In this document: piece by piece, positions 1 to 64,000 of the stretch
How the letters are laid out: every line of letters begins with the position of its first letter
Position numbering within the stretch: position 1 is the stretch's first letter
Source of the DNA: an uncultured Verrucomicrobiae bacterium
GTDB lineage: Bacteria > Verrucomicrobiota > Verrucomicrobiia > Limisphaerales > UBA1096
Reading direction: 5' to 3'
DNA: 64,000 nucleotides
Assembly: GCA_937770485.1 (NCBI GenBank)
Contig: CALJHX010000023.1
Coordinates: 25,772-89,771 of the forward strand
The notes under the pieces: model-generated
Database searches by the model: none
Told to the model about the DNA's origin: nothing
The model's input: the letters and a program-made list of their open reading frames with translations, nothing else
Made by a program: the position numbers and the translations under genes

Positions 1-1509
1 AACTGCCGGATGTGCCTCGTGCATGTCGCCATGCCGGGACGCCCCGGCCCCGATGGCAAGCCCCCGATGAGCGAGGACGGCACGCCGAAAGTTTTCCCGA
101 TGCAACTCCCGTACGAGCCGGGGACACCGCGCGGTGTCATTGGTTGCGCGACTGGCATCATTCCCGGAATGGAGATTTACGCCAGCAGCCCGGAAACCCG
201 CGAGATGCGCGAGGCGGTGCTCGAGTCGCTGCTGATCAACCACCCACTCGATTGCCCGATTTGCGATCAAGCCGGCGAGTGCAAGCTGCAAGAGTACTCG
301 GTCGAGCACGGCCAACCGGAGAGCCGGTTCGCCGAGGTGAAGGTGCACAAGCCCAAGGCGGTCGACCTTGGTCCGCGGATCACGCTCGACGCCGAGCGCT
401 GCGTGATGTGTACCCGTTGTATCCGCTTCACTGCCGACGTCGCCGGCGACGACGCTTTGGGCATCGTGAACCGAGGCAGCTACAACGCGATCTCGACTTA
501 TCCCGGCCAGCCGTTCGACAACAACTACACGCTCAACACCGTCGACATCTGCCCGGTCGGCGCGTTGACGTCGGACGACTTCCGCTTCCAGATGCGCGTC
601 TGGTTCCTCAAGGAAACCAAGAGCCTCTGCACCGGCTGCGGCACCGGTTGCAACACGGTCATCGGCTCGCGGGAAAACAAGATGTACCGCTACGAGCCGC
701 GCCGAAATGACGCAGTGAACAGCGACTGGATGTGCGACGCCGGTCGGCTCGACTACAAGTGGATCGGCCGTGACGATCGCTTGGCCAAGTTGCGCGGGCC
801 AAATGGCGACATCACTTGGCCAAGCGCGTTGCAGGAGATTTCTGGGCACTTGGCCAAGGCCGCCGAAGGCTCAGTCGCGGTCGTCACTTCGGCGAGGCAA
901 ACCAACGAGGAGCTTTTTCTGCTGAACAAATTGGCAAAGCGCTATAAGGCGTTGACCGACTCCGTACCGCGCAAGGGTGAGGCCGATCATTTACTCGTCG
1001 CTGGGGATCGGAACCCGAACACCACCGGCGCGCAGTTGACCGGGATCACGACTAAGCGCGTCGGCTCGAGGCTTGCTGCCATCGCCAAGGGGATCGCTTC
1101 CGGCAAAATCACGACGCTGATCGTTTTCGGTGAGGACGTCACGCAGCACGGCATTGACGCCACGCTGCTTGGCAAGTTGAAGCTGCTGATCGTCAGCGAC
1201 ATCCTGCCAAACGCCACGACAAAAAAGGCCGACTATCTGCTGCCGGGTTGCGCGCATGCTGAGAAACGCGGGACGTTCACCAACGTGAAAGGGCGCGTGC
1301 AGAAATTCACAAAAGCCTTCGAGCCACCCGGCGACGCGATGCCGGAGTGGGAAGTGCTGCACGAGCTTGTGCACGCCGTCACTGGCCTCGACGGTTTCAA
1401 CAGCATCGAGGGTTTGTTCAACCAAATGGCCGGCGAGGTGAAGGCGTTCAAGGCCGCTGGCCTGACGTGGGCCGGTCTCGGAGACAAGGGCACGGACGTG
1501 AAATTGTAA
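1..1509 (+). CDS. nuoG: NADH-quinone oxidoreductase subunit G, 5'-truncated by the window edge
   Basis: The frame of ORF 10..1509 is open to the window edge. It has the Fe-S motif NHPLDCPICDQAGECKLQEY and CxxCxxC clusters, followed by a molybdopterin-oxidoreductase-like region. It is directly followed by nuoH-N. Confidence 0.9.
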   Translation, partial: NCRMCLVHVAMPGRPGPDGKPPMSEDGTPKVFPMQLPYEPGTPRGVIGCATGIIPGMEIYASSPETREMREAVLESLLINHPLDCPICDQAGECKLQEYSVEHGQPESRFAEVKVHKPKAVDLGPRITLDAERCVMCTRCIRFTADVAGDDALGIVNRGSYNAISTYPGQPFDNNYTLNTVDICPVGALTSDDFRFQMRVWFLKETKSLCTGCGTGCNTVIGSRENKMYRYEPRRNDAVNSDWMCDAGRLDYKWIGRDDRLAKLRGPNGDITWPSALQEISGHLAKAAEGSVAVVTSARQTNEELFLLNKLAKRYKALTDSVPRKGEADHLLVAGDRNPNTTGAQLTGITTKRVGSRLAAIAKGIASGKITTLIVFGEDVTQHGIDATLLGKLKLLIVSDILPNATTKKADYLLPGCAHAEKRGTFTNVKGRVQKFTKAFEPPGDAMPEWEVLHELVHAVTGLDGFNSIEGLFNQMAGEVKAFKAAGLTWAGLGDKGTDVKL

Positions 1510-2639
1510 TGCCCGCCTCGATCACAGGACTATTCGCCGAGCCGTGGGCGCTGACGCTGCTTAAGGTTATCGCGGTGTTCGTCGTGGTGATGCCGATGGT
1601 CGCCTACTCGGTCGTCGCCGAACGCCGCATCTCAGCGTGGATTCAGGATCGTGTCGGCCCAAACCGCGTCGGCATTCCGTTCACGAATATCAAACTGCTT
1701 GGGCTTGGCCAACCGCTGGCCGACGGGCTGAAGGCGTTGGTGAAGGAGGACTTCACTCCGGGTCATGTGCGGAAAGTATTTTTTTGGATGGCTCCAGCGG
1801 TGGCGATGGTGCCGTCGTTCGTGGTGCTTGCCGTAGTGCCGTTTGGCTCGATGCTCGGGTCACAGAAGATGGTCATCGCCGATCTTAATGTTGGTATCCT
1901 GTTTACCTTCGGCATCGTGTCGCTGGGAGTGTATGGCGTCGTGCTGGCCGGCTATGCTTCGAACTCGAAGTATTCGTTCCTCGGCGGCATCCGCTCGACG
2001 GCGCAAATGATTTCCTACGAGATCGCGATGGGTCTGGCGGTCGTGCCGGTGTTCATGCTTGCGGCCGATCCTACTTGGCAAAAAGGATTATCCCAATCTT
2101 GGTCTGTTTATTTGGAGGGTGCAGGTTTGTTGAATCTTTCGAGTGTGATCGCTTATCAAAGTGACACCCTGTTCCATTGGCTGATGTTTAAGCAGCCGAT
2201 TGCGTTTGCAATTTTCCTGATCGCGATTTTTGCGGAGACCAACCGTTTGCCATTCGACTTGCCGGAGTCAGAAACGGAGTTGGTGGCCGGTTACCACACC
2301 GAGTATAGCTCCATGAGCTTTGCGCTGTTTTTTATGGGGGAATACGCGGCGATGATCGCCGGCTCAGCGCTAATGGTTGTGTTGTTTTGCGGCGGCTGGA
2401 CGCTGCCGCTTGGCGACTTTTTCAACACACCGGCCCAGTCGCTTGGCCAAGGGTTGGTGCACATTGGCGTGTTCATCGCGAAGATCGCGATGTTTCTTGT
2501 TTTGATGATTTGGATTCGCTGGATGTTGCCTCGATTCCGCTACGATCAACTGATGAACATAGGTTGGAAACGGTTCCTGCCTTTGAGCTTGGCCAACATT
2601 ATCTTTACGGCAATCGTGCTCTGGGTGCTGCACAGTTAA
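1509..2639 (+). CDS. nuoH: NADH-quinone oxidoreductase subunit H
   Basis: The ATG at 1509 overlaps the nuoG stop (TAATG). This is a polytopic membrane protein with the ND1/NuoH signature PESETELVAGYHTEYSSMSFALFFMGEY. The upstream part of ORF 1347..2639 overlaps nuoG and is rejected. Confidence 0.9.
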   Translation: MPASITGLFAEPWALTLLKVIAVFVVVMPMVAYSVVAERRISAWIQDRVGPNRVGIPFTNIKLLGLGQPLADGLKALVKEDFTPGHVRKVFFWMAPAVAMVPSFVVLAVVPFGSMLGSQKMVIADLNVGILFTFGIVSLGVYGVVLAGYASNSKYSFLGGIRSTAQMISYEIAMGLAVVPVFMLAADPTWQKGLSQSWSVYLEGAGLLNLSSVIAYQSDTLFHWLMFKQPIAFAIFLIAIFAETNRLPFDLPESETELVAGYHTEYSSMSFALFFMGEYAAMIAGSALMVVLFCGGWTLPLGDFFNTPAQSLGQGLVHIGVFIAKIAMFLVLMIWIRWMLPRFRYDQLMNIGWKRFLPLSLANIIFTAIVLWVLHS

Positions 2640-2649
2640 GGACGAAAAA

Positions 2650-3264
2650 ATGAAAGTGGATCGCACAGAGTTGACCTGGTGGGAGCGGCTGTATTTGCCG
2701 ACGCTGCTCAACGGTTTCAAGGTCACGCTACGCCATTTCTTCTCATGGAAACGCTCGGAGGTGTACGGGGACAAGCAGAAGAATTACAGCGCCAAGACCA
2801 CGATGCAGTATCCGGAGGAAAAATGGGATGTACCCACCGGTTACCGCGGTGCGCCGTATTTGGTGAAGGATGTGGACGATAAAACCAAGTGCGTTTCATG
2901 CCAGTTGTGTGAGTTTGTCTGTCCTCCCAGAGCCATTCGTATCACGCCACCGGGAGACAGCGGCGTGGTCGATCGCGAGGGCGCGGAGAAGATGCCGAAG
3001 GAATTCGAGATCGATATGCTCCGTTGCATCTATTGTGGCTTCTGTCAGGAAGTTTGCCCGGAGGAGGCGATTTATCTGTTGGAGGATTACGCCATCACCG
3101 GTGAGAGTCGTGAGGAGCTGGTTTACGATATGAAAAAGTTGCTGGCGCTGGGCGGCGCGGACAAGCGCGCCTACGATCACCACGTGCAGGATGGGGTGGG
3201 TGATGGCATCAAAAAATGGGAAACCAAAACGCGTGAAGCAGGGGAGCAACCGAAGTTTCACTGA
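2650..3264 (+). CDS. nuoI: NADH-quinone oxidoreductase subunit I (2x[4Fe-4S] ferredoxin)
   Basis: It has two CxxCxxCxxxCP motifs (CVSCQLCEFVCP and CIYCGFCQEVCP) and sits in the expected operon position. Confidence 0.92.
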   Translation: MKVDRTELTWWERLYLPTLLNGFKVTLRHFFSWKRSEVYGDKQKNYSAKTTMQYPEEKWDVPTGYRGAPYLVKDVDDKTKCVSCQLCEFVCPPRAIRITPPGDSGVVDREGAEKMPKEFEIDMLRCIYCGFCQEVCPEEAIYLLEDYAITGESREELVYDMKKLLALGGADKRAYDHHVQDGVGDGIKKWETKTREAGEQPKFH

Positions 3265-3279
3265 TGAGCTGATTTAGGC

Positions 3280-3828
3280 ATGGAAGGAACGCTGTTCAAT
3301 ATTTTCGCCGGCCTGACTTTGCTGAGTGCGTTTATGGTAGTGGCGAATCCTTTCAGCCGCAACCCGGTGACGAGTGCGATGTTCCTCGTGACGGCGATGA
3401 TCTCGATCTCCGGGCTGTTCGTGCTACTCGGCGCGTACTTTCTCGCGGCGGTGCAGATCCTCGTTTACGCAGGGGCCGTGATGGTGTTGTTCCTGTTCGT
3501 GATTATGCTGCTGGATCTCCGGGAGGCGGCGCGCCGCAAACTGAATCTCATAAGCCTCGCGATGGGCATCATGGCTGTTGGCGCGCTGTTTTCGGTTTAC
3601 AAAAGCTCGCTAGAATCGACGTATGGTGAAGCACCTCAGCAGCACGAAGCGGCGAATACTGGCCAAGCGGAGGCCAAGCCGGCCAAGGTAGTCGGCAGCA
3701 CGCGGGCGCTTGGCCAAGCGCTGTTCAGTAAGGACAACGGATTCATCCTGCCGTTCGAGATCGTCTCCATTCTGCTGCTGGTGGCGATGGTTGGCGTGAT
3801 TTTATTGAGCAGAAAGGAGCCACGATGA
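3280..3828 (+). CDS. nuoJ: NADH-quinone oxidoreductase subunit J
   Basis: A 182-aa hydrophobic protein at the ND6/NuoJ position between nuoI and nuoK. Its stop overlaps the nuoK start. Confidence 0.85.
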
Positions 3829-4133
3829 TGGAACCGACCTTGAGCCAATACCTGCTGGTGAGCGGGGCGCTGTTTGCGATCGGCTTGCTGGGCGTGATCG
3901 TGCGGCGCAACCTGCTAATCATCTACATGTCGCTCGAGTTGATGCTCAACGCGGCGAACGTGGCGCTCGTGGCGATGTCGCGTTTCAATGGGAATCTCGA
4001 CGGGCAGGTGATGGTGTTCTTTATCATCACCGTCGCCGCGGCGGAGGTGTCCGTTGGATTGGCCTTGATCGTCGCGCTGTATCGGAAACGCCAAACCGCC
4101 GACGTGGAAGACTTGGCCACGATGAAACTCTAA
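3825..4133 (+). CDS. nuoK: NADH-quinone oxidoreductase subunit K
   Basis: A 102-aa protein with three TM segments and the ND4L-like sequence [16 protein letters not shown]...[13 protein letters not shown]. There is a 4-nt overlap with nuoJ. Confidence 0.9.
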
Positions 4134-4136
4134 ACG

Positions 4137-5903
4137 ATGAATACCGCTGCATGGTTGGTTTTGTTACTCCCGCTCCTCTCGGCGGTACTCATCGGCTTGG
4201 GCGTGTTCCGCTCGCGCATTGCCAGCGCGGCGATCTCCGTCGGCGCGGTCGTCGGTTCATTTTTGCTGACGTTGCTGCTGATTGCAGCCGGCGGTGAACT
4301 GCATCCGAGCGTTATTTGGCTCGCGATCGAGGGCCTTCAAATCGACATCGGATTGCAAATCGACAATCTCAGCAAGTTGATGCTGTGTGTCGTTACCGGT
4401 GTCGGCGGACTGATCCATTTTTTCTCGCTGGGCTACATGAAGGAGGATCGGGATTTCTCTCGCTACTTTGCCTTCCTCAGCATCTTCATTTTCTCGATGC
4501 TCGGTATTGTGTTGGCCGACAACTTCGTGATGATGTTCATCTTCTGGGAATTGGTCGGTGTCTCGAGTTATTTGTTGATCGGATTTTGGTTCGAAAAACC
4601 CAGCGCGGCCGATGCCGCCAAAAAAGCCTTCCTCACCAACCGCATCGGCGATTTCGGTTTTCTGATCGGCATCCTGATGGTCTGGGCCGCGATGGGTTCT
4701 ATCAATTTCGACGCCATTGAGAGCAAACTCGCGACTGGAACTGCGGCCATCACCGGCTTGGCCGGGTTCCTGATTTTCTGCGGAGCTATGGGAAAGTCCG
4801 CCCAAGCCCCTCTGCACGTATGGCTGCCGGACGCGATGGAGGGCCCGACGCCGGTCAGCGCGCTCATCCACGCTGCGACGATGGTGGCTGCCGGTGTGTA
4901 CATGCTTTGCCGCCTGTTTTTCCTGATCGAAGGCACCTGGGCGATGGAGGCGATCGCGTGGATTGGCGGCCTGACCTCTCTGCTGGCCGCGCTGATGGCG
5001 GTGCAGCAGGACGACATCAAGCGCATCCTGGCCTACTCGACACTCTCACAGCTGGGCTACATGGTGATGGCGGTTGGGCTGGGTTCGCCCGACGCGGCGA
5101 TGTTTCACCTGACAACGCACGCCTCCTTCAAGGCGCTGTTGTTCCTCGGGGCTGGCTCGGTAATCGTGGCGCTTCATCACGAGCAGGACATCTGGAAGAT
5201 GGGCGGCCTGCGAGAGCGGATGCCGAAGACGTACTGGACGTTTTTGATCGGCACGATGGCGCTCTGTGGCGTCCCACTCTTCAGCGGTTTTTTCAGCAAA
5301 GAAGCTATCCTCGACGTCGCGCTGGAGAATAATATTCTGCTGTTTTTGGTCGCCGTGTTTGTTGCCTTGCTGACGACATTTTACATGACGCGACTGTTTG
5401 TTGTGGCGTTCATGGGCGAGCCGCGTTCGAGCCACGCTGAGCATGCCAAGGAGAGTCCCGCCGTGATGACCGTTCCACTGATGGTGCTCGCGGTGCCATC
5501 GGTAATCGCCGGCTACTTCAACGCGCACGCGCTGAATCCACTAGTGCTGGCCGCCTCGCTCGTTGTGTTGGTGTTCGGCACGCTCGTGGCCAACACCCTG
5601 TACAGCGGAGCCAAGGAAGATCCGCTCCCGGCAAGGTTAGGCCGCTTGGCCAAGGCGCTGCGCAACCGGTTTTGGTTTGATGAAGTTTACCAGTGGTTCA
5701 TCGACAAAGTGCAGGAGAACTTGGCCAAGCTGGCGGACGCCATCGACCGCTGGGTGATCGCCGGGTTGCTGGTGCGCGGCGCACACGGCACGACTGAGTT
5801 GGCCGGTCGGGTGTTGCGCCTGGCCCAGACCGGGAACCTACAAACATACGCTTTTTGGTTTGCGGCCGGCATGGCTGTGCTTTTGTTTTTTACGTTGAAT
5901 TGA
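4137..5903 (+). CDS. nuoL: NADH-quinone oxidoreductase subunit L
   Basis: A 588-aa antiporter-like subunit with ND5/NuoL motifs (FWELVGVSSYLLIGFW, KSAQAPLHVWLPDAMEGPTPVSALIHAATMV). Confidence 0.9.
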   Translation: MNTAAWLVLLLPLLSAVLIGLGVFRSRIASAAISVGAVVGSFLLTLLLIAAGGELHPSVIWLAIEGLQIDIGLQIDNLSKLMLCVVTGVGGLIHFFSLGYMKEDRDFSRYFAFLSIFIFSMLGIVLADNFVMMFIFWELVGVSSYLLIGFWFEKPSAADAAKKAFLTNRIGDFGFLIGILMVWAAMGSINFDAIESKLATGTAAITGLAGFLIFCGAMGKSAQAPLHVWLPDAMEGPTPVSALIHAATMVAAGVYMLCRLFFLIEGTWAMEAIAWIGGLTSLLAALMAVQQDDIKRILAYSTLSQLGYMVMAVGLGSPDAAMFHLTTHASFKALLFLGAGSVIVALHHEQDIWKMGGLRERMPKTYWTFLIGTMALCGVPLFSGFFSKEAILDVALENNILLFLVAVFVALLTTFYMTRLFVVAFMGEPRSSHAEHAKESPAVMTVPLMVLAVPSVIAGYFNAHALNPLVLAASLVVLVFGTLVANTLYSGAKEDPLPARLGRLAKALRNRFWFDEVYQWFIDKVQENLAKLADAIDRWVIAGLLVRGAHGTTELAGRVLRLAQTGNLQTYAFWFAAGMAVLLFFTLN

Positions 5904-5910
5904 TCGGAAA

Positions 5911-7431
5911 ATGGATTGGTTGTTGATCATTGTTCTGTTGCCGCTGCTCGCCGCTGCGGCCGTCGGGTTTATACCCGACAGCCAACGGCGGATGATCCGC
6001 GGCATCACGATTGGCGCGTCCGGTTTGTCGCTGCTTTGCGCATTAATTGCGTTTTGCACCTTCAAAGTCGGCAGCGGCTTGCAGTTTGAAACCAAGGTTG
6101 TGTGGGTCGAGAGCCTCGGGCTGCATTTTCACCTGGCGGCGGACGGCATCAATATCGGCATTATTTTAATGGGAGCGATCGTCTCCTTTGCGGCGGCCTG
6201 CTGCGCGGACGACATCACGCACCGAGTGAAGGAGTTTCACGTTCTGCTCAACCTGATGATCGGTGGCATCCTCGGTACGTTCGCCTCCATGGATTTGTTT
6301 TTCTTCTACTTCTTCCACGAACTCGCGCTGGTGCCGACCTTCATCATGATCGGCGTGTGGGGCAGGGGAGCGAACCGCAATTATGCCACCTACAAAATCA
6401 CGCTCTACCTCAGTCTTGGCGCGTTGCTGGCGCTGATCGGCTTGATCGGCGTGTACGTGCAGACCGGCGCGGAGTCGTTCAGCATCCCAGACTTGATCGC
6501 CACCGTGCAGGAATCGCCGATCGACGAGTCGGCGCAACAATGGATTTTTCCGCTGCTGATGTTCGGCTTCGGCATCCTGGTTTCGCTGTGGCCGTTCCAT
6601 ACTTGGGCGCCGCTTGGCTACGGCGCGGCACCGACAGCCACCGCGATGTTACACGCTGGCGTCCTGAAAAAGTTCGGATTATACGGCATTATTCGCGTAG
6701 CCATCCCGATGGCCCCGGTCGGAGCGCAAAGCTGGCTCGGGGTGCTGGCGTGGCTGGCCTTGGCTAACCTGCTGTTCTGCGGATTGGTTGCCGTTCGCCA
6801 AAAAGACCTCAACCTGCTCATCGGCAACTCCAGCGTCGCGCACATGGGCTTCATTTTTCTTGGCATCGCCAGCCTGAACGTGATCGGCCTGACCGGCGCA
6901 GTGTTGGTGATGATCGCCCATGGCCTGCTCGCCGCACTAGCCTTCGGCTTGAGCGGGCATTTGTATCGGCAAACCGGCTCGCTTGACATGAGCCGCATGG
7001 GCGGTTTGCTGCGCCAAATGCCGCTCGCCGGTTCGGCGCTGCTGATGGTGCTTTTGGCTGGCTGCGGGTTGCCGGGCTTCGCGAATTTCGCCGGGGAAGT
7101 GACGATCTTTTTCGGGGCCTGGGCCGCTGGACTGAAAGTCGTCACGGTGATCGCCGCGTGGAGTGCGCTGGTGATTGGCGGCCTGTACATGATGCGTGCC
7201 ATTCGCAACATCCTGCATGGACCGCGTGGTGACGATTGGGCCAAGGCGAGCGACGTCAGCCCGCTGATCGCGACTGCGCTTGGCCTGCTGCTTGCGGCGT
7301 TATTGGTATTCGGCTTCGCGCCGTGGCTGTTGACCGAGGGCATCAAGGGCGAAGTGACGAAGAGCGTGCTCTTGCCCAAGCCGTCTGCGGTCGCAGGCCA
7401 GATACAAACCACAGAGGTGGCCGGGAGGTAA
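5911..7431 (+). CDS. nuoM: NADH-quinone oxidoreductase subunit M
   Basis: A 506-aa antiporter-like subunit (ND4 family) in the expected operon order. Confidence 0.9.
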   Translation: MDWLLIIVLLPLLAAAAVGFIPDSQRRMIRGITIGASGLSLLCALIAFCTFKVGSGLQFETKVVWVESLGLHFHLAADGINIGIILMGAIVSFAAACCADDITHRVKEFHVLLNLMIGGILGTFASMDLFFFYFFHELALVPTFIMIGVWGRGANRNYATYKITLYLSLGALLALIGLIGVYVQTGAESFSIPDLIATVQESPIDESAQQWIFPLLMFGFGILVSLWPFHTWAPLGYGAAPTATAMLHAGVLKKFGLYGIIRVAIPMAPVGAQSWLGVLAWLALANLLFCGLVAVRQKDLNLLIGNSSVAHMGFIFLGIASLNVIGLTGAVLVMIAHGLLAALAFGLSGHLYRQTGSLDMSRMGGLLRQMPLAGSALLMVLLAGCGLPGFANFAGEVTIFFGAWAAGLKVVTVIAAWSALVIGGLYMMRAIRNILHGPRGDDWAKASDVSPLIATALGLLLAALLVFGFAPWLLTEGIKGEVTKSVLLPKPSAVAGQIQTTEVAGR

Positions 7432-7437
7432 AGCGAC

Positions 7438-8895
7438 ATGGACGGTCAACTGCAATTTATACAGCTCGAGGTGATGGTGGTGGTGCTGGGGCTGCTCGTC
7501 CTGCTCGCTGACTTGTTCCTGTCGGAGTCGGCACGGCGGTCGCTTGGCTACATAGCTGCAGGGTCGCTTGGCTTCGTGTTCCTGCTGAGCTTTCGCGGTG
7601 GCTACACCGACTTGGCAGAGGGCGAGGCGTTCGGCGAGATTTATCGACTCGACGGCTTGGCGCTGTTTTTCAAGCGGTTCTTCCTATTGACGGCAATTTT
7701 CGTGCTGGTATTTACGGTAGACTTCGCCTCGCGGTTGAGGAGCGGCGTGTCGGAGTATCTCGCGTTCATCCTGTTTGCGTTGTCGGGGATGATGTTCGCC
7801 TCCTCAGCCAACGACTTCAGTTTGTTGTTCGTCGCAATTGAGTTGATCACGGTGACGTTTTACATCCTCGTCAGCTTTCAGCGGCACCGGATGCACTCAC
7901 TCGAGGCAGGTGTGAAATATCTCATCCTCGGCGCGGTGTCGTCGGCGTTTTTGGTTTACGGCATAGCGCTCGTGTTCGGCGAGGCCGGCAGCCTCAAGTT
8001 CGATGCGATCCGCGACGCGCACGCCGGTTTGCTCGGGAGCAAGGTGTTTTTGTTTGGCATGCTGTTCGTGTTTGCTGGGCTGGCGTTCAAGATTTCAGCG
8101 TTCCCGTTTCAGGTTTGGGCGCCGGATGTGTATCAGGGCGCGCCTACGCCCACGACGACGTTTCTCGCGGTCGGCTCCAAGGCGGCCGGATTCGTGCTGC
8201 TGATCCGCTTGTTTGGCAGCGTTGTCCCGGAACTCACCGCCCAATGGGCAGGGATGCTGATGGTCGTCGCCGCTCTGACGATTTTGTACGGTAATCTTTG
8301 CGCCCTTCCGCAGCGTAACCTCAAGCGGCTGCTGGCCTACTCCGGCATCGCCAACGCCGGTTATATGCTGATGGGCATCGTGGTCCAGTCGGACGAAGGG
8401 ACGGCGGCAATTTTGTATTACCTCGCCGGTTATCTGTTCACGCTCGTGGCGGCATTCATGATTATCAATCTGCTGACCCGAGACGGGGAAGGGGAGGATA
8501 TTTCTTGTCTTGCGGGACTGGGTAAACGCTCGCCATTCCTCGCCTTGACGCTGACGCTGGCAGTCGTGTCGCTGGCCGGGATACCGCCGCTGGCCGGGTT
8601 CTTCGGCAAATTTCTGCTGGTGAAAGCGATCGCCGTCAAGGCGTTCGGTGACGCCGGATACTTCGCGCTGCTGGCCGTGGCGGTGTTCGGCGTCGTTGTC
8701 TCGATCTACTACTACTTCGGCATCATTCGGACCATTTACTGGTCAAAAGACACGACCGACAACTCGCCGGTGGCGGTCGCTTGGCCAACACGGGTTGCGC
8801 TTGGCCTCTGCGTCGCCGCAATCCTCTACCTCGGCATTCTGCCCAACAAGCCCATCAACTGGGCCGACGCTGCCGCCAAGATCGAGACCAAGTAA
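7438..8895 (+). CDS. nuoN: NADH-quinone oxidoreductase subunit N
   Basis: A 485-aa ND2-family membrane protein (FPFQVWAPDVYQGAPTPTTTFLAVGSKAAGF). It is the last gene of the operon. Confidence 0.88.
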   Translation: MDGQLQFIQLEVMVVVLGLLVLLADLFLSESARRSLGYIAAGSLGFVFLLSFRGGYTDLAEGEAFGEIYRLDGLALFFKRFFLLTAIFVLVFTVDFASRLRSGVSEYLAFILFALSGMMFASSANDFSLLFVAIELITVTFYILVSFQRHRMHSLEAGVKYLILGAVSSAFLVYGIALVFGEAGSLKFDAIRDAHAGLLGSKVFLFGMLFVFAGLAFKISAFPFQVWAPDVYQGAPTPTTTFLAVGSKAAGFVLLIRLFGSVVPELTAQWAGMLMVVAALTILYGNLCALPQRNLKRLLAYSGIANAGYMLMGIVVQSDEGTAAILYYLAGYLFTLVAAFMIINLLTRDGEGEDISCLAGLGKRSPFLALTLTLAVVSLAGIPPLAGFFGKFLLVKAIAVKAFGDAGYFALLAVAVFGVVVSIYYYFGIIRTIYWSKDTTDNSPVAVAWPTRVALGLCVAAILYLGILPNKPINWADAAAKIETK

Positions 8896-8896
8896 A

Positions 8897-9997
8897 TCAG
8901 CGGCGGGCGAAGAGTTTGCCGGGTAACTGCTTGGCCAAGCGCTTCATTTCCAGCCCGAGCAGAGCCACCGAAACCGTCGGCGTCGGCAGGCCGCTGTTGA
9001 TGATGATCGTGTCGATCGTTTGCTCGGTGGTTTCGAGTAAATCTAACACGGCTTGTTCCTGTTCTGTGAGATTAGCGAGCGGAATCGACTCGGAGTTATC
9101 CGCTTGGACAAGCGCTTGGTTGGGGAACAGATGCTCGAACTCGGCGAGGATGTCCTCTGCGTTTTCGCACAGCGCGGCGCCGTTGCGGATGAGATTGTGG
9201 CAGCCGCGGCTCTGTGGCGAGTCGATCCGCCCCGGCACGGCGAACACCTGCCGGTTGTTGTCGGCGGCCATGTTGGCTGTGATGAGCGCCCCGCTTTTTT
9301 GGTTCGCCTCGACAACGACCGTGCCGAGCGTCATCCCGGCGACGATGCGGTTGCGGATAGGGAAGCTCTGCTTGTCGCCCTTCCGATTGAACGGGAACTG
9401 GGTGATGACGGCGCCGTTGTCGGAGATGCGTTCGTACAACTCCGCGTTTTCCGCCGGGTAAACAATGTTGATGCCAGTGCCGAGTACGGCGATCGTTCGG
9501 CCCTTGGCCGAGAGAGCGCCCTGGTGCGAGGCGGAGTCGATGCCGCGTGCGCCGCCGCTGACCACTGTGATACCGTGACCGGCGAGTTGGTAGGCAAGCT
9601 TGCGGGCGGCGTCCTGCCCGTAATGCGTGGTACGCCGCGCACCGACCATCGCGATGCTGTTTTTGTCCTCCGGCAGCAGGCGGCCCTTCACGTAAAGGAC
9701 AATCGGCGGGTCGTAAATCTCGCGGAGTAACTCAGGGTACTCGTCGTCAGTTTGAAAAACGAGCCGCGCGCCAAAGTCCTCGGCGCGCTTCAACTCCCGG
9801 GCCAAGTCGGTGGTGGATTGCCAGTGTACGATCGTGCCGGCCAAGTCGTCGCCGATGCCCTTGACGCGCACCAGCGCCGAGCGGTTTGCCTGCAGTACAT
9901 TGGCGGCGTCGCCGAAGCACTCGAGCAATTGCCGTACCCGAACCGGCCCGATCCCCTCGAGCAGATTCAAAACCACCAATGCCTCACGCGCGTCCAC
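8897..9997 (-). CDS. dprA: DNA-processing protein DprA (Smf)
   Basis: A 366-aa protein with the DprA Rossmann-like core (VVSGGARGIDSASHQGAL ... PGRIDSPQSRGCHNLIRNGA) and a C-terminal winged-helix-like tail. Confidence 0.88.
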   Translation of the reverse strand: MDAREALVVLNLLEGIGPVRVRQLLECFGDAANVLQANRSALVRVKGIGDDLAGTIVHWQSTTDLARELKRAEDFGARLVFQTDDEYPELLREIYDPPIVLYVKGRLLPEDKNSIAMVGARRTTHYGQDAARKLAYQLAGHGITVVSGGARGIDSASHQGALSAKGRTIAVLGTGINIVYPAENAELYERISDNGAVITQFPFNRKGDKQSFPIRNRIVAGMTLGTVVVEANQKSGALITANMAADNNRQVFAVPGRIDSPQSRGCHNLIRNGAALCENAEDILAEFEHLFPNQALVQADNSESIPLANLTEQEQAVLDLLETTEQTIDTIIINSGLPTPTVSVALLGLEMKRLAKQLPGKLFARR

Positions 9998-10036
9998 GGG
10001 CGGACGTTAGCGAGGGAGGATTACTGACGCCAGCGG

Positions 10037-10068
10037 GAAAGAAAAAAGGCGGCCGTTGGGCCGCCTTT
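10037..10068 (-). terminator. Rho-independent terminator downstream of the small membrane-protein gene
   Basis: A perfect 10-bp stem AAAGGCGGCC/GGCCGCCTTT (10045-10054 and 10059-10068) with a 4-nt loop. On the minus strand it is followed by a T-run. Confidence 0.65.
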
Positions 10069-10087
10069 CAATTTCAGATGAAAAAAA

Positions 10088-10378
10088 TCAAGGTTGCTGA
10101 AGTGAATTTGGGTCGAATCCTTCTAATCCTGATATGGCTCCAGCAGCCGAAAGCATTAATCCCACAATTATCATTGCTGTGAATGCTATATAAAGTAGAA
10201 ATGGCTTTTTAACCTCACTGAAATGCATAATTGCAAAAACAAGCAGTGGAATGCCTAAAAGTAGACTGGCAACTCCCCAGCCTACATTCTTCTTGAAGTT
10301 AGCGATTAACAGCATAATGCCGGTGACAAATCCGCCAATAGCTCCAACAAACGTAAGTATTGTTCCTAATATTACCAT
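10088..10378 (-). CDS. Small hypothetical membrane protein (three predicted TM helices) in an AT-rich patch
   Basis: A 96-aa ORF with GGAG-type RBS AGAGGAGAAAAT immediately upstream of the ATG and a terminator downstream. Its hydrophobic segments are separated by basic loops. I recognise no family. Confidence 0.45.
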   Translation of the reverse strand: MVILGTILTFVGAIGGFVTGIMLLIANFKKNVGWGVASLLLGIPLLVFAIMHFSEVKKPFLLYIAFTAMIIVGLMLSAAGAISGLEGFDPNSLQQP

Positions 10379-10506
10379 ATTTTCTCCTCTAGGGAAAAAA
10401 ATAGTATCTTCAGAAAATTAAATCAATATAAAATAATAAATAATATTTATTTAAACGGAAGGAAGGTGGCTAGGTGGGCCGCCTATATGATCGTTATCTT
10501 TTCGGC

Positions 10507-11490
10507 TCAGGCCTCCGTGGTGCAGGCGTCGTAGAATTCGAGGAACTGGTTTTTCTCCTCGGTGGTGCGGACGCGCATGGCCGCTCGCGGGTGTTGGTTG
10601 AGGAGGCCGGTAACCACGTATGGGATGAGGGCACCCCATTCCTTGGTGCGGCGCATGGGCATCAGGTGATCCTGCAACAGCTTAAAAACCGGGCGGAGGT
10701 CAAACTTCGGGTTTTTGAGGAAGCCGAGCAGCAGTTCCATCGGGCAGTTGCCGGCGCCGCGACCGAGCCCGAGCATGGTGGCATCGATGCGGTTCGCGCC
10801 CTGGATGATCGCCTCGATGGTATTGGCGAAGGCCAACTGCATGTTGTTGTGCGTGTGGATGCCGACTTCTTTGCCGGTGGCGTTGGCCATAGTAACGTAT
10901 TTTTTGACAAGCGCGCGAATCTGCTCGTGATAAAGCGAACCGTAACTGTCGACGACGACGATGGTTTCCACCGGGGTCTCAGCGAGGATTTCTAGCGCTT
11001 TGTCAATCTCGGGATCGGCGACGGTGCTGATGGCCATGATGTTGCAGCACGTCTCGTAGCCTTTGTCGTGGGCGTCTTTGATCATTTCCACTGCAGTCGG
11101 GATCTGGTGTGCATAAGTGGCGACACGGATGCAGTCGAGCACGCTTTGTTCGGCAGGCAGGATGTCGGTTTTGTAATCGGTCTTGCCTGCGTCGGCCATG
11201 GCTGTGAGCTTGAGCTTGGTGTCGTTGTCGCCAACGACGCGGCGCATGCTATCCTCATCACAAAACTTCCAGTCGCCGTGCTCTTTGCGGGCAAACTGGG
11301 TCTTGGAGGCTTTGTAACCAAGCTCCATGTAGTCGATGCCGGATTCGATGGCGGTGTCGTAAACGGCCTTGACGAAGTCGTCTTCGAATAGATGATTGTT
11401 AATCAGGCCACCGTCGCGGACCGTGCAATCCAGCACTTTGATCTCGGGTCGGAACGTCACCCAAGGGGCGTTTTCTTTAGTTTCACTCAT
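10507..11490 (-). CDS. HMGL-like (DRE-TIM) aldolase / pyruvate carboxyltransferase family protein
   Basis: It has DCTVRDGG near the N-terminus and HTHNNMQLAFANTIEAI, the two metal-binding signatures of the HMGL-like family. The start is assigned to the ATG at 11490 (MSETKEN...). The longer ORF start at 11556 reads through a tandem DNA repeat. Confidence 0.75.
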   Translation of the reverse strand: MSETKENAPWVTFRPEIKVLDCTVRDGGLINNHLFEDDFVKAVYDTAIESGIDYMELGYKASKTQFARKEHGDWKFCDEDSMRRVVGDNDTKLKLTAMADAGKTDYKTDILPAEQSVLDCIRVATYAHQIPTAVEMIKDAHDKGYETCCNIMAISTVADPEIDKALEILAETPVETIVVVDSYGSLYHEQIRALVKKYVTMANATGKEVGIHTHNNMQLAFANTIEAIIQGANRIDATMLGLGRGAGNCPMELLLGFLKNPKFDLRPVFKLLQDHLMPMRRTKEWGALIPYVVTGLLNQHPRAAMRVRTTEEKNQFLEFYDACTTEA

Positions 11491-11538
11491 ATTACAGTTT
11501 GGTTGCAGTAAATCATTACAATTTTGTTGCAGTAAATC
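11491..11538. repeat. Two tandem 24-bp direct repeats abutting the start codon of the aldolase-like gene
   Basis: 11491-11514 is attacagtttggttgcagtaaatc and 11515-11538 is attacaattttgttgcagtaaatc. They match at 22 of 24 positions. Confidence 0.85.
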
Positions 11539-11649
11539 AAAAAACCTTGATGCCAAGCGTTTGGGGCTTCAGCCAATTAGTTTCCCGGAGGAAAAGGGCG
11601 GGAATTGTCTCAAATACGAAGTAAATGGGAAGCGTTAAAAATACTTTTA

Positions 11650-13272
11650 TTATTTTTTTGCCGCCGGGTCTTCCTTGGCGTAAATGGCACTGATTGGATG
11701 GATGTCGAGGATGTTCGGGTGGATGCCGCCGATGCGATCCGGATGGTAGATATTGATGCCGACGTAAAAGAACAGCGGCAAGATCGGCAACTCGTCGGTG
11801 ATGAGGATGGTCTCTGCTTGGCGGAACAACTTGTTGCGCTTGGTTAAGTCCGAGGTGGCATTGGCTAAGCGGATGAGCCGGTCGTAATCGGCGTTGGCCC
11901 AGCCAGTTCGGTTGTTGCCGTTCTGCGTCATGAACATGTCGAGGAACGTGTTGGGGTCGTTGTAGTCGCCGATCCAGCTACTCCGGGTGACGTGGTAGTC
12001 AAGCGCGCTTTGGGCGGCTAGGTAAACCTTGTGCTCCGCCTGCCGCAACTTGACCTGGATGCCCAGCGTCTCGTGCCACATGCGCTGCAACTCGACCGCG
12101 ATGTTTTTGTTCAACGGGCTTGAGTTGAACAGATACTCAAAGTCAGTCGGGAAACCTTTGCCGCCGGGATAGCCCGCCTCGGCAAGTAGCCGCTTGGCCA
12201 AACCTGTGTCGTGTGTGAGGCCGCTTGGGGAGGTGTAGTTGCCGGTGCCGGGCGGGACGAAATGTCCGGCTGGACGCTCGCCGCCCTTGGTGTATTTCTC
12301 GACCACGCGGGCCTTGTCGATGGCTAGGGCCATCGCCTTGCGGACGCGCGGATCATCAAGCGGCTTTTGAGTGGTGTTGAACCGCACGAAGTAACTGCCA
12401 AGATAGTCGAACCTGTGAAACTCCGGCCGCTGGCTGAGGGCATCGAGCAACTCGGTCGGCACGAGACTTTTGTCCCAGATGACATCGGCCTGGCCGGCTT
12501 CGTAAAGGTTGATCGCTGTCGCCGGTGACTCGACAGGCAGAAGATCGACGACATTGTTGCGCGTGTTGGCGGCATCCCAGTAAAACGGATTATTGCGGAG
12601 GCGCACCCGGTCACGTACGTGCCAAAACTCAAGCGTGTGGGAGCCACTTACCGGCAGCGGTTGGCGTAGACACCACTGGTCGCCGTGCTGCGCGATCGCC
12701 TTTTCCGGCACCACGGCCAACGTCCAGAACGCGCACAACTCAAGGAAGAACGGGGTGGGGGCGGTCAACTCGACACGCACTGTCTTGGCGTCGATCGCCC
12801 GCACGCCGAGCTGGCTCAGGTTGATGGTTTTACCGGCGTTGATCGACTCGGCGTTCTTCACGTAAAAGAGCATCCCGGCGTAGTCGCTGGCGGTGGCGGG
12901 ATCGACGGCGCGGCGCCACGAGTAAACCACGTCGTGCGCGGTGATCGGCTCGCCGGTGGACCATTGGAGGCCGTCCCGCAAATGAAAGGTATATACGGTG
13001 CCGTTGCCAGAAATATCCCAGCGCTTGGCCAAGGCCGGCTCGGCCTGGGCAGTGACGGCGTTGAAGCGGGTGAGCCCCTCGAACAGGGCCGAGACGATGC
13101 GGCCGTCCGACTGACTGGTGATGATCGCTGGGTCGAGCGACTCAGGGTCGGGGCCGTTGATGACGACGAAGTCGGCCGGTTCGTGTTGTTGAAAACAGCC
13201 GGCTAGGCCAAGCAGGCCAAGGCACAAAAAAAGCGTCCCCAGCCGTTGCTCAGGAACGCTTTTGAAAATCAT
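11650..13272 (-). CDS. ABC transporter substrate-binding protein, peptide/nickel (family 5, OppA/DppA-like)
   Basis: A 540-aa protein with a lipoprotein-type signal ending LAGC. Length and sequence are typical of SBP_bac_5 (for example FHLRDGLQWSTGEPITAHDVVYSW). Confidence 0.85.
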   Translation of the reverse strand: MIFKSVPEQRLGTLFLCLGLLGLAGCFQQHEPADFVVINGPDPESLDPAIITSQSDGRIVSALFEGLTRFNAVTAQAEPALAKRWDISGNGTVYTFHLRDGLQWSTGEPITAHDVVYSWRRAVDPATASDYAGMLFYVKNAESINAGKTINLSQLGVRAIDAKTVRVELTAPTPFFLELCAFWTLAVVPEKAIAQHGDQWCLRQPLPVSGSHTLEFWHVRDRVRLRNNPFYWDAANTRNNVVDLLPVESPATAINLYEAGQADVIWDKSLVPTELLDALSQRPEFHRFDYLGSYFVRFNTTQKPLDDPRVRKAMALAIDKARVVEKYTKGGERPAGHFVPPGTGNYTSPSGLTHDTGLAKRLLAEAGYPGGKGFPTDFEYLFNSSPLNKNIAVELQRMWHETLGIQVKLRQAEHKVYLAAQSALDYHVTRSSWIGDYNDPNTFLDMFMTQNGNNRTGWANADYDRLIRLANATSDLTKRNKLFRQAETILITDELPILPLFFYVGINIYHPDRIGGIHPNILDIHPISAIYAKEDPAAKK

Positions 13273-13283
13273 GAGAGCCTCGT

Positions 13284-13721
13284 TTATTTTTTCTCCTCGC
13301 CCTTGGGCGGAGCGGCGGGTGTCTCAGCGGGCTTCTCGACGGTAGCCGGAGGCGTGGCTACCTCGGGGGCAGTCGGTGCGGGGGCGCTGGGTGCGGCTCC
13401 CTCAGCCGGTGCCTTTAAATCGGAGGTGGCTGGCGGGGTGGTCGCTGTCGGCGCCTCGTCTCCGGCAAGTCGCTCGCTTAAGCCGCCCTTGTCGGTGCCG
13501 CCGATAACGGCCAGCACCAGGCAGAGCAACAGGAACAGCGAAGCGGAGACCTTGGTGAGCTTGGTCAGCACGTTACCTGCGCCTGCGCCGAGCGCCATAT
13601 CCAGTGTGCCGCCACCAAAAGCGAGGCCCGAGCCGGATTCCTTCTTCGGCAACTGAATCAGGATCAGCAGCACTAGGAAGAAGCAGTTTAGGACGAGTAC
13701 GGTTGTTAATATTCCAGTCAT
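13284..13721 (-). CDS. secG: Preprotein translocase subunit SecG with a Pro/Ala-rich C-terminal extension
   Basis: The N-terminal 75 aa match the SecG pattern (two TM segments flanking a G-rich loop, LPKKESGSGLAFGGG). It sits in the conserved position downstream of tpiA. Confidence 0.75.
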   Translation of the reverse strand: MTGILTTVLVLNCFFLVLLILIQLPKKESGSGLAFGGGTLDMALGAGAGNVLTKLTKVSASLFLLLCLVLAVIGGTDKGGLSERLAGDEAPTATTPPATSDLKAPAEGAAPSAPAPTAPEVATPPATVEKPAETPAAPPKGEEKK

Positions 13722-13730
13722 TTTCTTATA

Positions 13731-14495
13731 TCAGATCGAGTTCAGAATGATCTCGGAAAAGTTTTTTACATCCAGCGAGGCACCGCCTACAAGGGCTCCG
13801 TCTACGTCGGCTTGGCCCATCAACTCTCGCGCATTGTCCGGCTTGACGCTGCCGCCGTACTGGATGCGCACGATCCGGGCCGTGTCCTCGTCAAAAATGT
13901 CACCCAGCAGATTGCGAATGAACGCATGCACTTCCTGCGCTTGGGCGGACGTGGCTGTTTTGCCTGTGCCTATAGCCCAGACCGGTTCGTAGGCGACGAC
14001 CGTGCCTTCCATTTGTGCTGTGGTCAAGCCTGCCAAGCTGCCCCGAATTTGTGTGCCTACGACCTCTTCCGTGCGGCCCCCTTCGCGATCCTCGAGTTGT
14101 TCGCCCACGCAGACGATCGGTTTCAAGCCGGCCTCGTGGGCGGCCTTGGCCTTGGAGGCCACCAATTCGTCCGACTCGCGCTGGTACTGTCGTCGCTCCG
14201 AGTGGCCGAGGATGACGTACTTGGCGGAGAATTCCTTGAGCATCCCAGCGGCGATTTCGCCGGTGTGAGCGCCGTAGCCGTTCTCGCTCATGTTTTGCGC
14301 GCCGAGCCGAATGTTCGAGTCGATCACCACTTCGGACACAGCACCCAGTGCGGTGAAAGGCGGGCAGACGGCGATGTCGACTTCCGTGACGTCCTTGAGT
14401 TCTCGAACCAAGCCGTTGGCCAAGTCGAGTGATTCGGCGACGGTTTTGTTCATCTTCCAGTTTCCGGTGATGATCAGTTTTCGTTCTTTTTCCAT
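13731..14495 (-). CDS. tpiA: Triose-phosphate isomerase
   Basis: A 254-aa protein with TIM signatures: NWKMN, ILGHSERR, AYEPVWAIGTG and YGGSV. Confidence 0.93.
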   Translation of the reverse strand: MEKERKLIITGNWKMNKTVAESLDLANGLVRELKDVTEVDIAVCPPFTALGAVSEVVIDSNIRLGAQNMSENGYGAHTGEIAAGMLKEFSAKYVILGHSERRQYQRESDELVASKAKAAHEAGLKPIVCVGEQLEDREGGRTEEVVGTQIRGSLAGLTTAQMEGTVVAYEPVWAIGTGKTATSAQAQEVHAFIRNLLGDIFDEDTARIVRIQYGGSVKPDNARELMGQADVDGALVGGASLDVKNFSEIILNSI

Positions 14496-14503
14496 GCTTA
14501 AAA

Positions 14504-15736
14504 TTATTTGTCGGTCAAGGCCGCGACTCCGGGCAGTTCCTTGCCCTCAAGAAACTCGAGGCTCGCGCCGCCGCCAGTGCTCATGAACGTGACTTGGTCG
14601 CCGAGGCCGGCCTTGTTCAGCGCCTTCACACTGTCGCCGCCGCCGATCATGCTCTTTGCCCCGTTGGCGGTCGCCTCGCACACGGCCTTGGCCACGGCGA
14701 AGGTGCCCCCGGCGAACCGGGCGTCCTCGAAGATGCCCATTGGGCCGTTCCACAAAATTGTCTTCGCTCCGGCGATCACCTCACAAAACCTGGCCGCCGA
14801 CTTGGGGCCGATGTCCACGCCTTCGACGTCGTCGGGGATGTTTTCGCTGTCGTTCGTGCGATGCTCGCCAAAGGCAAACTTTCCGTCGATCTCGGTCGGG
14901 ACGGCGACGATGTTGTCGGTTGGGATCAAAAACTGCACGTTGCGCTCGGCGGCCTTGTCGAGAGCGTCTCGGGCGATGGTCACCTTGTCCCGCTCGACGA
15001 GCGACTTGCCGACCGTGAGGCCCTTGGCTAGCTTGAACGTGTATGCCATCGCGCCGCCAATGAGGATCGTGTCGGCCTTGTCGAGGAGTCGGTCGATCAC
15101 CTTGATTTTATCGGAGACCTTTGCGCCGCCGAGAATCACGACGAACGGGCTTTCGGGTGACTTGAGTTCATCGCCGAGAAACTGCAACTCGCGCTCCATC
15201 AGCAATCCGGCCACGCATTGGCCGGCGCGGGCGTTGAGCACATCGGCCACACCGGCGGTGGAGGCGTGCGCGCGGTGTGCTGCGCCGAAAGCGTCGTTCA
15301 CGAACACGTCGGCGTCGCAGGCGAGTTGCTGGGCGAATGTCGCGTCGTTGGCTTCCTCCTCGGCGTGGTAGCGGACATTTTCTAAAAGCAACAGGCCACC
15401 CTCCTCCAGCTTGGCTGCGGCATCCTCGGCCGCTTGGCCAACGCACTGGTCGCAGAAGGCGACCGGCTTGCCGATCAGCCCGGCGAGTTTGTCGGCGACA
15501 GGGCGGAGGCTCATCGATGGCACGCGCTTGCCTTTCGGGCGGCCAAGGTGCGCGGTGAGTATGACTTTCGCGCCGTTCTCGATCATCAACTTGAGCGTCG
15601 GCAGGGTGGCGCGGATGCGAGTGTCGTCGTTGATGACCATCGCGCCGTCCTGCTCGGCCATGGGCACGTTGTAGTCCACGCGGGTCAGCACGCGTTTGCC
15701 CTTCAAATCGATGTCGTTGACGGTTAGTTTGGCCAT
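14504..15736 (-). CDS. pgk: Phosphoglycerate kinase
   Basis: It has the PGK signatures RVDYNVP and NGPMGIFE. The start is set at the ATG at 15736 (MAKLTVNDIDLKGKRVL). Confidence 0.93.
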   Translation of the reverse strand: MAKLTVNDIDLKGKRVLTRVDYNVPMAEQDGAMVINDDTRIRATLPTLKLMIENGAKVILTAHLGRPKGKRVPSMSLRPVADKLAGLIGKPVAFCDQCVGQAAEDAAAKLEEGGLLLLENVRYHAEEEANDATFAQQLACDADVFVNDAFGAAHRAHASTAGVADVLNARAGQCVAGLLMERELQFLGDELKSPESPFVVILGGAKVSDKIKVIDRLLDKADTILIGGAMAYTFKLAKGLTVGKSLVERDKVTIARDALDKAAERNVQFLIPTDNIVAVPTEIDGKFAFGEHRTNDSENIPDDVEGVDIGPKSAARFCEVIAGAKTILWNGPMGIFEDARFAGGTFAVAKAVCEATANGAKSMIGGGDSVKALNKAGLGDQVTFMSTGGGASLEFLEGKELPGVAALTDK

Positions 15737-15831
15737 TATATCCCTGAAAAAAGGGCGCAAAACCATACTCGAGAACCGTTAAATGTCAATGGTTAATAAC
15801 CCTGAAAACTGCGAAAAACAGCCGTTTTCGC

Positions 15832-17583
15832 TTACAATCGGGGACGAGGCGGCTTGACCGGGGTCCGCCATGGCTGAGCACCGGTGAGTTTGGTGCGGCG
15901 CTTGTAAACGCGGTTGCCGGTGGCAATGTAGAGCGTTTTCCAGTCCTTGCCGCCGAAAGCGGTGTACGACACGCGCTTGGCCAAGCGCGGCTTGGGCAAA
16001 ATCAGATGCACGCGGCCGGGCTGGTCGCAGATTTGCACGCCTAACTCGGTGGCGGCAACGAGCCACCCGTCGCGGCTCACACACATGCCATCGAGGTGTC
16101 CTTCGAGTGAGTTGGGCGGCACGTGCATGTAGTAGTACTCCTGCTTGTTCGCTAGCGTGCCATTGTCGTTGATGGTGTAGCTGTAAATGAACCGGCCGGG
16201 GAAGTGCCCGACGAACAGCATCGTCTGGTCTGCGCTCATCGTGAGGCCGTTCGGGTTGCGGAAGTTGTCCACGACGACTGCTTGGCCGGAGCCTTTGCGG
16301 ATTATCATTATTTTGTTGTCAGCCGGGTTGGTAAAATAAATAGTGCCGTCGTGGCGCACCACAAGGTCGTTGCACTTGACGCCCTCGGCGACGACTGTGC
16401 GGTTGGCTGTTTTCGGGTCCCACGAGGCGATCTGCCCCGCGCCGTTGGCTGCGCCGTAGAGTAGGCCGTCCGGGCCAAGGCGCAGGCCGTTAGCACGACC
16501 GGTGTTCTCGGCGAACAACTCGACTTTGTCGTCGGTGCCAATACGATAAATTCTCGATGCCGGTACGTCGGTGAAAAATACGGTGCCATCCGGCATAGCG
16601 GCCAAGCCTTCGGCCCAGCCGTGGCCGTCGCTCAGCAGTTGCCAATCCTCGTCCGGTTCAAGGAAGCGCACCGCCTCATTGAGGCATTGGTCGTAGTGCG
16701 TTTTCACCTCGGTGGCGTCGCTGTGCCAAAGCCAGTGCATCGCGTCGGGGAAAATTGCGTTACCGTGTTTTCGGTTGTGTCCGCCTTTGCCCCAGACATG
16801 ATTTAACTCATAACCGGAAAACTTAAACGCGCGCTGCATCATCTGGTTGGCGATCCACCAGTCGCCGCCGTAAATATTCAGGTCATTTTCGCCGTCTTGC
16901 AGAAAGATACGGAGTGGTTTTGGCTCGGTTTTACGAATAAGCGTCGGGATCTCGTCGCCGCCACGAAGGCCGACGTAAGTGCCGATAGTCGAATAAACAC
17001 GGCGAAACGAATCCGGCCGGTGCCAGGCTACATTGAAGGCGCAGATCGCTCCGGAGCTGGCACCGGTGATGCCGCGCTGGTTCGGATCGGGGCTGAACGT
17101 GACGCCGTGAGCCCGCTCGATGTGCGGCAGCAACTCATCGACCAAAAACCGCGAGTAGCGGTTGCTCATGTCGTCGTACTCGAGGCTGCGGTTGAATCTG
17201 CTCTGGGCGTTTTCGTTTTGAGCCGGAACCACGCCGGGATTGACGAGCACGCCGATCATCACCGGGATCTCACCCCGGTGGATGAGATTGTCGAGTGCGT
17301 TGAAGGTGGCGCTGTTGACATAGGCTTCGCCGTCCTGGAATACCATCAGGCTGGCCACCTGGCCGGGTTTGTACTGGGCTGGTACGTAAATCCAGTAGTC
17401 GCGATCCGTTCCGGGGTACACCGTGGAGTCGGCAAACTTGGCTTGGGTAACTTTGCCGCTGGGAACGCCAGCCTGCTTTTTCGAGTCGGGATGGACGGGG
17501 TACTGCTCTTGTTGCGAGAAGGCGCTTGGCCCGAACAGCGAGCCGGCGATGGTGAGCTTGGCCAGAAAAGAAATGATTTTCAC
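15832..17583 (-). CDS. Secreted two-domain protein: alpha/beta-hydrolase esterase fused to an SMP-30/gluconolactonase/LRE-like beta-propeller
   Basis: The N-terminal half has a GASSG nucleophile elbow and an enterochelin-esterase-like context. The C-terminal half has SMP-30-like repeats. The start is assigned to the GTG at 17583, which gives a signal peptide ([23 protein letters not shown]). The longer ORF start would overlap carA. Confidence 0.7.
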
Positions 17584-17698
17584 TTGGCGCAGGGTAGGGG
17601 TGCCAAGCTTGGCTGTCACGCCGGCGCGCTTGGGCAAGTTGATCAAAATTTCGCCACGTGCTTGCCGATTGGGTGGCGTGTCCCTACTCTCCCCTCCG

Positions 17699-18877
17699 AT
17701 GTCTGGCTTGGGACCTAAAGCCATCCTCGCACTTGAGGACGGCACCATTTTCGAGGGGCAGGCGTTCGGTGCTTCGGCGTCGGTCGCCGGGGAGGTTTGT
17801 TTCAACACTTCGATGACGGGGTATCAGGAAATCCTGACCGACCCGTCGTACAAGGGGCAGATCATCACCATGACCTATCCGCTCATCGGCAACTACGGCG
17901 TTAACGAGCAGGACGTAGAGTCGTACCAGACGCACGCCAGCGGGTTTGTCGTACGTGAGCTCTCGCCGGTCGTGAGTAATTACCGCGCGGACAGTTCGCT
18001 GGGCGACTACATGGAACGCAACGGTATCCCCGGCATTGAAGGCATCGACACCCGGGCGCTGACCAAAAAGCTCCGCATCCGCGGCGCGATGAACGGCTAT
18101 CTCACCACCGAGAGCAACGCCACCACTGAGAGCGCCTTGGCCAAGGCGAAGGAGTGGTCCGGTTTGGTAGGCGTGGATTACGTTAAGGAAGTGACGCACG
18201 AGTCGGCGTTTGCGTGGGACGAAAACGACGAGTTGAGCGCGGCGTTTCGGCTGCCCAAGGGGCCGGGCGAGCTCGACGGCCGCAGCCAGCGTGACCCCCT
18301 GCCGGCGGCGGACATCCCGATTGTTGCCTACGATTTCGGCGTCAAGTACAACATCCTGCGTAAGCTGCGGCAGGCTGGTTTCGCGGTGACGGTGGTGCCG
18401 GCGAACACCCCGGCGGCGGAGGCGCTCAAGCATAATCCGGCAGGCATTTTTCTCTCAAACGGTCCCGGTGACCCGGCGGCGGTGACGTATGCGGCAGAAG
18501 CGGTTATGGCGTTGCTAAAGAAGGGACTGCCGATTTTCGGCATCTGCCTTGGCCATCAAATCCTCAGCTTGGCCATGGGCGGCAAGACGAGTAAATTGAA
18601 GTTCGGCCATCGCGGTGCAAACCAGCCGGTGAAGGATCTCGAGAGTGGCCGGGTGGAGATCACGTCGCAAAACCATGGCTTCACGGTGGAAACCGACTCG
18701 CTGCCAAGTGACGTGGCGGTGAACCGTATCAACCTCAACGACCAGACGGTTGAGGGGTTGCGGCACAAGACCAAGCCGGTCTTCTGCGTGCAGTATCATC
18801 CGGAGGCGTCTCCGGGGCCGCACGACTCGAGCGGCATGTTCGGCGAGTTCCACCAATTGATCGAGAAGCACAGCTGA
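17699..18877 (+). CDS. carA: Carbamoyl-phosphate synthase small (glutaminase) subunit
   Basis: [24 protein letters not shown]... followed by a type-1 glutamine amidotransferase domain ([19 protein letters not shown]). Confidence 0.93.
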
Positions 18878-18933
18878 TTTGCTCAAGCGCTTGCAAGCGC
18901 GCTTGAAACTTCTCCCCCCGTGAACACAAAAAA

Positions 18934-18958
18934 GCAGGACGGTGTGTTCTGCTTTTTT
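18934..18958 (+). terminator. Rho-independent terminator after carA (A-run upstream, so possibly bidirectional)
   Basis: Stem GCAGGAC (18934-18940) pairs with GTTCTGC (18946-18952) with one G-U pair, followed by T6 at 18953-18958. Confidence 0.6.
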
Positions 18959-18973
18959 CGAGATTGGTTGGCT

Positions 18974-19324
18974 TTATTTTTCGGTTCTACGGAATCTTCC
19001 CGGGTTGATGAACAGCTTCTTGTCCCCCTCGTGTTTCAGAAAAGACTGCGTCAGTGCGTCAGTCGTTTTCAGGTCATCATCCACCAATTCAGTGTTCAGT
19101 ATTTTGATTTCGAGTCCAGCACCCGCCAGTCGATGAGAGACAACATGAAAAAGATCCTTCTCATCTTTCTTCGGAGGGCCATCGTCCGTTCCAATGGCCT
19201 GAAGCTGAACACACCACACTCCCCCGATCTTGATGGGATATCCCGGAAAGTATACCCGTCTTTCCAGGTTGTTTTGCTTCGGCTCTTCTCCTTTATCCGG
19301 AATGACCTCCCACACGCCAAGCAC
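18974..19324 (-). CDS. Hypothetical protein (116 aa) in an AT-rich patch
   Basis: An ORF with a GTG start and no obvious RBS. I recognise no family. It could be a gene fragment. Confidence 0.3.
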   Translation of the reverse strand: MLGVWEVIPDKGEEPKQNNLERRVYFPGYPIKIGGVWCVQLQAIGTDDGPPKKDEKDLFHVVSHRLAGAGLEIKILNTELVDDDLKTTDALTQSFLKHEGDKKLFINPGRFRRTEK

Positions 19325-19471
19325 TGCTGAGTGCGACCGTAATGTTGTGTTTCTTTGTCAGCACAGATTCCAACTCATAACCGATAATCAGCAAATCGGC
19401 TAAGGTTAAAAACGCCAGTACACACTCAATCCCGAGCCCCTTGCATCGAGGCACATTAGTTGGGGCTTGGA

Positions 19472-19966
19472 CTACGCCTCGGCCGTCGCTTCCTTCTCAG
19501 GGAGGGGAGGGGTGGTGCTTTCCACGCGAACCTTGAGGGTGGTCATGACCTCGGGGTGCAGTCGCAGCTCGATGTTGTGGTCGCCAACGGTGCGGATCGG
19601 CTCGGCGAGGTGTACCTTGCGGCGGTCGATCTTGATCTCAAACTGCTCGTCGAGTTGCTCGATGATATTTGCCGGGGTGACAGAGCCGTACATTTTGCCC
19701 GTGTCGCCGGTCTTGACCTTCAGGTGCAAAATCAGGTGCTTGAAACTTGCGGACAGTTCCTTGGCATCTTTGGATTCGCGGATCTCGCGGGATCGGCGTT
19801 GCTTGCGAAGGGCCTCGAGGCGGCGCTCGTTGCCATCGGTCAACGGGATGGCCAGCCCTTGAGGCAGAAGATAGTTGCGGGCGTAGCCGGTGGTCACGTT
19901 GACCTGGTCGGATTCCCCGCCAAGCCCTTCCACATTCTTGATTAAAATAACGTCAGTTTTAGACAT
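19472..19966 (-). CDS. rplI: 50S ribosomal protein L9
   Basis: The start is the ATG at 19966 (MSKTDVILIKNVEGLGGESDQVNVTTGYARNYLLPQGLA), the canonical L9 N-terminus. Confidence 0.9.
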   Translation of the reverse strand: MSKTDVILIKNVEGLGGESDQVNVTTGYARNYLLPQGLAIPLTDGNERRLEALRKQRRSREIRESKDAKELSASFKHLILHLKVKTGDTGKMYGSVTPANIIEQLDEQFEIKIDRRKVHLAEPIRTVGDHNIELRLHPEVMTTLKVRVESTTPPLPEKEATAEA

Positions 19967-19997
19967 GAGTAACTTGTTGTTTGTGTAAAATTTGTGT

Positions 19998-20441
19998 TCA
20001 GAACGGAACGTCGTCGTCCCCGGGGCCGTCAACGGGCGGGCCGTCCGCGGGTTGGGATGGCGGGGGAGGTGCGGATTGCTGTGGGGCAGGGGAGCCGCCG
20101 TCACCTTGGCCACCACCAATGAATTCGAAGCGATCCAGCACGACGCCTAATTTGCTGCGTTTTTGACCGGTGGTTTTGTCATCCCATTGGTCAAACTTCA
20201 ACCTGCCCTCGATGTGAATCCCTTTTCCCTTCTGGAAATATTGCCCTATCACTTCGGCTTGTTTGCCGAAAGCTGTGATATCGATGTAGGTGACTTCCTC
20301 TTTTTGGTTCCCGTCCTGATCTTTCCAGCGCCGATTTGTTGCAATCCCGAAACCTGCGATAGCGGTTCCACTGGGCGTGTAGCGCAGTTCGGGGTCGCGG
20401 GTCAGGTTGCCCATCAGGATGACTTTATTGAAGCTTGCCAT
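19998..20441 (-). CDS. ssb: Single-stranded DNA-binding protein
   Basis: An OB-fold N-terminus (MASFNKVILMGNLTRDPELRYTPSG), a Gly/Pro-rich linker and an acidic tip DDDVPF. Confidence 0.92.
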   Translation of the reverse strand: MASFNKVILMGNLTRDPELRYTPSGTAIAGFGIATNRRWKDQDGNQKEEVTYIDITAFGKQAEVIGQYFQKGKGIHIEGRLKFDQWDDKTTGQKRSKLGVVLDRFEFIGGGQGDGGSPAPQQSAPPPPSQPADGPPVDGPGDDDVPF

Positions 20442-20483
20442 GACTTGAGTCTAGCGCAATTGGGGGTGGGTGGTCAATCCGCT

Positions 20484-20771
20484 TTAGCCCGGACACGTGA
20501 TGAAAACGCGGAAGACATCCTTGATTTTCAGCAGGCGCTTTTTCAGGTCGTTGGTCGCGGCGGGTTCGCCCTCAAACGTGACCTCGAGATAGAAGCCGTC
20601 CGGATTCTTGCGGTTGGCCACCCTGGCAAAATCCTTCTGGCCGACGGCGTTGAATTCGCCGGTTTTTCCGCCGGCCGTGTCTATCTCGGCCGAGATGAGG
20701 TTTTGCAGTTCCTCGACGGTGCTTTCACGTCCTGTTTCCTTCAGGATGATCGTCCCTTCGTATTTCGTCAT
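20484..20771 (-). CDS. rpsF: 30S ribosomal protein S6
   Basis: A 95-aa protein with MTKYEGTIILKE... and an S6-like fold pattern. It lies upstream of ssb, as in many bacteria. Confidence 0.85.
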   Translation of the reverse strand: MTKYEGTIILKETGRESTVEELQNLISAEIDTAGGKTGEFNAVGQKDFARVANRKNPDGFYLEVTFEGEPAATNDLKKRLLKIKDVFRVFITCPG

Positions 20772-21369
20772 CTGTCTTTTTTTCTGTTGGGGCGTAGTCC
20801 CCGTTGTATTCGTTCATTGCCTGGCCGATGCCTTGCAGCACCCAGCAGGCTAACTGGTCTGCCGCTGTTTCGAGGACTTTTTCGAGAAGCCCGGTCTCCG
20901 AGTCGGCGAATTTGCCGAGCACGAAGCCGGATACATCCCGGTTCGGTTTCGGCCTGCCAATCCCCAGCCGCAGCCGGGGAAAATCGTCTTTCCCGAGCAA
21001 TCCCTGTATGGAGTCCAAGCCCCGATGGCCGCCTGTCCCTCCGCCCGGCCGCATGCGTACGGCCCCGAGGGGCAGGTCGAGATCATCGACCACCACCATG
21101 ATTCGCCTGTTGGGAATCTGGTAGTACTGGGCCAAGGGCACCACGGATTGACCGCTCAAGTTCATGTAGCCCTGTGGCTTGCTAAGAAAGACGATGTTGC
21201 CGTCCTGCCTGCCTTTGGCCAGGTGGGCAGTGAACTTTTTGCTCGCTTCCCACTCAACACCCAAGCGCTTAGCCAAGCGCTTGAGAACCATGAACCCGAC
21301 ATTATGTCGGGTGGCTGCGTAATCCTTTCCTGGATTGCCCAAGCCCACGATCAGGAATGTCTCTTCCAT
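20725..21369 (-). CDS. pth: Peptidyl-tRNA hydrolase
   Basis: FLIVGLGNPGKDYAATRHNVGF and the HRGLDSI region. The 3' end overlaps the rpsF start by 47 nt. Confidence 0.9.
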   Translation of the reverse strand: MEETFLIVGLGNPGKDYAATRHNVGFMVLKRLAKRLGVEWEASKKFTAHLAKGRQDGNIVFLSKPQGYMNLSGQSVVPLAQYYQIPNRRIMVVVDDLDLPLGAVRMRPGGGTGGHRGLDSIQGLLGKDDFPRLRLGIGRPKPNRDVSGFVLGKFADSETGLLEKVLETAADQLACWVLQGIGQAMNEYNGDYAPTEKKTDDEIRRDDHPEGNRT

Positions 21370-21440
21370 GCGTGGGCCTTCTCAAAGAACACGACGCCTC
21401 AGCCCATTGGGCGGATCGTCGTTTGAAATTTTCAACCTTC

Positions 21441-22103
21441 CTACTTTTTCTCGCCAGCACCGGCATCAGCTTCCTTGGTGCCCTCTTCAGTAGTAGCTTC
21501 GCCCTCACCCTCGGCTGCTGCTGCTGCATCTTCTTCCTCGGCCTTGGCCATCATGCGTGAGGTGGTCACGCCGAGCACCTGAGCCTTCGGCTGGCCGATG
21601 GCGATGATTCCTTCGGGCAAAACAAGCTCCTCCAAGAGGATCGATTGGCCAACCTCCAGTTGGCTGATGTCAGGCTCGATACATTCGGGAATGTCAGCCG
21701 GTTTGCCGTTAAGTGTGATCGAGTGCATAGGCATCTGCAAGACGCCTCCCAGTTGGACGCCTACAGCGGTTCCGAGAGGCAGCAGCGGGACTTTGGCAGT
21801 GACGACACTGTCCTTGGTCAAGCGTTTGAAATCGACGTGAATAAAATGATTCGTCAGGGGGTTTTTCTGCGTTTCCTGAACCAGGGCCATGCTCTTTTTG
21901 CCATTAATATCCAATTCCACGAGGAAATTCTTGGCCACGGTGGACTTTACGGCCTTTTCAAACTGCTTGGTTTCGAGCTCGACAGATTCGGGTTCGCCAT
22001 TGCCATAGACGACAGCAGGCAAAGAGCCGGCGTTGCGGAGTTTTTTGCTGCCAATAGTCTTGGTCAACACACGCGGATTGGCCGCCAATGAGATTACTTT
22101 CAT
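21441..22103 (-). CDS. rplY: 50S ribosomal protein L25 / general stress protein Ctc
   Basis: A 220-aa protein with an L25/Ctc N-terminal domain (RNAGSLPAVVYGNG) and an acidic C-terminal tail. It is part of a conserved prs-ctc-pth cluster. Confidence 0.88.
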   Translation of the reverse strand: MKVISLAANPRVLTKTIGSKKLRNAGSLPAVVYGNGEPESVELETKQFEKAVKSTVAKNFLVELDINGKKSMALVQETQKNPLTNHFIHVDFKRLTKDSVVTAKVPLLPLGTAVGVQLGGVLQMPMHSITLNGKPADIPECIEPDISQLEVGQSILLEELVLPEGIIAIGQPKAQVLGVTTSRMMAKAEEEDAAAAAEGEGEATTEEGTKEADAGAGEKK

Positions 22104-22133
22104 TTTATTAAATAACTTGCTCCCCGAGGGAGC

Positions 22134-23078
22134 TCAGGTGGTGCGCGCTCCCTTAAATTGGAACAGCGAGTTCACCGAGGAATTGTTGTGTATTCGCTGG
22201 ATGGCTTCTCCCAGCAATCCCGCAACAGAGAGAGTTGTAATATTCAACCCCTCGATTTCGGGGCGGGGGACTGTATCAGTCGTTATCAATTCGTCAATAC
22301 AAGAGTTTTTCAGGCGGTCAATACCCAAATCATTGAGAATTGTGTGCGATACACAGGCTCGGACACTCAGCGCTCCGCGTTCCTTGAGAATGGCCGCAGC
22401 GTTGACTAGCGTACCGGCGGTTTCGGTGAGATCATCAACCAAAAGCGCATTTTTACCTTCAATTTCGCCAATTATGCCCACGGACTCTGTATCGGTGGCG
22501 CTCGTGCGGCGTTTGGCGACGATCGCCAAATCGGCTCCGAGCATTTCCGAATAGGCGTGAGCCATTTTCAGGCCACCCACATCCGGACTGACAACAACTT
22601 GATCGTCCCGCTTGGCGTACTTGAGATAGGCGAATATCACTGGCGAGGCGTACAAATGATCCACCGGAATGTCGAAAAAGCCCTGAATTTGCTGTGCGTG
22701 CAGATCCATCGTCAAAATTCGGTTGGCCCCGGCGGCCACCAGCAGATTGGCCACGAGTTTGGCCGAGATCGGCACTCGCGGCTGATCCTTCCGATCCTGC
22801 CGGGCATAGCCGTAATACGGCAGCACCGCCGTGATGCGGTCAGCGCTGGCCCGCTTGAGCGCGTCCATTATGATGAACAACTCCATCAAGTGATGGTTTG
22901 TCGGCGGGCAGGTCGCCTGGACGACGTACACATCCTCACCGCGGACGTTCTCCTCGATCTTGGCGAAAGTCTCGCCGTCGGGGAAGGCGGTGATGGTGAG
23001 TTTTCCCGGGTCGATGCCAATGTTGCTGCAGATGGCATCGGCAAGCGGTAGGTTGGAACTGCCGGCAAATATTTTCAC
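22134..23078 (-). CDS. prs: Ribose-phosphate pyrophosphokinase
   Basis: GTG start (M)KIFAGSSN, with YYGYARQDRK and the PRPP-binding loop LLVDDLTETAGTL. Confidence 0.93.
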   Translation of the reverse strand: MKIFAGSSNLPLADAICSNIGIDPGKLTITAFPDGETFAKIEENVRGEDVYVVQATCPPTNHHLMELFIIMDALKRASADRITAVLPYYGYARQDRKDQPRVPISAKLVANLLVAAGANRILTMDLHAQQIQGFFDIPVDHLYASPVIFAYLKYAKRDDQVVVSPDVGGLKMAHAYSEMLGADLAIVAKRRTSATDTESVGIIGEIEGKNALLVDDLTETAGTLVNAAAILKERGALSVRACVSHTILNDLGIDRLKNSCIDELITTDTVPRPEIEGLNITTLSVAGLLGEAIQRIHNNSSVNSLFQFKGARTT

Positions 23079-23608
23079 GTCAGGTTTCGGTGTGGTCTGG
23101 GTTTCGGTTGTCGCTGCAGATTAGCCCTGCTCGCGACTGCGGAAAAGTAACAATTGCCAAACACCAATCAAGCGCATTCGTGCGCTTATGAAAAAATTAC
23201 AACATCGCTCCCCCTCGCTTGGCCAGAGGCTCCCGTGCTTCATCATGGGGTAAAGCCCAGATTCGTTTCTTTTTTTGCCCTTGACTGAGGGGGTGCAGCC
23301 ACAGGCCTCAATCCCTGAATATTCTATGATTTGTTCTTCAAAAAGAGCATTCACGGGTCTTTCGACGGATGAGATTAGTGTGGTCTGCGTTGGGCCGGTT
23401 TTGTTATCCGTTGCCTTCGGCCAAAACAGCTTCATTATTTTCATCTATCAGTTCTTTGGAAACCTGCGGGTCGTGCATTTTGGCTCCGGTTGTTGCGTTG
23501 GCGCGGCACCTCCACAAAACTCGCATCTGCGATGATTCCCTTCCAATCCACCCTCCTTCGGTGAGGTTTTTTTCAAACCGCGGGCACCCTGCCCCGCTTG
23601 GTCAAGGG

Positions 23609-24613
23609 CTAAAACCGGTTGAGGAAGCGGAGGTCGTTTTCGTAGAACAGGCGAATGTCGCTGATGCCGTAGCGGATCATAGCGATACGCTCGATGCCGA
23701 AGCCGAACGCCCAGCCGCTCCATTCTTCAGGGTCGTACCCGACGTTCTCAAACACCGTCGGGTGTACCATGCCGCAGCCGGCGATCTCGAGCCATTCCTT
23801 CCCCATCTTGCGGACGAGGGGGCTGCTGAAGTCGATCTCGAGGCTCGGCTCGGTGTAGGAAAAGTAATGCGGCCGGAACCGCAGTTTAACTTCCTTGCCG
23901 AGCAGTTCCTTAAACACAAACTCGACCGTGCCCTTGAGGTCGGCCATCGTCACGTTCCTGTCCACGTACAGGCCCTCGATCTGGTGGAAGGTCGGGTTGT
24001 GAGTGGCGTCGGCGGTGTCGCGGCGGTACACGCGGCCCGGCACGATGATGCGGATCGGCGGCGGGCTTTGCTCCATCACGCGAATCTGCACGGACGACGT
24101 GTGGGTGCGGAGCAGCGGCCGGTCGGCGGTGTCCAGAAAGAAGGTGTCCTGCGTGTCGCGGGCGGGATGATCGGCGGGAGTGTTAAGGGCGTCGAAGCAG
24201 TAACGCTCGCTCTCGATCTCCGGGCCGTCGGCCACGGCGAAGCCGATTTTGCGGAAGCTGCGGACGATGTCCTCGGTGACTTGGGTGAGCGGGTGCTGCT
24301 TGCCAAGCGGACGGCGGCGTCCCGGCGCGGTGAAGTCGGTGGCGCGTTGCGGGGCGGCGGCGGCGAGTTCGAGCTCCTCGCGACGGCGGTCGAGCGTCTG
24401 GGTGAGTTCGGCCTTGGCCAGGTTGATCGCCTTGCCGGCGGCGGGGCGTTCCTCCTTGGCCAAGGCACCCATCTGCTTGAGCAGTCCGGTGAACTGACCA
24501 TTGGTGCCGAGGTACTGGACGCGCACGTCGTCGAGTTTGGACAAGGTGTCGGCGGCTTGGAGTGCCTGCAGTGCGGCTTCCTTTAGCGGGGTGATTTCGT
24601 CCAGGAATGACAT
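23609..24613 (-). CDS. pheS: Phenylalanine--tRNA ligase alpha subunit
   Basis: The start is the ATG at 24613 (MSFLDEITPLKEA). Class II motifs are present (FRPHYFSYTEPS, GFGIERIAMIRYGI). Confidence 0.93.
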   Translation of the reverse strand: MSFLDEITPLKEAALQALQAADTLSKLDDVRVQYLGTNGQFTGLLKQMGALAKEERPAAGKAINLAKAELTQTLDRRREELELAAAAPQRATDFTAPGRRRPLGKQHPLTQVTEDIVRSFRKIGFAVADGPEIESERYCFDALNTPADHPARDTQDTFFLDTADRPLLRTHTSSVQIRVMEQSPPPIRIIVPGRVYRRDTADATHNPTFHQIEGLYVDRNVTMADLKGTVEFVFKELLGKEVKLRFRPHYFSYTEPSLEIDFSSPLVRKMGKEWLEIAGCGMVHPTVFENVGYDPEEWSGWAFGFGIERIAMIRYGISDIRLFYENDLRFLNRF

Positions 24614-24692
24614 GGTCAGGTTTCCTTGGTTTGGAAACAAAGAGGGCGGCCATTAAAGACCGCCCACTCAAAAAGTCAACTTGGCCAAGCTC

Positions 24693-25055
24693 TCAGCCTT
24701 TGGCCTCGAGCGCACTCTTGGCGGTGTTCACGAGTTCGCCGAACGCGGCCGAGTCGGTGGCGGCCAGATCGGCGAGCACCTTGCGATTGACCTCGACCTT
24801 GGCGGCCTTGAGGCCCTCGATGAAGCGGCTGTAAGTGATGCCGGCGTCGCGGGCAGCGGCGTTGATGCGTAGATTCCAAAGGGCGCGGAAGGTGCGCTTT
24901 TTGTTTTTGCGATCGCGATAGGCGTATTGGCGCCCGTGCTCGATGGCATCCTTGGCATAGCGATAAAGCTTGGATCGACGCAGACGGAAGCCCTTGGCGG
25001 CTTCGATCATACGTTTGCGGCGTTTGCGGGAGGCGGATGCGTTGGTGACTCTCAT
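24693..25055 (-). CDS. rplT: 50S ribosomal protein L20
   Basis: A 120-aa protein with RRKRMIEAAKGFRLRRSKLYRYAKDA...RDRKNKKRTFRALWNLRINAAAR. Confidence 0.93.
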   Translation of the reverse strand: MRVTNASASRKRRKRMIEAAKGFRLRRSKLYRYAKDAIEHGRQYAYRDRKNKKRTFRALWNLRINAAARDAGITYSRFIEGLKAAKVEVNRKVLADLAATDSAAFGELVNTAKSALEAKG

Positions 25056-25103
25056 GGCTGCTTATAAATAAAACGGGGTTGATTGGGCTAAATTGATAAA
25101 GCG

Positions 25104-25316
25104 TCAGTGGCTGAAGGGTAGATTCTCCATCACCCGGGCGTAATCGGTCTTGTCCACGAGTGCCGGGGTACGGAGTTTGCGGCGGCGCTTGGCGTTTTTA
25201 CTGGCCATAAGATGACGCTTTCCGGGGCGATTGCGGACGATCTTGCCCGTGCCGGTGATTTTGAACCGCTTGGCTACCGACTTACGCGTCTTGATTGATT
25301 TAGGTTTCTTCTGCAT
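25104..25316 (-). CDS. rpmI: 50S ribosomal protein L35
   Basis: A 70-aa basic protein with KTRKSVAKRFKITGTGKIVRNRPGKRH. It lies upstream of rplT. Confidence 0.9.
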   Translation of the reverse strand: MQKKPKSIKTRKSVAKRFKITGTGKIVRNRPGKRHLMASKNAKRRRKLRTPALVDKTDYARVMENLPFSH

Positions 25317-25463
25317 CTAAATGTGGCCCCCTTACCTTAAAAAAGGAAAGGAAACCTAGTCAGTTTTCTGGGACTGTTCAAGCCATTTTTAAACTATTTT
25401 ATTTTTTGTGGCTGGAGTGCGCTTGGCCAAGGGGCTACAACTCCGCACCCGATTTTTGACAAT

Positions 25464-26726
25464 ATGAACAAAACAACATTTTTTACGGCGGTGATCCTGC
25501 CGTTTGGACTGCTTTCAGCCCAAGCGGCGGACAAGGTGCTTTTTGAGGATTCCAGCTTTTCCAAGGAGGGCTGGAGTGAATTCGCTGAGATTCCCGATAC
25601 CGACGGCTGGGAGGTGAAACGCCGCAACCTCGGCGAACTCGCTCAAGCCGTGGTGCAGGAAGTCACGATTGAGGGTGGTGGCGGCATTTTCCTGAGCGCA
25701 GGGGAGGGCAGTTATGCCTCCGTACTTCGCTCGGAAGGCGTGATTTACGCAATGAGATCCCGTAATGGCGAACAATCGCTTGTTGGTCAGGCCGATGTCA
25801 CCGGCAAGGTTGGACTGCGGCTTGGCTTCGACGGGGCATTTCTCATTTACGAATACCGCTCCGGCGACGAGTGGAGCCGCCTTGGCAAATCCGACATTGT
25901 TGGCGTGGTGTCGTACACCGGCGGGATTTCCACCCCGAACCGCGCTAACGGGATGAGCGGCTACCGCGTCGCCGAGATCGAGTCGCTGAAAGGCGTGCGA
26001 TTCGGCTACACCAACACGCCCAAGATTCCCGGCACGCCGTGGGTGGTGCACGACCCGTTCCGCCCGCAGCCTCGACAAATCAACCCCGGCACAGTGGCGC
26101 CGCGGGACGAGCCGGGCACGCCGCCGTCGGACGCCATCGTGCTGTTTGACGGCACAAACCTTGATGCATGGGATGACGGCAAAGGCAACCCGCCGAAGTG
26201 GACAGTTCGCGACGGCTTCTTCGAGTGCGGCAAAAAATCTGGCACGATCCAGACCCGGCAGAAATTTGGTAGCGTGCAGTTGCACATCGAGTGGGCATCG
26301 CCGTCGGAGGTGAAGGGCAGCAGCCAGGGCCGGGGTAACTCGGGGGTCTATCTCGCCGGGCTTTACGAGGTGCAGGTGCAGGACAACTACGACAACCTTA
26401 CCTACCCGGACGGACAGGCCAGTTCTCTATACGGCTTCCGCCCGCCGCGCGTGAACGTCAGCCGGCGGCCGGGTGAGTGGCAGGCTTACGACATCATTTT
26501 CGAGATGCCCGAATTTTCGGACGGAAAAGTGGTTAAGAAGGCTCTTATCACCGTGCTGCATAACGGCGTGGTCACGCAGCACGGCGTGGAGATTCCCGGC
26601 ATTCTTGGGCACAAGAAAACCCAGCCGTACCGCGTGCACGGCCCTGGTCACATCAAGTTGCAGGATCACGGCAACCCGGTGCGATACCGCAACATCTGGA
26701 TTCGGGAACTAAAGCCGATCCAATAA
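25464..26726 (+). CDS. Secreted protein with a C-terminal DUF1080 (3-keto-disaccharide hydrolase-like) domain
   Basis: A signal peptide is present. The C-terminal 200 aa show the DUF1080 pattern (KWTVRDGFFECG...GNSGVYLAG..YEVQVQDNY...IKLQDHGNPVRYRNIWIREL). Confidence 0.75.
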   Translation: MNKTTFFTAVILPFGLLSAQAADKVLFEDSSFSKEGWSEFAEIPDTDGWEVKRRNLGELAQAVVQEVTIEGGGGIFLSAGEGSYASVLRSEGVIYAMRSRNGEQSLVGQADVTGKVGLRLGFDGAFLIYEYRSGDEWSRLGKSDIVGVVSYTGGISTPNRANGMSGYRVAEIESLKGVRFGYTNTPKIPGTPWVVHDPFRPQPRQINPGTVAPRDEPGTPPSDAIVLFDGTNLDAWDDGKGNPPKWTVRDGFFECGKKSGTIQTRQKFGSVQLHIEWASPSEVKGSSQGRGNSGVYLAGLYEVQVQDNYDNLTYPDGQASSLYGFRPPRVNVSRRPGEWQAYDIIFEMPEFSDGKVVKKALITVLHNGVVTQHGVEIPGILGHKKTQPYRVHGPGHIKLQDHGNPVRYRNIWIRELKPIQ

Positions 26727-26729
26727 TCC

Positions 26730-27104
26730 GTGGCGGACGAACAACTCGAAAAAGTATCTGCGGCGCTTGGGTTGCAAAAGTTTGAGCGCCATATTCTTCT
26801 CTGTGCCGACCAAACCAAACCGGAGTGCTGCTCCAAGGCGGCCGGCCTCGAGTCGTGGGCGTTCTTGAAAACACGGCTCAAGGAGCTCGACCTCGTTTGT
26901 CTAGAGCCAAAAGTCTACCGGACCAAGGCCAACTGCCTCCGCGTTTGCACACGCGGCCCCATCGCGGTCGTCTATCCCGAGGGTGCCTGGTACCACTCCT
27001 GCACGCCGGAAGTCCTCGAGCGCATCATTCAGGAACACCTCATCAACGGTCAAGTCGTCGAGGAATTCTGCTTCGCCAAAAACCCGCTTGGCCAAGAGGG
27101 GTAG
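26730..27104 (+). CDS. Thioredoxin-like [2Fe-2S] ferredoxin-domain protein
   Basis: A 124-aa protein with [14 protein letters not shown] ... [20 protein letters not shown], the Cys pattern and context of the TRX-like ferredoxin family. Confidence 0.65.
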
Positions 27105-27517
27105 CTCCTGATTTACAGATCAAAAAACGATCAGCCGATAGCTTGAACCGTTTGCAGGTTTTTTGAATATGCGACACAAGGTTTCGTTCTCCACGGAGGA
27201 TGCGTGCTGCCAGAGTTCGGTCCGCCTCAAGCAATCGCCTCAAGCCGGCGCCGCTCATTCCGTTCTCCTCGCAGAGATACCGGGGAATCTCGTGGGTGTG
27301 TTTTTTTTCTTGGCACGGGATGCGCCTTGTTCTCGTATTGCTCGATGAAGCTCGTAAGCGCCTCCAAGTAGTCATCTTGATCCTTCGTCAACTGGTGCCC
27401 CGCCATCACCGATGCCAACTCATAAGCCTCGTCGCTCTCGGCAACCGAGCGAATGGGCGAGGCAAAAGCACTCGGCAAAGCCCAGCGTAATCCTTCGGAA
27501 ACTCCGCAAACTTCCAA
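27043..27517 (-). pseudogene. higA: HigA-type antitoxin (N-terminal helical part plus HTH), split by a frameshift at a homopolymer
   Basis: The N-terminal part (frame of ORF 27227..27517) reads PIRSVAESDEAYELASVMAGHQLTKDQDDYLEALTSFIEQYENKAHPVP. The HTH part (frame of ORF 27043..27375) reads THEIPRYLCEENGMSGAGLRRLLEADRTLAARILRGERNLVSHIQKTCKRFKLSADRFL. The frames switch at the T8/A8 run at 27301-27308. Confidence 0.6.
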
Positions 27518-27543
27518 TTGTTTCGGCGTGTTTTTTTCCCATT

Positions 27544-27839
27544 TCAGTTTTCGTTGTCGTATTCCGCGTGTGTCAAAAACCGCAGTGTAAAGATGTGTTG
27601 CTGGTTAAAGTGAATGGCGGCAATGGAGCAAAACCGCTTACCGGCGATGTTGAAAACGAACACCGGCCTACCGCTGCCCGCAGTCACGCGATCCACCAAT
27701 GCAAACGGGCTGCGGATATCCACAAACCGCTTCCACTTGGCGTCTTTTAAGACTGCCAGCCAACACTCAAAGGCGGGTCGAGTGGGCGGATGCCGTCGCG
27801 TTCACGACGCTCTCCTTCCGGTGGTTTCACCACACGCAA
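27544..27839 (-). pseudogene. higB: HigB-type (RelE/ParE superfamily) toxin lacking an in-frame start; the N-terminus appears to lie in another frame
   Basis: My own minus-strand translation gives ...AFECWLAVLKDAKWKRFVDIRSPFALVDRVTAGSGRPVFVFNIAGKRFCSIAAIHFNQQHIFTLRFLTHAEYDNEN*, with the stop at 27544-27546. This frame is closed upstream by a TGA and has no ATG, GTG or TTG before the conserved core. A plausible N-terminus (L/M)RVVKPP... sits in a different frame starting at the TTG at 27839. Confidence 0.55.
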
Positions 27840-27857
27840 GATGTCAACGAAGAAAAG

Positions 27858-29150
27858 TTATTTTTTGGCTTGTCTTGTGAAGCGGGCGGCGTAGGCGCCG
27901 TCGGTGTGGTCCTCGACCGGGTGCAGTGAACGCTCGGCGGCGAGTCGCCACCCGGGGTGTGCCTCGAGGAATCGCGCGACGAGTTGCTCGTTCTCCTCTG
28001 GCTCGATGCTGCATGTGCTGTAAACGAGTTGGCCTTCCGGCTTGGTGTGTGCCGCCGCTTGGGCAAGCAGTTTGAGCTGTTCGTCGGCGAGTCGCCTGGC
28101 TCCGCCGGGGCTGAGCCGCCAGCGCAGGTCGAGCCGGCGACGCATCACGCCGGTGTTCGAGCAGGGGACATCGACCAGCACCCGGTCATACTTACCCGTC
28201 GCCGTGGCATCCGCTTGGCCAAGCGTGGCGCAGGTGACGCGCATACGATCGCAGTTTTCGCGCAGCAACTTGAGCCTCGACTCGCTGTTGTCGAGCGCAC
28301 TGAGTTGACCTTCGTTTTTCATGCGGTCGGCGATGTGGCAGGTCTTACCGCCGGGCGCGGCGCAGAGGTCGAGCACGGCATGGCCGGGCTGCGGATCGAG
28401 CAGGGAGACGGAGAGCAGTGTGCTGGGATCCTGCACGTAGAAAAGCCCGTCGCGGAAGCTGCCGAGTGACTCGAGCGAGGGATGTTTGCGCAGGTGAAAC
28501 AGGTCGCCGGTTGCGGCCCAGTCGAAGTCGGTCGGCGACGCCTCGACACCTTCGTCCTCCCAGCGCTTGGCGAGGCGCTGGGGGTCGGTGAGTAGTCGGT
28601 TGACGCGAGCGCAGGTCGGGGCTGGCTGGTTGTTCCACTCCATGAGGCGGACGGTTTTTTCGCGACCCCAGCGTTGTTCCCACTGCTCGTAAAGCCAGTC
28701 GGGGTGGGATTGGGCAAGCGCCGGTCGAGCGTCCTGCAAGTCGGCGATATCGCGGGTGATTTGTTCCCGATCACGCAGGAAGCGCCGCATCAAGGCGTTG
28801 ATGAACCCGGCTTGGCCGAGGCATTTCTCGGCCTTGGCCAATCGGACGCTCTCATCGACGATCGCGTGCTCGGGGATGCGGCTGAGAAAGAAAATCTGGT
28901 ACAGGCCCAGCCGGAGAATCTCCCGCACGGCTGGCTTTTGTTCTCGGCCCTCGGTGGTGCGCTCGATCAGCCAGTCGAGCAATCGACGCCAGCGCACGCA
29001 GCCGGAGACGAGTACGCGGCAGAGGCCGGTGTCGGCGGGGGAGAGGGTGGCGGACTGAAACTCGCGGGAGAGGATCGGCTCGACGGCCCTGTGAGTTTCC
29101 TGCGAATGCAGCAACGATTGGAGAGCAATTTGTCTTGGTTTCTTTCCCAT
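27858..29150 (-). CDS. rsmB: 16S rRNA (cytosine967-C5)-methyltransferase RsmB/Sun
   Basis: A NusB-like N-terminal domain followed by a SAM-dependent m5C methyltransferase core (VLDLCAAPGGKT, DRVLVDVPCSNTGV, LVYSTCS). The start is set at the ATG at 29150. Confidence 0.88.
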   Translation of the reverse strand: MGKKPRQIALQSLLHSQETHRAVEPILSREFQSATLSPADTGLCRVLVSGCVRWRRLLDWLIERTTEGREQKPAVREILRLGLYQIFFLSRIPEHAIVDESVRLAKAEKCLGQAGFINALMRRFLRDREQITRDIADLQDARPALAQSHPDWLYEQWEQRWGREKTVRLMEWNNQPAPTCARVNRLLTDPQRLAKRWEDEGVEASPTDFDWAATGDLFHLRKHPSLESLGSFRDGLFYVQDPSTLLSVSLLDPQPGHAVLDLCAAPGGKTCHIADRMKNEGQLSALDNSESRLKLLRENCDRMRVTCATLGQADATATGKYDRVLVDVPCSNTGVMRRRLDLRWRLSPGGARRLADEQLKLLAQAAAHTKPEGQLVYSTCSIEPEENEQLVARFLEAHPGWRLAAERSLHPVEDHTDGAYAARFTRQAKK

Positions 29151-29198
29151 CACGGCGCTAGGATGCCGGCTTTGGCGGCGCAGGCCGAGTTTTACCTG

Positions 29199-31127
29199 AT
29201 GAACGACACAATGACCGAGGAAGTAAAAGCAGAAGTAACCACCACCGCAGAGCAACCTGACCAGCTCCAGAGCGAGCTCAAGCGACTGGTACTGGACGGG
29301 AAACTGGATTCCAAGCTAACGGATGCGCTGACAGAGTTGGTCACAGCCGGTTTTTGCACCCACCGCTCGTGGGGCTCCGGGAAGATCACCACGGTGGATA
29401 CGTTGATGGCCAAGATGACCATCGACTTCCAGGCCAAGCGGGGCCACTCGATGGATCTTGGGTTTGCGGCAACCATCCTCAAGCCGCTCAGTTCCAGCCA
29501 TATCCAGGCACGCAAGGCCACCGACTTGGCCGGGCTTCAGCGGACGGCTGCACGGAACCATCTTGAGCTGATTAAAGTGGTGCTCGAGAGCTTCGGAGGG
29601 CAGGCCACCGTGGCGCAGATTCAAGAGTCGCTGGTGCCGGATGTAATCGAAGAGGACTGGAAAAAATGGTGGGCCGACGCCAAGAAAGAAATGAAGAGCA
29701 ACGGTCATTTCCAGTTGCCGGTCAAGAAAACCGAGCCGATTGTTTACCATGCCGAGGAGCTTTCCCCGGCGAATAAAATGATGAGCAACATCCGCGACGC
29801 CAAAGGCTTGAAGGCGCAGTTGGCTGCTGCCACCGAGCTTTACAAGGGTATCGCGGACGTCGAAAACAAGGAATCAGTGCTGACCGAGCTGTTGGAAATA
29901 TTGAACATCGCGATCAAGAATCATCTGACATTCAAGCCGTCCCTCGCACTTGAGGCGATTTTGTTGCGTGATGCAATCTGCTCGGAATCAGGAGTGCAAC
30001 CGCAGGAAGGCGAGTCGACAGCCGTTGCCATTTTTGAAAAAGCCGATAATTTGGCCGTAGTGATAGAGGGTCTTTCCGCTGCCAAGCAGAAACTCGCGCT
30101 TGAAGCTTTCCGGCAGGCTCATCCGGATACATGGATCGACACCTATCTGGAACTGATGAACAAGGCAGGCTTGAGGCTGGTGGGTGAGTTGGGGCAAATG
30201 CTCATCGACACCGGCCACTTCGACAAGTTCAAGAACAACCTGGCCAAGCTCATAAGCCGACACGAGGCCAGCACCGACCTGATGTTATGGTTGGGCAAAA
30301 ACCGCTCCGACAGTTTCGCCGACATACTCGGCCCGGAAGTGTTTCGCGCCATGATGGCGGCCATCGAGAGGGATCGTTTTGAGGATCGGAAAACCAGCAA
30401 GCTTGGAGATTTAATTCTTAGCGACCAAGAGTTGATCACCGACCTGATCGGCTCCGCTGATATTGAAGTGGTCGAGGATTTGGTCCGTGCCCTACAGGCG
30501 ACCAACAGCTTTGACGACATGGACAAACGCTCGTTGCTGGGCCGCATCGTCAAGGCGTTCCCGTCTATTCAGCAGATGATTTCCGGCGAACAATCTAAGG
30601 AAGACAACGCCCTCATTGTTTCCTGGGCCAGCCTCGAGCGTCGAAAACTAGAGTACGTGCAACTGGTCAAGGAGAAGATCCCGGCGAACTCGAAGGAAAT
30701 CGCTATTGCCCGAAGCTATGGCGATTTGCGCGAGAACCACGAGTTCAAGGCAGCCAAGGAAATGCAGAAACTGCTGATGTCCCGCAAGGGCGAGTTGGAG
30801 TTCGACTTAACACGCGCCCGAGGGACCGACTTCTCCGACGCCACGACTGACCAGGTCACCGTCGGGAACAAGGTCGGCGTTACGAACCTCAGCACAAAAA
30901 AGCCGGAGACCTTCATCGTCCTTGGCGCTTGGGACGGCGATCCCGACAATCAAATCCTCAGTTATCTCACGCCTCTTGGTCAGGCGTTCCTTGGCAAGAA
31001 ACCGGGCGAGGAAGCTGAGTTCGAAGTCGATCACGAAGCCAAGCGCTACCGGATCGAATCCATCGAACAGCACACCGTCGCTGGGCCAAGCGCTGTCGCC
31101 GACGAGGAAGGCGAAGCCGAGGCGTAA
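29199..31127 (+). CDS. Long GreA/GreB-family transcription elongation factor homologue (about 640 aa)
   Basis: The C-terminal 160 aa carry the Gre signature (IAIARSYGDLRENHEFKAAKEMQ ... VTVGNKVGV ... ILSYLTPLGQAFLGKKPGEEAEFEV). They follow about 480 aa of unassigned helical sequence. The start is ambiguous (ATG at 29163, 29199 or 29211). The upstream part of ORF 28674.. is antisense to rsmB. Confidence 0.75.
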   Translation: MNDTMTEEVKAEVTTTAEQPDQLQSELKRLVLDGKLDSKLTDALTELVTAGFCTHRSWGSGKITTVDTLMAKMTIDFQAKRGHSMDLGFAATILKPLSSSHIQARKATDLAGLQRTAARNHLELIKVVLESFGGQATVAQIQESLVPDVIEEDWKKWWADAKKEMKSNGHFQLPVKKTEPIVYHAEELSPANKMMSNIRDAKGLKAQLAAATELYKGIADVENKESVLTELLEILNIAIKNHLTFKPSLALEAILLRDAICSESGVQPQEGESTAVAIFEKADNLAVVIEGLSAAKQKLALEAFRQAHPDTWIDTYLELMNKAGLRLVGELGQMLIDTGHFDKFKNNLAKLISRHEASTDLMLWLGKNRSDSFADILGPEVFRAMMAAIERDRFEDRKTSKLGDLILSDQELITDLIGSADIEVVEDLVRALQATNSFDDMDKRSLLGRIVKAFPSIQQMISGEQSKEDNALIVSWASLERRKLEYVQLVKEKIPANSKEIAIARSYGDLRENHEFKAAKEMQKLLMSRKGELEFDLTRARGTDFSDATTDQVTVGNKVGVTNLSTKKPETFIVLGAWDGDPDNQILSYLTPLGQAFLGKKPGEEAEFEVDHEAKRYRIESIEQHTVAGPSAVADEEGEAEA

Positions 31128-31167
31128 CCCGCCTGGGCCGACGAGTAACACAGCCAATTTTCAGTAC

Positions 31168-31196
31168 GCCCCGGCCGTCATGGCCGGGGCTTTTTT
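31168..31196 (+). terminator. Rho-independent terminator after the long Gre-family gene
   Basis: Stem GCCCCGGCC (31168-31176), loop GTCAT, stem GGCCGGGGC (31182-31190), then T6. Confidence 0.75.
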
Positions 31197-31198
31197 AT

Positions 31199-32059
31199 TT
31201 ACAGCGCACGCAACAAACGACTGACGATGCCCTCCGCCGCCAATCCGTAACCACCGCCGAAAATGTTGTAATGGTTAAGCGTGTGGTAAAGCCGATAGAG
31301 CAGCTTGCGCGTCGGGTAACCTGGATCGAGGGGCCACTCCGTCTCGTATGCCGACCAAAAATCATTCCCGAAACCACCAAACATTTCGGTCAATCCAAAT
31401 TCAGCTTCGCGGTCCCCGCAGTACGTTGCCGGATCAAAAATCACCGGCTCGCCACACGGCCCGAATGCTACATTGCCGTTCCACAAATCGCCGTGCAGCA
31501 GCGACGGCCTGGGCTCGTAGGCGGCGAAAAAACCATCGAGTTGGCTGAGCAAGTCGTCCGCGCCGTCGAGTCGCAGGGCGTTGCGCTTGGCCAGGCGGCA
31601 CTGAAAACCGAGCCGGTGCTCACGAAGGAACGCCACCCAGTCGTCGCCCGACGGGTTCGGCTGCGGCGTGCTGCCGATCGTGTTATCGCGCCGCCAGCCA
31701 AAGTTCGGCTGCAGCACGGCATGCAGCTTGGCCAAGCACCGGCCAAGCTCCGATTGCGAGCCACCACCGCCCAACTCGATGTGCTCGAGGATAAGATACG
31801 CCTGTCCCCCGCTGATGCCGAGGCAAACAGGGCGGGGGACGCGGATGGTTTCGGTGGCGGCGATGTCGCGCAGGCCGTCTGCCTCGGCCTCGAATATTTC
31901 CAGTTCGTCGGCGCGGTTGAGCTTGGCGAAAAATGGGCCGCCATTGCCGTCGAGTCGATATGTCTCGTTGATGCACCCGCCGCCGACCGGTCGCGAATCG
32001 GTCAGGCGAAACGCGACTCCGGTGGCTGCGGAAATTTGCTCAACGATCTCGTCCCACAT
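31199..32059 (-). CDS. Fructosamine/ketosamine kinase family protein
   Basis: A 286-aa protein with the family-typical LLHGDLWNGN catalytic segment and an aminoglycoside-phosphotransferase-like fold pattern. Confidence 0.85.
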   Translation of the reverse strand: MWDEIVEQISAATGVAFRLTDSRPVGGGCINETYRLDGNGGPFFAKLNRADELEIFEAEADGLRDIAATETIRVPRPVCLGISGGQAYLILEHIELGGGGSQSELGRCLAKLHAVLQPNFGWRRDNTIGSTPQPNPSGDDWVAFLREHRLGFQCRLAKRNALRLDGADDLLSQLDGFFAAYEPRPSLLHGDLWNGNVAFGPCGEPVIFDPATYCGDREAEFGLTEMFGGFGNDFWSAYETEWPLDPGYPTRKLLYRLYHTLNHYNIFGGGYGLAAEGIVSRLLRAL

Positions 32060-32065
32060 CGGAGG

Positions 32066-32548
32066 TTAATCGTCGCCAAGTCGCCGAACGTGTTCGAGCA
32101 AACTGGCGCAGCCGTCCTCGAGCAGGTCGAGCACTGTCTCGAATCCCTTCGGTCCGCCGTAGTAAGGGTCGGGCACCTCGGTCGCGGTTGACCCGGTGAC
32201 AAAGTCGCAAAACGGCCGCACTTCCGCCGGCCACTCTCCAGCCGGTGCCATGTTCCGGACGTTTACAAGGTTTTCGTCGTCCATCGTCAAAATCATGTCG
32301 AACGAACGGTAGTCGTTCTTACAGATCTGCCGGGCCTGGCCGCCGGTGTTGATGCTGCGATTGGCCGCTGCTGCGTGCATTCGTTTGTCGGGCGGGTCGC
32401 CGGTGTGAAACGCAATCGTGCCGGCCGAGTCGCACTCGATCCTCTCGCCTAAGCCCTCGGCTTTGACCAAGTGGCGCATCACAGCCTCACCGGCGGGGGA
32501 GCGGCAAATATTCCCCAAGCAAACAAACAACAACCTGTACGGACGCAT
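32066..32548 (-). CDS. Low-molecular-weight protein-tyrosine phosphatase
   Basis: The start is the ATG at 32548 (MRPYRLLFVCLGNICRSP). It has the CX5R(S) P-loop and a DPYY motif near the C-terminus. Confidence 0.88.
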   Translation of the reverse strand: MRPYRLLFVCLGNICRSPAGEAVMRHLVKAEGLGERIECDSAGTIAFHTGDPPDKRMHAAAANRSINTGGQARQICKNDYRSFDMILTMDDENLVNVRNMAPAGEWPAEVRPFCDFVTGSTATEVPDPYYGGPKGFETVLDLLEDGCASLLEHVRRLGDD

Positions 32549-32637
32549 GGCAGGGAGCCTACCGACCTGCTTGGCCAAGGGCAATCCGGCGCTAGGCCAA
32601 GCTTGAACACGGGAAGGCAAGAGGCTAAAAAAAGCGC

Positions 32638-33993
32638 ATGAATCGTCGAACTTTTTTGGAAACCAGCGCGGCTGGTTTGGCTTACTCGTCCATCGCCGCG
32701 ACCGCCGCCGATATCGCCAACGGCCCGACCAAGCGCGTGGCGCTGATCGGCACCGGGTGGTACGGCAAGGTGGATTTACTCCGGCTTATCCAAGTTGCTC
32801 CCGTCGAGGTGGTTGCGTTGGCCGACGTGGACAGCACTATGCTTTCCGGCGCAGCCGATATTGTGGCCAAGCGGCAAAAATCGGGGAAACGCCCAAAAAC
32901 CTACGGCGATTATCGAACGCTGCTCAAGGAAAATAAACTCGACCTCGTGCTCATCGGCACACCGGATCATTGGCACGCGTTGCCGATGATTGCCGCCGTC
33001 AAGGCCGGTTGCGATGTGTACGTGCAAAAGCCGACGAGCATCGACGTCGTCGAAAGCCAGGCGATGCTCGCCGCTGCCCGTAAATACAATCGCGTCGTGC
33101 AAGTAGGCACGCAGCGCCGCAGCACGCCGCACCTCATGGAGGCCCGCGAGCAGATCGTCGCAAAGGGCCTGCTCGGCAACGTTGCCCACGCCGAAGTTTG
33201 TTGTTACTACCACATGCGCAACCGGAGCAACCCGGCGGACAGTCAGCCGCCGGCGAATCTCGACTACGACATGTGGAGCGGCCCGGCGCCGAGGCGACCG
33301 TACAGCGAACTTTGCCATCCGCGCACCTGGCGGGCGTTCACCGAGTACAGCAACGGAATCGTCGGCGACATGTGCGTGCACATGCTCGACACAGTCCGCT
33401 GGATGCTCGACCTCGGATGGCCAAGCAGCATCGTGTCGCAGGGCGGCATTCTCGTAGACAAACAGGCCAAAGCCAACACCACCGACACACAGACAGCATG
33501 CTTCGACTTCGACGACCTGCAGGTCGTCTGGCAGCACCGTGCCTGGGGCCACGCGCCCGACGCTGACTACCCATGGGCGGCGTTCCTCTACGGCGACAAG
33601 GGCACGCTGAAGTTAAGCGTGAACAGCTACGACTTTATCCCGCGCGGCGGCGGGGCTAAGCCGGTACATCGCGACGTCAATATGGAACTCGAGGAATACC
33701 CCGAGGACAAAACCGAGAAGGCGCTCGAGCGTCACGTCGCCCCGGCGGTGCGGGTGCACATGATTGATTTTCTCAATGCCGTGGCTAAGCGCAGCCGCCC
33801 CGTTGCCGACATCGAGCAGGGTCACATCTCCACCGTCAGCTGCATCCTGGCCAACCTCTCACAGCAGCTGGGCGGCCGTGCGTTGCGATGGGACGCAAAG
33901 ACACACACCGTTATCGACGACCCCGAGGCCAATAAACTGCTCAATCGCCCCTACCGCGCCCCGTGGATTCACCCTACGCCGGATACCGTCTGA
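32638..33993 (+). CDS. Gfo/Idh/MocA-family oxidoreductase with a twin-arginine signal
   Basis: It has the Tat motif MNRRTFLETSAAGLA and the Rossmann segment VALIGTGWYGK. Length and pattern are typical of PVC periplasmic Gfo/Idh/MocA proteins. Confidence 0.85.
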   Translation: MNRRTFLETSAAGLAYSSIAATAADIANGPTKRVALIGTGWYGKVDLLRLIQVAPVEVVALADVDSTMLSGAADIVAKRQKSGKRPKTYGDYRTLLKENKLDLVLIGTPDHWHALPMIAAVKAGCDVYVQKPTSIDVVESQAMLAAARKYNRVVQVGTQRRSTPHLMEAREQIVAKGLLGNVAHAEVCCYYHMRNRSNPADSQPPANLDYDMWSGPAPRRPYSELCHPRTWRAFTEYSNGIVGDMCVHMLDTVRWMLDLGWPSSIVSQGGILVDKQAKANTTDTQTACFDFDDLQVVWQHRAWGHAPDADYPWAAFLYGDKGTLKLSVNSYDFIPRGGGAKPVHRDVNMELEEYPEDKTEKALERHVAPAVRVHMIDFLNAVAKRSRPVADIEQGHISTVSCILANLSQQLGGRALRWDAKTHTVIDDPEANKLLNRPYRAPWIHPTPDTV

Positions 33994-34020
33994 TGCCGGA
34001 CAAGCGCTTGGCCAATGGGG

Positions 34021-35292
34021 TTATTCGCCGTTGAGCTTTATGCACTGCAGACTTTTCTGGTCTCGGACAAAGAGTTGGCCGTCGGCGTAGGCGGGGAAAC
34101 TCCAGGTTTTACCACAGACCTGCATTCGGTCCAGTTCCTCGTATTCCTTCGGGTTGATTTTGAGTAGTACCAGTTCACCCATTTGGCCGAGCACGAGCAT
34201 TCGTTTGCCGTCGGTCAGCGTCGAGGCGTAAAACTTACCGAAGCCGATTTCCTCCCAGTTCAGTTTTCCCGTGGCGGTGTCAACACAGATGAACCGATCC
34301 TTCTCGGCGAAGCTGTACAGGCTGCTGTCCACGACGACCGGTGTGGCGAGGTTGATCTTGAGCTTGGGGGCATTCCATTTTCGGTTGGCTTTGCCATTAC
34401 TGCCGATGCCGCTCATACAGAGCATGCCCTCGGAATGGGAGGCGGCGATCACGCTGTTGCCGGCGGCAATCGGCGTGACGACATTGCGAAAGTAGAGTGT
34501 GGGAACGGGTTGGCTCCAGAGCAGTTCGCCGTTCTCAGTATCCACGCTGAGAAGCTTCTCGGTAGCGAGCGTGACGAATTGCCTCTTCCCGGCAAGCGTC
34601 ATGATCAAAGGGCTGGCGAAACTTGCCAGGTCGTCCTGCGATTTCCAGATGATTTTGCCACTTAATTTGTCGAAGCAAACCACGCCGGTTCCGGGGGTGC
34701 CACCGACCTGGCAAATGAGATGATCTCCTTCGATCAGCGGTGTGCCGCTGTAGCCCCGGCGCGCTGCCGCAGCTTCATTTTGGCTTTTATTCTTGATCCA
34801 CTTGACCTTGAATTTTTTCTGATAGTCGATGCCCCAGAGCGTGGAGCCGTCCTTGACACTTAAGCAACTGAGTTCGCCCCGGCAGGTCTGCACGTAGATC
34901 CGGTCGCCGTCGAAGAGCGGGGTGCAACGTGGGCCTGCGCCGAAGCGATCCTCGTAGGTTTCGCCAAACGCCTTTTCCCAAAGCAGCTTGCCAGTGCGTT
35001 TATCGAGCAGGCGTAGTGTCTCAAACCCATCTTTTTCCTCAGCGATTGCGAGCCGATCGCCCTGTGTCACTGGCGCGGAATGGCCCGGGCCAACATCGAT
35101 GCGCCAGACGACCTTGGGGGAATTGTCCAGCCTTGCAGGGAGCCGATCGTCCTTGGCCACGTGGGCATTCGAGGTGGGGCCGCGCCACTGCGGCCAGTCG
35201 CCGGATTGGGGCGACACGGTGCAGAAGGCAAAAGCGAACGCTGAAATGAACAGGCAGGAGGAAAAATGATTTCGCGGGTTTGATTTTCTCAT
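34021..35292 (-). CDS. PQQ-like/BamB-like beta-propeller repeat protein (secreted)
   Basis: A 423-aa protein with a signal peptide and repeated blades ending in W-containing motifs (LLWEKAFG, TLWGIDYQ, IIWKSQDD, LLWSQPV, LNWEEIG). Confidence 0.65.
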   Translation of the reverse strand: MRKSNPRNHFSSCLFISAFAFAFCTVSPQSGDWPQWRGPTSNAHVAKDDRLPARLDNSPKVVWRIDVGPGHSAPVTQGDRLAIAEEKDGFETLRLLDKRTGKLLWEKAFGETYEDRFGAGPRCTPLFDGDRIYVQTCRGELSCLSVKDGSTLWGIDYQKKFKVKWIKNKSQNEAAAARRGYSGTPLIEGDHLICQVGGTPGTGVVCFDKLSGKIIWKSQDDLASFASPLIMTLAGKRQFVTLATEKLLSVDTENGELLWSQPVPTLYFRNVVTPIAAGNSVIAASHSEGMLCMSGIGSNGKANRKWNAPKLKINLATPVVVDSSLYSFAEKDRFICVDTATGKLNWEEIGFGKFYASTLTDGKRMLVLGQMGELVLLKINPKEYEELDRMQVCGKTWSFPAYADGQLFVRDQKSLQCIKLNGE

Positions 35293-35400
35293 GAGTCAGT
35301 CGGATGTCGAAAAATTAGGCGGCGGGACTCCCGTTCGCAATGTTTTCCTTTTGCCTTGTAATTTGAATGCTGCAGGCCCAATTTCTGTCAGACAGGTTGT

Positions 35401-36906
35401 ATGATGTTGCAAAGTAGATGCCAACCCCGGAGTGTGATTAGCCAAGCGCTCTTGTTAGTCTTGGCGCTTGGCTTGGCGCAATCCACCTTGGCCGAAAGGG
35501 TCGCCTATCAGTCGTCGGCATACCCTACATTTGCGGATTGGAAGAGTGCCTGCGCCGAACTACCGGCCAACCGCGCCCTACTTCGCCAAGCGGCAACGAC
35601 CAAACTTGAGACTGCTTTGCCAGATTTTGAAGAGGTGGCCAAGGCGTTACTGGCGGCGTTCGAGTCGTTCAAGACCGGTTCGATGGAATCCGCGGCGAAC
35701 TGGGTCGGCGGCAAGCCAAAGGTAACCGAGTTTTTTAACACCAACCGCGCCTATTTCCTGAAGCCGCCGATTCCGTTTCAGCCGTTCGCGCAAAAGGTGC
35801 AGGTGCCGGCCGGCAGCGAGGTGATCTTTCACGGCGATTTTCACGGCGACATTCACTCATTCATCGCCATGCTCGGTTCGCTTAATCAAGCCGGCACGCT
35901 CGACGGCTTCCGCTTGGCCAAGCCGAACAGCTACATGGTGTTCCTCGGTGATTACACGGATCGTGGCAATTACGGCATTGAGGTGCTCTACACGCTGCTG
36001 CGGCTGAAGCTCGCCAACCCGGAACAGGTGTTCATGGCGCGCGGCAATCACGAGGACGTGCAGATGATCTCGAACTACGGCTTCCTTGCTGAGTGTCAGA
36101 AAAAATACGCCACAAATTTTAAACCAGCTATGATCGGCCGTTTGTACGATTTTTTTCCGGTTGTGATTTACGCCGGCAGCGGCACGGATTTTATTCAGTG
36201 CAACCATGGCGGTATGGAGCCGGGATACCTACCGGGCGCGTTGCTCGATGCTAATCCAGTGGTGGCGTATCAACTGCTCGGCCAAGTAACCGGGGGAACG
36301 TTCTTGGCGAAGCATGCGGGCCTTCTTGAAACGGCTGATGCTGCGCGGCGGGCTTTCCTCAAATCAACGATTCGTGACTACACACCGCTTGCGCCGATGT
36401 CGCCGCTGATCAATGGTTTTATGTGGAACGATTTCACCGTGTTCGCCAGCGAGCCGGGGCTCGGTTACATGGAGGGTCGCGGGTTTGTGTATGGCAAGGC
36501 CGGTACTCGAATCGTGCTCGATGCTTCTGCCGGTGCGAAGGCTAGTGTGCGCGGCGTGTTCCGGGCGCACCAACACTCCACCGCTGTTAACCCGATGATG
36601 CGCCGTCTGATTGCGGGTAACGGACTATTTCGCCATTGGCAGGAACACGACAGCCAGGCCGAGGCCAATGCCACGGCAGCGGTGCTTCGCCGTGAGTGCA
36701 AACTAGAGCACAGCGCCGTGCGGTCGCTGAAGGACGGCTCCGTGTGGACATTCAACGTAGCTCCGGACAGCTACTACGGACGCGGCAACACCTACAAATT
36801 CGACACCTATGGTGTGCTGCGCACAGGGGATGTGTTCACGGACTGGAAGTTGCGGGTTGTCAACCAAGTCGTTCCAATTCTCAAACCTCTCCCGGCAAGC
36901 CAATGA
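35401..36906 (+). CDS. Secreted PPP-family metallophosphoesterase (Ser/Thr phosphatase-like)
   Basis: A signal peptide is present, together with the PPP motifs GDFHGD, GDYTDRGNYG and RGNHED. Confidence 0.75.
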   Translation: MMLQSRCQPRSVISQALLLVLALGLAQSTLAERVAYQSSAYPTFADWKSACAELPANRALLRQAATTKLETALPDFEEVAKALLAAFESFKTGSMESAANWVGGKPKVTEFFNTNRAYFLKPPIPFQPFAQKVQVPAGSEVIFHGDFHGDIHSFIAMLGSLNQAGTLDGFRLAKPNSYMVFLGDYTDRGNYGIEVLYTLLRLKLANPEQVFMARGNHEDVQMISNYGFLAECQKKYATNFKPAMIGRLYDFFPVVIYAGSGTDFIQCNHGGMEPGYLPGALLDANPVVAYQLLGQVTGGTFLAKHAGLLETADAARRAFLKSTIRDYTPLAPMSPLINGFMWNDFTVFASEPGLGYMEGRGFVYGKAGTRIVLDASAGAKASVRGVFRAHQHSTAVNPMMRRLIAGNGLFRHWQEHDSQAEANATAAVLRRECKLEHSAVRSLKDGSVWTFNVAPDSYYGRGNTYKFDTYGVLRTGDVFTDWKLRVVNQVVPILKPLPASQ

Positions 36907-38075
36907 GCGATTTGCGATACCAGTTCGAAGTGTTCGAAGGACCGCTTGATCTGTTGCTGCACCTCGTCCGCAAGGAAGAGGTCGATATTTACGAGGTGAA
37001 CATGGTCAGGTTGGCCAACCAGTTCTGCGAATACATCGATCTGATGAAGCGGTTCGACCTTGATCTCGCCGGCGAGTTCATCGTCATGGCCTCCACGCTC
37101 ATGTACATCAAGAGCAAGGAACTGCTCCCGGTTGATTTGCAGGTGCTCTCTGAGGAAGACGAGGAGGAAGATCCGCGTTGGGATCTGATCCGCCAGCTCG
37201 TCGAGTACAAGAAATTTAAGGATGCGGCTGATGAATTCCGGCGGATAGCATGGGAGAGGGAACAGAGTTTTGAGCGGCAGGGAGCCAAGCCAAAAGTCCC
37301 ACCGCTGCCGCCACAAGCAGCAAAAGAGGCATCCGTTTTCGACCTCATTGATGCCGTAAACCAGGTGCTCAAGCGGTTCGATAAAACGGAAAAACAAAGT
37401 GCCGCCAACAGGGGGGAGATTGTTGCTGACAAATGGAGTGTCACGGAGAAGATCGCCCTTATTATGGAGATTCTTGAGAAGCGCGAATCCGTCCGGTTCA
37501 TTGAGCTGTTTGAGTCGGCAGGAAGTCGGCTTGAGGTGATAACGACCTTTCTTGCTGTGCTGGAGCTGGCCAAGCTCAGGCAGTTGATCGCAGTTCAAGG
37601 GGAACGTTTCGGAGAAATCGAGCTAGCCAAGCGAACGCCGGAGGAAAAACCCGATAGTGGAGAGTCCGCAAAGTCGGCAGAGCCGGAGTCGGTCGGATTT
37701 ACCGCCGGATATTCGGATTTTGAAGCGAGGGGGGAGAGCAAAGGTTCCGTGGCCAAAACCGCTAGTCTGGAGGTTGCCGTCGAGGCAAGCGAGACTTTGA
37801 CAATGGAGGTTGGTGAATTGGCACACAAGACAGACGAGCTGCTGACCTTCACTCCGCCGGACGAGGTGGAGGCGGAACCCTACGATGACCCCAACCTCCG
37901 GGAGTTGCCCCTGGCTACTGACGTTAGACGAAGTGACGCCAATCGCTTGGCCAAGCGCATTCGGCCCAAGCCTTGGACGGCCGAGCTGAACCTCGACTTC
38001 CCCACAAAGGATCGTGTCATCGCCTCGGCGGTCCTGTTAGTGGTGACAACAATCCTGTGCTGGGTGGTTTTTTAG
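36903..38075 (+). CDS. scpA: Segregation and condensation protein A (kleisin) with a long C-terminal extension
   Basis: The ATG at 36903 overlaps the upstream stop (ATGA). The N-terminus FEGPLDLLLHLVRKEEVDIYEVNMVRLANQF is the ScpA signature. It is about 140 aa longer than a typical ScpA and ends in a hydrophobic segment. Confidence 0.8.
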   Translation: MSDLRYQFEVFEGPLDLLLHLVRKEEVDIYEVNMVRLANQFCEYIDLMKRFDLDLAGEFIVMASTLMYIKSKELLPVDLQVLSEEDEEEDPRWDLIRQLVEYKKFKDAADEFRRIAWEREQSFERQGAKPKVPPLPPQAAKEASVFDLIDAVNQVLKRFDKTEKQSAANRGEIVADKWSVTEKIALIMEILEKRESVRFIELFESAGSRLEVITTFLAVLELAKLRQLIAVQGERFGEIELAKRTPEEKPDSGESAKSAEPESVGFTAGYSDFEARGESKGSVAKTASLEVAVEASETLTMEVGELAHKTDELLTFTPPDEVEAEPYDDPNLRELPLATDVRRSDANRLAKRIRPKPWTAELNLDFPTKDRVIASAVLLVVTTILCWVVF

Positions 38076-38137
38076 CAGTATTTTGATGATACGCTTGGCC
38101 TTGCCCGACAGAGTCGGTGCCACTACTTTCCTCGCTC

Positions 38138-40846
38138 ATGTTCCGGCTAAAAGGTCTTCCTGATTCGGCTGTCCAGAGCGTCTTGTTGATTGCCGTTTGG
38201 CTTTCGCTTGGCTTGTTTGGCAATGGGGTCATCGCTCAGGAAGGAAAGCCGTATGGTTTGGCCAAGCGCGAGCCTTGGGAAAACACCCGCTTCGTCGGCA
38301 CGCCCGAGCCACCGTTGCCGTACACGGTAGGACAGGTGTTCACAAATCAAGTTTGGGATGCGCCGATATTCATCGCCCCCGAGCCGAGCAGTGACCAGTT
38401 GTTTGCGTTGCTGCACGAGTCGAGCGGGAAGCCAACTGAGTTGGTAGTTTTCCGTGATGAGCCGAAGGCAGCGGAGCGAACCCAACTAATCGAGTTGCGT
38501 GGGCGCATTGCTTACTCGTTCTGTTTCGATCCGGATTACGCGGACAACGGACAGATTTACCTGTTCAGCAACCTGCGAATGGACAAGTTCGACGGCAGCA
38601 AGGCGAACCGGATTTCACGGTTCGTCGTCCGGCGTGAACCGGAGTGGTCGGTCGATCCCGCAAGTGAGCACGTCATCATCGAGTGGCTGTCCCGCGGGCA
38701 TGACGGCGGTGGCATCGCGTTCGGCCACGATGGCATGCTCTATATTTCGACCGGCGATGGCACGAGCGACTCCGACAAATGGTTGTCGGGCCAGACACTA
38801 GATGACCTTCTCGGCAGTGTGCTGCGCATCGATATCCGGGACAGCACGCCGGAAAAGCCGTACGCAATCCCCTCGGATAATCCGTTTGTAAAACTGCCAA
38901 ACGCACGACTCGAGTTGTTCGCCTACGGCCTGCGCAACCCGTGGCGGCTTACCGTTGACAAGCTGACCGGGCAGGTTTGGGTTGGCAACAACGGGCAGGA
39001 TTTGTGGGAGTCGGTACATCTGGTTCGGCCCGGCGAAAACTACGGCTGGAGTGTTTACGAGGGGAGCCACCCGTTTTACATCAACCGCAAGCTGGGGCCG
39101 CATCCGCTTACGTTGCCGACGGCCGAGCATCCGCACTCGGAGGCGCGTTCGATCACTGGCGGTGTGGTTTATTACGGGGCGAAGTGGCCGGATTTGCGCG
39201 GGCACTACATTTACGGTGACTACGAGACCGGTAAGATTTGGGGCATCAAGCACGACGGCGAGCAGGTGGTGTCGCATCGGGAACTGGCAGATACCTCACT
39301 CGCGATCGCCGGGTTCGCGACGACGAACACCGGCGAGTTGCTAGTTGTCGACCACTCGAGCGGCTTTTACCGACTGATACCCCAGCCGAGAATAAGGCAG
39401 TCGGCACCGTTCCCGACGAGCTTGAGCGAGACCGGCTTGTTCGCCGACATCGAGGCGCACAAAATGAAGCCAGGGGTGGTTGACTACTCGGTGATCGCCT
39501 CTGGTTGGAATGACGGAGCTTTGGTCAAGCGATGGATGGCGGTTCCCGGCGACGAGCGGATTGGGTACGATCGAGGCGGCGCGTGGCAGTTCCCGAACGG
39601 CACGGCGTTGGTACAGACGCTCTCAGTCGAGCGGGAGGATCATCGCGGCTTGGCCGCGCCGTTCCGGGTGGAGAGCCGAATCATGCTGCGCCAGCAGAAC
39701 GAGTGGGTCGGCTACTCGTACCGTTGGAACGAGGCACAAACCAACGCCGAGTTGGTCGGCCCCGCCGGGGCCAAGGCGATCTTTCGCGTGGCCGATGCCA
39801 AGTCGCCCGGACAGTTTCGGCGGCAGGACTGGGTGTTCCCAAGCCGAGCCGACTGCATGGTCTGCCACAGTCGGGCGGGCGGGTTTATCCTCGGCATCAC
39901 CGGTGCGAATATGAACCGCGAACACACCTACGGCGCGATCACGGACAGCCAAGTTCGGACGCTGTCGCATGTCGGGTTTTTTCACAACGCCTCGCAAGGC
40001 CGGCCCCCCCGGGGCGGCGCACTGGTCGATCCGTATGATGAGAGTGAGGACTTGGAGCGTCGCGTGCGCTCGTATCTGCATATTAACTGCGCTGGCTGCC
40101 ACGTCCGATCCGGCGGCGGCAACTCGATGATGGAACTTGGCCTTGCCAACTCGCCGCGCAAAATGCACCTCATCGAGGCGCGGCCGCAGCACGACACATT
40201 CGGCATTGCCAATGCCATGCTTGTCGCACCCGGTGCGCCGGGGCAGTCGGTGCTGTTACAGCGGATGAACCGCCGGGGCAGGGGACAGATGCCGCCGTTG
40301 GTCTCGGGCGCGGTCGATCATGCGGCAGTCGAGCTGTTTCGCGAGTGGATCAGCGGGATGAAGCCAAGCGCTGTTTTTGTCAAGAACTGGAAGATGGCCG
40401 ACCTCGAGCCGGCGTTGAGTGAGCTGAGTGAAGTTCGTTCGTTGGCTGTTGGCGAGCGGGCGTACGACAAGGCGGGTTGCGCGCAGTGTCATCGCTTCGA
40501 GGGGCGCGGCGGCAGCGTCGGCCCCGATCTGACCGGCTTGGCCAAGCGCATGAATCCGCGCGCCGTGCTTGAGTCGATCCTTGACCCGTCGCGAACCATC
40601 GCTGAGGAGTACATGATGGAACAGTTCAGCATGAGCGACGGCGCCGTGCACCTTGGCCAAGTGCAGGAAGAGACTGATACCGTGATGCGGTTGCGAAGTT
40701 TGTCAGCGACGGCGGCACCGGTCACCCTAGCCAAGGCACTCATCGAGAGCCGCAAAAAATTGAACCTCTCCAACATGCCGCCCGGCATGGTGAATACACT
40801 CACAAAGAAACAAATCCTCGACCTCGTGGCCTACTTGCTGAAGTAA
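38138..40846 (+). CDS. Sorbosone/glucose dehydrogenase-like beta-propeller fused to haem-binding (CxxCH) domains
   Basis: It has a signal peptide, an SGDH-type motif (AYGLRNPWRLTVDKLTGQVWVGNNGQD...GENYGWSVYEG) and three CxxCH sites (CMVCH, CAGCH, CAQCH). The start is set at the ATG at 38138; a GTG at 38117 is also possible. Confidence 0.7.
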   Translation: MFRLKGLPDSAVQSVLLIAVWLSLGLFGNGVIAQEGKPYGLAKREPWENTRFVGTPEPPLPYTVGQVFTNQVWDAPIFIAPEPSSDQLFALLHESSGKPTELVVFRDEPKAAERTQLIELRGRIAYSFCFDPDYADNGQIYLFSNLRMDKFDGSKANRISRFVVRREPEWSVDPASEHVIIEWLSRGHDGGGIAFGHDGMLYISTGDGTSDSDKWLSGQTLDDLLGSVLRIDIRDSTPEKPYAIPSDNPFVKLPNARLELFAYGLRNPWRLTVDKLTGQVWVGNNGQDLWESVHLVRPGENYGWSVYEGSHPFYINRKLGPHPLTLPTAEHPHSEARSITGGVVYYGAKWPDLRGHYIYGDYETGKIWGIKHDGEQVVSHRELADTSLAIAGFATTNTGELLVVDHSSGFYRLIPQPRIRQSAPFPTSLSETGLFADIEAHKMKPGVVDYSVIASGWNDGALVKRWMAVPGDERIGYDRGGAWQFPNGTALVQTLSVEREDHRGLAAPFRVESRIMLRQQNEWVGYSYRWNEAQTNAELVGPAGAKAIFRVADAKSPGQFRRQDWVFPSRADCMVCHSRAGGFILGITGANMNREHTYGAITDSQVRTLSHVGFFHNASQGRPPRGGALVDPYDESEDLERRVRSYLHINCAGCHVRSGGGNSMMELGLANSPRKMHLIEARPQHDTFGIANAMLVAPGAPGQSVLLQRMNRRGRGQMPPLVSGAVDHAAVELFREWISGMKPSAVFVKNWKMADLEPALSELSEVRSLAVGERAYDKAGCAQCHRFEGRGGSVGPDLTGLAKRMNPRAVLESILDPSRTIAEEYMMEQFSMSDGAVHLGQVQEETDTVMRLRSLSATAAPVTLAKALIESRKKLNLSNMPPGMVNTLTKKQILDLVAYLLK

Positions 40847-40881
40847 TTTTTAAAGCCGAGCCTCTTAATTGCTATTGATCG

Positions 40882-42438
40882 TTAAGACTTGATCTTCGGA
40901 TCCCCGAGTTGGGGGAATTTGTGGAGTACAGACTTGGGAACAGTGTAGGGCCAGCCTTCATTTTGCTGGCGCGGGCCGGGGGTGGTGCGGCCGTTGCGGA
41001 AGGCTTTGGCGAGGTCGGCGGCGAGTTCTTTTACCTTGTCCGGATATTTGGCTTGGAGGTTTTTGGATTCGTTGGGGTCACTGGTGAGGTCGTAAAGCTG
41101 CAGCATCGGCAGCTTTTGTTTTGCGGCCTCGGCCTCACGCGGAGGGCTCCAGCCGCCGGAACCTCTGCACAGTAGCAGCTTCCACTGGCCCTTGCGGATA
41201 GCGAAGTGACCGCTCCCCGAGTGATGAATCACGACGTCATGCAGCGGCTTCTCAATCTTTCCCCCGCGCAACACCGGCAGCAGATTCACGCTGTCCTCGG
41301 CGGTATTGGCGGAGAGTTCGGTGCCGAGAATACCGGCGCAGCTGGCCATGATGTCGGTGAGTACGATGGTCTCGTCGCTGCGTGTGCCCGGCTTGACGTG
41401 CCCGGGCCAGCGTACGATGAACGGCACGCGATGACCGCCCTCGTAGGCATCGGCCTTCCAGCCGCGCCAGTTGGCATTGAGATGGACGCCCGCGGCATCG
41501 AGCTGCGGGAAGTTTGCCTGGGGCGAGGTGCCGTTGTCGCACGTGAAGAATACCACCGTGTTGTCCGCCTGGCCGGTTTCATCCAGCGCCTTCATGATTT
41601 CGCCCACGGCCCAGTCAGATTCGACGAGAAAATCGGCGTAGGGGCTGATGCCGGTGATGCCCTTGAACTTGCCGCCCGGAGCGATGGGCGTGTGCGGCGA
41701 AGGCATCGGGAAATAGAGGAAGAACGGTTGCTCCTTTGTTTTGCGGCCACGGACGTATTCCGCGCAACGCTTTCCGTACTCGAGCAGAACGGCTGAGAAA
41801 TCCCAGTCGGCCACCGCCGGCCCGGCGGAAACGCCGACCATCGTGCCTTGTTTCATCTGTGCGGTGGGGTTGCCAATGAGGCGCTCGTTTTCACGCCACG
41901 CGTAGGGCGGCCAGTTTGGCACGTCATCCCCAAAGTAGTAGTCGAAGCCGTGGCTGTTCGGCCCGCCATTGATGGGTTTGGTGAAATCGATCTCGTCGAG
42001 TTTGGGGGTGACGCCGCCCCCCTTCTTCGGCCAATGCCAGCCAAGATGCCATTTACCAATCATGCACGTGGCGTAGCCTTGCGCGCGAAACATTTCCGGC
42101 AACGTAAGGCGGGCATCGGCGATGAGCGGGCGCTCCCATTTCCCCACGATGCCGCGCTTGAGACGGCTACGCCAATTGTACCTCCCCGTCAGCACCCCGT
42201 AACGCGTGGGCGAGCACACGCCGGACGTGGAGTGCGCGTCCATGAAACTCATCCCCTCGCTTGCGAGTCGGTCAATCGCTGGCGTCTTCATGCCCATTTT
42301 CGGATTGAAAGCGGAAACGGAGTCGATGCCCATGTCATCGCCCAGAATGACGATGACATTCGGTTGAGGGGCGGCTGCGGCTCGGAAAGTCCCGATCAGA
42401 ACAGTCGCCGTGATGGCTAGTGTGATAGTGTGTTTCAT
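40882..42438 (-). CDS. Arylsulfatase (formylglycine-dependent, S1 family)
   Basis: A signal peptide and the sulfatase signature SGVCSPTRYGVLTGRY (CxPxR), over 518 aa. Confidence 0.88.
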   Translation of the reverse strand: MKHTITLAITATVLIGTFRAAAAPQPNVIVILGDDMGIDSVSAFNPKMGMKTPAIDRLASEGMSFMDAHSTSGVCSPTRYGVLTGRYNWRSRLKRGIVGKWERPLIADARLTLPEMFRAQGYATCMIGKWHLGWHWPKKGGGVTPKLDEIDFTKPINGGPNSHGFDYYFGDDVPNWPPYAWRENERLIGNPTAQMKQGTMVGVSAGPAVADWDFSAVLLEYGKRCAEYVRGRKTKEQPFFLYFPMPSPHTPIAPGGKFKGITGISPYADFLVESDWAVGEIMKALDETGQADNTVVFFTCDNGTSPQANFPQLDAAGVHLNANWRGWKADAYEGGHRVPFIVRWPGHVKPGTRSDETIVLTDIMASCAGILGTELSANTAEDSVNLLPVLRGGKIEKPLHDVVIHHSGSGHFAIRKGQWKLLLCRGSGGWSPPREAEAAKQKLPMLQLYDLTSDPNESKNLQAKYPDKVKELAADLAKAFRNGRTTPGPRQQNEGWPYTVPKSVLHKFPQLGDPKIKS

Positions 42439-42704
42439 GGTCGTTCGATGTTGATGGTTCGTCCCGGCAATGAGGGCGAGTGAATTTCGTGGATGGTTCC
42501 GTCTCTGCTTTCGACGACGAACACGCCGCCGATTCTCGCGTTAATTTCTGTCCTGTCGCCCGGCTTCACCACGGTTGGCCGGCGGCTTCGTTGGCCGCGC
42601 GGGGTGATGGCGTACACCTTGATTTCCGTGTCGGTTTTGTTGGCGATGAGCAGCGGGGCGGGTTGGCGGCCGCGGTTGGGGTTGGAATGCACGGAGGGCA
42701 CCAT
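42435..42704 (-). CDS. Small hypothetical beta-rich protein or domain (tentatively VHL-beta-domain-like)
   Basis: The ATG at 42704 gives 89 aa: ...LLIANKTDTEIKVYAITPRGQRSRRPTVVKPGDRTEINARIGGVFVVESRDG... Its stop overlaps the downstream sulfatase start (ATGA). The family assignment is only my pattern recognition. Confidence 0.3.
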   Translation of the reverse strand: MVPSVHSNPNRGRQPAPLLIANKTDTEIKVYAITPRGQRSRRPTVVKPGDRTEINARIGGVFVVESRDGTIHEIHSPSLPGRTINIERP

Positions 42705-43383
42705 CTGCAACGGGCGACGTGGATGGGTTTTTAACAAGCGCGAGGAAGAACGGTTTCTCCGCTTGGCCAAGCCGCCGCAGGTCTTCGATGGCCATGTTCG
42801 TATGCGCGCCGTCCACCAGTTGGTGGTCGTCAATCACCGGCGCGGCGGTGGCCGGGCCACGCAGATTGTTCTTTCGCCAGTCGTTGTCGGGCAGCTTGGC
42901 CTGCACCTCGCGGATACGCGCCTGCCAGCCCTTGGCATAACACCGTTGGAATTTAATGGGCCGGATTGGTTCGCTCCACGACTGCGGGTCGGGCGTCGGG
43001 TTATGATAAATCTTCCCGTGCCCCACCGCCGTGTAGCCGTGCCGGCGCAGCCACTGCGGTAGCGTCACCACATTGGGCTTGGCCTCGCGGAAATGAATCG
43101 GCAGCGTCCACACCCCCAGCGTGTCCGGCCGCTGCCCCGTCATCAGGCTCGCTCGCGAGGGATTGCAGACGGCCACCTGGCAGTGCGCTTGGTCAAACCG
43201 CACCCCGCGCTTGGCCAAGCGGTCGAGGTTCGGCGTGATCGCATGGCCGTCCCCATAGCAACCAATGGCCGGTCGCAAATCATCCACCGCGATGAAGAGA
43301 ATATTGGTCTTGGGCGCACTGGCCGCAGTAATGGTGCCCAACAACAGGGCGGCGGCACATTTTGCGGAACAAGGGAGACTCAT
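42541..43383 (-). pseudogene. Sulfatase remnant (N-terminal about 215 aa only)
   Basis: A signal peptide, the CxPxR signature VAVCNPSRASLMTGQRP and family-like sequence up to ...AEKPFFLALV. After that the frame runs into low-complexity P/R-rich sequence. A sulfatase of this type is normally about 450-550 aa, and only about 300 bp remain before the next gene. Confidence 0.55.
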
Positions 43384-43411
43384 CTTATTGCCGGATGCAA
43401 AATTCGCAGGA

Positions 43412-44851
43412 TTAAGGTTTCCATGGATCCTTCGTTTTGCTCAACCAAGGCTGGAGTTCTTGCTCGATGAGTTGTCTCACAAGCTTCGGTCGTTCGGCCG
43501 CGATGTTCTTCAACTGCCATGAGTCGGCCTGGTTGTCGTGCAGATAGCGCTGTTCCGTGCCGTCTTCCTGTTTCTCGATGCGAAGGGTGTAGCGGTGAGT
43601 GCGCACGCCGCGACTTCCTTGGTCCCGTGGCACGTAGCCTATCTTCAAGTACAGTTGCGATGTGGGGCGTTGGCCTTTCCCGGTGCGAAACAGCCGTGAG
43701 TAATCCGTACCCTCTACCTTCTCCGGGATGTCCCGCCCAAACCCCATGAGACTGAGCAGGGTGGGGTACACGTCCGGCACGGAAAAGAGAAGGTCATCCT
43801 TGCGCACCGGAATTTTTCCGGGCCAACGAATCAGGAACGGAATCCGCATGGACTCCTCGTAGTGGTTGTTCTTGGAAACCTGGTTGTGTGACCCGATGCA
43901 GTTGCCGTGATCGGAGGTGAAAACGACGATCGTGTTCCGCGCAAGGTTTGCGTCCCTCAATGCCTTCAGGATGCGCCCAAACTGATCATCGACGCCGGTC
44001 ATCATCGCGTAGTAATTCCGTGTGTGGGCACGGGCCAGTTGCGCGAACTTGTCCCTGCCCATGATGTTTACGTTTCCGCGCGTCACGATTTGCTCCATCG
44101 ATTTCCCCTCGTATGCCTTTAGGTACCGCTTGGGGAACGCTGTGTAGGGCATGTGCGGCGGATTCATCGATACCACGCAGGCAAAAGGCCGGCGGGCCGC
44201 CGCCGTTTCGCGGATGAACTCGATGGCCTTGTCCGCCTCGTGTTCCGGACCCCATTGGTTCACACGCAACGGCTTGTCGCGCGGCGTGTCGTTGGCCCAG
44301 TAGAGCGGGTTCATGTGGTGATCAAACGTGTTGTAGCCATACCAGAAATCAAAGCCATGCCGACGGGCCGGTGGCGTCCATTCGTTCCACGCAAAAGTGT
44401 CGCTGTTGTTTTCGCATTTCACGTACGGTTTGCGTGGTGACTCGAGGTGCCATTTTCCAATCCAGGCCTGCCGGTAGCCGCGGTCGTACAAGACATCGGA
44501 CCAGCAGAGCGCGTTTTTACGGAGTTCGTAACCCAGTTGGGCGCCGCGTGAGTTGCTGTTGCCGAGCACGCCGTTGTTGATCGGATACCGGCCGGTCATC
44601 AGCATGGCCCGATACGGACTGCAAACAGGGTAGTTGCTGACGGCTTGAGGCAACACCAGCCCCTCGGAGGAAAAACGGTCAAGATTGGGCGTCACCACCG
44701 GATCTTCACCAAGGAATCCCAGCGCTTGGCCGCGCCACTGGTCAGCGAGCACGAACAACAGGTTGGGCGGTGATGGCTTGGTCGGCGCCGAATGGGCCGG
44801 AATAATGAACCACAGACAAGCCAACAGGACGGCAATAAAACGGGTCTTCAT
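43412..44851 (-). CDS. Sulfatase (S1 family)
   Basis: A signal peptide and the signature YPVCSPYRAMLMTGRYP, over 479 aa. Confidence 0.88.
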   Translation of the reverse strand: MKTRFIAVLLACLWFIIPAHSAPTKPSPPNLLFVLADQWRGQALGFLGEDPVVTPNLDRFSSEGLVLPQAVSNYPVCSPYRAMLMTGRYPINNGVLGNSNSRGAQLGYELRKNALCWSDVLYDRGYRQAWIGKWHLESPRKPYVKCENNSDTFAWNEWTPPARRHGFDFWYGYNTFDHHMNPLYWANDTPRDKPLRVNQWGPEHEADKAIEFIRETAAARRPFACVVSMNPPHMPYTAFPKRYLKAYEGKSMEQIVTRGNVNIMGRDKFAQLARAHTRNYYAMMTGVDDQFGRILKALRDANLARNTIVVFTSDHGNCIGSHNQVSKNNHYEESMRIPFLIRWPGKIPVRKDDLLFSVPDVYPTLLSLMGFGRDIPEKVEGTDYSRLFRTGKGQRPTSQLYLKIGYVPRDQGSRGVRTHRYTLRIEKQEDGTEQRYLHDNQADSWQLKNIAAERPKLVRQLIEQELQPWLSKTKDPWKP

Positions 44852-44977
44852 TCTTTTGGAACAGAGTCAGTTGTAAACAGCTGCGACGGTTCCAATGCCG
44901 TGCCTTCCTGGCGTGATTTGGTGGCGCCTTTATTCACTGGGAGTGTGACATCGAGATTGTCGGTGAGCATTCTTACT

Positions 44978-46423
44978 TTAAGCCAAAATTTGTTTCACCA
45001 CCTTACCGTGGACGTCGGTGAGGCGGAAGTAGCGGCCCTGGTAGCGGTAGGTGAGCCGTTCGTGGTCGATGCCGAGTTGGTGCAGGATGGTGGCTTGCAG
45101 GTCGTGGACGTGCACGGGATTTTCAGTAACGTTGACGCTGTAGTCGTCGGTCTCACCGTAGGACATGCCGCCGCGCACGCCGCCGCCGGCCATCCAGTAA
45201 GTGAAACAGTTTGGGTGATGGTCGCGGCCGTAAACCTGCTTAGTCAGCTTGCCCTGGCAGTAGATCGTGCGGCCGAACTCGCCGCCCCAGACGACGAGTG
45301 TGTCGTCGAGCATGCCGCGCTGCTTGAGGTCGAGCAGCAGCGCGGCGGTGGGCCGGTCGGTGTCGCGGCACTGGGCGGGCACCTCTTTGGGGGCGTTGTT
45401 GTGGGCGTCCCAGCCGCGATGGTAAAGCTGGATGAAGCGCACGCCGCGCTCGGCCAGGCGGCGGGCGAGCAGGCAGTTGTAGGCGTATTTGCCCACCTTC
45501 GTGGCGTCGGGGCCGTATTGGTCGAGGATGTGCTGCGGTTCGCGCTGGACGTCGATCAGTTCCGGCACGCTCATCTGCATGCGGAACGCCAGCTCATACT
45601 GCGCTATGCGCGTGGCGATGGCGGGATCGTTAAACCGGCCGGCCTGGTCGCGGTTGAGTTTGCCGAGCGCATCGAGCATGCGGCGGCGCTGGGCGCGCGT
45701 GACGCCGGCGGGATTGTAAAGGTCGAGAATTGGATCGCCCTGGCCGCGGAATTTCACCCCCTGGAATCGCCCTGGCAAAAAGCCCGCGCCCCACAGCCGG
45801 TCGTAGAGAGGCTGACCGGCCTTGGCCCGTCCGTTGGAGGTCAGCGCCACGAACGCGGGCAGGTTGGCGTTCCCGCTGCCGAGCCCGTAGCTCACCCAAG
45901 CGCCCATGCTCGGCCGGCCGGGGAGCACCGAGCCGGTCTGGAACAGCGTTGCGGCCGGGTCGTGGTTGATGGCGTCGGTGTGCATGCTCTTGATCACGCA
46001 CACATCGTCGATGACTTGGGCCAGGTGGTGCAGCGGCTCGCTCAGCCAAGTGCCGGCCTGGCCGTGGCGGGTGAACTTGAGCGTACTCGGGGCACAGGGG
46101 AACGAGGCTTGGCCGGAGGTCATCGTGGTCTTGCGCTCGGCCGGGTAAATGGACTCGGGCACTTCCTCCCCGAAGCGCTTGGCCAAGTGCGGCTTGTAGT
46201 CGAAGAGATCCATCTGCGACGGGCCGCCGGACTGGAAAAGATAAATCACCCGCTTGGCCTTGGGCGCGAAGTGCGGCAGATCGGCCTGGCCACCGATGGC
46301 GTTGGGCTTGGCCGCCTGCGCGTTGAGCAGCGAGCCAAGCGCGATGCCGCCCAGTCCGAGCGTGCCTCGCCCAAGGAAGGCACGGCGAGTGTGTTGCGTG
46401 TGGAGTTCGGTCAGTGGGTTCAT
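44978..46423 (-). CDS. DUF1501 domain protein (sulfatase-fold, Tat signal)
   Basis: It has [21 protein letters not shown], and its length and sequence match the DUF1501 family. It closely parallels the paralogue at 52832..54205 (for example ...[29 protein letters not shown]). Confidence 0.88.
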   Translation of the reverse strand: [481 protein letters not shown]

Positions 46424-46820
46424 GTCAGTTTTGCATGATGCTAAAAACCTGAATTATAACCTGTTTTTTAAAGCTTTTTTGAAAATCTGAATTTTCAATC
46501 ACACTTTTTAAAGCCATCGAGGTTGCCTCTGTATTCATCCAATGAATCGTGCTCGATGTTGGTGCAGACCGAAGGCTTGCCCCTAACCTCTGAAAATGGA
46601 ATCCACCAAAATTCATTGCGCGGAATCAGTACCAAGTCTAAATAGCTACAATCGGCCTCTGAGTAAAGCTTAGAGGCCGCTCCGATTACCCCTTCTGGCT
46701 GACCTGCTCGTATGCTTTCGGTTCAGCCATCAACCCTTAGTTTTTAAGGTTGAAGGCATTTAGCGGCAACAGTTAAAACGGGTTGAAAACTCCGCTCAAC
46801 GGGGTGACAGTTCCCTCGCT

Positions 46821-48035
46821 ATGAAATCAATCCTACTAACAACTATAGCAGCCGTGGTTATGTTGCTATTCGGCGGGGTTAATGAGGTTAATGGGGATCC
46901 TTTGACGTACAAGGTTAAGGGAGAAACAGTTTCCGTTGTTAAATGTGATGAAAACGCCTCTGGAGAGGTGGTGATTCGCTCTTCCTATGCGGAGAAACCG
47001 GTCACCAGCATTGGGAAGAGTGCCTTCAGTGCCTGCAGTAGGCTGACGAGCGTAACGATCCCCGACAGCGTCACCAGCATTGGGAGATCGTGCCTTCCGA
47101 TACTGCAGTAAGCTGACGAGCGTGACGATCCGCGACAGCGTCACCAGCATTGAGGGGTGGACATTCGATTACTGCGGTAGCCTGACCAGCGTTAGATCCC
47201 CGAGAGCGTCACCAGCATTGGGAAGAAGGCCTTCGCTCACTGCAGTAGTCTGACGAGCGTGACGATTGGCAACAGCGTCACCAGCATTGGGAATTTGGCC
47301 TTCTATGACAGCGTTAGCCTGACGAGCGTGACGATTCCGGACAGCGTCACCAGCATTGGGAGCAGGGCCTTCGAATACTGTGGTCTGACGAGTGTGATTA
47401 TTGGCGACAGCGTCACCAGCATTGGATCGAATGTCTTCGCTTACTGCAGTAGTCTGATGAGCGTGACGATCCCAGACAGCATCTTAAGGGCTGGGTTCGT
47501 CAGGAGTGTTTTCAACCAGTCAAAAAAACCTGAAAAGCGTGACGATCTCCGGAAGTGTCACCAACATTCCGAAATATGCCTTTAATGGCTGCAGTAGCCT
47601 GACGAGCGTTAGAATCCCCGACAGCGTCACCAGCATTGCGAAATCTGCCTTCTCAAGCTGCAGAAGTCTGACGAGCGTTACTTTTGAAGGTGATGCGCCT
47701 TCACTTGAAGCTAATGTGTTCAGAAACGTATCCGGTAATGCCAAAATATTTATTAACCCGGGTGCAACCGGCTTTGGTGAAACCTTTGGAGGATTACCTG
47801 TTCTGATTCTTGAAAAGGCATTAAGTATTAATGCAGCTAACAAAACCGATTCTCCATTCACTATCAGCTTCGAAACCAAATCAGATTCAACCTACACAAT
47901 TGAAGCTCACGCATGACTTAAAGACAATGGGGCGAGATTGGCGAAGTCCAAGGCACCGGAAGCTCGGTTGAATTCACTGATTGGCGTAAAGCGCTTTTCC
48001 AGAAGCAGTACTATCGGGTGAAGTTGGCAGAGTAA
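46821..48035 (+). pseudogene. BspA-like leucine-rich-repeat (LRR_5-type) surface protein, broken by at least 4 frame changes
   Basis: A signal peptide is followed by repeated ...LTSVTIPDSVTSIG..AF..C.. units. The reading frame jumps at about 47082-47084 (extra G), about 47194 (missing base), the A7 run at 47521-47527 and about 47908-47925. The C-terminal module ...WGEIGEVQGTGSSVEFTDWRKALFQKQYYRVKLAE* ends at 48035. Confidence 0.7.
47001..47660 (+). repeat. About 10 tandem coding repeats with a nominal 69-bp period (LRR units)
   Basis: The anchor GTCACCAGC recurs at 47001, 47070, 47140, 47208, 47277, 47346 and 47412, with degenerate copies near 47555 and 47625. The spacings are 69, 70, 68, 69, 69 and 66 bp. 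Confidence 0.85.
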
Positions 48036-48108
48036 AAACTCAGCTTGATTAGAAAGTTGAAGGCAAATGAAACACCTCCAACAATTTTAGGTGGCGTACA
48101 TACATAAC

Positions 48109-49124
48109 ATGAAAATTTTATTTAGCGTTAGCGCTATAGTGCTTATAATTATAGGGTGTAATTATCCCAGATACAATTGACTCCGTAATCGTTCTATCAC
48201 CTCCAACTAGTCAGCCTAATCAAGTCGAAAAGACACCTATTCCCATACCATTAACGGAGATCGAGCTACCAACAGAGAACGAAAAATCAGCCTTAATAGA
48301 CAAAACAATAACCGTATTTGGAATCAAGGTTTTTGCATTGGAGGGGGTTACAGACCGAGATCTGAAACTAGTGGCGAATGTTCTAGCCCAGTGGATTGAT
48401 AACGATGAGGACGGGACACCAGATAATCCGGCCGTCCTCGCTGAGATTGTCAGACAGAAAAGCCGGATGATCCTTGGCGTCACTTTTGATCAAATCGGCC
48501 CGTGGCATGAGAATTCACAGGGGATGTTAAAGTATGTACATGCCCCTACCTATGGCTTGGATGTCACAACTATCAATCACAACTGGTATGGCCTGCCCCT
48601 TAGCGAGTATTCTCAGGATCATTACCGTACAGAAGGGCTTTTCCCGCCGGATGCAACAACAGAAGAAACCTTCCATCTCATAACGGACATTGGGTATGCA
48701 AACGTATATCCATCCACCTTCTGGCATGGTGAAGTAGGCGACAATCCCTCAGAGGCTCTTCGCTCTCATATCGCAAATCGTGGAGAAGGACAAAAGGATG
48801 CCTCTCTGTTAACGGTGGCGATGGACAACGCTCGCGGGGGGTATTTCAAACACATGCCAAAACAATATCCCGATAACGCGTGGTATACCCGGTCAGACGA
48901 CTGCGGAGTATAAATGTTTTGTCGGTGAATACATCCATTGGGGAATGATCACCCTTGTTGGCTATAACGAGACACGTGAAGAAGGTATTCAGGATCAGTG
49001 GCAGATAACAAACGCCCATTCTCTGCGTAATAGGGACCCTGCATTATATGGATTGCTCACGAACACTGAATATAACTTTCCTAAAACTGCCCCGGACGGA
49101 TCTTACGGTGATTTAAGCCAATGA
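48109..49124 (+). pseudogene. Lipoprotein of unknown function, broken by two frame changes
   Basis: The ATG at 48109 encodes MKILFSVSAIVLIIIGC (a lipobox) and then hits a stop. The body continues in another frame (ORF 48338..48913). The tail YKCFVGEYIHWGMITLVGYNE...DGSYGDLSQ* lies in a third frame and ends at 49124. Confidence 0.5.
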
Positions 49125-49208
49125 ATACTAAAGCAACCAGAACTCGCCGACCTCCTCCGCAAACACGGCGGCAAGACGGGTGAAGAATTGAAAGCTGAAG
49201 GGAAATGA
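49125..49208 (+). pseudogene. Orphan 3' fragment of an ankyrin-repeat gene
   Basis: It translates to ILKQPELADLLRKHGGKTGEELKAEGK*, a typical C-terminal tail of PVC ankyrin-repeat proteins. It has no upstream body. Confidence 0.4.
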
Positions 49209-49465
49209 AACAACATACCAATCACACAACAATCGCAGCCGTTGTGCTGGTGGGGTGTGGGCCGAGTGTGGATATTTGGACTGCTGCCGATAAAGGAAAC
49301 ATTGAAGCCGTCAAGCAGCACATCGCAGCTGGCACGGATTTGGATGCGAAGATGCAGGGTGGACATACTCCTTTGCTTTATGCGACTTTGAGTGGTCACA
49401 GGGAAATCGATGGACGACTTGAGGAATACGCCTTGGTTCAACTGGATGTTCTTCGAAGTTTCTGA
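49205..49465 (+). CDS. Ankyrin-repeat lipoprotein, probably truncated
   Basis: It has a lipobox (AAVVLVGCG) and one clear ANK repeat (DIWTAADKGNIEAVKQHIAAGTDLDAKMQGGHTPLLYATLSGH). It then diverges and stops after 86 aa. Confidence 0.45.
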   Translation: MKQHTNHTTIAAVVLVGCGPSVDIWTAADKGNIEAVKQHIAAGTDLDAKMQGGHTPLLYATLSGHREIDGRLEEYALVQLDVLRSF

Positions 49466-49574
49466 GTAATATGAAGAACTGGTCAGAAACTTTTGTTAAT
49501 CGCATCTATCCGGGCTCTCGAGTCTCGGTCAAAATGATCGACCCCCAGGTAGGAGACCGTATTGTTAGGTATCG

Positions 49575-52500
49575 ATGAATCGCCCGCTTCCCATCTTCGT
49601 CTGCTGCATCATGGCAAGCGCAACCTACGCAGGCCAGAAGTTCGACTTCGAAAAGTTCCGCGACCGCTTGCCCTGGATCTGGCAATCGCCCCGGCAGGTT
49701 GAGCCGCCCAAGGTAAAGGACTCGGTATGGCCGGCGGATGCGGTTGATCGCTTTGTGCTCCGGAAGTTGGAAGCTGAGAAGCTGCGACCGGCTGAACCAG
49801 CCAATGACCGGGTGTGGATACGGCGCGTATACTTCGCCATCACCGGTTTGCCGCCGAAGCCGGAGGATGTCCAAGCCTTCCTCAACGACACGTCCAAGAA
49901 TCGCAAACGCACGCTTGTACGCGCCCTGTTGGATTCCCCGCACTACGGGGAGCGCTGGGCACGTCATTGGATGGACCTCGTGCGCTATGCGGAGTCGCGC
50001 GGGCATGAAGGCGATGCCATTCTGCCCAATGCCTACCGGTATCGCGACTACCTAGTTCGCGCGTTCAATGCGGATCTGCCCTACGATGCCTTGGTCACCG
50101 AACATCTCGCAGGCGACCTGTTGGAAAACCCGCGACTGCATCCTGAAACGGGCGCCAACGAATCCATCCTCGCCACCGGCTGGCCCTTCTTTGGAGAGAG
50201 CTAGATCACGCCCGGTGGATCTCCGTAAGGACGAATGCGATCGCCTCGACAACAAAGTCGACGTGATGAGCAAGACCTTCCTCGGATTAACCGTAGCCTG
50301 CGCCCGCTGCCACGACCACAAGTTCGATGCCATACGCCAGCGCGACTACTATGCCATGGCGGGTTTCATCCTCAGTTCCAGTTACCGCCAGGCACGGTTT
50401 GAATCGATGGAACAGAACAAAGCGGTCGCGAAGAAGCTGGAAGGCTTGCGCCGGGACCACCTGCCGAAGATCGCGAAAGCCTTTGCCGCAGGCTGCGCGG
50501 CCCGTGGTCGATGCGCTGGACGACGATGTGCCCGTCGAGCCGATCTCCACACCATTGCCCCGTTGGACGAGACTGATCATGGCAGTGGATCCGGGTTCCC
50601 AAGGCGAAGCTTGGGCCAAGCTTTCCTTTGATCACGCCAAGTGGAAAACCATGAAACTGCCCGGTCATTTTGAAAACGCCGGGTTGCCCGGCCACGATGG
50701 CGTGGTGTGGTTTCGAAAAACCATCGAATTGTCTGCTGGACAGGCCAAGTCCAAGGCAGTCCTGAACCTCGGTCAAATCGATGACATGGACGTCGCCTGG
50801 GTCAATGGCTCGAGGGTAGGAGGCTACGAGAATCCCGGCCACCATTACACGGTACGGAAGTATCCCGTTCCCACGGGTCTATTGAAAGCGGGCAAGAACA
50901 CGATTGCCGTCCGTGTCATGGACCATGGCTGGCCCGGAGGCATCGCCGGCAAGCCGGAGCAGCTCGTCCTGCAGTTGGGGAAGGAAACCATTTCCCTCGC
51001 CAATGCCTGGCATTTTTCCCCGGGTGCGGACCTGAAGACACTCAATGAACAGGCCGCCCTTGTCAGGCCCGAGCTTGTGACGTCGCCCATTTATCCCGTG
51101 GAAGGGAAGCATCAAATGGTGGCCGATTATACCCAGGGACATACACCCTGGCTGGTAGACGGGCCGACCTTTGGGCAGATCTCCGGCTCTGCCGGGCCAG
51201 TTGATGCTGATCGCGGGCGACCAACCACTCGCGCTGTCCCGTAACGGCGGCGCGATCCGTGATCCCTTCTGGAACGGGCTCAAGAACATCGATAGTGAAA
51301 ACGATCCTGGAGGATTGCTGAATGGTTTGACGCGAGCGGGTAAAACCATTCGCACCCCGACCGTTACCCTGTCGTCGGGCCAAGTTCACTACCTGATCAA
51401 AGGAAAGGCGACGGTGTATGCCGCGGTCAGTCAAAACCTTTTTGCCGGCCCTCTACATGGAAGCCTGACCAGGAAGGTGGAAGCGAAAGGCGACGCACCG
51501 CAATGGATCGGACACAACCTAAAGCGCTATGCCGGTCAACGCGTACACTTCGAGTTTTCTCCGGTCGGCAATGAGCCTTTCGAGCTTCTCCGAGTCATCG
51601 ATGGCGGAACCCCCCAACACAAACCGGGAGAAAGGAAGGCGTTGTTACGCAAGGAATTGCACCAGGCGCTCGATGACCTTGCGGACGGCAAGCTGGAAGC
51701 ACGGCACGTACCCCATGTTGTCTGGTTGATCGAACATGGAAAAGTGAAGCTCCCAGACGAGTTGTCAAAGACCTGGAAAACAGCCCTCGAGGAGCCGAGA
51801 AAAGAAGCGCGATGGGATTCACAGCTAGCGGTCAGCTGGTGGGGAGGCAGCGGGGTAGATGAACACGTCCTCGACCGGGGCAGTCCTCAATCGCCAGGGG
51901 AACGCGTCGGTCGAAACCTGCCCGAACTTCTCGCCATGGCTCCATTGCCGAACCGAAGCCCCGGACGCCTGGAGCTTGCCCGGCAGCTTACGGCAAAGGG
52001 ACATCCGCTGACCTCTCGGGTCATGGTCAACCGGATCTGGCACCAGCTCTTCGGTCGCGGGATAGTACCCACACCGGACAACTTCGGCTGGCTGGGTCAG
52101 CGGCCGAGTCATCCGGACCTGCTCGATTACCTGGCCGTCGAGTTCACGGAGACCCATGCGTATTCGATCAAATCGCTCATTGAACGAATTGTGCTGACCC
52201 GAACCTTCGGGATGTCGAACACCGCGGCCGATCCGGTCTACGCGGATCAGGATCCAGACAATCAATGGCTACACCGCATGCCGGTGCGGCGGCTCGAAGC
52301 GGAAGCGATTCGCGACTCGGCGCTCGCCATTTCGGGCCGGCTTGACCGAACAATAGGAGGGAAATCGGTCCTTGTCCACCTGACCGAATTTGTCGTCGGG
52401 CGTGGCAGTCCCACGAAGAGCGGACCTCTGGATGGCGCAGGTCGACGATCCATCTATACCGCGCTCCGTCGTAATTTCATCCCTACATTTATGCTGACCT

Positions 52501-52835
52501 TCGATTTCCCTGCACCCTTCAGCACCGTGGGCAAACGGGATGTCACCAATGTCGCCGGTCAGTCCTTGACCTTGATGAATGATCGCTTTTTGTACGGGCA
52601 GAGCAGCGTCTGGGCGAGCCGGCTCATGAAGGAGCAGACGTCTGCGCCGGAACGCATCCAGCGGATGTACGCCGAGGCCTTTGCCCGTCCGCCCAGCGAC
52701 GTCGAATTGGCGGCATGCCTCGAGGCACTCACTGCGTTTATCGGATTATATGGGGGCGATCCCAACGGCCACGAGGCTTGGCGGGATCTCTGCCATTCGT
52801 TTTACAGCATGACTGATTTCATCTACCTGAAATGA
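49575..52835 (+). pseudogene. DUF1549/DUF1553 (PSD1-type) protein with an inserted jelly-roll sugar-binding-like segment, split into four ORFs
   Basis: ORFs 49575..50204, 50068..50631, 50327..51244 and 51171..52835 together read as one protein. The parts are DUF1549 (RRVYFAITGLPPKPEDVQAF, ...GLTVACARCHDHKFDAIRQRDYY), a GH2_N-like segment (WKTMKLPGHFENAGLPGHDGVVWFRKT...VAWVNGSRVGG...GKNTIAVRV) and DUF1553 (LTSRVMVNRIWHQLFGRGIVPTPDNFG). The frames step 0>1>2>0. Confidence 0.75.
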
Positions 52836-54205
52836 AGTATCCCTTCAGCACTCGTCGTGATTTTTTACAGAAGGCCTCGCTCGGCTTCGGCAGCTTGGCC
52901 CTGGCCGGCTTGTACGGGGCGCCGATAATTCCGCATTACCGCCCGCCCGCGAAGAACGTGATCTTCCTGTTCATGGAAGGCGGGGTTTCCCAAGTCGACT
53001 CCTTTGACTACAAGCCGATGCTGGCTAAGCATCACGGTGAGGATCCGCGAAAGGCCATCGGCAAGATCGAGGCCACCCAGTTCGAGAGCGTAGGAAAGGT
53101 GATGAAGTCACCCTGGGAGTTCAAACAACGCGGAAAATGCGGGGCCTGGATCAGCGAACTGTTCCCCCAGGTGGCCGAACTGGCCGACGAGCTGGCGATC
53201 ATTCGATCGATGACCGCCAATTTCCCCGAGCACACCAGTGCCTGTTACTACATGCACAGCGGATTGGGCTTGCAGGGCCGACCGAGCATGGGTGCGTGGG
53301 CGACCTACGGGTTGGGCAGCGAGAACAAAAACCTTCCCGGCTTCGTCGTGCTCAACGGCGGCCAGATTCCCTCCGGCGGCCTGGATAATTTTTCCAACGG
53401 CTTTCTGCCTGCGACCTACCGCGGCAACCTGTTGAACGTCATTGGCACCCCGCTCGCCAATGTGAAACCGAACGAGAAATCCGACCGGGCCCAGAAGATC
53501 AAGCGACGCCTGGTGCAGCAACTGAACCGGAGTACGGCCGGGGGCATCGACGCCTTGGAATCGGCGATTGCCAACCACGAGCTGGCGGCCAGGATGCAAC
53601 TGGCCATCCCCGAAGTCATGTCTCTGGACGGCGAAACCGAAGCCACCAAAAAACTTTATGGCTTCGATGCCAAATATAAGCACACGCAAACCTATGCGAG
53701 GGAGTGCCTGATCGCCCGGCGATTAATCGAGCGGGGCGTACGCTTCGTCGAGTTGACCATTCCCATGGTAAATGGATACCAGCGCTGGGATGCTCACAAC
53801 GACCTGGTGACGAATCACAGCACAAACGCACGCGCGGTGGACCAGCCGATCGCCGGCCTGATCCGCGATTTGAAGTCACGCGGCTTGCTGGATGAAACCT
53901 TGGTCGTCTGGACCGGGGAATTCGGACGTACCCCCTTCGCCCAAGGGGGCAAAGGTCGGGATCACAACGAATACGGATTCAGCCTCTGGATGGCCGGAGG
54001 CGGGATCAAGCCCGGCGTGACCTATGGTGCAACCGACGACTGGGGTTACAAGGCGGTGGATAACCCATTGCAGATACACGATCTCCACGCCACTATGCTT
54101 CACCTGCTCGGGATCGACCACGAGGAGTTGACCTACCGCTTCAGCGGCCGTGACATTCGACTGACCGATGTACACGGGAAGATCATCGAGGATATCCTGT
54201 TGTGA
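52832..54205 (+). CDS. DUF1501 domain protein (Tat signal), intact
   Basis: RRDFLQKASLGFGSLALAGL, 457 aa. The start overlaps the stop of the upstream pseudogene (ATGA). Confidence 0.9.
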   Translation: MKYPFSTRRDFLQKASLGFGSLALAGLYGAPIIPHYRPPAKNVIFLFMEGGVSQVDSFDYKPMLAKHHGEDPRKAIGKIEATQFESVGKVMKSPWEFKQRGKCGAWISELFPQVAELADELAIIRSMTANFPEHTSACYYMHSGLGLQGRPSMGAWATYGLGSENKNLPGFVVLNGGQIPSGGLDNFSNGFLPATYRGNLLNVIGTPLANVKPNEKSDRAQKIKRRLVQQLNRSTAGGIDALESAIANHELAARMQLAIPEVMSLDGETEATKKLYGFDAKYKHTQTYARECLIARRLIERGVRFVELTIPMVNGYQRWDAHNDLVTNHSTNARAVDQPIAGLIRDLKSRGLLDETLVVWTGEFGRTPFAQGGKGRDHNEYGFSLWMAGGGIKPGVTYGATDDWGYKAVDNPLQIHDLHATMLHLLGIDHEELTYRFSGRDIRLTDVHGKIIEDILL

Positions 54206-54645
54206 AGATGATCGGGGGCTCAAGTCTTAGGTTCCATTTCTTGTTGATTACGTACTTCGTAATTCCTTGCATGGGGTCTTTCTTCGGCGGTTCGTTTGGT
54301 TTGCTTTCATTAACGCTCCTAGCCTTGAGCGACTTTGCCAAATGGTCAAGATTTACATTGAGGTTCACGAACGCCGCCAGCGCATACATCCTCACATCCA
54401 GTGCTTCGCTGCGTGCCCGTGTCTTCTGCCACACCCGTGACTTCACTCCGTTTCGCACCCGAGCTACTGCCTTCTCAGCAGTCAATTTTTCAAAATACTC
54501 TTCGTCGTAGCCTTGCCCAATCGGGAAGTGACAGTAGCCAGCACCGCTGTCCTCGATCTTCAGGCACGAGTAGATTAACTCCTTGGCCGAGTCAACGCCA
54601 AGGCTGAACAGCGGTCTGTTAAGTGTGATTACATCATACTTTTTG
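54183..54645 (-). mobile_element. 3'-terminal remnant of a phage terminase large subunit (GpA family) gene
   Basis: The minus-strand frame is closed upstream by a TAA near 54646. It reads ...RPLFSLGVDSAKELIYSCLKIEDSGAGYCHFPIGQGYDEEYFEKLTAEKAVARVRNGVKSRVWQKTRARSEALDVRMYALAAF..., matching the C-terminal region of lambda-like GpA terminases. No N-terminal ATPase part is present. Confidence 0.6.
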
Positions 54646-54775
54646 AGGTTGTTTTAGGATTTAAAGGAATTTTATGGGAAACTATACGATAAAAGTAACC
54701 CCTTTTAAAATGATGGTTAAGTTGTTTTTTAAGACTGTTTTAAGGAGAATAAAATCAGTTCCGAATGATGCAAAT

Positions 54776-57055
54776 TCAGTTTTGTGTGATGGCCTCGTCG
54801 AGATTGAGGATGGTGTTGGCCACCAGCGCGTAGGCGGCCAGTTGGGCGGCGGGCAGCCTGGGGCTGCGCGGCTTCTCGCCAACGGATAAGAGCTTCTTTG
54901 CTGCATCTGGTTTTTTTCGGAAATCTTTCAAGTAAAAGAAAAAATCTTTCATTAACAAATCCAACTCCTCCTTGCGTGGTGCGCGGCTAGTCACGCGGCG
55001 AAACGCCTCCGCCACGCGTTGGCGCGGCCGCTGTCCCTTGGCTAGCATCATGCGCTCGGCGAGGAACCGTGCTGCCTCCACGAAGGTCTTGTTATTCATC
55101 ATCGTGAGCGACTGCAACGGTGTGGTGGTGAGGTCGTTGCGTACGATGCAAATTTCCCGCGCGGCGGCGTTGAAGGTCATCATCGTGGGGGGCGGTACCG
55201 TGCGACGCCAGTAGGTATATATGCTGCGCCGGTAAAGTTTGTCACCCTTGTCCTGCTTGTAGCTTGCGTTCGAAATGCTCTTCCAGATTCCCGGTGGCAT
55301 GTATGGCTTCACCGATGGCCCACCAGTTTTTCCACTTAGCAAGTCGCTTGTGAACAGCGCTGAGTCGCGAATCGCATACGGCGTGAGACGCTTGCGTGGG
55401 CCATGGGAGAGCAGTCGGTTTTCGGGGTCGCGCCGCTGCAGTTTGCGCGAAGCCGTCGAGTGCTGCCGGTAGGTGGCGCTGGTGACAATGAGCCGGTGCA
55501 TCGACTTCAGGTTCCAGTCGCGCCGCACGAACTCGGTAGCCAGCCAGTCGAGCAGCGCCGGGTTGCTAGGCAGTTCGCCCTGCACGCCGAAGTTTCCGCT
55601 TGTTTTTACGAGGCCAAGCCCAAAGTAACGCTGCCACAGGCGGTTCACTGTCACGCGCGCGGTGAGCGGATGCGCCGGATTGACCAGCCACCTTGCGAGG
55701 CCAAGGCGGTTGCGAGGCCATTGATCGTTCCACGAGCCGAGCACCGGTGGCGTGGCCGGATGCAGTTGCTCTGATTTGTCCGGTTGGTCATACAGGCCGC
55801 GCTCGAGTCGATACGTGTCGCGTGGCTTGGGCAACTCGTGCAGCACCATCACCGTGTTGGTTGCGCCCGGCTGCGGACGTGGCACGGAGGTTTGCACCAC
55901 CTTGATTTTCATCGGTGCGGGCACCACGAACTTGGCCTCCTCCGCCGACAAAACCGGCCAGCGCTTTGGCACCTCGATGAACGGCGGGCTGTTGCCATTG
56001 TTCGGCCCAAGGCCGGCCTCATCGATGTTGTTGAAGAAAGCAAAAAGCCGGTAGAAGTCCTTTTGTGTGACCGGGTCGAACTTGTGATCGTGGCAGCGCG
56101 AGCAGGTGAGCGTAAGCCCAAGAAACATCGTGCCCATCGTCTCTACGCGGTCGGCCACGTATTCAACGATCCACTCGTCCGGAATCGATCCGCCCTCCGA
56201 GTTGATGCGGTGGTTGCGGTTGAAGCCGGTGGCCACCTGCGTGAAAAAGTTTCTGTCTGGAATCAAGTCGCCCGCCATCTGCTCAGTGATGAACCGGTCG
56301 AACGGCATGTTATCGTTGAGTGCCCGGATCAGCCAATCGCGCCACACCCACATGTAGCGCAGCCGGTCGTTTTGGTAGCCGTCGGTGTCGGCGTAGCGCG
56401 ATGCCTCCATCCAGCCCAGCGCCATGTGTTCGCCGTAACGCGGCGAGTCGAGCAGGCGATCCACCGCCTTCGCGTAAGCCCCGGGTGAATGGTCTTCGAG
56501 GAAGGCGTCAAGTTCCGCGAGCGTGGGCGGAAGGCCGGTTAGGTCGAGAGTCGCGCGACGGAGCAGGGTGGCCTTGCCGGCTTCCGGCGACGGAGCGAGT
56601 CCTTCGCGCTCAAGCCGCGCCAGCACGAAGTGGTCGATGCCGTTGCGCGACCAGTCGGCGTCCCTCACCTTTGCCAAGCGCGGCCGCTTGGGCGGCACAA
56701 AGGCCCAGTGCCGGTCGTCGCTTGGCCAAGCGGCCCCGGCCCGGAGCCACTCGACCAGTTTGGCACGATCCGCATCGCGCAGCGGTCGGTTGGAATCCGA
56801 CGGCGGCATGCGTTCATCCGGATCGTTGATTGTGAGCCGGCGCAGTATTTCGCCGTCGGCAATCACGCCTGCCTCGAGCGCCGCTGCGCGGTCGTGCAGG
56901 CGCAGCTTCGCCTTGCGGGCATTGGCGTCGGGGCCGTGGCAATGGTAGCAGGCATCCGACAACACCGGTCTAATGTCGCGGGCAAAGTCTAACTGCGCCC
57001 CCGATGCCATGCTGCAAAGGAAAACTGTCGCCAAAAGGGGGATGATACGCACCAT
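54776..57055 (-). CDS. PSCyt1-DUF1549-DUF1553 (PSD1-type) protein, intact
   Basis: It has a signal peptide, the planctomycete cytochrome c motif CYHCHGPDANARKAKLRL, DUF1549 (RRATLDLTGLPPT, CSRCHDHKFDP) and DUF1553 (TVNRLWQRYFGLGLVKTSGNFG). It is 759 aa. Confidence 0.88.
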   Translation of the reverse strand: MVRIIPLLATVFLCSMASGAQLDFARDIRPVLSDACYHCHGPDANARKAKLRLHDRAAALEAGVIADGEILRRLTINDPDERMPPSDSNRPLRDADRAKLVEWLRAGAAWPSDDRHWAFVPPKRPRLAKVRDADWSRNGIDHFVLARLEREGLAPSPEAGKATLLRRATLDLTGLPPTLAELDAFLEDHSPGAYAKAVDRLLDSPRYGEHMALGWMEASRYADTDGYQNDRLRYMWVWRDWLIRALNDNMPFDRFITEQMAGDLIPDRNFFTQVATGFNRNHRINSEGGSIPDEWIVEYVADRVETMGTMFLGLTLTCSRCHDHKFDPVTQKDFYRLFAFFNNIDEAGLGPNNGNSPPFIEVPKRWPVLSAEEAKFVVPAPMKIKVVQTSVPRPQPGATNTVMVLHELPKPRDTYRLERGLYDQPDKSEQLHPATPPVLGSWNDQWPRNRLGLARWLVNPAHPLTARVTVNRLWQRYFGLGLVKTSGNFGVQGELPSNPALLDWLATEFVRRDWNLKSMHRLIVTSATYRQHSTASRKLQRRDPENRLLSHGPRKRLTPYAIRDSALFTSDLLSGKTGGPSVKPYMPPGIWKSISNASYKQDKGDKLYRRSIYTYWRRTVPPPTMMTFNAAAREICIVRNDLTTTPLQSLTMMNNKTFVEAARFLAERMMLAKGQRPRQRVAEAFRRVTSRAPRKEELDLLMKDFFFYLKDFRKKPDAAKKLLSVGEKPRSPRLPAAQLAAYALVANTILNLDEAITQN

Positions 57056-57234
57056 TATCTGTGAAAGCGTTTGATAGCAGATGCTCCCTGATTTGTCATG
57101 TAAGAACCGATCTCACATCCAGCCGTCGTTGCCTTTTTGAGATTCCATGCGTAGAAAGCCCCGTGCAATTAACCCTATTTCCACTGTCGTCTTGGTGCGA
57201 TGCTTTTGCCCAAACACAGAGGGTCCCCCGTCCT

Positions 57235-57873
57235 GTGTTAAATTACTTTTCTTTAATTGTTGCAGCTCTCTGTTATCTCGTCTTGTCGCCAGCCACGGGG
57301 CAGGGCGCTGATACGGAGTTCAAGTCGCTATTGGCTGACGACACACTCGACGGCTGGGAGACGATTGGCCCGGCAAAGTGGAGGGTGGCCAAGGGGGAGC
57401 TTGTTACCGGACAGGACGGCGATCCTAAGCGCTGGGGTATGCTGCAAACCAAGTCGGAATACCGTGACTTTGAGCTGAAGCTGGATTTCAAGATTGACGA
57501 GTATGGCAAGTATAACAGCGGCGTGTATCTGCGGCAGCCAACCGAGCGTGGAGTGGGACGGCCGTATCAGGTGAATATCGGGCGGGGTGTCGCCGGTGAG
57601 CCGGTTGGCCTGTATCTCGACGACTGGCTTGCCAAGGGAGACGAACACGACAAAATTCGCAGAGCGCTGAAGTGGAACTCGCTGCGTATCCGAATCGTCG
57701 AATCACACATCGAGGTTTGGTTGAACGGCAAACAGATCGTTGATTTTACGCACGAAAACCCCAAGCCGTACCTACTAAAAGCTGGGCCGATCGCATTGCA
57801 AACCTACGGCGCGGAGGGCCACTCCGGTTGGGTAAATTTTCGCAACTTGCAGCTAAAGGATTTGTCGAAATGA
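57235..57873 (+). CDS. DUF1080 (3-keto-disaccharide hydrolase-like) domain protein
   Basis: A GTG at 57235 gives a signal peptide (VLNYFSLIVAALCYLVLSPATG). The DUF1080 pattern is present (LDGWETIGPAKWRVAKGELV ... NSGVYLR ... ALQTYGAEGHSGWVNFRNLQLKDL). Confidence 0.7.
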   Translation: MLNYFSLIVAALCYLVLSPATGQGADTEFKSLLADDTLDGWETIGPAKWRVAKGELVTGQDGDPKRWGMLQTKSEYRDFELKLDFKIDEYGKYNSGVYLRQPTERGVGRPYQVNIGRGVAGEPVGLYLDDWLAKGDEHDKIRRALKWNSLRIRIVESHIEVWLNGKQIVDFTHENPKPYLLKAGPIALQTYGAEGHSGWVNFRNLQLKDLSK

Positions 57874-59777
57874 AGCGGTTTCTGTTTTCGTTATTGTTCT
57901 CGATTGGGGGGACGGTTTCCGCTGCGGAGCAACCTAATATCCTCTGGATCACGGCGGAGGATATGAGCGCTACGCTAGGTTGTTATGGCGATAAGTTCGC
58001 CTTTACTTTAAATATAGACCGCTTGGCCAAGGAGAGTGTGAGATACACGCGGGCGTTTGCGAGTGCGCCGGTTTGTTCACCCTCGCGGTCGTGCCTCATT
58101 ACGGGCTGTTACCCGACTTCGCTTTCCACGCAGCAAATGCGTTCGGGCTTTGCGATTCCCAAGGGCATGCGCGGGTTTCCGGCGCGGTTGCGGTCGTGCG
58201 GGTATTACACGAGCAACAACGTTAAGACAGATTACAATACAGCCAACTACGCGGATATTATCAAGGATTCGTGGGCTGAAAGCAGCGCGACCGCGCACTG
58301 GCGCAAGCGGCCTGACAAGGCGCAGCCGTTTTTCAGTATATTTAACCTAATGACTTCGCACCAAAGCCGCACGATGGTGTGGCCTTACGAGCGATTTCAA
58401 ACCGAGGTACAGAGCAAGCTGTCGCCCAGTGAAATCCATGACCCGGCCAAGGTGTCGTTGCCGGCGTATTATCCAGACACGCCGCTCATCCGGCGAGAGG
58501 TCGCGCGCTTTTACGATTGCGTTACCGCGATGGACAAGGAGGTTGGCGCCATTCTGCAACAGCTTGAGGACGACGGCCTCGCCGGGAATACAATCGTCTT
58601 TTTTTACAGCGACCACGGCAGCGGCATGCCCCGTCACAAACGTGCCCTGCTTGACAGCGGCATGCATGTGCCGCTGATGATTCGATTCCCCAAAAAGTGG
58701 CAGCACCTGGCTCCCGGCGAGCCCGGCACCACCACCGCCCGTCTCGTAAGCTTTGTTGATTATGCCCCAACCATCTTCAGCCTCACTGACACGCCTATCC
58801 CCGCACACATGCAGGGCAAACCATTCCTCGGCGACAAAGCCGCGGAAGCTCGACGTTATGTTTATGGGCATCGTGATCGCGTCGATGAAGTACGCGATCT
58901 CGCACGTTCCGTGCGAGATCGCCGTTATCTGTACATCCGCAACTACATGCCGCACCTCGGCTATAACCAGCCCACCGCCTGGCCCGATAATGGCGAAATT
59001 CGCCATGACTTTTATCGCTTGGCCAAGCCCGAAACGATGAGCGCTCCTCAATGGCACTTCGCCAGTCCCACTCGAGCAGTCGAGGAACTCTATGACTGCC
59101 AAGTCGACCCGCAGAACCTGAATAACTTAACCAAGTCGGGGAAACACCAGGAGATTTTGAGCCGGCTGCGTGCCGAGCATGTACGCCACATCACGGTAAC
59201 GGCCGACCTTGGCTTTTTGCCAGAGAGCGAAGCGTGGGAACTGTTCTCCAAGCAAACCGGCTGGGAACTTGGCCAAGCGGGCAGGGTGCCGTTGGCCGAC
59301 ATTCACCAAGCCGCTGCCCAAGTTGGTATCGCCAGCGAGAGGGTGTTTTTGAAAAACCTGGATTCGGATAATCCGACCATTCGTTACTGGGGCGCGATCG
59401 GGTTGGCTGTGAGGCCGGTAATCTCCGGTTTGGCCAAGCGCAAATTACGACGAAAGATCACTGATCCATCACTAGCCGCGCGGATTGAGATCGCCAACGC
59501 CCTAGCGACTCACGGCGACATTCCGAACGCACTGCCGGCATTGATTGACTCAATGCAACACGAAAATCTCATCGTTGTGACCCACGCCGCCCGGATCATC
59601 GAGTTGCTCGGGAAAAAGGCGAACAGTGCTAGGTATGCAATTGAAGAAGCCCTCAAACGCGCAGACAGAATCCGCCCGCCTGACACACCGGCGACTATCG
59701 TCCTGCCCGGCGACAAGGATTTAGCCATGTTTGTTTCCTTTTCCTGTCGTGCTTTTTTGAACAAACTAGACGAGTAA
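57870..59777 (+). CDS. Sulfatase (S1 family) with a C-terminal helical-repeat extension
   Basis: The ATG at 57870 overlaps the upstream stop (ATGA). It has a signal peptide and the signature APVCSPSRSCLITGCYP, over 636 aa. Confidence 0.88.
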   Translation: MKRFLFSLLFSIGGTVSAAEQPNILWITAEDMSATLGCYGDKFAFTLNIDRLAKESVRYTRAFASAPVCSPSRSCLITGCYPTSLSTQQMRSGFAIPKGMRGFPARLRSCGYYTSNNVKTDYNTANYADIIKDSWAESSATAHWRKRPDKAQPFFSIFNLMTSHQSRTMVWPYERFQTEVQSKLSPSEIHDPAKVSLPAYYPDTPLIRREVARFYDCVTAMDKEVGAILQQLEDDGLAGNTIVFFYSDHGSGMPRHKRALLDSGMHVPLMIRFPKKWQHLAPGEPGTTTARLVSFVDYAPTIFSLTDTPIPAHMQGKPFLGDKAAEARRYVYGHRDRVDEVRDLARSVRDRRYLYIRNYMPHLGYNQPTAWPDNGEIRHDFYRLAKPETMSAPQWHFASPTRAVEELYDCQVDPQNLNNLTKSGKHQEILSRLRAEHVRHITVTADLGFLPESEAWELFSKQTGWELGQAGRVPLADIHQAAAQVGIASERVFLKNLDSDNPTIRYWGAIGLAVRPVISGLAKRKLRRKITDPSLAARIEIANALATHGDIPNALPALIDSMQHENLIVVTHAARIIELLGKKANSARYAIEEALKRADRIRPPDTPATIVLPGDKDLAMFVSFSCRAFLNKLDE

Positions 59778-59781
59778 TTCA

Positions 59782-61308
59782 ATGCTCCACTTATTGAAAA
59801 CCATCTCCGCAGTAATTGCTTTTTTATTCGCAGGAAATCTCTTCGCAGCACTTCAGCCCGCTAAGGTTTTCTCCGACAACATGGTGTTACAGCAGAGGAT
59901 GTCTGTACCGGTTTGGGGAAGTGCTGATATCGGAGCCAATATTGTCGTTGAGTTTGCGGGGCAACGCGCTGAGACAAGGGCGGACAATGCCGGCCGGTGG
60001 AAGTTGGAGTTTAAGCCATTAAGCGTGAGCACAGAAGGACGCCCGCTCTCAATTCGGAGCGGCAATGAACGTCTGCTTTTTAAAAATGTCCTGGTCGGGG
60101 ATGTGTGGTTTTCCGGTGGGCAATCGAATATGGGGTATAGTGCGGGCAGCATGGCCAAGCGATTGACCAAGGGGAAGGCGCTGGTCGACGCAGCAGATTA
60201 TCCGGGCATCCGGTTTCGGAAAGTGAATGAGAAAAACATGCCAATGCCGCAGGAGGATTTGAAAGGGGGGAGTTGGTTCGTTTGCACGCCGAATTCGGTG
60301 AAGGGTTTCTCAGCGGTTGGATTCATCTTCGCCCGAAAATTACACGAGAAACTCAAAGTGCCGATTGGCATCATTGATTGCTCCTGGGGCGGCACGCCGA
60401 TTGAGCCTTACATTCCTGCTGAGGCATTTACCGGGCATCCTACATTGGAGCGCCTAGCCAAGTTGTCGGAGACGAGGGACTATGAGGCTATCAAGGTCAT
60501 GCGGGGCGGGACGTTTGTTCGCAGTGACGCTTGGCTCGCCGGGGCAATTTACAACGCTCGAATCGCTCCCGTTGTTCCGTATGCGATTCGCGGTGCCATT
60601 TGGTATCAAGCGGAGTCCAACTGCGGTACTGGTGAAGACCCGCGCGATTATGCCCATAAAATGCGGGCGCTCATTCATGGCTGGCGAGGTGCTTGGGATC
60701 GTCCGGATTTACCCTTTTATTATGTGCAGCTTCCTCAGTGGCGTAGCTACGCATGGACGTATGCCCGTGAAGAACAACGGCGTGCGATGGATGTGCCGAA
60801 CACAGGCATGGTGGTAACAATCGATTTGGATTTTAACAACGATATTCATCCGCCTAACAAAATCGATGTGGGGGAGCGCCTGGCCCGATGGCCTCTGGCC
60901 AAGGTTTACAGATATTCCACGCCTTATAGTGGACCGACATTTCGATCTGTGAAGCGTAGTGGGAATGTTATGTCAGTGATGTTCAATAATGTGGATGGAG
61001 GATTGATTGTAGGCAAAGCGGGTGTAGGTCAGGTGATAGAGATCAAAGGAGGTAAATTATTTGGATTTGAATTGGCCGATGAAGAGGGGGGGTGGCATGC
61101 AGCAAATGCGCTGATTCGTGGTAGCACGGTTACTGTCAGTAGCGTTGAAGTGAGCGAACCAAGGGCGGTTCGGTACGCTTGCCATCCACAAGCACCGGAA
61201 GGTAAGCAGTGGAATCTTTACAGCGGAGGCAAACTTCCGGCCTCCCCTTTCTGCTCCGATTGGAGCCTTATGCCATACGACCCTAAACAAAACCCAATGC
61301 CGAAATGA
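59782..61308 (+). CDS. Sialate O-acetylesterase-family (SGNH/DUF303) carbohydrate esterase
   Basis: A signal peptide and the catalytic block GDVWFSGGQSNMGY. A 508-aa length is typical of the family. Confidence 0.8.
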   Translation: MLHLLKTISAVIAFLFAGNLFAALQPAKVFSDNMVLQQRMSVPVWGSADIGANIVVEFAGQRAETRADNAGRWKLEFKPLSVSTEGRPLSIRSGNERLLFKNVLVGDVWFSGGQSNMGYSAGSMAKRLTKGKALVDAADYPGIRFRKVNEKNMPMPQEDLKGGSWFVCTPNSVKGFSAVGFIFARKLHEKLKVPIGIIDCSWGGTPIEPYIPAEAFTGHPTLERLAKLSETRDYEAIKVMRGGTFVRSDAWLAGAIYNARIAPVVPYAIRGAIWYQAESNCGTGEDPRDYAHKMRALIHGWRGAWDRPDLPFYYVQLPQWRSYAWTYAREEQRRAMDVPNTGMVVTIDLDFNNDIHPPNKIDVGERLARWPLAKVYRYSTPYSGPTFRSVKRSGNVMSVMFNNVDGGLIVGKAGVGQVIEIKGGKLFGFELADEEGGWHAANALIRGSTVTVSSVEVSEPRAVRYACHPQAPEGKQWNLYSGGKLPASPFCSDWSLMPYDPKQNPMPK

Positions 61309-61309
61309 A

Positions 61310-61328
61310 AAACGAGGAATGCTCGTTT
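61310..61328. terminator. Hairpin between convergent genes (possible bidirectional terminator)
   Basis: AAACGAG (61310-61316), a 5-nt loop, then CTCGTTT (61322-61328). It is flanked by an A-run on one side and a T-rich stretch on the other. Confidence 0.5.
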
Positions 61329-61353
61329 CATAAAGATTGTTCAGGCGCTTGGC

Positions 61354-62490
61354 TCAGCGTTCACTGATTGGCTGGAACTTGAGATTGTCCGGGCCGTCAT
61401 AAACGCCGCTTGGGCGGATAAGGCGGTTGTCGGCCAGTTGCTCGAGCACGTGTGCAGTCCAACCGGAAGTGCGCGCGATCGCAAAGATCGGTGTGAACAG
61501 GTCGGTCGGAATGCCGAGCGAGTAGTATACCGTGGCGGAGTAGAAATCGACGTTCGGGTATAGGTTCTTTTCGCGCAGCATGATCTCGGCGATGCGCTCG
61601 CTCATGTCGAGCCACTTGGTTTCGCCGAGCTTGCCGCCGAGTTTCTGGGCCATGCTCTGCAGGTGCGGCGCGCGGGGGTCGAGTACCTTGTAAACGCGGT
61701 GGCCGATGCCCATGATTTTCTTTTTGTTCTTCAGGGAGTCGGCGACGAAGTCGTCCACTTTGTCGAGGTCGCCGATCTCCAGGAGCATCTTGATGACGCC
61801 TTCGTTGGCTCCGCCGTGCAACGGACCCTTGAGCGTGCCGATGGCGGAGGTGATGGCCGAGTACATGCCGCTGAGCGTGGCGATGGTGACGCGCGCCGAG
61901 AAGGTCGAGGCGTTCATGCCGTGGTCAGCGTGCAGGATGTAGCACATGTCGATGGTCTTTTCCTTTTCCTCAATCGGTTTTTCGCCGTCTATGAGGTTGA
62001 GGAAGTTCGCCGCCTCACCGAGGGACGGGTCGGAATCGGGCAACGGTTTGCCCTGCCGGGCCAAGTGGAAATAGGCGGTGATTACCGGCACCTGCGCGAT
62101 GAGTTTTATGGCGCGCATTGTCTGATCCTCCAGTGAATCCTGCGCCTCAGGTGGCTCGTAGCAGGCGAGGGCGGAAACTGCGGTGCGGATGGCGCGCATC
62201 GGCGAAGTTTTCTTCGGAAGCATCTTGATCAGATCCACCACTCCGCCGGGCAACTCGCGGGCAGCGGCCAGTTCAGCCTTCAACGAGGCCAGTTCCTCTG
62301 CGTTTGGCAGCTTGCCACGATGCAGCAGATGCACGACCTCCTCGTAGGTCGCTTTGCCGGCCAACTCGTTGATGTTGTAGCCCCGGTAAATCAATTCCCC
62401 GTCGAGTCCGCGCACGCTGCTGAGTTTCGTGGTTGCGGCGACGACGCCCTCCAAGCCCTTTGGTGGCGCTGGTTTTTCTGTATCGCTCAT
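61354..62490 (-). CDS. gltA: Citrate synthase
   Basis: A 378-aa protein with MGIGHRVYKVLDPRA and the active-site His/Asp context. Confidence 0.92.
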   Translation of the reverse strand: MSDTEKPAPPKGLEGVVAATTKLSSVRGLDGELIYRGYNINELAGKATYEEVVHLLHRGKLPNAEELASLKAELAAARELPGGVVDLIKMLPKKTSPMRAIRTAVSALACYEPPEAQDSLEDQTMRAIKLIAQVPVITAYFHLARQGKPLPDSDPSLGEAANFLNLIDGEKPIEEKEKTIDMCYILHADHGMNASTFSARVTIATLSGMYSAITSAIGTLKGPLHGGANEGVIKMLLEIGDLDKVDDFVADSLKNKKKIMGIGHRVYKVLDPRAPHLQSMAQKLGGKLGETKWLDMSERIAEIMLREKNLYPNVDFYSATVYYSLGIPTDLFTPIFAIARTSGWTAHVLEQLADNRLIRPSGVYDGPDNLKFQPISER

Positions 62491-62595
62491 GTTTGTAAAA
62501 TTCTGTGGAGAAACCCCTTTGAACGGGTCAGAGACCTTAATAAAAAACGGTTTTCAGGGCAACGGTTTTCGGAACTCCTCCGCTTGGCCAGGTGC

Positions 62596-62952
62596 TCATT
62601 CGCCCCTGTAAATACAACGGGCGGTGCAGGTTTCGGCCACTTCCACAGCGGTTAACAGCGGCAAGCTTGGCTTCAATTGCTCCCAAATCCACACGGCGAT
62701 ATTTTCACTCGTCGGGTTTTCGAGGCCATCAACGTCGTTGAGATAACGGTGATCGAGTTGCTCCCAGATTGGTTTGAACGCCGCCGTGATGTCGGCGTAA
62801 TCGAGCACCCAACCCAGTTTTGAGTCGCAATCGCCCTCGACGACGATCTCCGCCGTAAAGCTGTGCCCGTGCAGTCGCCGGCATTTGTGAGCCTCCGGCA
62901 GATGCGGGAGCAGGTGGGCGGCTTCAAACTGAAATGTTTTTCTGAGTTCCAT
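62596..62952 (-). CDS. queD: 6-carboxy-5,6,7,8-tetrahydropterin synthase
   Basis: The start is the ATG at 62952 ([16 protein letters not shown]...CRRLHGHSF), the PTPS/QueD signature. It is 118 aa. Confidence 0.88.
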
Positions 62953-62959
62953 GATTCGG

Positions 62960-64000
62960 TTATGCGGTTTCGAGATTTGCCCAGCGGATGAGCTCGCCCA
63001 GTGGCGGTCGTCCGTCGTGCCGCCAGGCCAGCGGCGGTCGCTGCATCTGGCCAAGCGGACAAATCCTCGGCACACCCCACCGGGCCAACGGCAGTGCCAA
63101 ATCCCGCATCCGCGCCTCGCTCGCGGCCAAGCCGACGGTGGATACCGACTCGCGAATCGGCTCCAGAACGTGCAGCGCCTCGTCGATGTGCTCAATCGGC
63201 TTGACGAAAATAAAACGGTTCAGTGGCGAGCTCTGGAATTGCCTTTCATCCTCGTGCACCACCGTCCAGTCGGTCGAGTCCTCGCTCTCCCACAGCATCG
63301 CACCGGCGTTGTTGGCCGCGCGGATCTTGTAAAAGCGACGGGCCGTCGAAATCGCCGCCGCCTCTCTCGTCGAGACCGGCCCGCGCGGCATGGTCTCGTT
63401 TCGCGCCTCGAGTTCTACGGCGAGCATTTCGGCGAAGCGCGCGGGGTTGAGGCTGCCGTTTTCCTCCACGTAAATCACGTGCGGCGATAGGCAGCCGTGC
63501 TGGTTCCACGCGACGATATCGTCGGCGGCATGCGATATGACCGTCTGCGTACCCATCACCTCGTTGGCCTGTTTTTCCACGTAGCCAAAACTGACTCGGT
63601 GACCGTAGCCGACCAAGGTCTTGGCCAAGGGCAGTCGCTGACGGATCGACTCCACCGTTTTGTCGCCGCCATTCACCGTTACGCAATAGGCCTCGGCGAA
63701 CAATGCCGATTCGAGCGACTCGTTGCCGCCATCCCACTCCGCGATCTCAAGGGTCGCCGCCATGCCCGGTTCGACGAAGTGCAGCGAGTGGCCAAACAGC
63801 CGCGTCAACAGTGACTTGCCGGAAGCGCACTTGACGAATTGCGCCGATCGCAGCAGCAACCCAAACGCGATCGACTGAAACACCGGCACTGGCAAATTAC
63901 CCGGCGCGATGTGCGCGATCAGTGGCGGGCTGTTCACCATCGAGTACGTTCGGTTCGGCTGGCTGGCGAACGACTGCAGTCGCGTCGGGTCGCCGAACTC
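62960..64000 (-). CDS. LuxC-like acyl-CoA reductase family protein, 5' end outside the window
   Basis: The frame stays open upstream of the ATG at 63940 to the window edge. [34 protein letters not shown] resembles the LuxC family NAD(P)-binding/selector region. Confidence 0.6.

Follow-up and report, generated by a model that had tools for sequence, protein, structure and literature searches.

Why should one stretch of DNA from an uncultured marine Verrucomicrobiota lineage carry the octamer TTGGCCAA 42 times, when dinucleotide shuffles of it yield 1.34 copies on average and four at most? The stretch (64,000 nucleotides in all, termed here the window) also holds 30 copies of the 10-mer CTTGGCCAAG, for which such shuffles predict 0.10, 12 of GCTTGGCCAAGC, and two of the perfect 16-mer GCGCTTGGCCAAGCGC (3706-3721 and 15973-15988). 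All of these counts and coordinates reproduce those of an earlier sequence-only reading. The copies, and the one long stretch devoid of them, are as follows (no strand assigned).

781..788, 10-mer CTTGGCCAAG, nuoG, TTG-GCC-AAG = Leu-Ala-Lys; CTGGCCAA in 1/6 strains; absent in L008, L024
816..823, 10-mer, nuoG, xxT-TGG-CCA-Axx = Trp-Pro-Ser; retained in L008
850..857, 10-mer, nuoG, Leu-Ala-Lys
1705..1712, copy, nuoH, xTT-GGC-CAA = Leu-Gly-Gln; polymorphic, TTGGGCAA in 2 strains
2443..2450, 10-mer, nuoH, Leu-Gly-Gln; only in the window strain, TCCCCCAA in six 99%-identical strains; lies in 170 bp of elevated SNP density
2589..2596, copy, nuoH, Leu-Ala-Asn; synonymous CTG in relatives
3706..3721, perfect 16-mer GCGCTTGGCCAAGCGC, nuoJ, Leu-Gly-Gln; retained in L007, L023, L008
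5646..5653, 10-mer, nuoL, Leu-Ala-Lys
5721..5728, 10-mer, nuoL, Leu-Ala-Lys; retained in 5/5 genomes compared
8781..8788, copy, nuoN 3' end, Trp-Pro-Thr
8931..8938, 12-mer, dprA 3' end (minus-strand gene), Leu-Ala-Lys
12194..12201, copy, SBP_bac_5 gene, Leu-Ala-Lys; retained in all genomes compared
13025..13032, 10-mer, SBP_bac_5 gene; retained in all genomes compared
14416..14423, copy, tpiA, Leu-Ala-Asn
15434..15441, copy, pgk, Val-Gly-Gln
15973..15988, perfect 16-mer, esterase/SGL gene; gene absent from L008 and L024
18137..18144, 10-mer, carA
21645..21652, copy, L25/TL5 ribosomal protein gene
24456..24463, 10-mer, pheS
24681..24688, 10-mer, intergenic, pheS / rplT spacer
25423..25430, 10-mer, intergenic, divergent spacer rpmI / 25464+
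27088..27095, 10-mer, small ORF 26730-27104
28215..28222, 10-mer, RsmB/F-like rRNA methyltransferase gene
28834..28841, copy, GreA-domain gene
31728..31735, 10-mer, fructosamine-kinase gene
32571..32578, 10-mer, LMW phosphatase gene, spacer or extreme 5' end
34008..34015, copy, intergenic, spacer of a convergent gene pair (33993 end / 34021 end)
35914..35921, 10-mer, metallophosphoesterase gene
37011..37018, copy, scpA
37947..37954, 10-mer, scpA
38258..38265, copy, GSDH/cytochrome c gene
40538..40545, 10-mer, GSDH/cytochrome c gene
40653..40660, 10-mer, GSDH/cytochrome c gene, Leu-Gly-Gln phase
42763..42770, 10-mer, sulfatase gene
43211..43218, 10-mer, sulfatase gene
46179..46186, 10-mer, DUF1501 gene; TTGCCCAA in the four other strains
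46187..56721, copy-free stretch of 10.5 kb: low-GC degenerate LRR repeats, PSCyt2/PSD1 gene, DUF1501 gene; Poisson P ~0.001 for zero copies at the window mean density (6.9 expected)
56722..56729, 10-mer, PSCyt1/PSCyt2/PSD1 gene, Trp-Pro-Ser phase
58023..58030, 10-mer, sulfatase gene, spacer or 5' part; gene calls vary by strain
59019..59026, 10-mer, sulfatase/HEAT gene
59269..59276, 10-mer, sulfatase/HEAT gene
59430..59437, copy, sulfatase/HEAT gene
63621..63628, 10-mer, LuxC-like acyl-CoA reductase gene

The enrichment persists under Markov models of the window of orders 0, 1, 2 and 3, which predict 0.9, 1.6, 3.4 and 4.6 copies of the 8-mer and at most 0.45 of the 10-mer. At orders 4-5 the 8-mer expectation climbs to 13-23 because those models train on the nested subwords of the word itself, and a maximal-order model is uninformative for the same reason. 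It also persists under a codon-aware null: shuffling synonymous codons within each gene leaves 6.5 +/- 2.3 8-mers (maximum 16 in 1000 shuffles) where 37 are observed in coding sequence, and 1.6 10-mers where there are 26. Enrichment rises with length, from ~10-30x for the 8-mer to 70-300x for the 10-mer and >200x for the 12-mer. Half-sites and AAGCGCTT are frequent in the window too, as had been claimed (eight copies of the latter against 1.6-2.7 expected). Among palindromic hexamers and octamers only TTGGCCAA is strongly over-represented; several other palindromes are avoided by the genome.

The trait is confined to one clade of uncultured marine Verrucomicrobiota. Every orthologous locus whose NuoM is at least 80% identical has 7-12 copies per 10 kb, and those of relatives with NuoM at most 64% identical have none. 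A metagenome scan found 68 further independent motif-rich marine loci totalling 561 kb; their unseeded copies number 478, where 14-40 are expected. Density comes to 656 per Mb for the window and to ~850 per Mb for the clade loci (~0.7-0.9 per kb). In one phage contig the word is as dense as in the host (8 copies, with 0.2 expected).

Every coding phase is used. By the gene calls used, the window copies split 23 : 11 : 3 with five between genes, an intergenic count that is better given as 3-5, since longer ORFs may take in sites 32571 and 58023 at their 5' ends; the split in the clade loci is 234:155:16. The sequence-only reading had all three phases occupied and was right in its frame examples (781, Leu-Ala-Lys, and 816, Trp-Pro-Ser, in nuoG; 3710, Leu-Gly-Gln, in nuoJ), and its four intergenic sites are all among our five. 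About 85% of copies lie inside genes. In the 561 kb, non-coding DNA (12.3 per 10 kb) is no less dense in copies than coding DNA (8.1), and density peaks between convergent genes (20.7, from 12 sites). Copies are placed indifferently as to gene type, and genes of atypical codon usage show no drop in density. Leu-Ala-Lys is the commonest reading (23/37 coding copies in the window), and codon usage would have L-A-[KN] written TTG-GCC-AAx 5.2 times, where 23 are observed. The word has raised its tripeptides four- to six-fold in the clade proteome: observed/expected ratios (O/E) are 4.1 for LAK, 4.8 for LGQ and 5.8 for WPS, against 1.2, 0.5 and 0.4 in motif-less relatives. This imprint resembles that of the uptake sequences USS and DUS, where the effect is ~2-fold (Findlay & Redfield, PMC2817400).

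Around the core CTTGGCCAAG there is a graded consensus, sCGC-TTGGCCAA-GCGs. Flank positions -1 to -4 are C in 83-84%, G in 62-64%, C in 56-58% and S in 80-82% of copies, and information is zero beyond four bases on either side; since the flanks are random past 4 nt, there is no larger repeat unit. The clade loci have 478 exact and 663 one-off copies, a ratio that from composition should be ~1:20, and the one-off deviations concentrate at the outer positions of TTGGCCAA; the word is far from mutational equilibrium. Sites are slightly over-dispersed (CV 1.12), with no regularity at scales below 15 kb.

Copies are neither inserted nor copied from one another, but arise in place by point substitution. 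Presence/absence differences between orthologues involve no length change; 15 of them are synonymous and 24 non-synonymous. Copies turn over between species while density holds. Conservation between species is about twice that of phase-matched control 8-mers (10/10 kept against 5.2 expected, P = 0.0014; 9/16 against 4.9; 4/16 against 2.6); a 77%-identical relative has 4/16 window sites in common, yet equally many copies of its own. Within the species, site loss matches that of control words (4/23 against 12%) and gains roughly equal losses. With no more than six polymorphic positions behind it, this pattern agrees better with a raised rate of gain than with sites being shielded from loss. Of the five losses in the window lineage, two turn TTGGCcAA into TTGGCtAA. 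SNP density beside copies is not raised, in a comparison that is confounded.

TTGGCCAA is a genome-wide, DNA-level iterated palindrome of this clade. That it is a word like HIP or the uptake sequences, kept by sequence-specific biased fixation, is what we infer, with a probability of roughly one in two. A dimeric protein would recognise duplex DNA at the word, as is suggested by the symmetry of the information profile, which decays over ~16 bp. Word-bearing alleles would be favoured in uptake, in recombination or in retention during repair, and such biased fixation would hold the word far above mutational equilibrium; the central TGGCCA may be methylated at cytosine. Molecular drive of this kind is established for Neisseria DUS and Pasteurellaceae USS, and methylated HIP1 is now a proposed case. 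Apart from dprA, the window and clade DNA yielded no competence apparatus, nor any methyltransferase or protein recognising the word; dprA, being near-universal, is no evidence for uptake. Counted against drive are the steady density in genes of atypical codon usage and the (confounded) SNP densities beside copies. The host-level density in the phage is not obviously explained by drive through transformation, unless that phage should be a temperate one.

The excess conservation between species would be just as well explained by selection acting directly on every site. It is possible, though on balance rather unlikely, that each copy is a functional site, for example one bound by a chromosome-organising or regulatory protein or methylated on its behalf, and that the word is abundant through purifying selection rather than drive. 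A protein site would have just such a symmetric, extended consensus, and the singling out of one palindrome where several are avoided would suit it. So would the precedent of HIP1, argued to be a selected functional site by Xu, Lawrence and Durand (PMC5861425). Polymorphism within species equal to that of control words speaks against it, as do the 12 of 16 window sites that the 77%-identical relative, with as many copies of its own, does without, the irregular spacing and the indifference to which gene hosts a copy. So does sheer number, ~2,000-4,000 sites per genome when the observed density is extrapolated to an assumed 3-5 Mb. The known nucleoid-site systems (parS, matS, NBS, SBS) use far fewer.

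The sequence-only reading had named, among possible explanations, a methylation-linked drive by very-short-patch (VSP) repair. In such a drive a cytosine-5 methyltransferase acting on TGGCCA/GGCC and a Vsr-like nuclease, correcting T:G to C:G, would ratchet near-sites into sites. Both targets do lie inside the core, and no inner variant is more over-represented (O/E 3.5-3.8) than TTGGCtAA, the product of the two losses noted above, as would suit a hotspot of methyl-C deamination. VSP drive predicts, however, depletion of the T-variants, and O/E is 3.5-3.8 for TTGGCTAA/TTAGCCAA and 1.2-1.9 for TTGGTCAA/TTGACCAA. It would act on the 6-mer, but with exact 8-mers masked the bare cores are barely enriched (TGGCCA O/E 1.45 at order 2; GGCC 0.9-1.3), and enrichment climbs instead with length, from 8-mer to 12-mer. 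VSP repair in E. coli has a comparatively small effect on CCWGG. No cytosine methyltransferase, the PCQxFS type included, and no Vsr was seen in the window or the 561 kb of clade DNA (~0.6 Mb). We disfavour this drive as improbable.

A role as DNA or RNA hairpin (cruciform, terminator or mRNA stability element) is very unlikely: the 16-mer does fold, with a stem of 6 bp closed by a loop of GGCC (-5.5 kcal/mol as DNA), and density does peak between convergent genes, but folding fails (0 kcal/mol) for the 10-mers that make up most copies, the 12-mer at -1.1 kcal/mol is the same as shuffles or worse, a T-run is absent, and ~85% of copies are intragenic in all phases.

That the enrichment is an artefact, whether of codon usage or a favoured peptide, to which the prevalence of Leu-Ala-Lys might point, or of copies of one REP/MITE-like mobile repeat, is refuted by the use of three phases and spacers, the codon shuffle, the excess of TTG-GCC-AAx, tripeptide inflation in this clade only, the random flanks, and orthologues differing by substitution rather than insertion.

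We found no published description of TTGGCCAA as an iterated word, in line with the earlier remark that no described equivalent was known; CTTGGCCAAG, at ~1 per kb, is a counterpart of HIP1 and the DNA uptake sequences in a phylum without a known example. HIP1 is GCGATCGC, with cyanobacterial 'alternate HIPs' such as GGGATCCC and CAGGCCTG and densities of 300-2700 per Mb (Elhai 2015, PMC4390886; Xu, Lawrence & Durand 2018, PMC5861425); it raises transformation in a way that depends on methylation (bioRxiv 10.1101/2024.09.10.611283) and has been put forward as a signal for uptake (bioRxiv 10.64898/2026.06.24.733823). The likeness to HIP1 first remarked on from the sequence is borne out: both are GC-rich palindromic octamers of similar density with O/E in the tens, in all frames and spacers, with palindromic extensions to at least 10 nt, outer-position bias of one-off variants, conservation between genomes above controls, spread by substitution and lineage specificity. 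The present word differs in phylum and sequence, lacks an internal GATC and a cognate methyltransferase in the ~0.6 Mb, and has information to ~16 bp and 12-bp tandem doublets.

With DUS and USS (PMC2817400, PMC2397512, PMC3630211) it shares a density of ~1 per kb, a strict core set in a graded consensus, use of all reading frames with frame bias, inflated tripeptides, clade specificity, positions common to relatives and some stretches of DNA without the word. DUS and USS are, however, asymmetric, and strongly biased to intergenic or terminator positions, with 35-65% of copies in ORFs (PMC2817400), whereas TTGGCCAA is palindromic, only ~1.5-fold denser outside genes and has ~85% of copies within them, a contrast that counts against the drive. 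CCWGG, through Dcm/Vsr in E. coli, is likewise an over-represented palindrome with a potential cytosine-methylation target, but the enrichment of TTGGCCAA is orders of magnitude larger and reaches past any 4-6-bp target, without T-variant depletion or a methyltransferase/Vsr in the ~0.6 Mb. REP/BIME and MITE elements are palindromic and many-copied too, but they measure 20-40+ nt, lie outside genes and multiply by copying, in contrast to a word of 8-16 nt that is mostly intragenic and arises by substitution. The tandem doublets of 12 bp occur occasionally, and are probably by-products of slippage between GCGC flanks.

The octamer TTGGCCAA occurs 42 times in the 64-kb window (656 per Mb, at a window G+C of 57.8%), where dinucleotide shuffles average 1.34 and never exceed 4. 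The 10-mer form CTTGGCCAAG accounts for 30 copies (0.10 expected) and GCTTGGCCAAGC for 12, and the perfect 16-mer GCGCTTGGCCAAGCGC is found at 3706 and 15973; the counts made by eye in the sequence-only reading were exact. Markov models of orders 0–3 predict 0.9, 1.6, 3.4 and 4.6 octamers, giving observed/expected ratios (O/E) of 27–48 for the order-1 and order-0 models and 9 for order 3, and the most deviant 8-mers of the window are CTTGGCCA, TGGCCAAG and TTGGCCAA. The maximal-order model that had been proposed as a check absorbs the signal, as do orders 4–5; it is uninformative because it is trained on the nested subwords of the word. We therefore used as nulls orders 0–3, at which the enrichment stands, and a synonymous-codon shuffle.

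Our gene model for the window (55 genes, 87.7% covered) agrees with public gene calls for the same species and with Pfam. It reads 23 copies as TTG-GCC-AAx (Leu-Ala-Lys/Asn), 11 as xTT-GGC-CAA (x-Gly-Gln) and 3 as xxT-TGG-CCA-Axx (Trp-Pro), and puts 5 between genes, two of which may fall in 5′ gene ends; the earlier observation that all three phases and spacers carry the word, with no single peptide behind it, thus holds. Non-coding DNA has the same share of the copies (12%) as of the window. When synonymous codons are shuffled per gene, 6.5 ± 2.3 octamers are obtained against 37 observed in genes, and 1.6 10-mers against 26, so that the enrichment also persists under the codon-aware control. 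Among L-A-[K/N] tripeptides in the window 23 of 52 use the spelling TTG-GCC-AAx, against 5.2 predicted from codon usage. A single peptide or codon usage as the source of the word is ruled out by the codon shuffle, the three phases and the spacer copies.

The NuoM protein of the window was matched on metagenome contigs only, the nearest named relatives being metagenome-assembled genomes (MAGs) labelled Limisphaerales, Verrucomicrobiales or Verrucomicrobiota. A scan of species representatives found collinear loci in the marine MAGs ETNP1_MAG_26 (90% DNA identity to the window), Arabian9_MAG_18 (84%), CB6_Bottom.37 (88%) and UBA6775 (74–82%), and the same species is also present on the 1.35-Mb contig FRAM_RAS_F4_07_1819_3-c000000000594 of ENA ERZ24888605. 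Every locus with NuoM at least 80% identical has 7–12 copies per 10 kb, with TTGGCCAA as its top palindromic octamer, and all of the ∼60 Verrucomicrobiota loci with NuoM at most 64% identical have 0–1 copies per 10 kb. A faint excess of TTGGCCAA, lacking the strong CTTGGCCAAG flank preference, was seen in L028 (Verrucomicrobiia 2_bin.11; NuoM 43%), with 4 copies against 0.19 expected, and in L015 (NuoM 61%), with 3 against 0.13; these loci may carry a weaker or independent version of the trait.

A metagenome scan with the 16-mer found at least 120 loci, and 68 of the 120 matches listed are motif-rich. These 68 clade loci (561 kb, nearly non-redundant, G+C 0.51–0.63), with the seeding 16-mers masked, contain 478 octamers against 14–40 expected (O/E 33 at order 1 and 12 at order 3), 343 10-mers against 1.8–4 and 177 12-mers against 0.2–0.5. 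Since O/E climbs with word length, the enriched unit is at least a 10–12-mer; once exact copies are masked, TGGCCA retains no more than a 1.45-fold enrichment (order 2) and GGCC none. The word is a real, strong, clade-specific highly iterated palindrome at the level of DNA. Copies are 8.1 per 10 kb in coding and 12.3 per 10 kb in non-coding DNA of the clade loci, a difference of only about 1.5-fold, and coding copies divide 234:155:16 among the three phases; convergent spacers are densest, at 20.7 per 10 kb, a value based on only 12 sites.

The proteome is visibly reshaped by the word, with a four- to six-fold excess of three tripeptides: in the clade O/E is 4.1 for LAK, 4.8 for LGQ and 5.8 for WPS, against 1.2, 0.5 and 0.4 in motif-less Limisphaerales-like loci. 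Uptake sequences inflate the tripeptides that they encode roughly 2-fold (PMC2817400), less strongly than the clade word does.

Symmetrised flanks of the window copies have C at −1 (83%), G at −2 (64%), C at −3 (56%) and C or G at −4 (82%), and no preference further out. The profile recurs in 956 independent half-sites of the clade loci, and the unit is therefore sCGC-TTGGCCAA-GCGs. Exact copies (478) stand to one-off copies (663) in a ratio for which composition predicts about 1:20; the deviations fall mostly at the two ends, positions 1 and 8, with the least variation in the central GGCC. A mobile repeat of the REP/MITE type would be extragenic, 20 nt or longer, conserved in its flanks and spread by insertion. 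The clade word has none of these properties: its flanks are random beyond 4 nt, orthologues without a copy differ by substitution and not in length, and it lies mostly inside genes.

HIPs, the highly iterated palindromes of cyanobacteria, are spaced quasi-periodically on a scale of 10–90 kb; the window is 64 kb long and the clade loci are at most 15 kb. Over the short range that the clade loci cover, gaps between copies are roughly exponential and slightly over-dispersed (CV 1.12). A sharp exception is a set of 13 copy pairs exactly 12 bp apart, arranged as (TTGGCCAAGCGC)x2, eight of them without seed involvement and none in the window:

Positions of 12-bp doublets without seed involvement (five further doublets are seeded)
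L222, 1053
L235, 5200
L238, 1387
L239, 1076
L284, 5738
L312, 2394
L327, 2049
L336, 9227

The GCGC flanks of the word are direct as well as inverted repeats, and the doublets are probably in-frame slippage duplications between two such flanks. This arrangement explains much of the permuted palindrome AAGCGCTT that had been noticed by eye: GGCC directly adjoins 81 of its 100 copies, flanking 33 of them on both sides.

Copies in the window appear better conserved between species than control words. In the 90%-identical relative 10 of 10 are kept, where phase-matched control 8-mers predict 5.2 (P = 0.0014), and in three other relatives 9 of 16 against 4.9, 4 of 6 against 2.4 and 4 of 16 against 2.6. 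The excess is about 2-fold, with P of 0.0014, 0.028, 0.18 and 0.25 across four comparisons that are not independent. Turnover is large despite this: a 77%-identical genome has equally many copies, elsewhere. Among 12 same-species contigs (∼99% identical) the window copies are polymorphic like control words (4 of 23 against 12.2%), and at the six polymorphic positions gains and losses are about even. The DNA word spreads by substitution. The sequence-only reading had suggested aligning orthologues to see whether copies arise by synonymous changes; of the presence/absence differences 15 are synonymous and 24 change the peptide. From the near-neutral loss rate and the equilibrium of exact and one-off copies, we infer from few events a gain per proto-site about an order of magnitude above neutral; this raised gain rate points to a fixation bias.

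Two local differences between the window and other genomes involve copies of the word. At 2318–2489, 11 differences in ∼170 bp separate otherwise 99%-identical strains, four of them within 5 nt and creating a copy at 2443 in the window strain only; the patch looks like an imported recombination tract. An esterase/SGL-domain gene (15832–17646) contains a perfect 16-mer, yet is absent from the orthologous loci L008 and L024, in which carA almost directly follows pgk.

One contig in IMG/VR is motif-rich throughout. L151 (IMGVR_UViG_3300032087_002358, 13.7 kb) has 8 dispersed copies of TTGGCCAA with host-like flanks, against 0.2 expected, and encodes the following:

Phage-type genes of L151
3800–5416, terminase large subunit
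8213–9646, DnaB-like helicase
11988–12371, PDDEXK nuclease

L151 is a candidate clade phage, and the matches listed in three pattern scans of IMG/VR included no other motif-rich contig: the 14-mer and 16-mer scans gave mostly single chance matches (for the 14-mer, among the matches listed), and the two-copy pattern mainly local tandem repeats. Two unrelated contigs, L209 and L210, have local tandem repeats containing CTTGGCCAAG (5 copies at a 48-bp period in L210; L209 also contains CTGGCCAG nine times) and are coding-repeat artefacts of the two-copy search.

Among known systems, the highly iterated palindromes (HIPs) of cyanobacteria behave like the clade word. They are GC-rich palindromic octamers at hundreds to thousands per Mb whose O/E is about 15 or more, as is this word, and it resembles them in its density, its presence in all coding frames and non-coding DNA with no single peptide, its palindromic extension and the bias of one-off variants to outer positions (PMC4390886, PMC5861425). 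Excess conservation of sites, a further mark of HIPs, may be shared: it is ∼2-fold between species in the four non-independent comparisons and absent within the species. The likeness to HIP1 drawn in the sequence-only reading, behaviour alike and sequence different, is thereby borne out. HIP1 is the word GCGATCGC, or a derivative of it, of cyanobacterial hosts, whereas the host here is an uncultured verrucomicrobial lineage with at most 3 copies of GCGATCGC per locus. Phylum and word differ, and a methyltransferase specific for the word or its core, such as HIP genomes have, was seen in neither the window nor the 561 kb; the clade word is therefore not HIP1 itself, although it is the same kind of thing.

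The uptake sequences of Neisseriaceae (DUS) and Pasteurellaceae (USS), which naturally competent cells take up in preference to other DNA, come like the word at about one copy per kb, with a graded consensus and inflated tripeptides. They are however asymmetric and strongly in excess between genes, often as inverted pairs in terminators, whereas the clade word is symmetric and only weakly biased to intergenic DNA (about 1.5-fold denser). HIP1 increases transformation in a way that depends on methylation (bioRxiv 10.1101/2024.09.10.611283) and has been proposed as an uptake signal (bioRxiv 10.64898/2026.06.24.733823), so the HIP and DUS/USS analogies may converge.

We suggest that uptake, recombination or repair favours the word in a sequence-specific way and so keeps it up; this bias would act through a dimeric recogniser, possibly with cytosine methylation. 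On the boldest reading, to which we give roughly one chance in four, CTTGGCCAAG would be a self-DNA recognition signal of the clade: a symmetric tag for uptake or recombination, probably methylated, that a dimeric receptor reads and that at least one clade phage also carries. The only competence-related gene seen in the window is dprA. In a check for a recombination hotspot, SNP density did not rise near copies, a comparison confounded by the variable motif-free stretch.

Very-short-patch (VSP) repair, among the explanations considered in the sequence-only reading, is not supported. Words driven by it would have depleted T:G-derived variants. Those of the clade word are in excess: in the 561 kb of clade loci O/E is 3.5–3.8 for TTGGCTAA/TTAGCCAA, 1.2–1.9 for TTGGTCAA/TTGACCAA and 1.1–1.5 for TGGCTA and TGGTCA, and beyond complete copies of the word the 6-mer core shows scarcely any enrichment. 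The TTGGCTAA excess and two C-to-T losses in the window lineage, at 6760 and 11861, are a weak hint of methylation at the second C of the word. The cognate methyltransferase and Vsr-like endonuclease, for which a search had been suggested, were found neither in the window nor in the 561 kb. Pfam found no DNA methyltransferase, Vsr or restriction enzyme in 49 window ORFs, which take in every stretch beyond the annotated nuoG-N to pgk/esterase; their sole methyltransferase is RsmB/F-like, an rRNA enzyme. Regular-expression screens of the 561 kb for m5C motif IV and N4/N6 xPPY gave false positives only.

A role as restriction target is unlikely because the phage contig carries the word at high density. 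Palindrome avoidance is the usual signature of restriction-modification pressure in bacteria, and it affects other words here: GGGCCC, in contrast to the over-represented TGGCCA, occurs twice in the window against 16–28 expected and 34 times in the clade loci (L218–L337) against 163–277, avoidance extends to CAGCTG and GGCGCC, and the window has no CATATG or CCTAGG. A hairpin function is rejected for the bulk of copies, the 10-mer being unfolded and the 12-mer folding at −1.1 kcal/mol (16-mer, −5.5 kcal/mol).

To our knowledge, hyper-abundant short words occur in few lineages only (HIP1 in cyanobacteria, DUS in Neisseriaceae and USS in Pasteurellaceae), and their origin is still debated. The present feature is a fresh instance of this rare kind in a phylum new for it. 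In agreement with the earlier impression that no equivalent was described, our literature search, of incomplete coverage, found no description of the word or of an iterated palindrome in Verrucomicrobia, the word matching primers and unrelated sequences only. An independent case with a different and longer symmetric word provides a second natural experiment; if the self-DNA reading were true, the PVC superphylum would have its first such system, a parallel to HIP1 that arose independently. Gene-by-gene comparison of sister lineages with and without the word could reveal the responsible recognition protein, and base modification could be sought in the long-read metagenomes that already include the organism. 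The word is moreover a practical barcode: it pulled clade DNA from metagenomes and flagged a candidate phage, and could aid binning and virus-host linking.

The window has a motif-free stretch of 10.5 kb (46187–56721; 0 copies against 6.9 expected at the mean density) that includes a low-GC degenerate LRR region. In a check for foreign DNA without the word, motif density across 410 genes is roughly flat with codon typicality and GC3, rising modestly with GC, and gives no overall indication that genes of atypical codon usage are devoid of copies. In the LRR region a second repeat family, a 69-bp (23-codon) tandem repeat at 46800–47700 (array 47001–47480; ∼7 copies, 74% match, shared core GTCACCAGCATTGG), codes for BspA-type leucine-rich repeats (LRR_5), which are split among short ORFs, in a low-GC stretch of 48–52% GC, where other strains call a 390-aa ORF without Pfam match. 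The PSCyt2/PSD1 gene (49575–52835) is in three ORFs (49575–50204, 50215–50631 and 51201–52835); it is a single 1073-aa ORF in three other strains and split in two further strains, reflecting either frameshifts and pseudogenisation or assembly errors.

Scans of the window for tRNA genes and Rfam families found none. An AT-rich islet at 10013–10475, which does not align with the strains L001 and L003, carries a minus-strand gene (10088–10378; some strains call a 90-aa gene) for a hydrophobic protein of 96 aa; a GC-rich hairpin followed by TTT (∼10048–10070) lies just downstream of the stop of this gene. In an 817-aa ORF (28674–31127) the GreA/GreB N- and C-terminal domains are confined to the final 170 residues, preceded by a ∼640-residue N-terminal extension without Pfam match.

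Follow-up and report, generated by a model that had tools for sequence, protein, structure and literature searches.

A gap in an abundant palindrome coincides with a probably foreign, partly phage-derived insertion within a native gene pair of a Limisphaerales bacterium

We analyzed a 64-kb stretch of DNA (the window) from an uncultured Limisphaerales bacterium, in which a native PSCyt1/PSCyt2/PSD1-DUF1501 gene pair (the A pair) is split by an insertion carrying a further PSCyt2/PSD1-DUF1501 pair (the B pair). An earlier assignment of the host to the planctomycetes was corrected to Verrucomicrobiota (Limisphaerales); the host citrate synthase is labelled Limisphaerales. The locus contains the following features.

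44978..46423, minus strand: DUF1501_A (Pfam PF07394, E=4.8e-160), native downstream partner of the split pair, with the left flanking motif at 46179
46425..46440, no strand: left 16-bp direct repeat TCAGTTTTGCATGATG, an orphan copy of the last five codons and stop of PSD1_A
46441..54775, no strand: insertion of 8,335 bp, with zero TTGGCCAA and chance-level one-mismatch variants, absent from relatives
46821..47916, plus strand: BspA-type LRR_5 gene (Pfam PF13306 on fragments), four ORFs in the window, AT-rich cargo
48155..48913, plus strand: hypothetical gene of the AT-rich block, GC 0.45, 255-337 aa as called in conspecifics
49131..49465, plus strand: ankyrin-lipoprotein cassette (weak Pfam Ank_2 match; blastn/tblastx matches to L182, L183, and L184)
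49570..54232, plus strand: B-pair block (Pfam), GC-normal and free of TTGGCCAA
49575-52835, plus strand: PSCyt2/PSD1_B, frameshifted in the window
52832-54205, plus strand: DUF1501_B (Pfam)
54262..54611, minus strand: 3'-terminal remnant of a gpA-type large terminase gene, terL (PF20454 positions 203-290 of 294, E=8.5e-24)
54755..54770, no strand: degenerate third repeat copy TCAGTTCCGAATGATG, 5 bp inside the right junction
54776..54791, no strand: right 16-bp direct repeat TCAGTTTTGTGTGATG, the present 3' end of PSD1_A
54776..57055, minus strand: PSCyt1/PSCyt2/PSD1_A (Pfam), native upstream partner of the split pair, with the right flanking motif at 56722

The 8-bp palindrome TTGGCCAA, with the extended form sCGC-TTGGCCAA-GCGs, occurs in 42 exact copies in the 64 kb, whereas dinucleotide-preserving shuffles contain 1.34 on average and never more than 4. 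The original prediction of a stretch of about 10.5 kb devoid of this motif was confirmed: the neighboring copies at 46179-46186 and 56722-56729 lie 10,543 bp apart from start to start, leaving 10,535 bases without the motif (46187-56721), and the runner-up gaps in the window measure 4,191, 3,508, 3,263, and 3,060 bp. At the density found outside the insert (0.755 per kb), about eight copies are expected in the gap, as had been claimed. One-mismatch variants are enriched ∼3-fold outside the insert (90 copies, 1.6 per kb), versus 5 copies within it (0.6 per kb, with ∼0.5 per kb expected by chance); the inserted DNA has a chance-level density of TTGGCCAA. A degenerate GCTTGGGCCAAGC reported near 50610 is indeed present (50608-50620), but we rejected its reading as a decayed motif, since the same letters occur verbatim in the motif-poor homologues L091, L099, and L241, making it ancestral coding sequence. 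No comparable gap was seen in ∼139 kb of host-lineage DNA (the window minus the insert, L002, L096, L097, L238, and L239, sequences that partly overlap), where the longest TTGGCCAA-free gap is 4.2 kb. Contig L099, of intermediate motif density, has an 8.7-kb TTGGCCAA-free stretch that includes a transketolase gene, so motif-free gaps are not everywhere proof of foreignness.

The insertion makes up ∼80% of the gap and lies between the stop codon of PSCyt/PSD1_A and the start of its DUF1501_A partner. When the window was compared by BLAST with three close relatives (L096, L238, and L239; 91-98% nucleotide identity), the flanks aligned up to 46440 and from 54776, with a 16-bp overlap in the relative. 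In these relatives the site is empty, with the PSD1_A stop 1 nt from the DUF1501_A start and a single repeat copy, TCAGTTTTGCGTGATG; in the window, it is the left repeat copy (46425-46440) that lies 1 nt from the DUF1501_A start codon. The predicted absence of 46.4-54.8 kb from relatives therefore matches the mapped insertion almost to the base. Synteny is full on both sides, comprising LuxE, LuxC, citrate synthase, SASA, sulfatase, and 3-keto-disaccharide hydrolase genes on one side and three sulfatase genes, GSDH, and ScpA on the other. PSD1_A orthologues adjoin DUF1501 in all relatives, including five more distant ones (L001-L005), and DUF1501_A orthologues are 72-85% identical at the amino acid level in L001-L005 and 96-98% at the nucleotide level in L096, L238, and L239. 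Together, these results show that the ancestral order was PSCyt/PSD1_A stop, 1 nt, DUF1501_A start, and that the final 16 bp of PSD1_A were duplicated upon insertion, so that one copy now lies at each end.

Both repeats (46425-46440 and 54776-54791) are unchanged in all conspecific contigs, and each is one base off the empty-site core (CA and TG versus CG), a difference that could stem either from recombination with an attP of diverged sequence or from CpG transitions, one in each copy, after insertion. All 10 conspecific contigs are occupied, and L097, whose PSD1_A is 93.5% identical, has the right end of the insert and, at its junction, a diverged form of the third repeat copy TCAGTTCCGAATGATG; thus, the insertion is not recent. 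Without the insert the gap measures 2.2 kb, and its counterpart in the empty-site contig L238 spans 2,192 bp. The original prediction that the gap marks DNA with a different history held for 46441-54775. The other 2.2 kb, which takes in the DUF1501_A 5' end and the greater part of PSD1_A (54776-57055), is native DNA with ordinary motif spacing. The bordering motifs are at orthologous positions in relatives, that at 46179 being common to L002, L096, and L238 and that at 56722 to L002, L096, L097, and L238.

Three parts make up the mosaic insert: the terL 3' end, AT-rich cargo (LRR, ankyrin lipoprotein), and the B pair. The terL remnant, which corresponds to the last ∼90 aa of the nuclease domain, was aligned with L095, L182, L184, and L185 and is 89.7% identical at the nucleotide level to terL of IMGVR_UViG_3300027839_001491 (L095), a contig that also has a weak tyrosine-integrase fragment. 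L182 is a genuine caudovirus, with terS, terL, a lambda-type portal, and a protease-capsid fusion, and right after its terL come reverse-oriented ankyrin and HTH genes homologous to 49131-49415 and 46726-46790 of the window. A module alignment established that 49131..49465 is homologous to the cargo directly downstream of terL in phage contigs L182-L184. In this segment, the end of one ankyrin gene is followed by the beginning of another (MKQ..TIAAVVLVGCG); the L182 counterpart gene encodes an ankyrin protein of 264 aa. The LRR_5 gene is intact in conspecific contigs (390 aa; PF13306 E=6.7e-82 for the L084 copy), with window-private indels at 47014-47923, and the gene at 48155..48913 had no Pfam or PHROG match.

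The B pair shares only 43% amino acid identity with the A pair. Its DUF1549/DUF1553 member had previously been taken for a pseudogene, but conspecific contigs carry it intact (1,073 aa), and the frameshifts are confined to the window copy. At the nucleotide level the pair is 85.7% identical to L091, L099, and L241 over exactly 49570-54232 and 91-94% identical to L098 and L240. Its homologues (86-96% amino acid identity) sit in other genomic contexts with 0-1 TTGGCCAA per 7-21 kb, and those with names are labelled Roseibacillus, Akkermansiaceae, or Verrucomicrobiales, which are names given to MAGs. The k-mer comparison suggested earlier flagged the AT-rich block (tetranucleotide distance of 0.39-0.44 versus a background of 0.185 ± 0.023) but not the GC-normal block, whose distance to the host (0.230) is not larger than that of the native paralogue pair (0.237). 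To Roseibacillus flanks, the B pair shows a distance of 0.189, which puts it as near to them as to the host, versus 0.32-0.37 for native genes. We lean toward a motif-poor Verrucomicrobiales donor (Akkermansiaceae/Roseibacillus-like) for the B pair, which would have arrived as phage cargo or later.

In the lineage of the host, copies of TTGGCCAA fall in each of the three codon phases as well as between genes. Both copies in the A pair lie at positions orthologous to L002 motifs, and the motif-poor L001 and L003 have near-miss sequences at both positions, showing that point substitutions make the motif in place in this Limisphaerales lineage, in all frames and between genes. Turnover is slow: between the window and L238 (5.9% divergence, 17.9 kb), 11 copies are shared, 2 are window-only, and 7 are L238-only, and the gain rate is at most 0.11 per kb across ∼6% divergence. 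Amelioration, in the concept of Lawrence and Ochman, is the drift of foreign DNA from the donor toward the host signature, which provides a relative clock. The motif had been proposed as a clock of this kind; it likewise uses the donor sequence signature, but the signal is one oligonucleotide instead of base composition, and the calibrated rate is too slow to date anything. What stands of the proposal is that zero copies mean "younger than the deep lineage."

Altogether, we are confident, short of certainty, that the gap results from 8,335 bp of foreign, partly phage-derived DNA (46441-54775) put into a native gene pair. The claim that this segment has a history different from that of its surroundings was essentially right, as seen from the empty sites, the 16-bp repeat, and the phage and foreign content. 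We moderately favor a scenario in which the vehicle would be a temperate lambda-like phage with a gpA-type terminase, site-specific recombination at the PSD1_A 3' end would have integrated it, and internal deletions would later have stripped it of integrase as well as of regulatory and structural genes. Left over would be the 3' end of terL with the array of cargo genes found downstream of terL in related phages, and the motif-poor donor's B pair may have joined within the phage cargo or later. Pfam and PHROG searches of the insert yielded no integrase, excisionase, or phage structural genes, and an attP with the repeat core (TCAGTTTTGYRTGATG) was not found in related viral contigs, so our view of the integration mechanism draws solely on the direct repeat, the unoccupied sites of relatives, and the terL remnant. 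Cryptic (defective) lambdoid prophages are integrated at the 3' end of host genes with duplication of the att core. The insert resembles them in its direct repeat equal to the target-gene 3' end, in the precise empty site of relatives, and in the gpA-type terminase remnant and reverse-oriented cargo ("moron") genes kept when most phage functions were lost. It differs in that no integrase and no attP were recovered, in that a metabolic-type PSCyt2/PSD1-DUF1501 pair, not typical phage cargo, occupies over half of it, and in that the target is the partner gene of the same family.

The DNA might instead be foreign without being a prophage, as an integrative island or the product of illegitimate recombination after DNA uptake or of successive insertions, with terL as incidental debris. 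Consistent with this, unambiguous phage DNA amounts to only ∼350 bp, neither an integrase nor an attP was found, the insert has at least three compositional parts, ankyrin-lipoprotein cassettes also adjoin the B pair in two contigs not known to be viral (L098 and L240), and the window contains a dprA gene (8897-9997). We nevertheless consider this origin unlikely, since the terL 3' end is followed by reverse-oriented ankyrin-type cargo in the same order and orientation as in L182-L184, L097 has conserved the right end, third repeat copy included, and the 16-bp duplication of a gene 3' end, precise empty sites, and a patchy occurrence across the phylogeny are the classical signature of integrase-mediated insertion.

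It is very improbable that the relatives lost an ancestral 8.3 kb through repeated, precise deletions and that some other reason explains the missing motif. In favor of this reading, occupancy is discordant with the PSD1_A gene tree, where the occupied L097 groups nearest to L238, an empty-site contig. Loss by recombination across 16-bp direct repeats is also mechanistically feasible, and nearby (42737-42745) 786 bp have been deleted between repeats of 9 bp. However, the pair is adjacent in all five distant relatives, which cover several differently named MAG lineages, and its genes overlap in L003. Furthermore, the repeat is a gene 3' end whose orphan copy is functionless where placed, the insert holds part of a phage terminase gene along with genes whose closest relatives lie in other genomes and contexts, and zero motifs speak against long residence. 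Precise excision would itself imply a mobile element.

We give hardly any credence to chance, that is, to the gap being the tail of approximately Poisson motif spacing in native DNA: although gap lengths outside the insert are roughly exponential (gamma shape 1.09, CV 0.82), about one gap of at least 10 kb is expected in a genome of several Mb, and the largest gap was chosen after looking, the probabilities within the window are low (with 42 points placed uniformly in 64 kb, a maximum gap of 10,543 bp or more has p = 0.021; at the rate seen outside the insert, 8,335 bp without a single copy have p = 0.0019), the gap shrinks to 2.2 kb without the insert, and the empty-site comparison contradicts chance, the interval being an insertion to the base, missing in eight relatives, with a 16-bp duplication at its ends. 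Selection against the motif in these genes, as proposed for highly expressed genes and HIP1, is an extremely doubtful substitute for history, even if HIP1 is missing from PCC 7942 ribosomal protein genes (PMC3025956), native motif density in the window is lowest in the ribosomal/translation block (18-24.5 kb, with gaps of 3.5 and 2.8 kb), and the L099 B pair is motif-free though the DNA downstream has 6 motifs: the native paralogues of both families, i.e., the A pair, have 2 copies of the motif here and 5 in L002, the motif occurs in every frame and between genes, one-mismatch variants are likewise at chance level in the insert, and the insert includes noncoding and decayed sequence.

Scarcity of HIP1 (GCGATCGC) marks recently acquired genes in Synechococcus elongatus PCC 7942 (PMC3025956; HIP biology is treated in PMC4390886 and PMC5861425). 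Like HIP1, TTGGCCAA is an 8-bp palindrome that is tens-fold over-represented, lies within genes irrespective of frame, and is believed to arise in situ through mutation; in both systems, a gene with fewer copies than its length would predict is taken to be xenologous, and ribosomal or highly expressed genes are motif-poor. The motif itself (sCGC-TTGGCCAA-GCGs) and the phylum (Verrucomicrobiota, Limisphaerales) differ, and the inference was verified here by empty-site relatives and exact junctions instead of codon usage. In Neisseriaceae, regions poor in DNA uptake sequences (DUS) reveal integrative elements (PMC7371117). There too, a short motif occurs about once per kb in the chromosome and mobile elements appear as gaps or atypical motif distributions, but DUS are non-palindromic with a demonstrated DNA-uptake function, and the element described here is a decayed remnant, not an active ICE. 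The present case is an ordinary genomic island, revealed by a motif-gap principle already published for HIP1 and DUS.

The 8-bp palindrome TTGGCCAA occurs 42 times in the 64-kb window, compared with a mean of 1.34 and a maximum of 4 in dinucleotide-preserving shuffles. Two consecutive copies, at 46179 and 56722, lie 10,543 bp apart (start to start) with none between them, whereas the next largest gaps in the window measure 4,191, 3,508, and 3,263 bp. For 42 uniformly placed points, the probability of a largest gap of at least 10,543 bp is 0.021. The 10.5-kb gap of the original prediction was thus confirmed. The remainder of the window is core genome, carrying nuo genes, dprA, secG, tpiA, pgk, carA, L9, pth, L25, prs, pheS, rsmB, and greA. 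The gap lies over a native gene pair (the A pair), which is split by DNA that contains a second pair of the same families (the B pair):

44978-46423, minus strand: DUF1501 gene, DUF1501_A (Pfam)
46425-46440: left copy of a 16-bp repeat, TCAGTTTTGCATGATG
49575-52835, plus strand: PSCyt2/PSD1_B, frameshifted in the window (Pfam)
52832-54205, plus strand: DUF1501_B, second DUF1501 gene (Pfam)
54262-54611, minus strand: terminase 3' remnant (PF20454)
54755-54770: third, degenerate copy of the repeat, 5 bp inside the right junction
54776-54791: right copy of the 16-bp repeat, TCAGTTTTGTGTGATG
54776-57055, minus strand: PSCyt1/PSCyt2/PSD1 gene, PSD1_A (Pfam)

Between the A-pair genes, the order is LRR_5 fragments, an unassigned ORF, an ankyrin fragment, PSCyt2/PSD1_B, DUF1501_B, and the terminase fragment. 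The A pair (in relatives) and the B pair both consist of co-oriented neighbors with PF07583/PF07587 (with or without PF07635) and PF07394. The Pfam names (PSCyt, PSD1) say "planctomycete," and the region is also sulfatase-rich. The planctomycete host proposed earlier was not upheld, as the source is a marine Verrucomicrobiota MAG lineage with a citrate synthase labeled Limisphaerales or Pedosphaera.

Relatives show the site without the intervening DNA. In distant relatives found with DUF1501_A (L001-L005, 72 to 85% amino acid identity), the A-pair orthologues are immediate neighbors, overlapping by 14 bp at one extreme and lying a few hundred bp from each other at the other. In the close relatives L096 (ERZ791561), L238 (ERZ23491875, scaffold_59, 33.5 kb), and L239 (ERZ23880238), which are 91 to 98% identical to the window at the nucleotide level, a single nucleotide separates the PSD1_A stop from the DUF1501_A start. 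Synteny with these three extends over both flanks, upstream through LuxE, LuxC, citrate synthase, SASA, sulfatase, and 3-keto-disaccharide hydrolase genes and downstream through three sulfatases, GSDH, and ScpA. Alignment of the left window flank runs to 46440 and that of the right flank begins at 54776, with 16 bp of the relative covered by both, so the insert is 46441-54775, 8,335 bp. The overlapping 16-mer, TCAGTTTTGCGTGATG, comprises the last five codons of PSD1_A plus the stop and is single copy in L096, L238, and L239. Together, these alignments establish an insertion with exact junctions and a 16-bp duplication at a site that is empty in relatives. The segment from 46.4 to 54.8 kb is therefore absent from the orthologous site of syntenic relatives, as was suspected and as expected of a genomic island, and it is flanked by direct repeats with a single empty-site copy, as in a prophage. 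A tRNA or other RNA gene as the integration target was rejected, since no tRNA or Rfam feature is present in the region (44 to 58 kb). An exact-protein look-up of DUF1501_A gave no match, the window strain differing from recorded sequences, and a metagenome contig search with PSD1_A returned only distant relatives, at 79% amino acid identity or less.

Core positions 10-11 of the repeat read CG in the empty sites of L096, L238, and L239, CA in the left window copy (46434-46435), and TG in the right one (54785-54786). This difference could reflect either a crossover between the two bases with a TA-carrying attP or two independent CpG transitions; the right repeat copy of L097, a relative with a homologous insert end, reads CA and does not fit the simple crossover model. 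Elsewhere in the flank, the window lacks 786 bp that are present in L096, L238, and L239, at 42737-42745, between 9-bp direct repeats (AGCGCGAGG). This loss cuts a sulfatase (580 amino acids in relatives) into ORFs at 42435-42833 and 42541-43383.

With the insert removed, the flanking motifs lie 2.2 kb apart, and the corresponding interval in L238 is 2,192 bp. The insertion thus accounts for about 79% of the gap, and native DNA with usual motif spacing makes up the remainder; the reading of the gap as DNA of different history holds for the 8,335-bp insert and fails for the native remainder. The motifs at 46179 and 56722 are common to L002, L096, L097, and L238 at orthologous positions. Outside the interval, variants with one mismatch show about 3-fold enrichment (1.6 per kb), whereas in the insert they stay at chance level (5 copies, 0.6 per kb). 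Long motif-free stretches also occur elsewhere without obvious islands: L099 (ERZ27250178 k141_484130), from a lineage of intermediate motif density, has no motif in positions 1-8687, then 6 copies within 5 kb, and its motif-free 8.7 kb holds a transketolase, a beta-lactamase-family gene, and its own B-pair copy.

Composition was compared by tetranucleotide distance in sliding 3-kb windows. The distance was 0.39 at 46 to 50 kb and about 0.26 at 49 to 53 kb, against 0.185 ± 0.023 elsewhere. The AT-rich block at the left of the insert (46441-49569) and the right block both deviated strongly (0.44 to 0.54, versus 0.12 to 0.21 in controls), and the AT-rich block was closest to the flank of L098, a contig with a B-pair homologue. 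For the B pair, the distance to the host background was 0.230 versus 0.237 for the native A pair of the same protein families, which weakens the value of about 0.26 at 49 to 53 kb. Distance to the host was therefore rejected as evidence for the GC-normal block, and the k-mer deviation expected of the segment was borne out for its AT-rich part only. The B pair alone stood as near to Roseibacillus-type flanks (0.189) and to the flanks of L091 (0.226), another contig with a B-pair homologue, as to the host, and this set it apart; native genes lay at 0.30 to 0.41.

The motif behaves as a feature of the DNA. The window copies fall in codon phases 18/13/7 plus 4 intergenic sites, and this occurrence in all three phases and in intergenic DNA shows that it is no peptide motif. 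The extended consensus is symmetric, sCGC-TTGGCCAA-GCGs. Density reaches 0.87 to 0.97 per kb in L002, L096, L097, L238, and L239, 0.14 per kb in L001, and 0 in L003-L005; the abundance is lineage specific. Over-represented and spread over genes in all frames, TTGGCCAA has the properties of a HIP-like hyper-abundant palindrome. Motif-poor relatives carry near-miss sequences at positions orthologous to TTGGCCAA sites, and each gain or loss between close relatives comes down to one substitution, indicating that the motif arises in situ by substitution at pre-existing sites and not by transposition. HIP1 is likewise believed to arise in situ, and ribosomal protein genes contain few copies of it (PMC3025956). 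Parallel to the latter, the lowest native motif density in the window falls at 18137-24456, where the L9, pth, L25, prs, pheS block has gaps of 3.5 and 2.8 kb.

The original prediction also treated the motif as an amelioration clock. Compared with L238 (5.9% divergence over 17.9 kb), the window shares 11 motif sites, with 2 found only in the window and 7 only in L238; the corresponding counts (shared, window only, relative only) are 7/3/5 for L096 and 5/1/3 for L097. The window lineage is thus poorer in motifs than L238. Two window-only sites amount to gains of at most 0.11 per kb over that time, or at most 0.9 expected in the whole insert, so that zero copies fits any insertion that postdates the clade's deep history. 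The direction of the inference therefore stands, but gains are too slow for dating. This first calibration of the slow gain and loss of an iterated palindrome matters for any use of such motifs as clocks.

Seven motif sites are specific to L238 (window positions 39521, 43189, and 60163, and also 57206, 59127, 61010, and 37930). At three of the seven, the window reads GGTC instead of GGCC (TTGGTCAA or TTGACCAA), a C/T change at the inner C. Such a change is expected from deamination of methylated cytosine and gives only a hint of m5C; no DNA methyltransferase was found among the scanned genes of the window. The transformation-associated gene dprA (DNA-processing protein A) lies in the core flank at 8897-9997, a weak hint relevant only to an uptake-sequence-type reading of the motif.

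Part of the insert derives from a phage. The terminase remnant corresponds to the 3' end of a large terminase gene of the gpA type (PF20454 positions 203 to 290 of 294, E = 8.5e-24) and is 89.7% identical in nucleotides to terL of the viral contig IMGVR_UViG_3300027839_001491 (L095). This fragment, the C-terminus of the nuclease domain, is the only packaging or structural gene sequence in the insert, where we found no portal, capsid, or tail genes. Among the related viral contigs, L182-L184 represent genuine caudoviruses that encode terS, terL, a portal of the lambda type, and a fusion of protease and capsid. Immediately after terL come cargo genes in reverse orientation, one for a 264-amino-acid ankyrin protein and one for an HTH protein; in both coding and 5' sequence, this cargo shows homology to window 49131-49415 and 46726-46790. 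Relative to the terL remnant, the window's LRR, hypothetical, and ankyrin genes, as well as the B pair, are oriented like this phage cargo. Together with the terminase fragment, these homologies demonstrate phage-type cargo in the insert.

A junction module recurs between cargo genes, in which an ankyrin tail (..LLRKHGGKTGEELKAEGK*) is followed immediately by a lipoprotein-like start (MK..TIAAVVLVGCG). It is present in the window (46726-46790, 48023-48082, 49131-49265), in phages just after terL (L182 2750-4113, L184 3846-4687), and beside the B pair in other contigs (L098 4580-4710 and 7251-7347, L240 3676-3777 and 6324-6453), and it looks like a cassette array. Motif density in L095 is 0.36 per kb (2 copies in 5.5 kb), far above chance. 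A full TTGGCCAA stands in L095 terL at 5147-5154, where the window remnant has TTGGGCAA (54513-54520) and more distant phages have ATCGGSAAC; this phage lineage has itself been moving toward the host motif.

The B pair (49570-54232) probably originated elsewhere. A recent duplication of the A pair was rejected, as the two share only 43% amino acid identity. Homologues at 86 to 96% amino acid identity stand in different neighborhoods, and those that are named belong to Roseibacillus, Akkermansiaceae, or Verrucomicrobiales, names that are MAG annotations and not a controlled phylogeny; on these names, the nearest homologues are in other lineages and contexts, as for genomic islands. L098 and L240 match the pair at 91 to 94% in nucleotides, in a B pair-sulfatase-ankyrin gene context. 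L091, L099, L241, and L242 match exactly 49570-54232 at 85.7%, with a beta-lactamase gene on one side and other genes on the other. For DUF1501_B alone, Roseibacillus MAGs match at 89% in nucleotides. Except for L099, contigs with B-pair relatives have 0 to 1 motif per 7 to 21 kb. The B-pair and terL homology tracts abut at 54262-54265. The galactose-binding-like domain of PSCyt2/PSD1_B (50538-51046) is 84% identical in nucleotides to a second copy at L091 12156-12664, located in a neighboring 3-keto-disaccharide-hydrolase/GDSL gene in the L091-type context, and identity between the window and L091 rises to 97% around 50560-50670, versus 85.7% for the whole block.

The insert is widespread among close strains. 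At least 16 contigs, from Fram Strait, Tara, and further marine samples, carry DUF1501_B at 100% identity, and all 10 conspecific contigs inspected (L081-L090, about 99% identical to the window in nucleotides) have the same insert with the same two repeat variants. Island genes broken in the window, among them the DUF1549/DUF1553 gene taken earlier for a pseudogene, are intact in conspecific contigs, and pseudogene decay was thus rejected as a property of the island. The window itself shows 124 private differences against at least four mutually agreeing conspecific contigs. Mismatches number 20 to 50 per kb in 47000-51200, versus 0 to 7 over the other 17 kb compared, and this 4-kb tract contains all 19 to 22 of the 1-bp indels along with about 110 private substitutions. 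As a result, the LRR gene is disrupted, and so is PSCyt2/PSD1_B in its N-terminal half; the substitutions lean from AT to GC and, in PSD1_B, toward third codon positions (19/10/6). A divergent allele brought in by recombination, decay confined to this strain, or a local fault in the consensus may account for the tract. Beyond the species, L097 (93.5% identical in PSD1_A) has a homologous right insert end, its contig ending 71 bp in, whereas the empty-site L238 is nearer (95.0% to the window and 96.2% to L097 in PSD1_A). Occupancy therefore does not follow the gene tree, a pattern that repeated site-specific insertion or excision, or inter-strain recombination, would give.

We consider it fairly probable that site-specific recombination inserted a temperate phage of the L095/L182 group at the 3' end of PSD1_A and that internal deletions later stripped it of the stretch from the integrase to mid-terL and of all that lay past the cargo array. 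The repeats and the phage-type gene order point this way, and against the integration step stands the failure to find either an integrase in the insert or an attP in a phage. L095 has a weak C-terminal tyrosine-integrase fragment (PF00589, E = 0.038); its sequence does not contain the 16-bp core (up to 3 mismatches), nor do 57 related viral loci (up to 2 mismatches), and IMG/VR contained no match to a 22-base junction pattern that fits both the window and L097. With similar confidence, the B pair would trace to a motif-poor donor in the Verrucomicrobiales, arriving either within the phage cargo or through a subsequent insertion beside the truncated terL.

The segment adds one more case to a known class, here a genomic island of probable prophage origin that a motif-poor gap brings to light. 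HIP1 scarcity flags xenologous DNA in Synechococcus elongatus PCC 7942 (PMC3025956), and atypical DUS distributions have been used to find ICEs in Neisseriaceae (PMC7371117). In this uncultured marine lineage, one 8-mer count sufficed to flag an island half of which (a 4.7-kb GC-normal block) would escape GC content alone, and metagenomic relatives allowed the flag to be verified to the base. The island is biologically modest, probably a decayed prophage with retained cargo that splits an operon-like pair. The motif is the more interesting object and a separate finding, its origin being in situ and slow. The literature searched yielded no relevant paper on TTGGCCAA, or on a HIP-like motif, in Verrucomicrobia. 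It is a tentative proposition, and rather doubtful as a whole, that a previously undescribed HIP1-like palindrome of a marine Limisphaerales clade (about 0.9 per kb), arising in situ, coincides with core cytosine methylation, a phage using the PSD1 3' end, and the B pair as inter-order cargo. If true, it would mean phage-mediated spread of the large, uncharacterized PSCyt2/PSD1-DUF1501 family between verrucomicrobial orders.

What the first reader, a model, noticed from the sequence alone, without database searches (positions are those of the whole stretch)
46421..54793. Imperfect 17-bp direct repeats mimic a gene 3' end and bracket an 8.3-kb insertion that seems to have split a PSD1/DUF1501 operon
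Three similar 17-mers occur on the plus strand:
- L = TCAGTTTTGCATGATGC (46425-46441)
- R1 = TCAGTTCCGAATGATGC (54755-54771)
- R2 = TCAGTTTTGTGTGATGG (54776-54792)

L matches R1 at 14 of 17 positions and matches R2 at 14 of 17. R2 is the true 3' end of the intact PSCyt1-DUF1549-DUF1553 gene (minus strand ...GCC ATC ACA CAA AAC TGA).

Read on the minus strand, L is AGC ATC ATG CAA AAC TGA c ATG. That is a vestigial '...IMQN-stop' followed one nucleotide later by the start codon of the otherwise partner-less DUF1501 gene (44978..46423). The spacing is what is expected for a translationally coupled PSD1/DUF1501 pair; compare the ATGA junction at 52832.

The simplest reading is as follows. The PSD1 gene at 54776-57055 and the DUF1501 gene at 44978-46423, or an equivalent pair, were once adjacent. 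An element then integrated at the PSD1 3' end. That element carried AT-rich cargo, a second PSD1-type/DUF1501 pair and phage DNA. It duplicated or replaced the gene terminus, as tRNA- or gene-end-targeting islands do.

The window thus holds this two-gene module of unknown function in three states: an orphan DUF1501, a decayed DUF1549/1553 with an intact DUF1501, and an intact PSD1 without a partner.
Basis: inference. Interest (0 to 1): 0.7.

Follow-up and report, generated by a model that had tools for sequence, protein, structure and literature searches.

The report
Island insertion splitting a PSD1–DUF1501 pair
An 8.3-kb patchwork of phage leftovers and borrowed chromosomal genes has inserted exactly between two normally adjacent genes of a marine Verrucomicrobium, duplicating the last 16 bases of the upstream gene; close relatives still have the uninterrupted junction, so this is a real but ordinary kind of genomic-island insertion.

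Summary
L (46425-46441), R1 (54755-54771) and R2 (54776-54792) exist: 3 matches at up to 3 mismatches against 0.2 expected.

Four metagenome contigs from close relatives (94-97.5% nt identity) carry the predicted empty site. In it the DUF1501 start abuts the PSD1 stop (catg|TCAGTTTTGC[G/A]TGATG|Gcctcgtc). More distant relatives also keep the orthologous pair adjacent, two of them with the same TGA-N-ATG spacing.

The insert is window 46441-54775 (8,335 bp). It is bounded by a 16-bp, not 17-bp, duplication of the PSD1 terminus. Both flanking ORFs stay intact. R1 arrived with the insert.

The insert is a mosaic:
- AT-rich ends
- LRR, unknown and ankyrin lipoprotein genes
- a PSD1-type/DUF1501 pair whose relatives sit in ordinary chromosomal loci
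- a 357-bp fragment of a lambda-type large terminase gene

The lipoprotein part and the terminase fragment lie in the same order as in Verrucomicrobia phage contigs.

I found no integrase, transposase, terminal inverted repeats or tRNA. The "decayed" PSD1-type gene is frameshifted only in this window; a sibling contig has it intact at 1,073 aa.

Most likely this is a decayed phage-derived element at an integration site. The mechanism is unproven. The kind is known, so interest is modest.

The parts
44978..46423 (-). DUF1501 gene (481 aa, RRxFL twin-arginine-type N-terminus), now separated from its PSD1 partner. It is intact in all strains.
   Evidence: Pfam DUF1501, E 4.8e-160. The ORF is full length with synonymous changes outnumbering non-synonymous ones against both occupied and empty-site strains.
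46425..46440 (.). L: the left copy of the 16-bp duplicated target. It is a non-coding relic of the PSD1 terminus (minus strand CATCATGCAAAACTGA, reading ...IMQN*), followed by c then the DUF1501 ATG.
   Evidence: It is identical to the live PSD1 terminus of empty-site contig L088 and of L002. The blastn overlap of the two flanks on L087 is exactly these 16 bp.
46441..54775 (.). The inserted island (8,335 bp). It is absent from L087, L088, L156 and L157, and present in L081-L084. L155 carries its right end.
46441..46820 (.). AT-rich left end of the island (GC about 0.43). Positions 46726-46776 resemble the promoter-side intergenic region of the accessory-gene ('moron') cassette in phage contigs L098/L099.
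   Evidence: blastn gives 82.7% over 52 nt to L098 4062-4113. There is no significant similarity to the right end beyond the 16/17-mers.
46821..48035 (+). BspA-type leucine-rich-repeat lipoprotein gene. It is frameshifted in the window and intact (390 aa) in L081.
   Evidence: Pfam LRR_5, E 5e-82, on the L081 copy. Coordinates were mapped. The indels are listed.
48109..49124 (+). Lipoprotein gene of unknown function (337 aa in L082). It is frameshifted in the window. Its homologues sit in ordinary chromosomal contexts elsewhere.
   Evidence: No Pfam or PHROG hit.
49145..49465 (+). Ankyrin-repeat gene relics: the 3' end of one gene (...LLRKHGGKTGEELKAEGK*) and a truncated 86-aa second gene.
   Evidence: Translations are. 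They are similar to the ankyrin lipoprotein accessory genes next to the large terminase gene (TerL) in phage contigs L086 and L098.
49575..52835 (+). PSD1-type gene (DUF1549, a GH2_N/BetaGal_ABD2-like domain, and DUF1553). It is split into 4 ORFs in the window and is an intact 1,073-aa ORF in L081.
   Evidence: Pfam. The gene table is and the indels. Chromosomal orthologues occur in L093-L097 at 80-94% nt identity.
52832..54205 (+). Second DUF1501 gene (457 aa, intact). Its start overlaps the stop of the preceding gene (ATGA).
   Evidence: Pfam E 1.4e-140. There are 88-96% identical homologues in many Roseibacillus/Akkermansiaceae-labelled contigs.
54255..54611 (-). Relic of a lambda-type (GpA) large terminase gene, corresponding to about residues 504-622 of a 635-aa protein. 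Both break points lie inside the gene.
   Evidence: 89.7% nt identity to IMG/VR contig L085 5056-5405, inside its intact TerL ORF 3547-5454. Pfam GpA_nuclease and PHROG 15 also hit.
54612..54754 (.). AT-rich right end of the island, of unknown origin.
   Evidence: It has no match in any fetched locus, phage record or Rfam family.
54755..54771 (.). R1: a third, degenerate copy of the terminus motif, inside the island and 4 nt from R2. It is closer to L than to R2.
   Evidence: It is absent from the empty sites. In the divergent occupied allele L155 it reads TCAGTTCCGCATGATGC, which is 15/17 identical to L and includes base 17.
54776..54791 (.). R2: the right copy of the duplicated target and the functional last 16 nt (including the stop) of the PSD1 gene.
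   Evidence: In L155 it is identical to the majority empty-site allele TCAGTTTTGCGTGATG.
54776..57055 (-). PSCyt1-DUF1549-DUF1553 gene (759 aa, intact). It has the same length and C-terminus as its orthologues in empty-site strains.
   Evidence: Pfam. Close orthologues are mostly 759 aa and end ...LNLDEAITQN or ...AIMQN.

Best explanation
SHOWN. In the ancestor, the PSCyt1-DUF1549-DUF1553 gene and its DUF1501 partner formed a tight pair with a TGA-N-ATG junction. In the lineage of this window, 8,335 bp of foreign DNA became inserted 16 nt upstream of the end of the PSD1 stop codon. Those 16 nt are now present on both sides. As a result PSD1 keeps its full ORF (R2), and DUF1501 keeps its start codon plus its native 17 upstream bases (L). 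The two genes are now 8.3 kb apart, with opposite-strand genes between them.

INFERRED mechanism. The insert is what remains of a phage-derived integrative element, or of serial integrations at one attachment site. It would have entered by site-specific recombination between an element-borne copy of the motif and the PSD1 terminus. That would explain four things: the insertion is exact, it damages no ORF, it is bounded by direct repeats, and the element carries its own extra motif copy (R1) at one end.

Later deletions and recombination would have removed the recombinase and nearly all phage genes. What is left is a terminase fragment, accessory ('moron'-type) lipoprotein genes, and a PSD1-type/DUF1501 pair captured from a related chromosome.

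The element is now immobile and is inherited vertically, or by homologous recombination of its flanks, within a narrow clade (at least 97.7% nt identity).
For: **Insertion and ancestral state**
- Empty sites occur in L087, L088, L156 and L157.
- The orthologous pairs are adjacent in L001-L005.
- The 16-bp overlap of the two flanks is seen on L087.
- The same junctions are found in four sibling contigs and in one more divergent occupied allele, L155.

**Near-perfect duplication at origin**
- R2 in L155 equals the majority empty-site allele.
- L differs from that allele by one transition, and that transition is itself a natural allele, seen in L088.

**Phage ancestry**
- The 357-bp large-terminase (TerL) fragment is 89.7% identical to phage contig L085.
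- In phage contigs L098/L099/L086, TerL is followed by an opposite-strand ankyrin-lipoprotein cassette and a promoter region.
- The island's 46726-46776, its ankyrin relics and its TerL relic match these and lie in the same order.

**Element-borne motif copy**
- R1 is absent from empty sites.
- R1 shares base 17 with L.

**Foreign composition:**

**Both flanking ORFs intact:**
Against: - There is no integrase, excisionase or transposase in the island, and no gap is long enough to hide one.
- None lies within about 10 kb on either side.
- No related phage contig carried the 16-mer at up to 2 mismatches, and neither island end was found in IMG/VR.
- Both ends of the terminase relic are internal gene break points, and the relic is 144 bp from R1. 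The phage material therefore does not itself define the att junctions.
- Most of the cargo (the unknown lipoprotein gene and the PSD1-type/DUF1501 pair) has relatives in ordinary chromosomal loci.
- Simple attP x attB recombination predicts two motif copies, not three.
Confidence: 0.5

Rival explanations
1. The island was imported by recombination from a more divergent donor strain. One end of the incoming DNA was anchored by ordinary homology in or beyond PSD1. The other end was joined illegitimately, or through the short shared motif, inside the last 16 nt of the recipient's PSD1. On this view the 'duplication' is the recipient's leftover terminus (L) plus the donor's terminus (R2).
For: - Divergence from the empty-site strains steps up at the junction. 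It is 0.6-1.8% per 500 bp just left of L, against 4-10% across the 9 kb to the right.
- The proportion of synonymous differences (pS) is 0.035-0.054 in DUF1501 and 0.15 in the 3' part of PSD1.
- L carries the L088-type allele (ATG) while R2 carries ACG/ACA.
- There are no mobility genes and no terminal repeats.
- The cargo is a patchwork of chromosomal genes from related bacteria.
Against: - This only moves the origin of the island into the donor, where PSD1 would already have been followed by R1 and the island.
- Divergence also varies regionally elsewhere (4-22% left of 41000). The step could instead reflect a later recombination tract that ended at the heterology.
- It does not explain R1 or its resemblance to L.
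Confidence: 0.25
2. Insertion was by a transposase-like or casposase-like enzyme supplied in trans. The enzyme would make a 16-nt staggered cut, so L and R2 would be a true target-site duplication of a non-autonomous element.
For: - The duplication has sharp edges and was perfect or nearly so at origin.
- The element encodes no recombinase of its own.
- From my own knowledge: casposons produce duplications of about 14-15 bp at gene 3' ends, and some insertion sequences make long duplications.
Against: - There are no terminal inverted repeats; local alignment of the two ends scores within the shuffle null.
- No Cas1 or transposase is present.
- No second copy of either end exists in the window, in about 160 fetched loci, or in IMG/VR.
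- A duplication of 16 bp is outside the usual range for transposases.
Confidence: 0.15
3. The island is ancestral, and the 'empty' sites arose by precise deletion between L and R2.
For: Recombination between 16-bp direct repeats would regenerate exactly the sequence seen in the empty sites (inference).
Against: - Every more distant relative examined (L001-L005) also lacks the island and keeps the two genes adjacent.
- Occupied contigs form a narrow clade of at least 97.7% identity.
- The island has foreign composition and contains a phage fragment.
Confidence: 0.03
4. The similarity is due to chance, or the 17-mer is the generic terminus of all PSD1 paralogues and has no link to an insertion.
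For: The orthologues of this particular PSD1 gene do share a conserved ...AI(T/M)QN* terminus.
Against: - Three matches were found against 0.2 expected.
- The PSD1-type paralogue in the same window ends differently.
- The empty sites show that the repeats coincide exactly with the insertion boundaries.
Confidence: 0.01

Closest known systems
Prophage remnants and genomic islands integrated by tyrosine recombinases at the 3' end of a gene (own-knowledge examples: phage 21 and e14 at icd; many tRNA-gene islands)
   Same: - The insertion is exact and lies at the last bases of a gene, and the ORF is preserved.
- Direct repeats of the target flank the insert.
- The composition is foreign and the content is mosaic, with decayed phage genes.
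- Close relatives have an empty site with a single copy of the repeat.
   Different: - No integrase or excisionase gene remains.
- The target is a PSD1 (DUF1553) gene terminus rather than a tRNA or housekeeping gene.
- There are three motif copies, with R1 only 4 nt from R2.
- The surviving phage piece is a 357-bp terminase fragment that is not adjacent to either junction.
PSCyt/PSD1-DUF1501 two-gene modules of Planctomycetes and Verrucomicrobia (Kamneva et al. 2012, PMC3542564; He et al. 2017, PMC5615132)
   Same: - Both flanking genes and the pair inside the island have the described architectures: PSCyt1/PSCyt2/PSD1 next to a DUF1501 protein with a twin-arginine-type signal.
- One has an inserted carbohydrate-binding-like domain.
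- Sulfatase genes are neighbours.
   Different: Here one module has been physically split by an insertion while both ORFs remain intact. A second module is carried as island cargo. The papers describe conserved adjacency, not disruption of it.
Phage accessory ('moron') cassettes in lambda-like phages
   Same: In phage contigs L086 and L098/L099, opposite-strand lipoprotein genes (ankyrin) with their own promoter region are inserted between the large terminase gene and the head-tail/portal genes. The island keeps the same order: promoter region, lipoprotein genes, terminase 3' end.
   Different: In the island the cassette holds different genes (LRR, an unknown gene, ankyrin relics). It is interrupted by a chromosomal PSD1-type/DUF1501 pair. 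The rest of the phage is gone.
Casposons (self-synthesising transposons that use Cas1)
   Same: They insert at the 3' end of a gene and produce a target duplication of similar length, about 14-16 bp (own knowledge).
   Different: There is no Cas1, no polymerase B and no terminal inverted repeats. No copies were found elsewhere.

Membership tests
Integrase-mediated genomic island or prophage at a gene 3' end | The insert is flanked by direct repeats that match the chromosomal target (attL/attR). | tested here: met
   The 16-bp repeat lies at 46425-46440 and 54776-54791, and equals the last 16 nt of PSD1.
Integrase-mediated genomic island or prophage at a gene 3' end | Related strains have an unoccupied site with a single copy of the repeat. 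| tested here: met
   L087, L088, L156 and L157 have such a site.
Integrase-mediated genomic island or prophage at a gene 3' end | A tyrosine or serine recombinase gene lies within the element, usually next to one att site. | tested here: not met
   - No such ORF or Pfam/PHROG hit was found anywhere in 46441-54775 or in the intact sibling copies.
- None lies within about 10 kb of the flanks.
Integrase-mediated genomic island or prophage at a gene 3' end | The element contains phage or mobile-element genes. | tested here: inconclusive
   Only a 357-bp large-terminase relic and an accessory-gene cassette in the same order as in phage contigs are present.
Integrase-mediated genomic island or prophage at a gene 3' end | Excision to a circular form, or an attP in a free element. 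| not testable with these tools
   - This needs reads or PCR.
- The predicted attP-type joints were not found in IMG/VR.
DDE transposon or insertion sequence | A transposase gene and terminal inverted repeats. | tested here: not met
   - There is no transposase.
- The ends show no inverted or direct similarity above the shuffle null.
Casposon | Cas1 integrase, family B polymerase and terminal inverted repeats. | tested here: not met
   None of these is present. Only the length of the duplication and the gene-end target resemble casposons.
PSCyt/PSD1-DUF1501 module | A PSCyt1/PSCyt2/PSD1 protein is encoded next to a DUF1501 protein. | tested here: met
   - The domains are shown.
- The two genes are adjacent in empty-site strains and in more distant relatives.
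- In the window itself, adjacency is lost for the outer pair and kept for the inner pair (ATGA overlap at 52832).
PSCyt/PSD1-DUF1501 module | A twin-arginine-type signal on the DUF1501 protein. | tested here: met
   - The N-terminus reads ...[19 protein letters not shown]... in the translation.
- The motif was read directly from the sequence. No signal-peptide predictor was run.

The most novel reading that the evidence does not exclude
The insert is a non-autonomous element mobilised in trans by a recombinase that is still unidentified. That enzyme would specifically recognise the PSD1 stop-codon region of this widespread gene family. It would duplicate 16 nt so that both ORFs, and the native upstream context of the DUF1501 start codon, survive. 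R1 and the 21-bp spacing of R1 and R2 would then be part of its recognition architecture. PSD1/DUF1501 junctions would be a dedicated landing pad for gene flow in marine Verrucomicrobia.
Probability: 0.1. Interest if true: 0.55.

Novelty: new member of a known kind. Interest (0 to 1): 0.3.

Why it matters
The finding gives a clean, polymorphic natural example of a conserved two-gene module of unknown function being pulled apart without damage to either ORF.

Strains with and without the insert differ by only a few percent. They could therefore be compared to ask whether DUF1501 expression depends on co-transcription or translational coupling with its PSD1 partner.

The finding also shows that these modules move as cargo. 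And it shows that phages of marine Verrucomicrobia carry lipoprotein accessory genes that can outlive the prophage.

It does not reveal a new class of element or a new mechanism.

Tried and rejected
1. **Chance or generic terminus.** Rejected by the shuffle statistics, the paralogue terminus and the empty sites.
2. **Integrase or transposase.** Pfam and PHROG scans of every island ORF and of the intact sibling versions found none. The gene tables of about 10 kb of flank on each side also show none.
3. **tRNA, tmRNA or Rfam family at the junctions.** None found.
4. **Terminal inverted or extended direct repeats.** Only the 16/17-mers are shared. A T-rich 24-mer pair (46457 and 54718) and the best local alignments are within the shuffle null.
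5. **An attP in related phages.**
   - I fetched 57 viral loci around large-terminase (TerL) relatives and extended the best contig (L098/L154) through its tail genes. No integrase and no 16-mer at up to 2 mismatches were found.
   - Exact searches of IMG/VR for the R1+core joint and for both island ends found nothing.
   - GenBank phages gave no useful match.
6. **Contig L097 as a circular copy of the pair.** Rejected. Its end matches are paralogous ankyrin gene boundaries, and the contig has no end overlap.
7. **The island cargo as a conserved unit elsewhere.** Rejected. The pair, the unknown lipoprotein and the DUF1501 copy each have different neighbours in other genomes.
8. **Promoter and terminator scans at both junctions.** Uninformative.
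9. **Exact-protein look-up of the window's DUF1501.** It found nothing, because the window copy carries one private substitution.

Full report
**Observation**

The three 17-mers are present exactly as described.
- With L as the query and up to three mismatches, the 64-kb window contains only L, R1 and R2. The expectation is 0.20, and no shuffle out of 100 reaches three matches.
- With R2 as the query, only L and R2 are found.
- The gene calls hold. 44978-46423(-) is a DUF1501 protein. 54776-57055(-) is PSCyt1+DUF1549+DUF1553. 52832-54205(+) is a second DUF1501. 49575-52835(+) holds DUF1549 and DUF1553 pieces in several frames. 54183-54485(-) matches the end of the GpA terminase nuclease domain.
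- GC drops to 0.40-0.49 over 46.4-49.4 kb and again at 54.4-55.0 kb.

**Ancestral state in distant relatives**

A scan of one genome per species with the DUF1501 protein returned relatives at 72-85% aa identity, L001-L005.
- In every one, the gene immediately upstream is the orthologue of the window's PSD1 gene (75-81% aa identity). These orthologues end ...LNLDEAITQN*, or ...AIMQN* in L002.
- In L003 and L004 the junction is TGA-N-ATG, exactly the geometry seen at L.
- L002's last 16 nt are identical to L.

**Same-lineage contigs**

An exact-protein look-up of the PSD1 gene found four further contigs that are 99.1-99.9% identical to the window (L081-L084). All carry the same insert and identical L, R1 and R2.

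**Empty sites**

I searched the metagenome collection for the predicted uninterrupted joint, GGGTTCATGTCAGTTTTGNNTGATGNCCTCGTC. It exists in two contigs, L087 (from a 140-kb contig) and L088.
- Their flanks match window 42737-46440 at 97.4-97.5% and window 54776 onward at 94.4-94.6%.
- The two alignments overlap on the contig by exactly 16 bp.
- Two more empty sites came from look-ups of close PSD1 orthologues. L156 is a 159-kb contig syntenic for about 10 kb on both sides, and L157 is the other.
- The insert is therefore window 46441-54775 (8,335 bp), and the duplicated target is TCAGTTTTGYRTGATG.
- L155 is a more divergent occupied allele (97.7% identity on the right flank). It has R2 = TCAGTTTTGCGTGATG, identical to the majority empty-site allele, and R1 = TCAGTTCCGCATGATGC.
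- L differs from that allele by one transition, which is also the natural allele of L088. The duplication was therefore perfect, or off by one base, when it formed.
- R1 is absent from every empty site, so it came with the insert. In its L155 form it matches L at 15 of 17 positions, including base 17, which is island DNA in L.

**Consequences for the two genes**

PSD1 remains 759 aa with the orthologous C-terminus. DUF1501 is full length in all strains, with synonymous changes outnumbering non-synonymous ones. The pair is split but neither member is decaying.

**Content of the insert**

Sibling contig L081 has intact genes:
- a 390-aa BspA-type LRR lipoprotein;
- a lipoprotein of unknown function (337 aa in L082);
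- a 1,073-aa DUF1549/GH2_N-like/DUF1553 protein;
- the 457-aa DUF1501.

The window differs from its siblings by about 15 single-base indels, ten of them non-homopolymer insertions, plus 1-2% substitutions. All are confined to 47091-51177. The 'decayed' state is therefore specific to this sequence and may be real decay or assembly error.

The inner pair has orthologues at 80-94% nt identity in ordinary chromosomal neighbourhoods of Roseibacillus/Akkermansiaceae-labelled genomes. The homology ends at or near the gene ends. The unknown lipoprotein likewise sits in unrelated chromosomal contexts elsewhere.

Only 54255-54611 is phage-like. It is 89.7% identical to the inside of an intact 635-aa large-terminase gene (TerL) in IMG/VR contig L085.

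In the related phage contigs L098/L099 and L086, TerL is followed by:
- an opposite-strand ankyrin lipoprotein cassette, with an HTH_17 gene in L098/L099;
- in L098/L099, a promoter-side intergenic region and then head-tail-joining, lambda-portal and capsid genes.

The island's 46726-46776, its ankyrin relics and its TerL relic match these features and lie in the same order. The backbone is therefore a fragment of such a phage, with chromosomal genes recombined into it.

**What is missing**
- There is no integrase, transposase or Cas1.
- There is no tRNA or Rfam family.
- There are no terminal inverted repeats or extended direct repeats.
- No other copy of either end exists in the window, in the fetched loci or in IMG/VR.
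- No related phage locus contains the 16-mer.

**Mechanism**

The event itself, an insertion with a 16-bp duplication that splits a formerly adjacent pair, is established; I put it at about 0.95. How it happened is inferred.

I favour site-specific integration of a phage-derived element, followed by decay (about 0.5). The reasons are that the joint is exact, it spares both ORFs, it sits at a conserved gene terminus, the element carries its own motif copy, and the backbone is phage.

The main rival (0.25) is import from a divergent donor, with one homologous and one illegitimate or short-homology joint.
- Supporting it, divergence from empty-site strains jumps from 0.6-1.8% just left of L to 4-10% on the right.
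- Also supporting it, the proportion of synonymous differences (pS) is 0.035-0.054 in DUF1501 against 0.15 in PSD1.
- Against it, this leaves the origin of the island in the donor unexplained, and divergence also varies regionally elsewhere.

A trans-mobilised transposon-like insertion (0.15) lacks any supporting element features.

The arrangement of three motif copies (R1, then 4 nt, then R2) is not explained by a single attP x attB exchange. It may record a tandem or serial integration, or a duplicated core in the element.

**Comparison with what is known**

The PSCyt/PSD1-DUF1501 module and its conserved adjacency have been described, with function unknown (PMC3542564, PMC5615132). Islands and prophage remnants flanked by direct repeats at gene 3' ends are a well-known kind. 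This is a new, recombinase-less and decayed member at a new target.

**Verdict**

The novelty is low and the interest modest (0.3).

Noticed in passing
window 42737-42745: The window lacks 785 bp that are present in L087, L088 and L156, where the segment is flanked by a 9-bp direct repeat (AGCGCGAGG). The deletion truncates a sulfatase gene: 280 aa here (42541-43383, minus strand) against about 580 aa in the relatives.
   Followed up: partly
window 47091-51177: About 15 single-base indels, mostly non-homopolymer insertions in the window, and raised substitution density relative to sibling contigs. There are none in the flanks. Either cargo genes are decaying in this strain or this stretch has assembly errors.
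   Followed up: partly
window 50541-51206: Domain shuffling in the PSD1-type gene.
- The GH2_N/BetaGal_ABD2-like segment 50541-51069 is missing from the L097 orthologue (907 aa).
- An 84% identical segment sits in a different gene of L096 (12156-12664).
- Segments 50552-51073 and 51092-51206 are in the opposite order in L093-L095.
   Followed up: no
L086 3861-4646; L098 2767-4018: Phage contigs of marine Verrucomicrobia carry an opposite-strand ankyrin-repeat lipoprotein gene just downstream of the large terminase gene. In L098/L099 an HTH_17/excisionase-like gene accompanies it, and the cassette lies between the terminase gene and the head-tail-joining/portal genes.
   Followed up: partly
window 48047-48074 and 49185-49212; L097 4609-4710 and 7257-7347: There is a recurrent gene-boundary motif, GAAGGsAAATGAAACA. 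It encodes ...ELKAEGK*, with the stop overlapping the next gene's ATG, and is followed by a shared lipoprotein signal (..TIAAVVLVGCG). It may serve as a recombination point between lipoprotein gene cassettes.
   Followed up: no
L158 (TARA scaffold), last base: The contig ends exactly at the PSD1 stop codon. This is the break expected if occupied and empty variants co-occur in that sample.
   Followed up: no
L089-L092 10001-11374: In Roseibacillus-labelled MAGs the orthologue of the island's DUF1501 (89% nt identity) is itself an orphan. Homology to the window starts 6 nt before the ATG, and no PSD1-type gene lies upstream.
   Followed up: no
L001, L002, L005 (about 140-200 nt upstream of the DUF1501 start): In these more distant relatives the PSD1-DUF1501 junction is not tight. 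It holds a 140-200-nt spacer, and in L001 and L002 the spacer visibly contains inverted repeats. The junction therefore tolerates small insertions in other lineages too.
   Followed up: no
window 46425-46616 (minus strand): A 63-aa ORF runs from the AT-rich island end into L and stops at the relic TGA, 1 nt before the DUF1501 ATG. This recreates the original coupling geometry. It has no family hit and is probably fortuitous.
   Followed up: no
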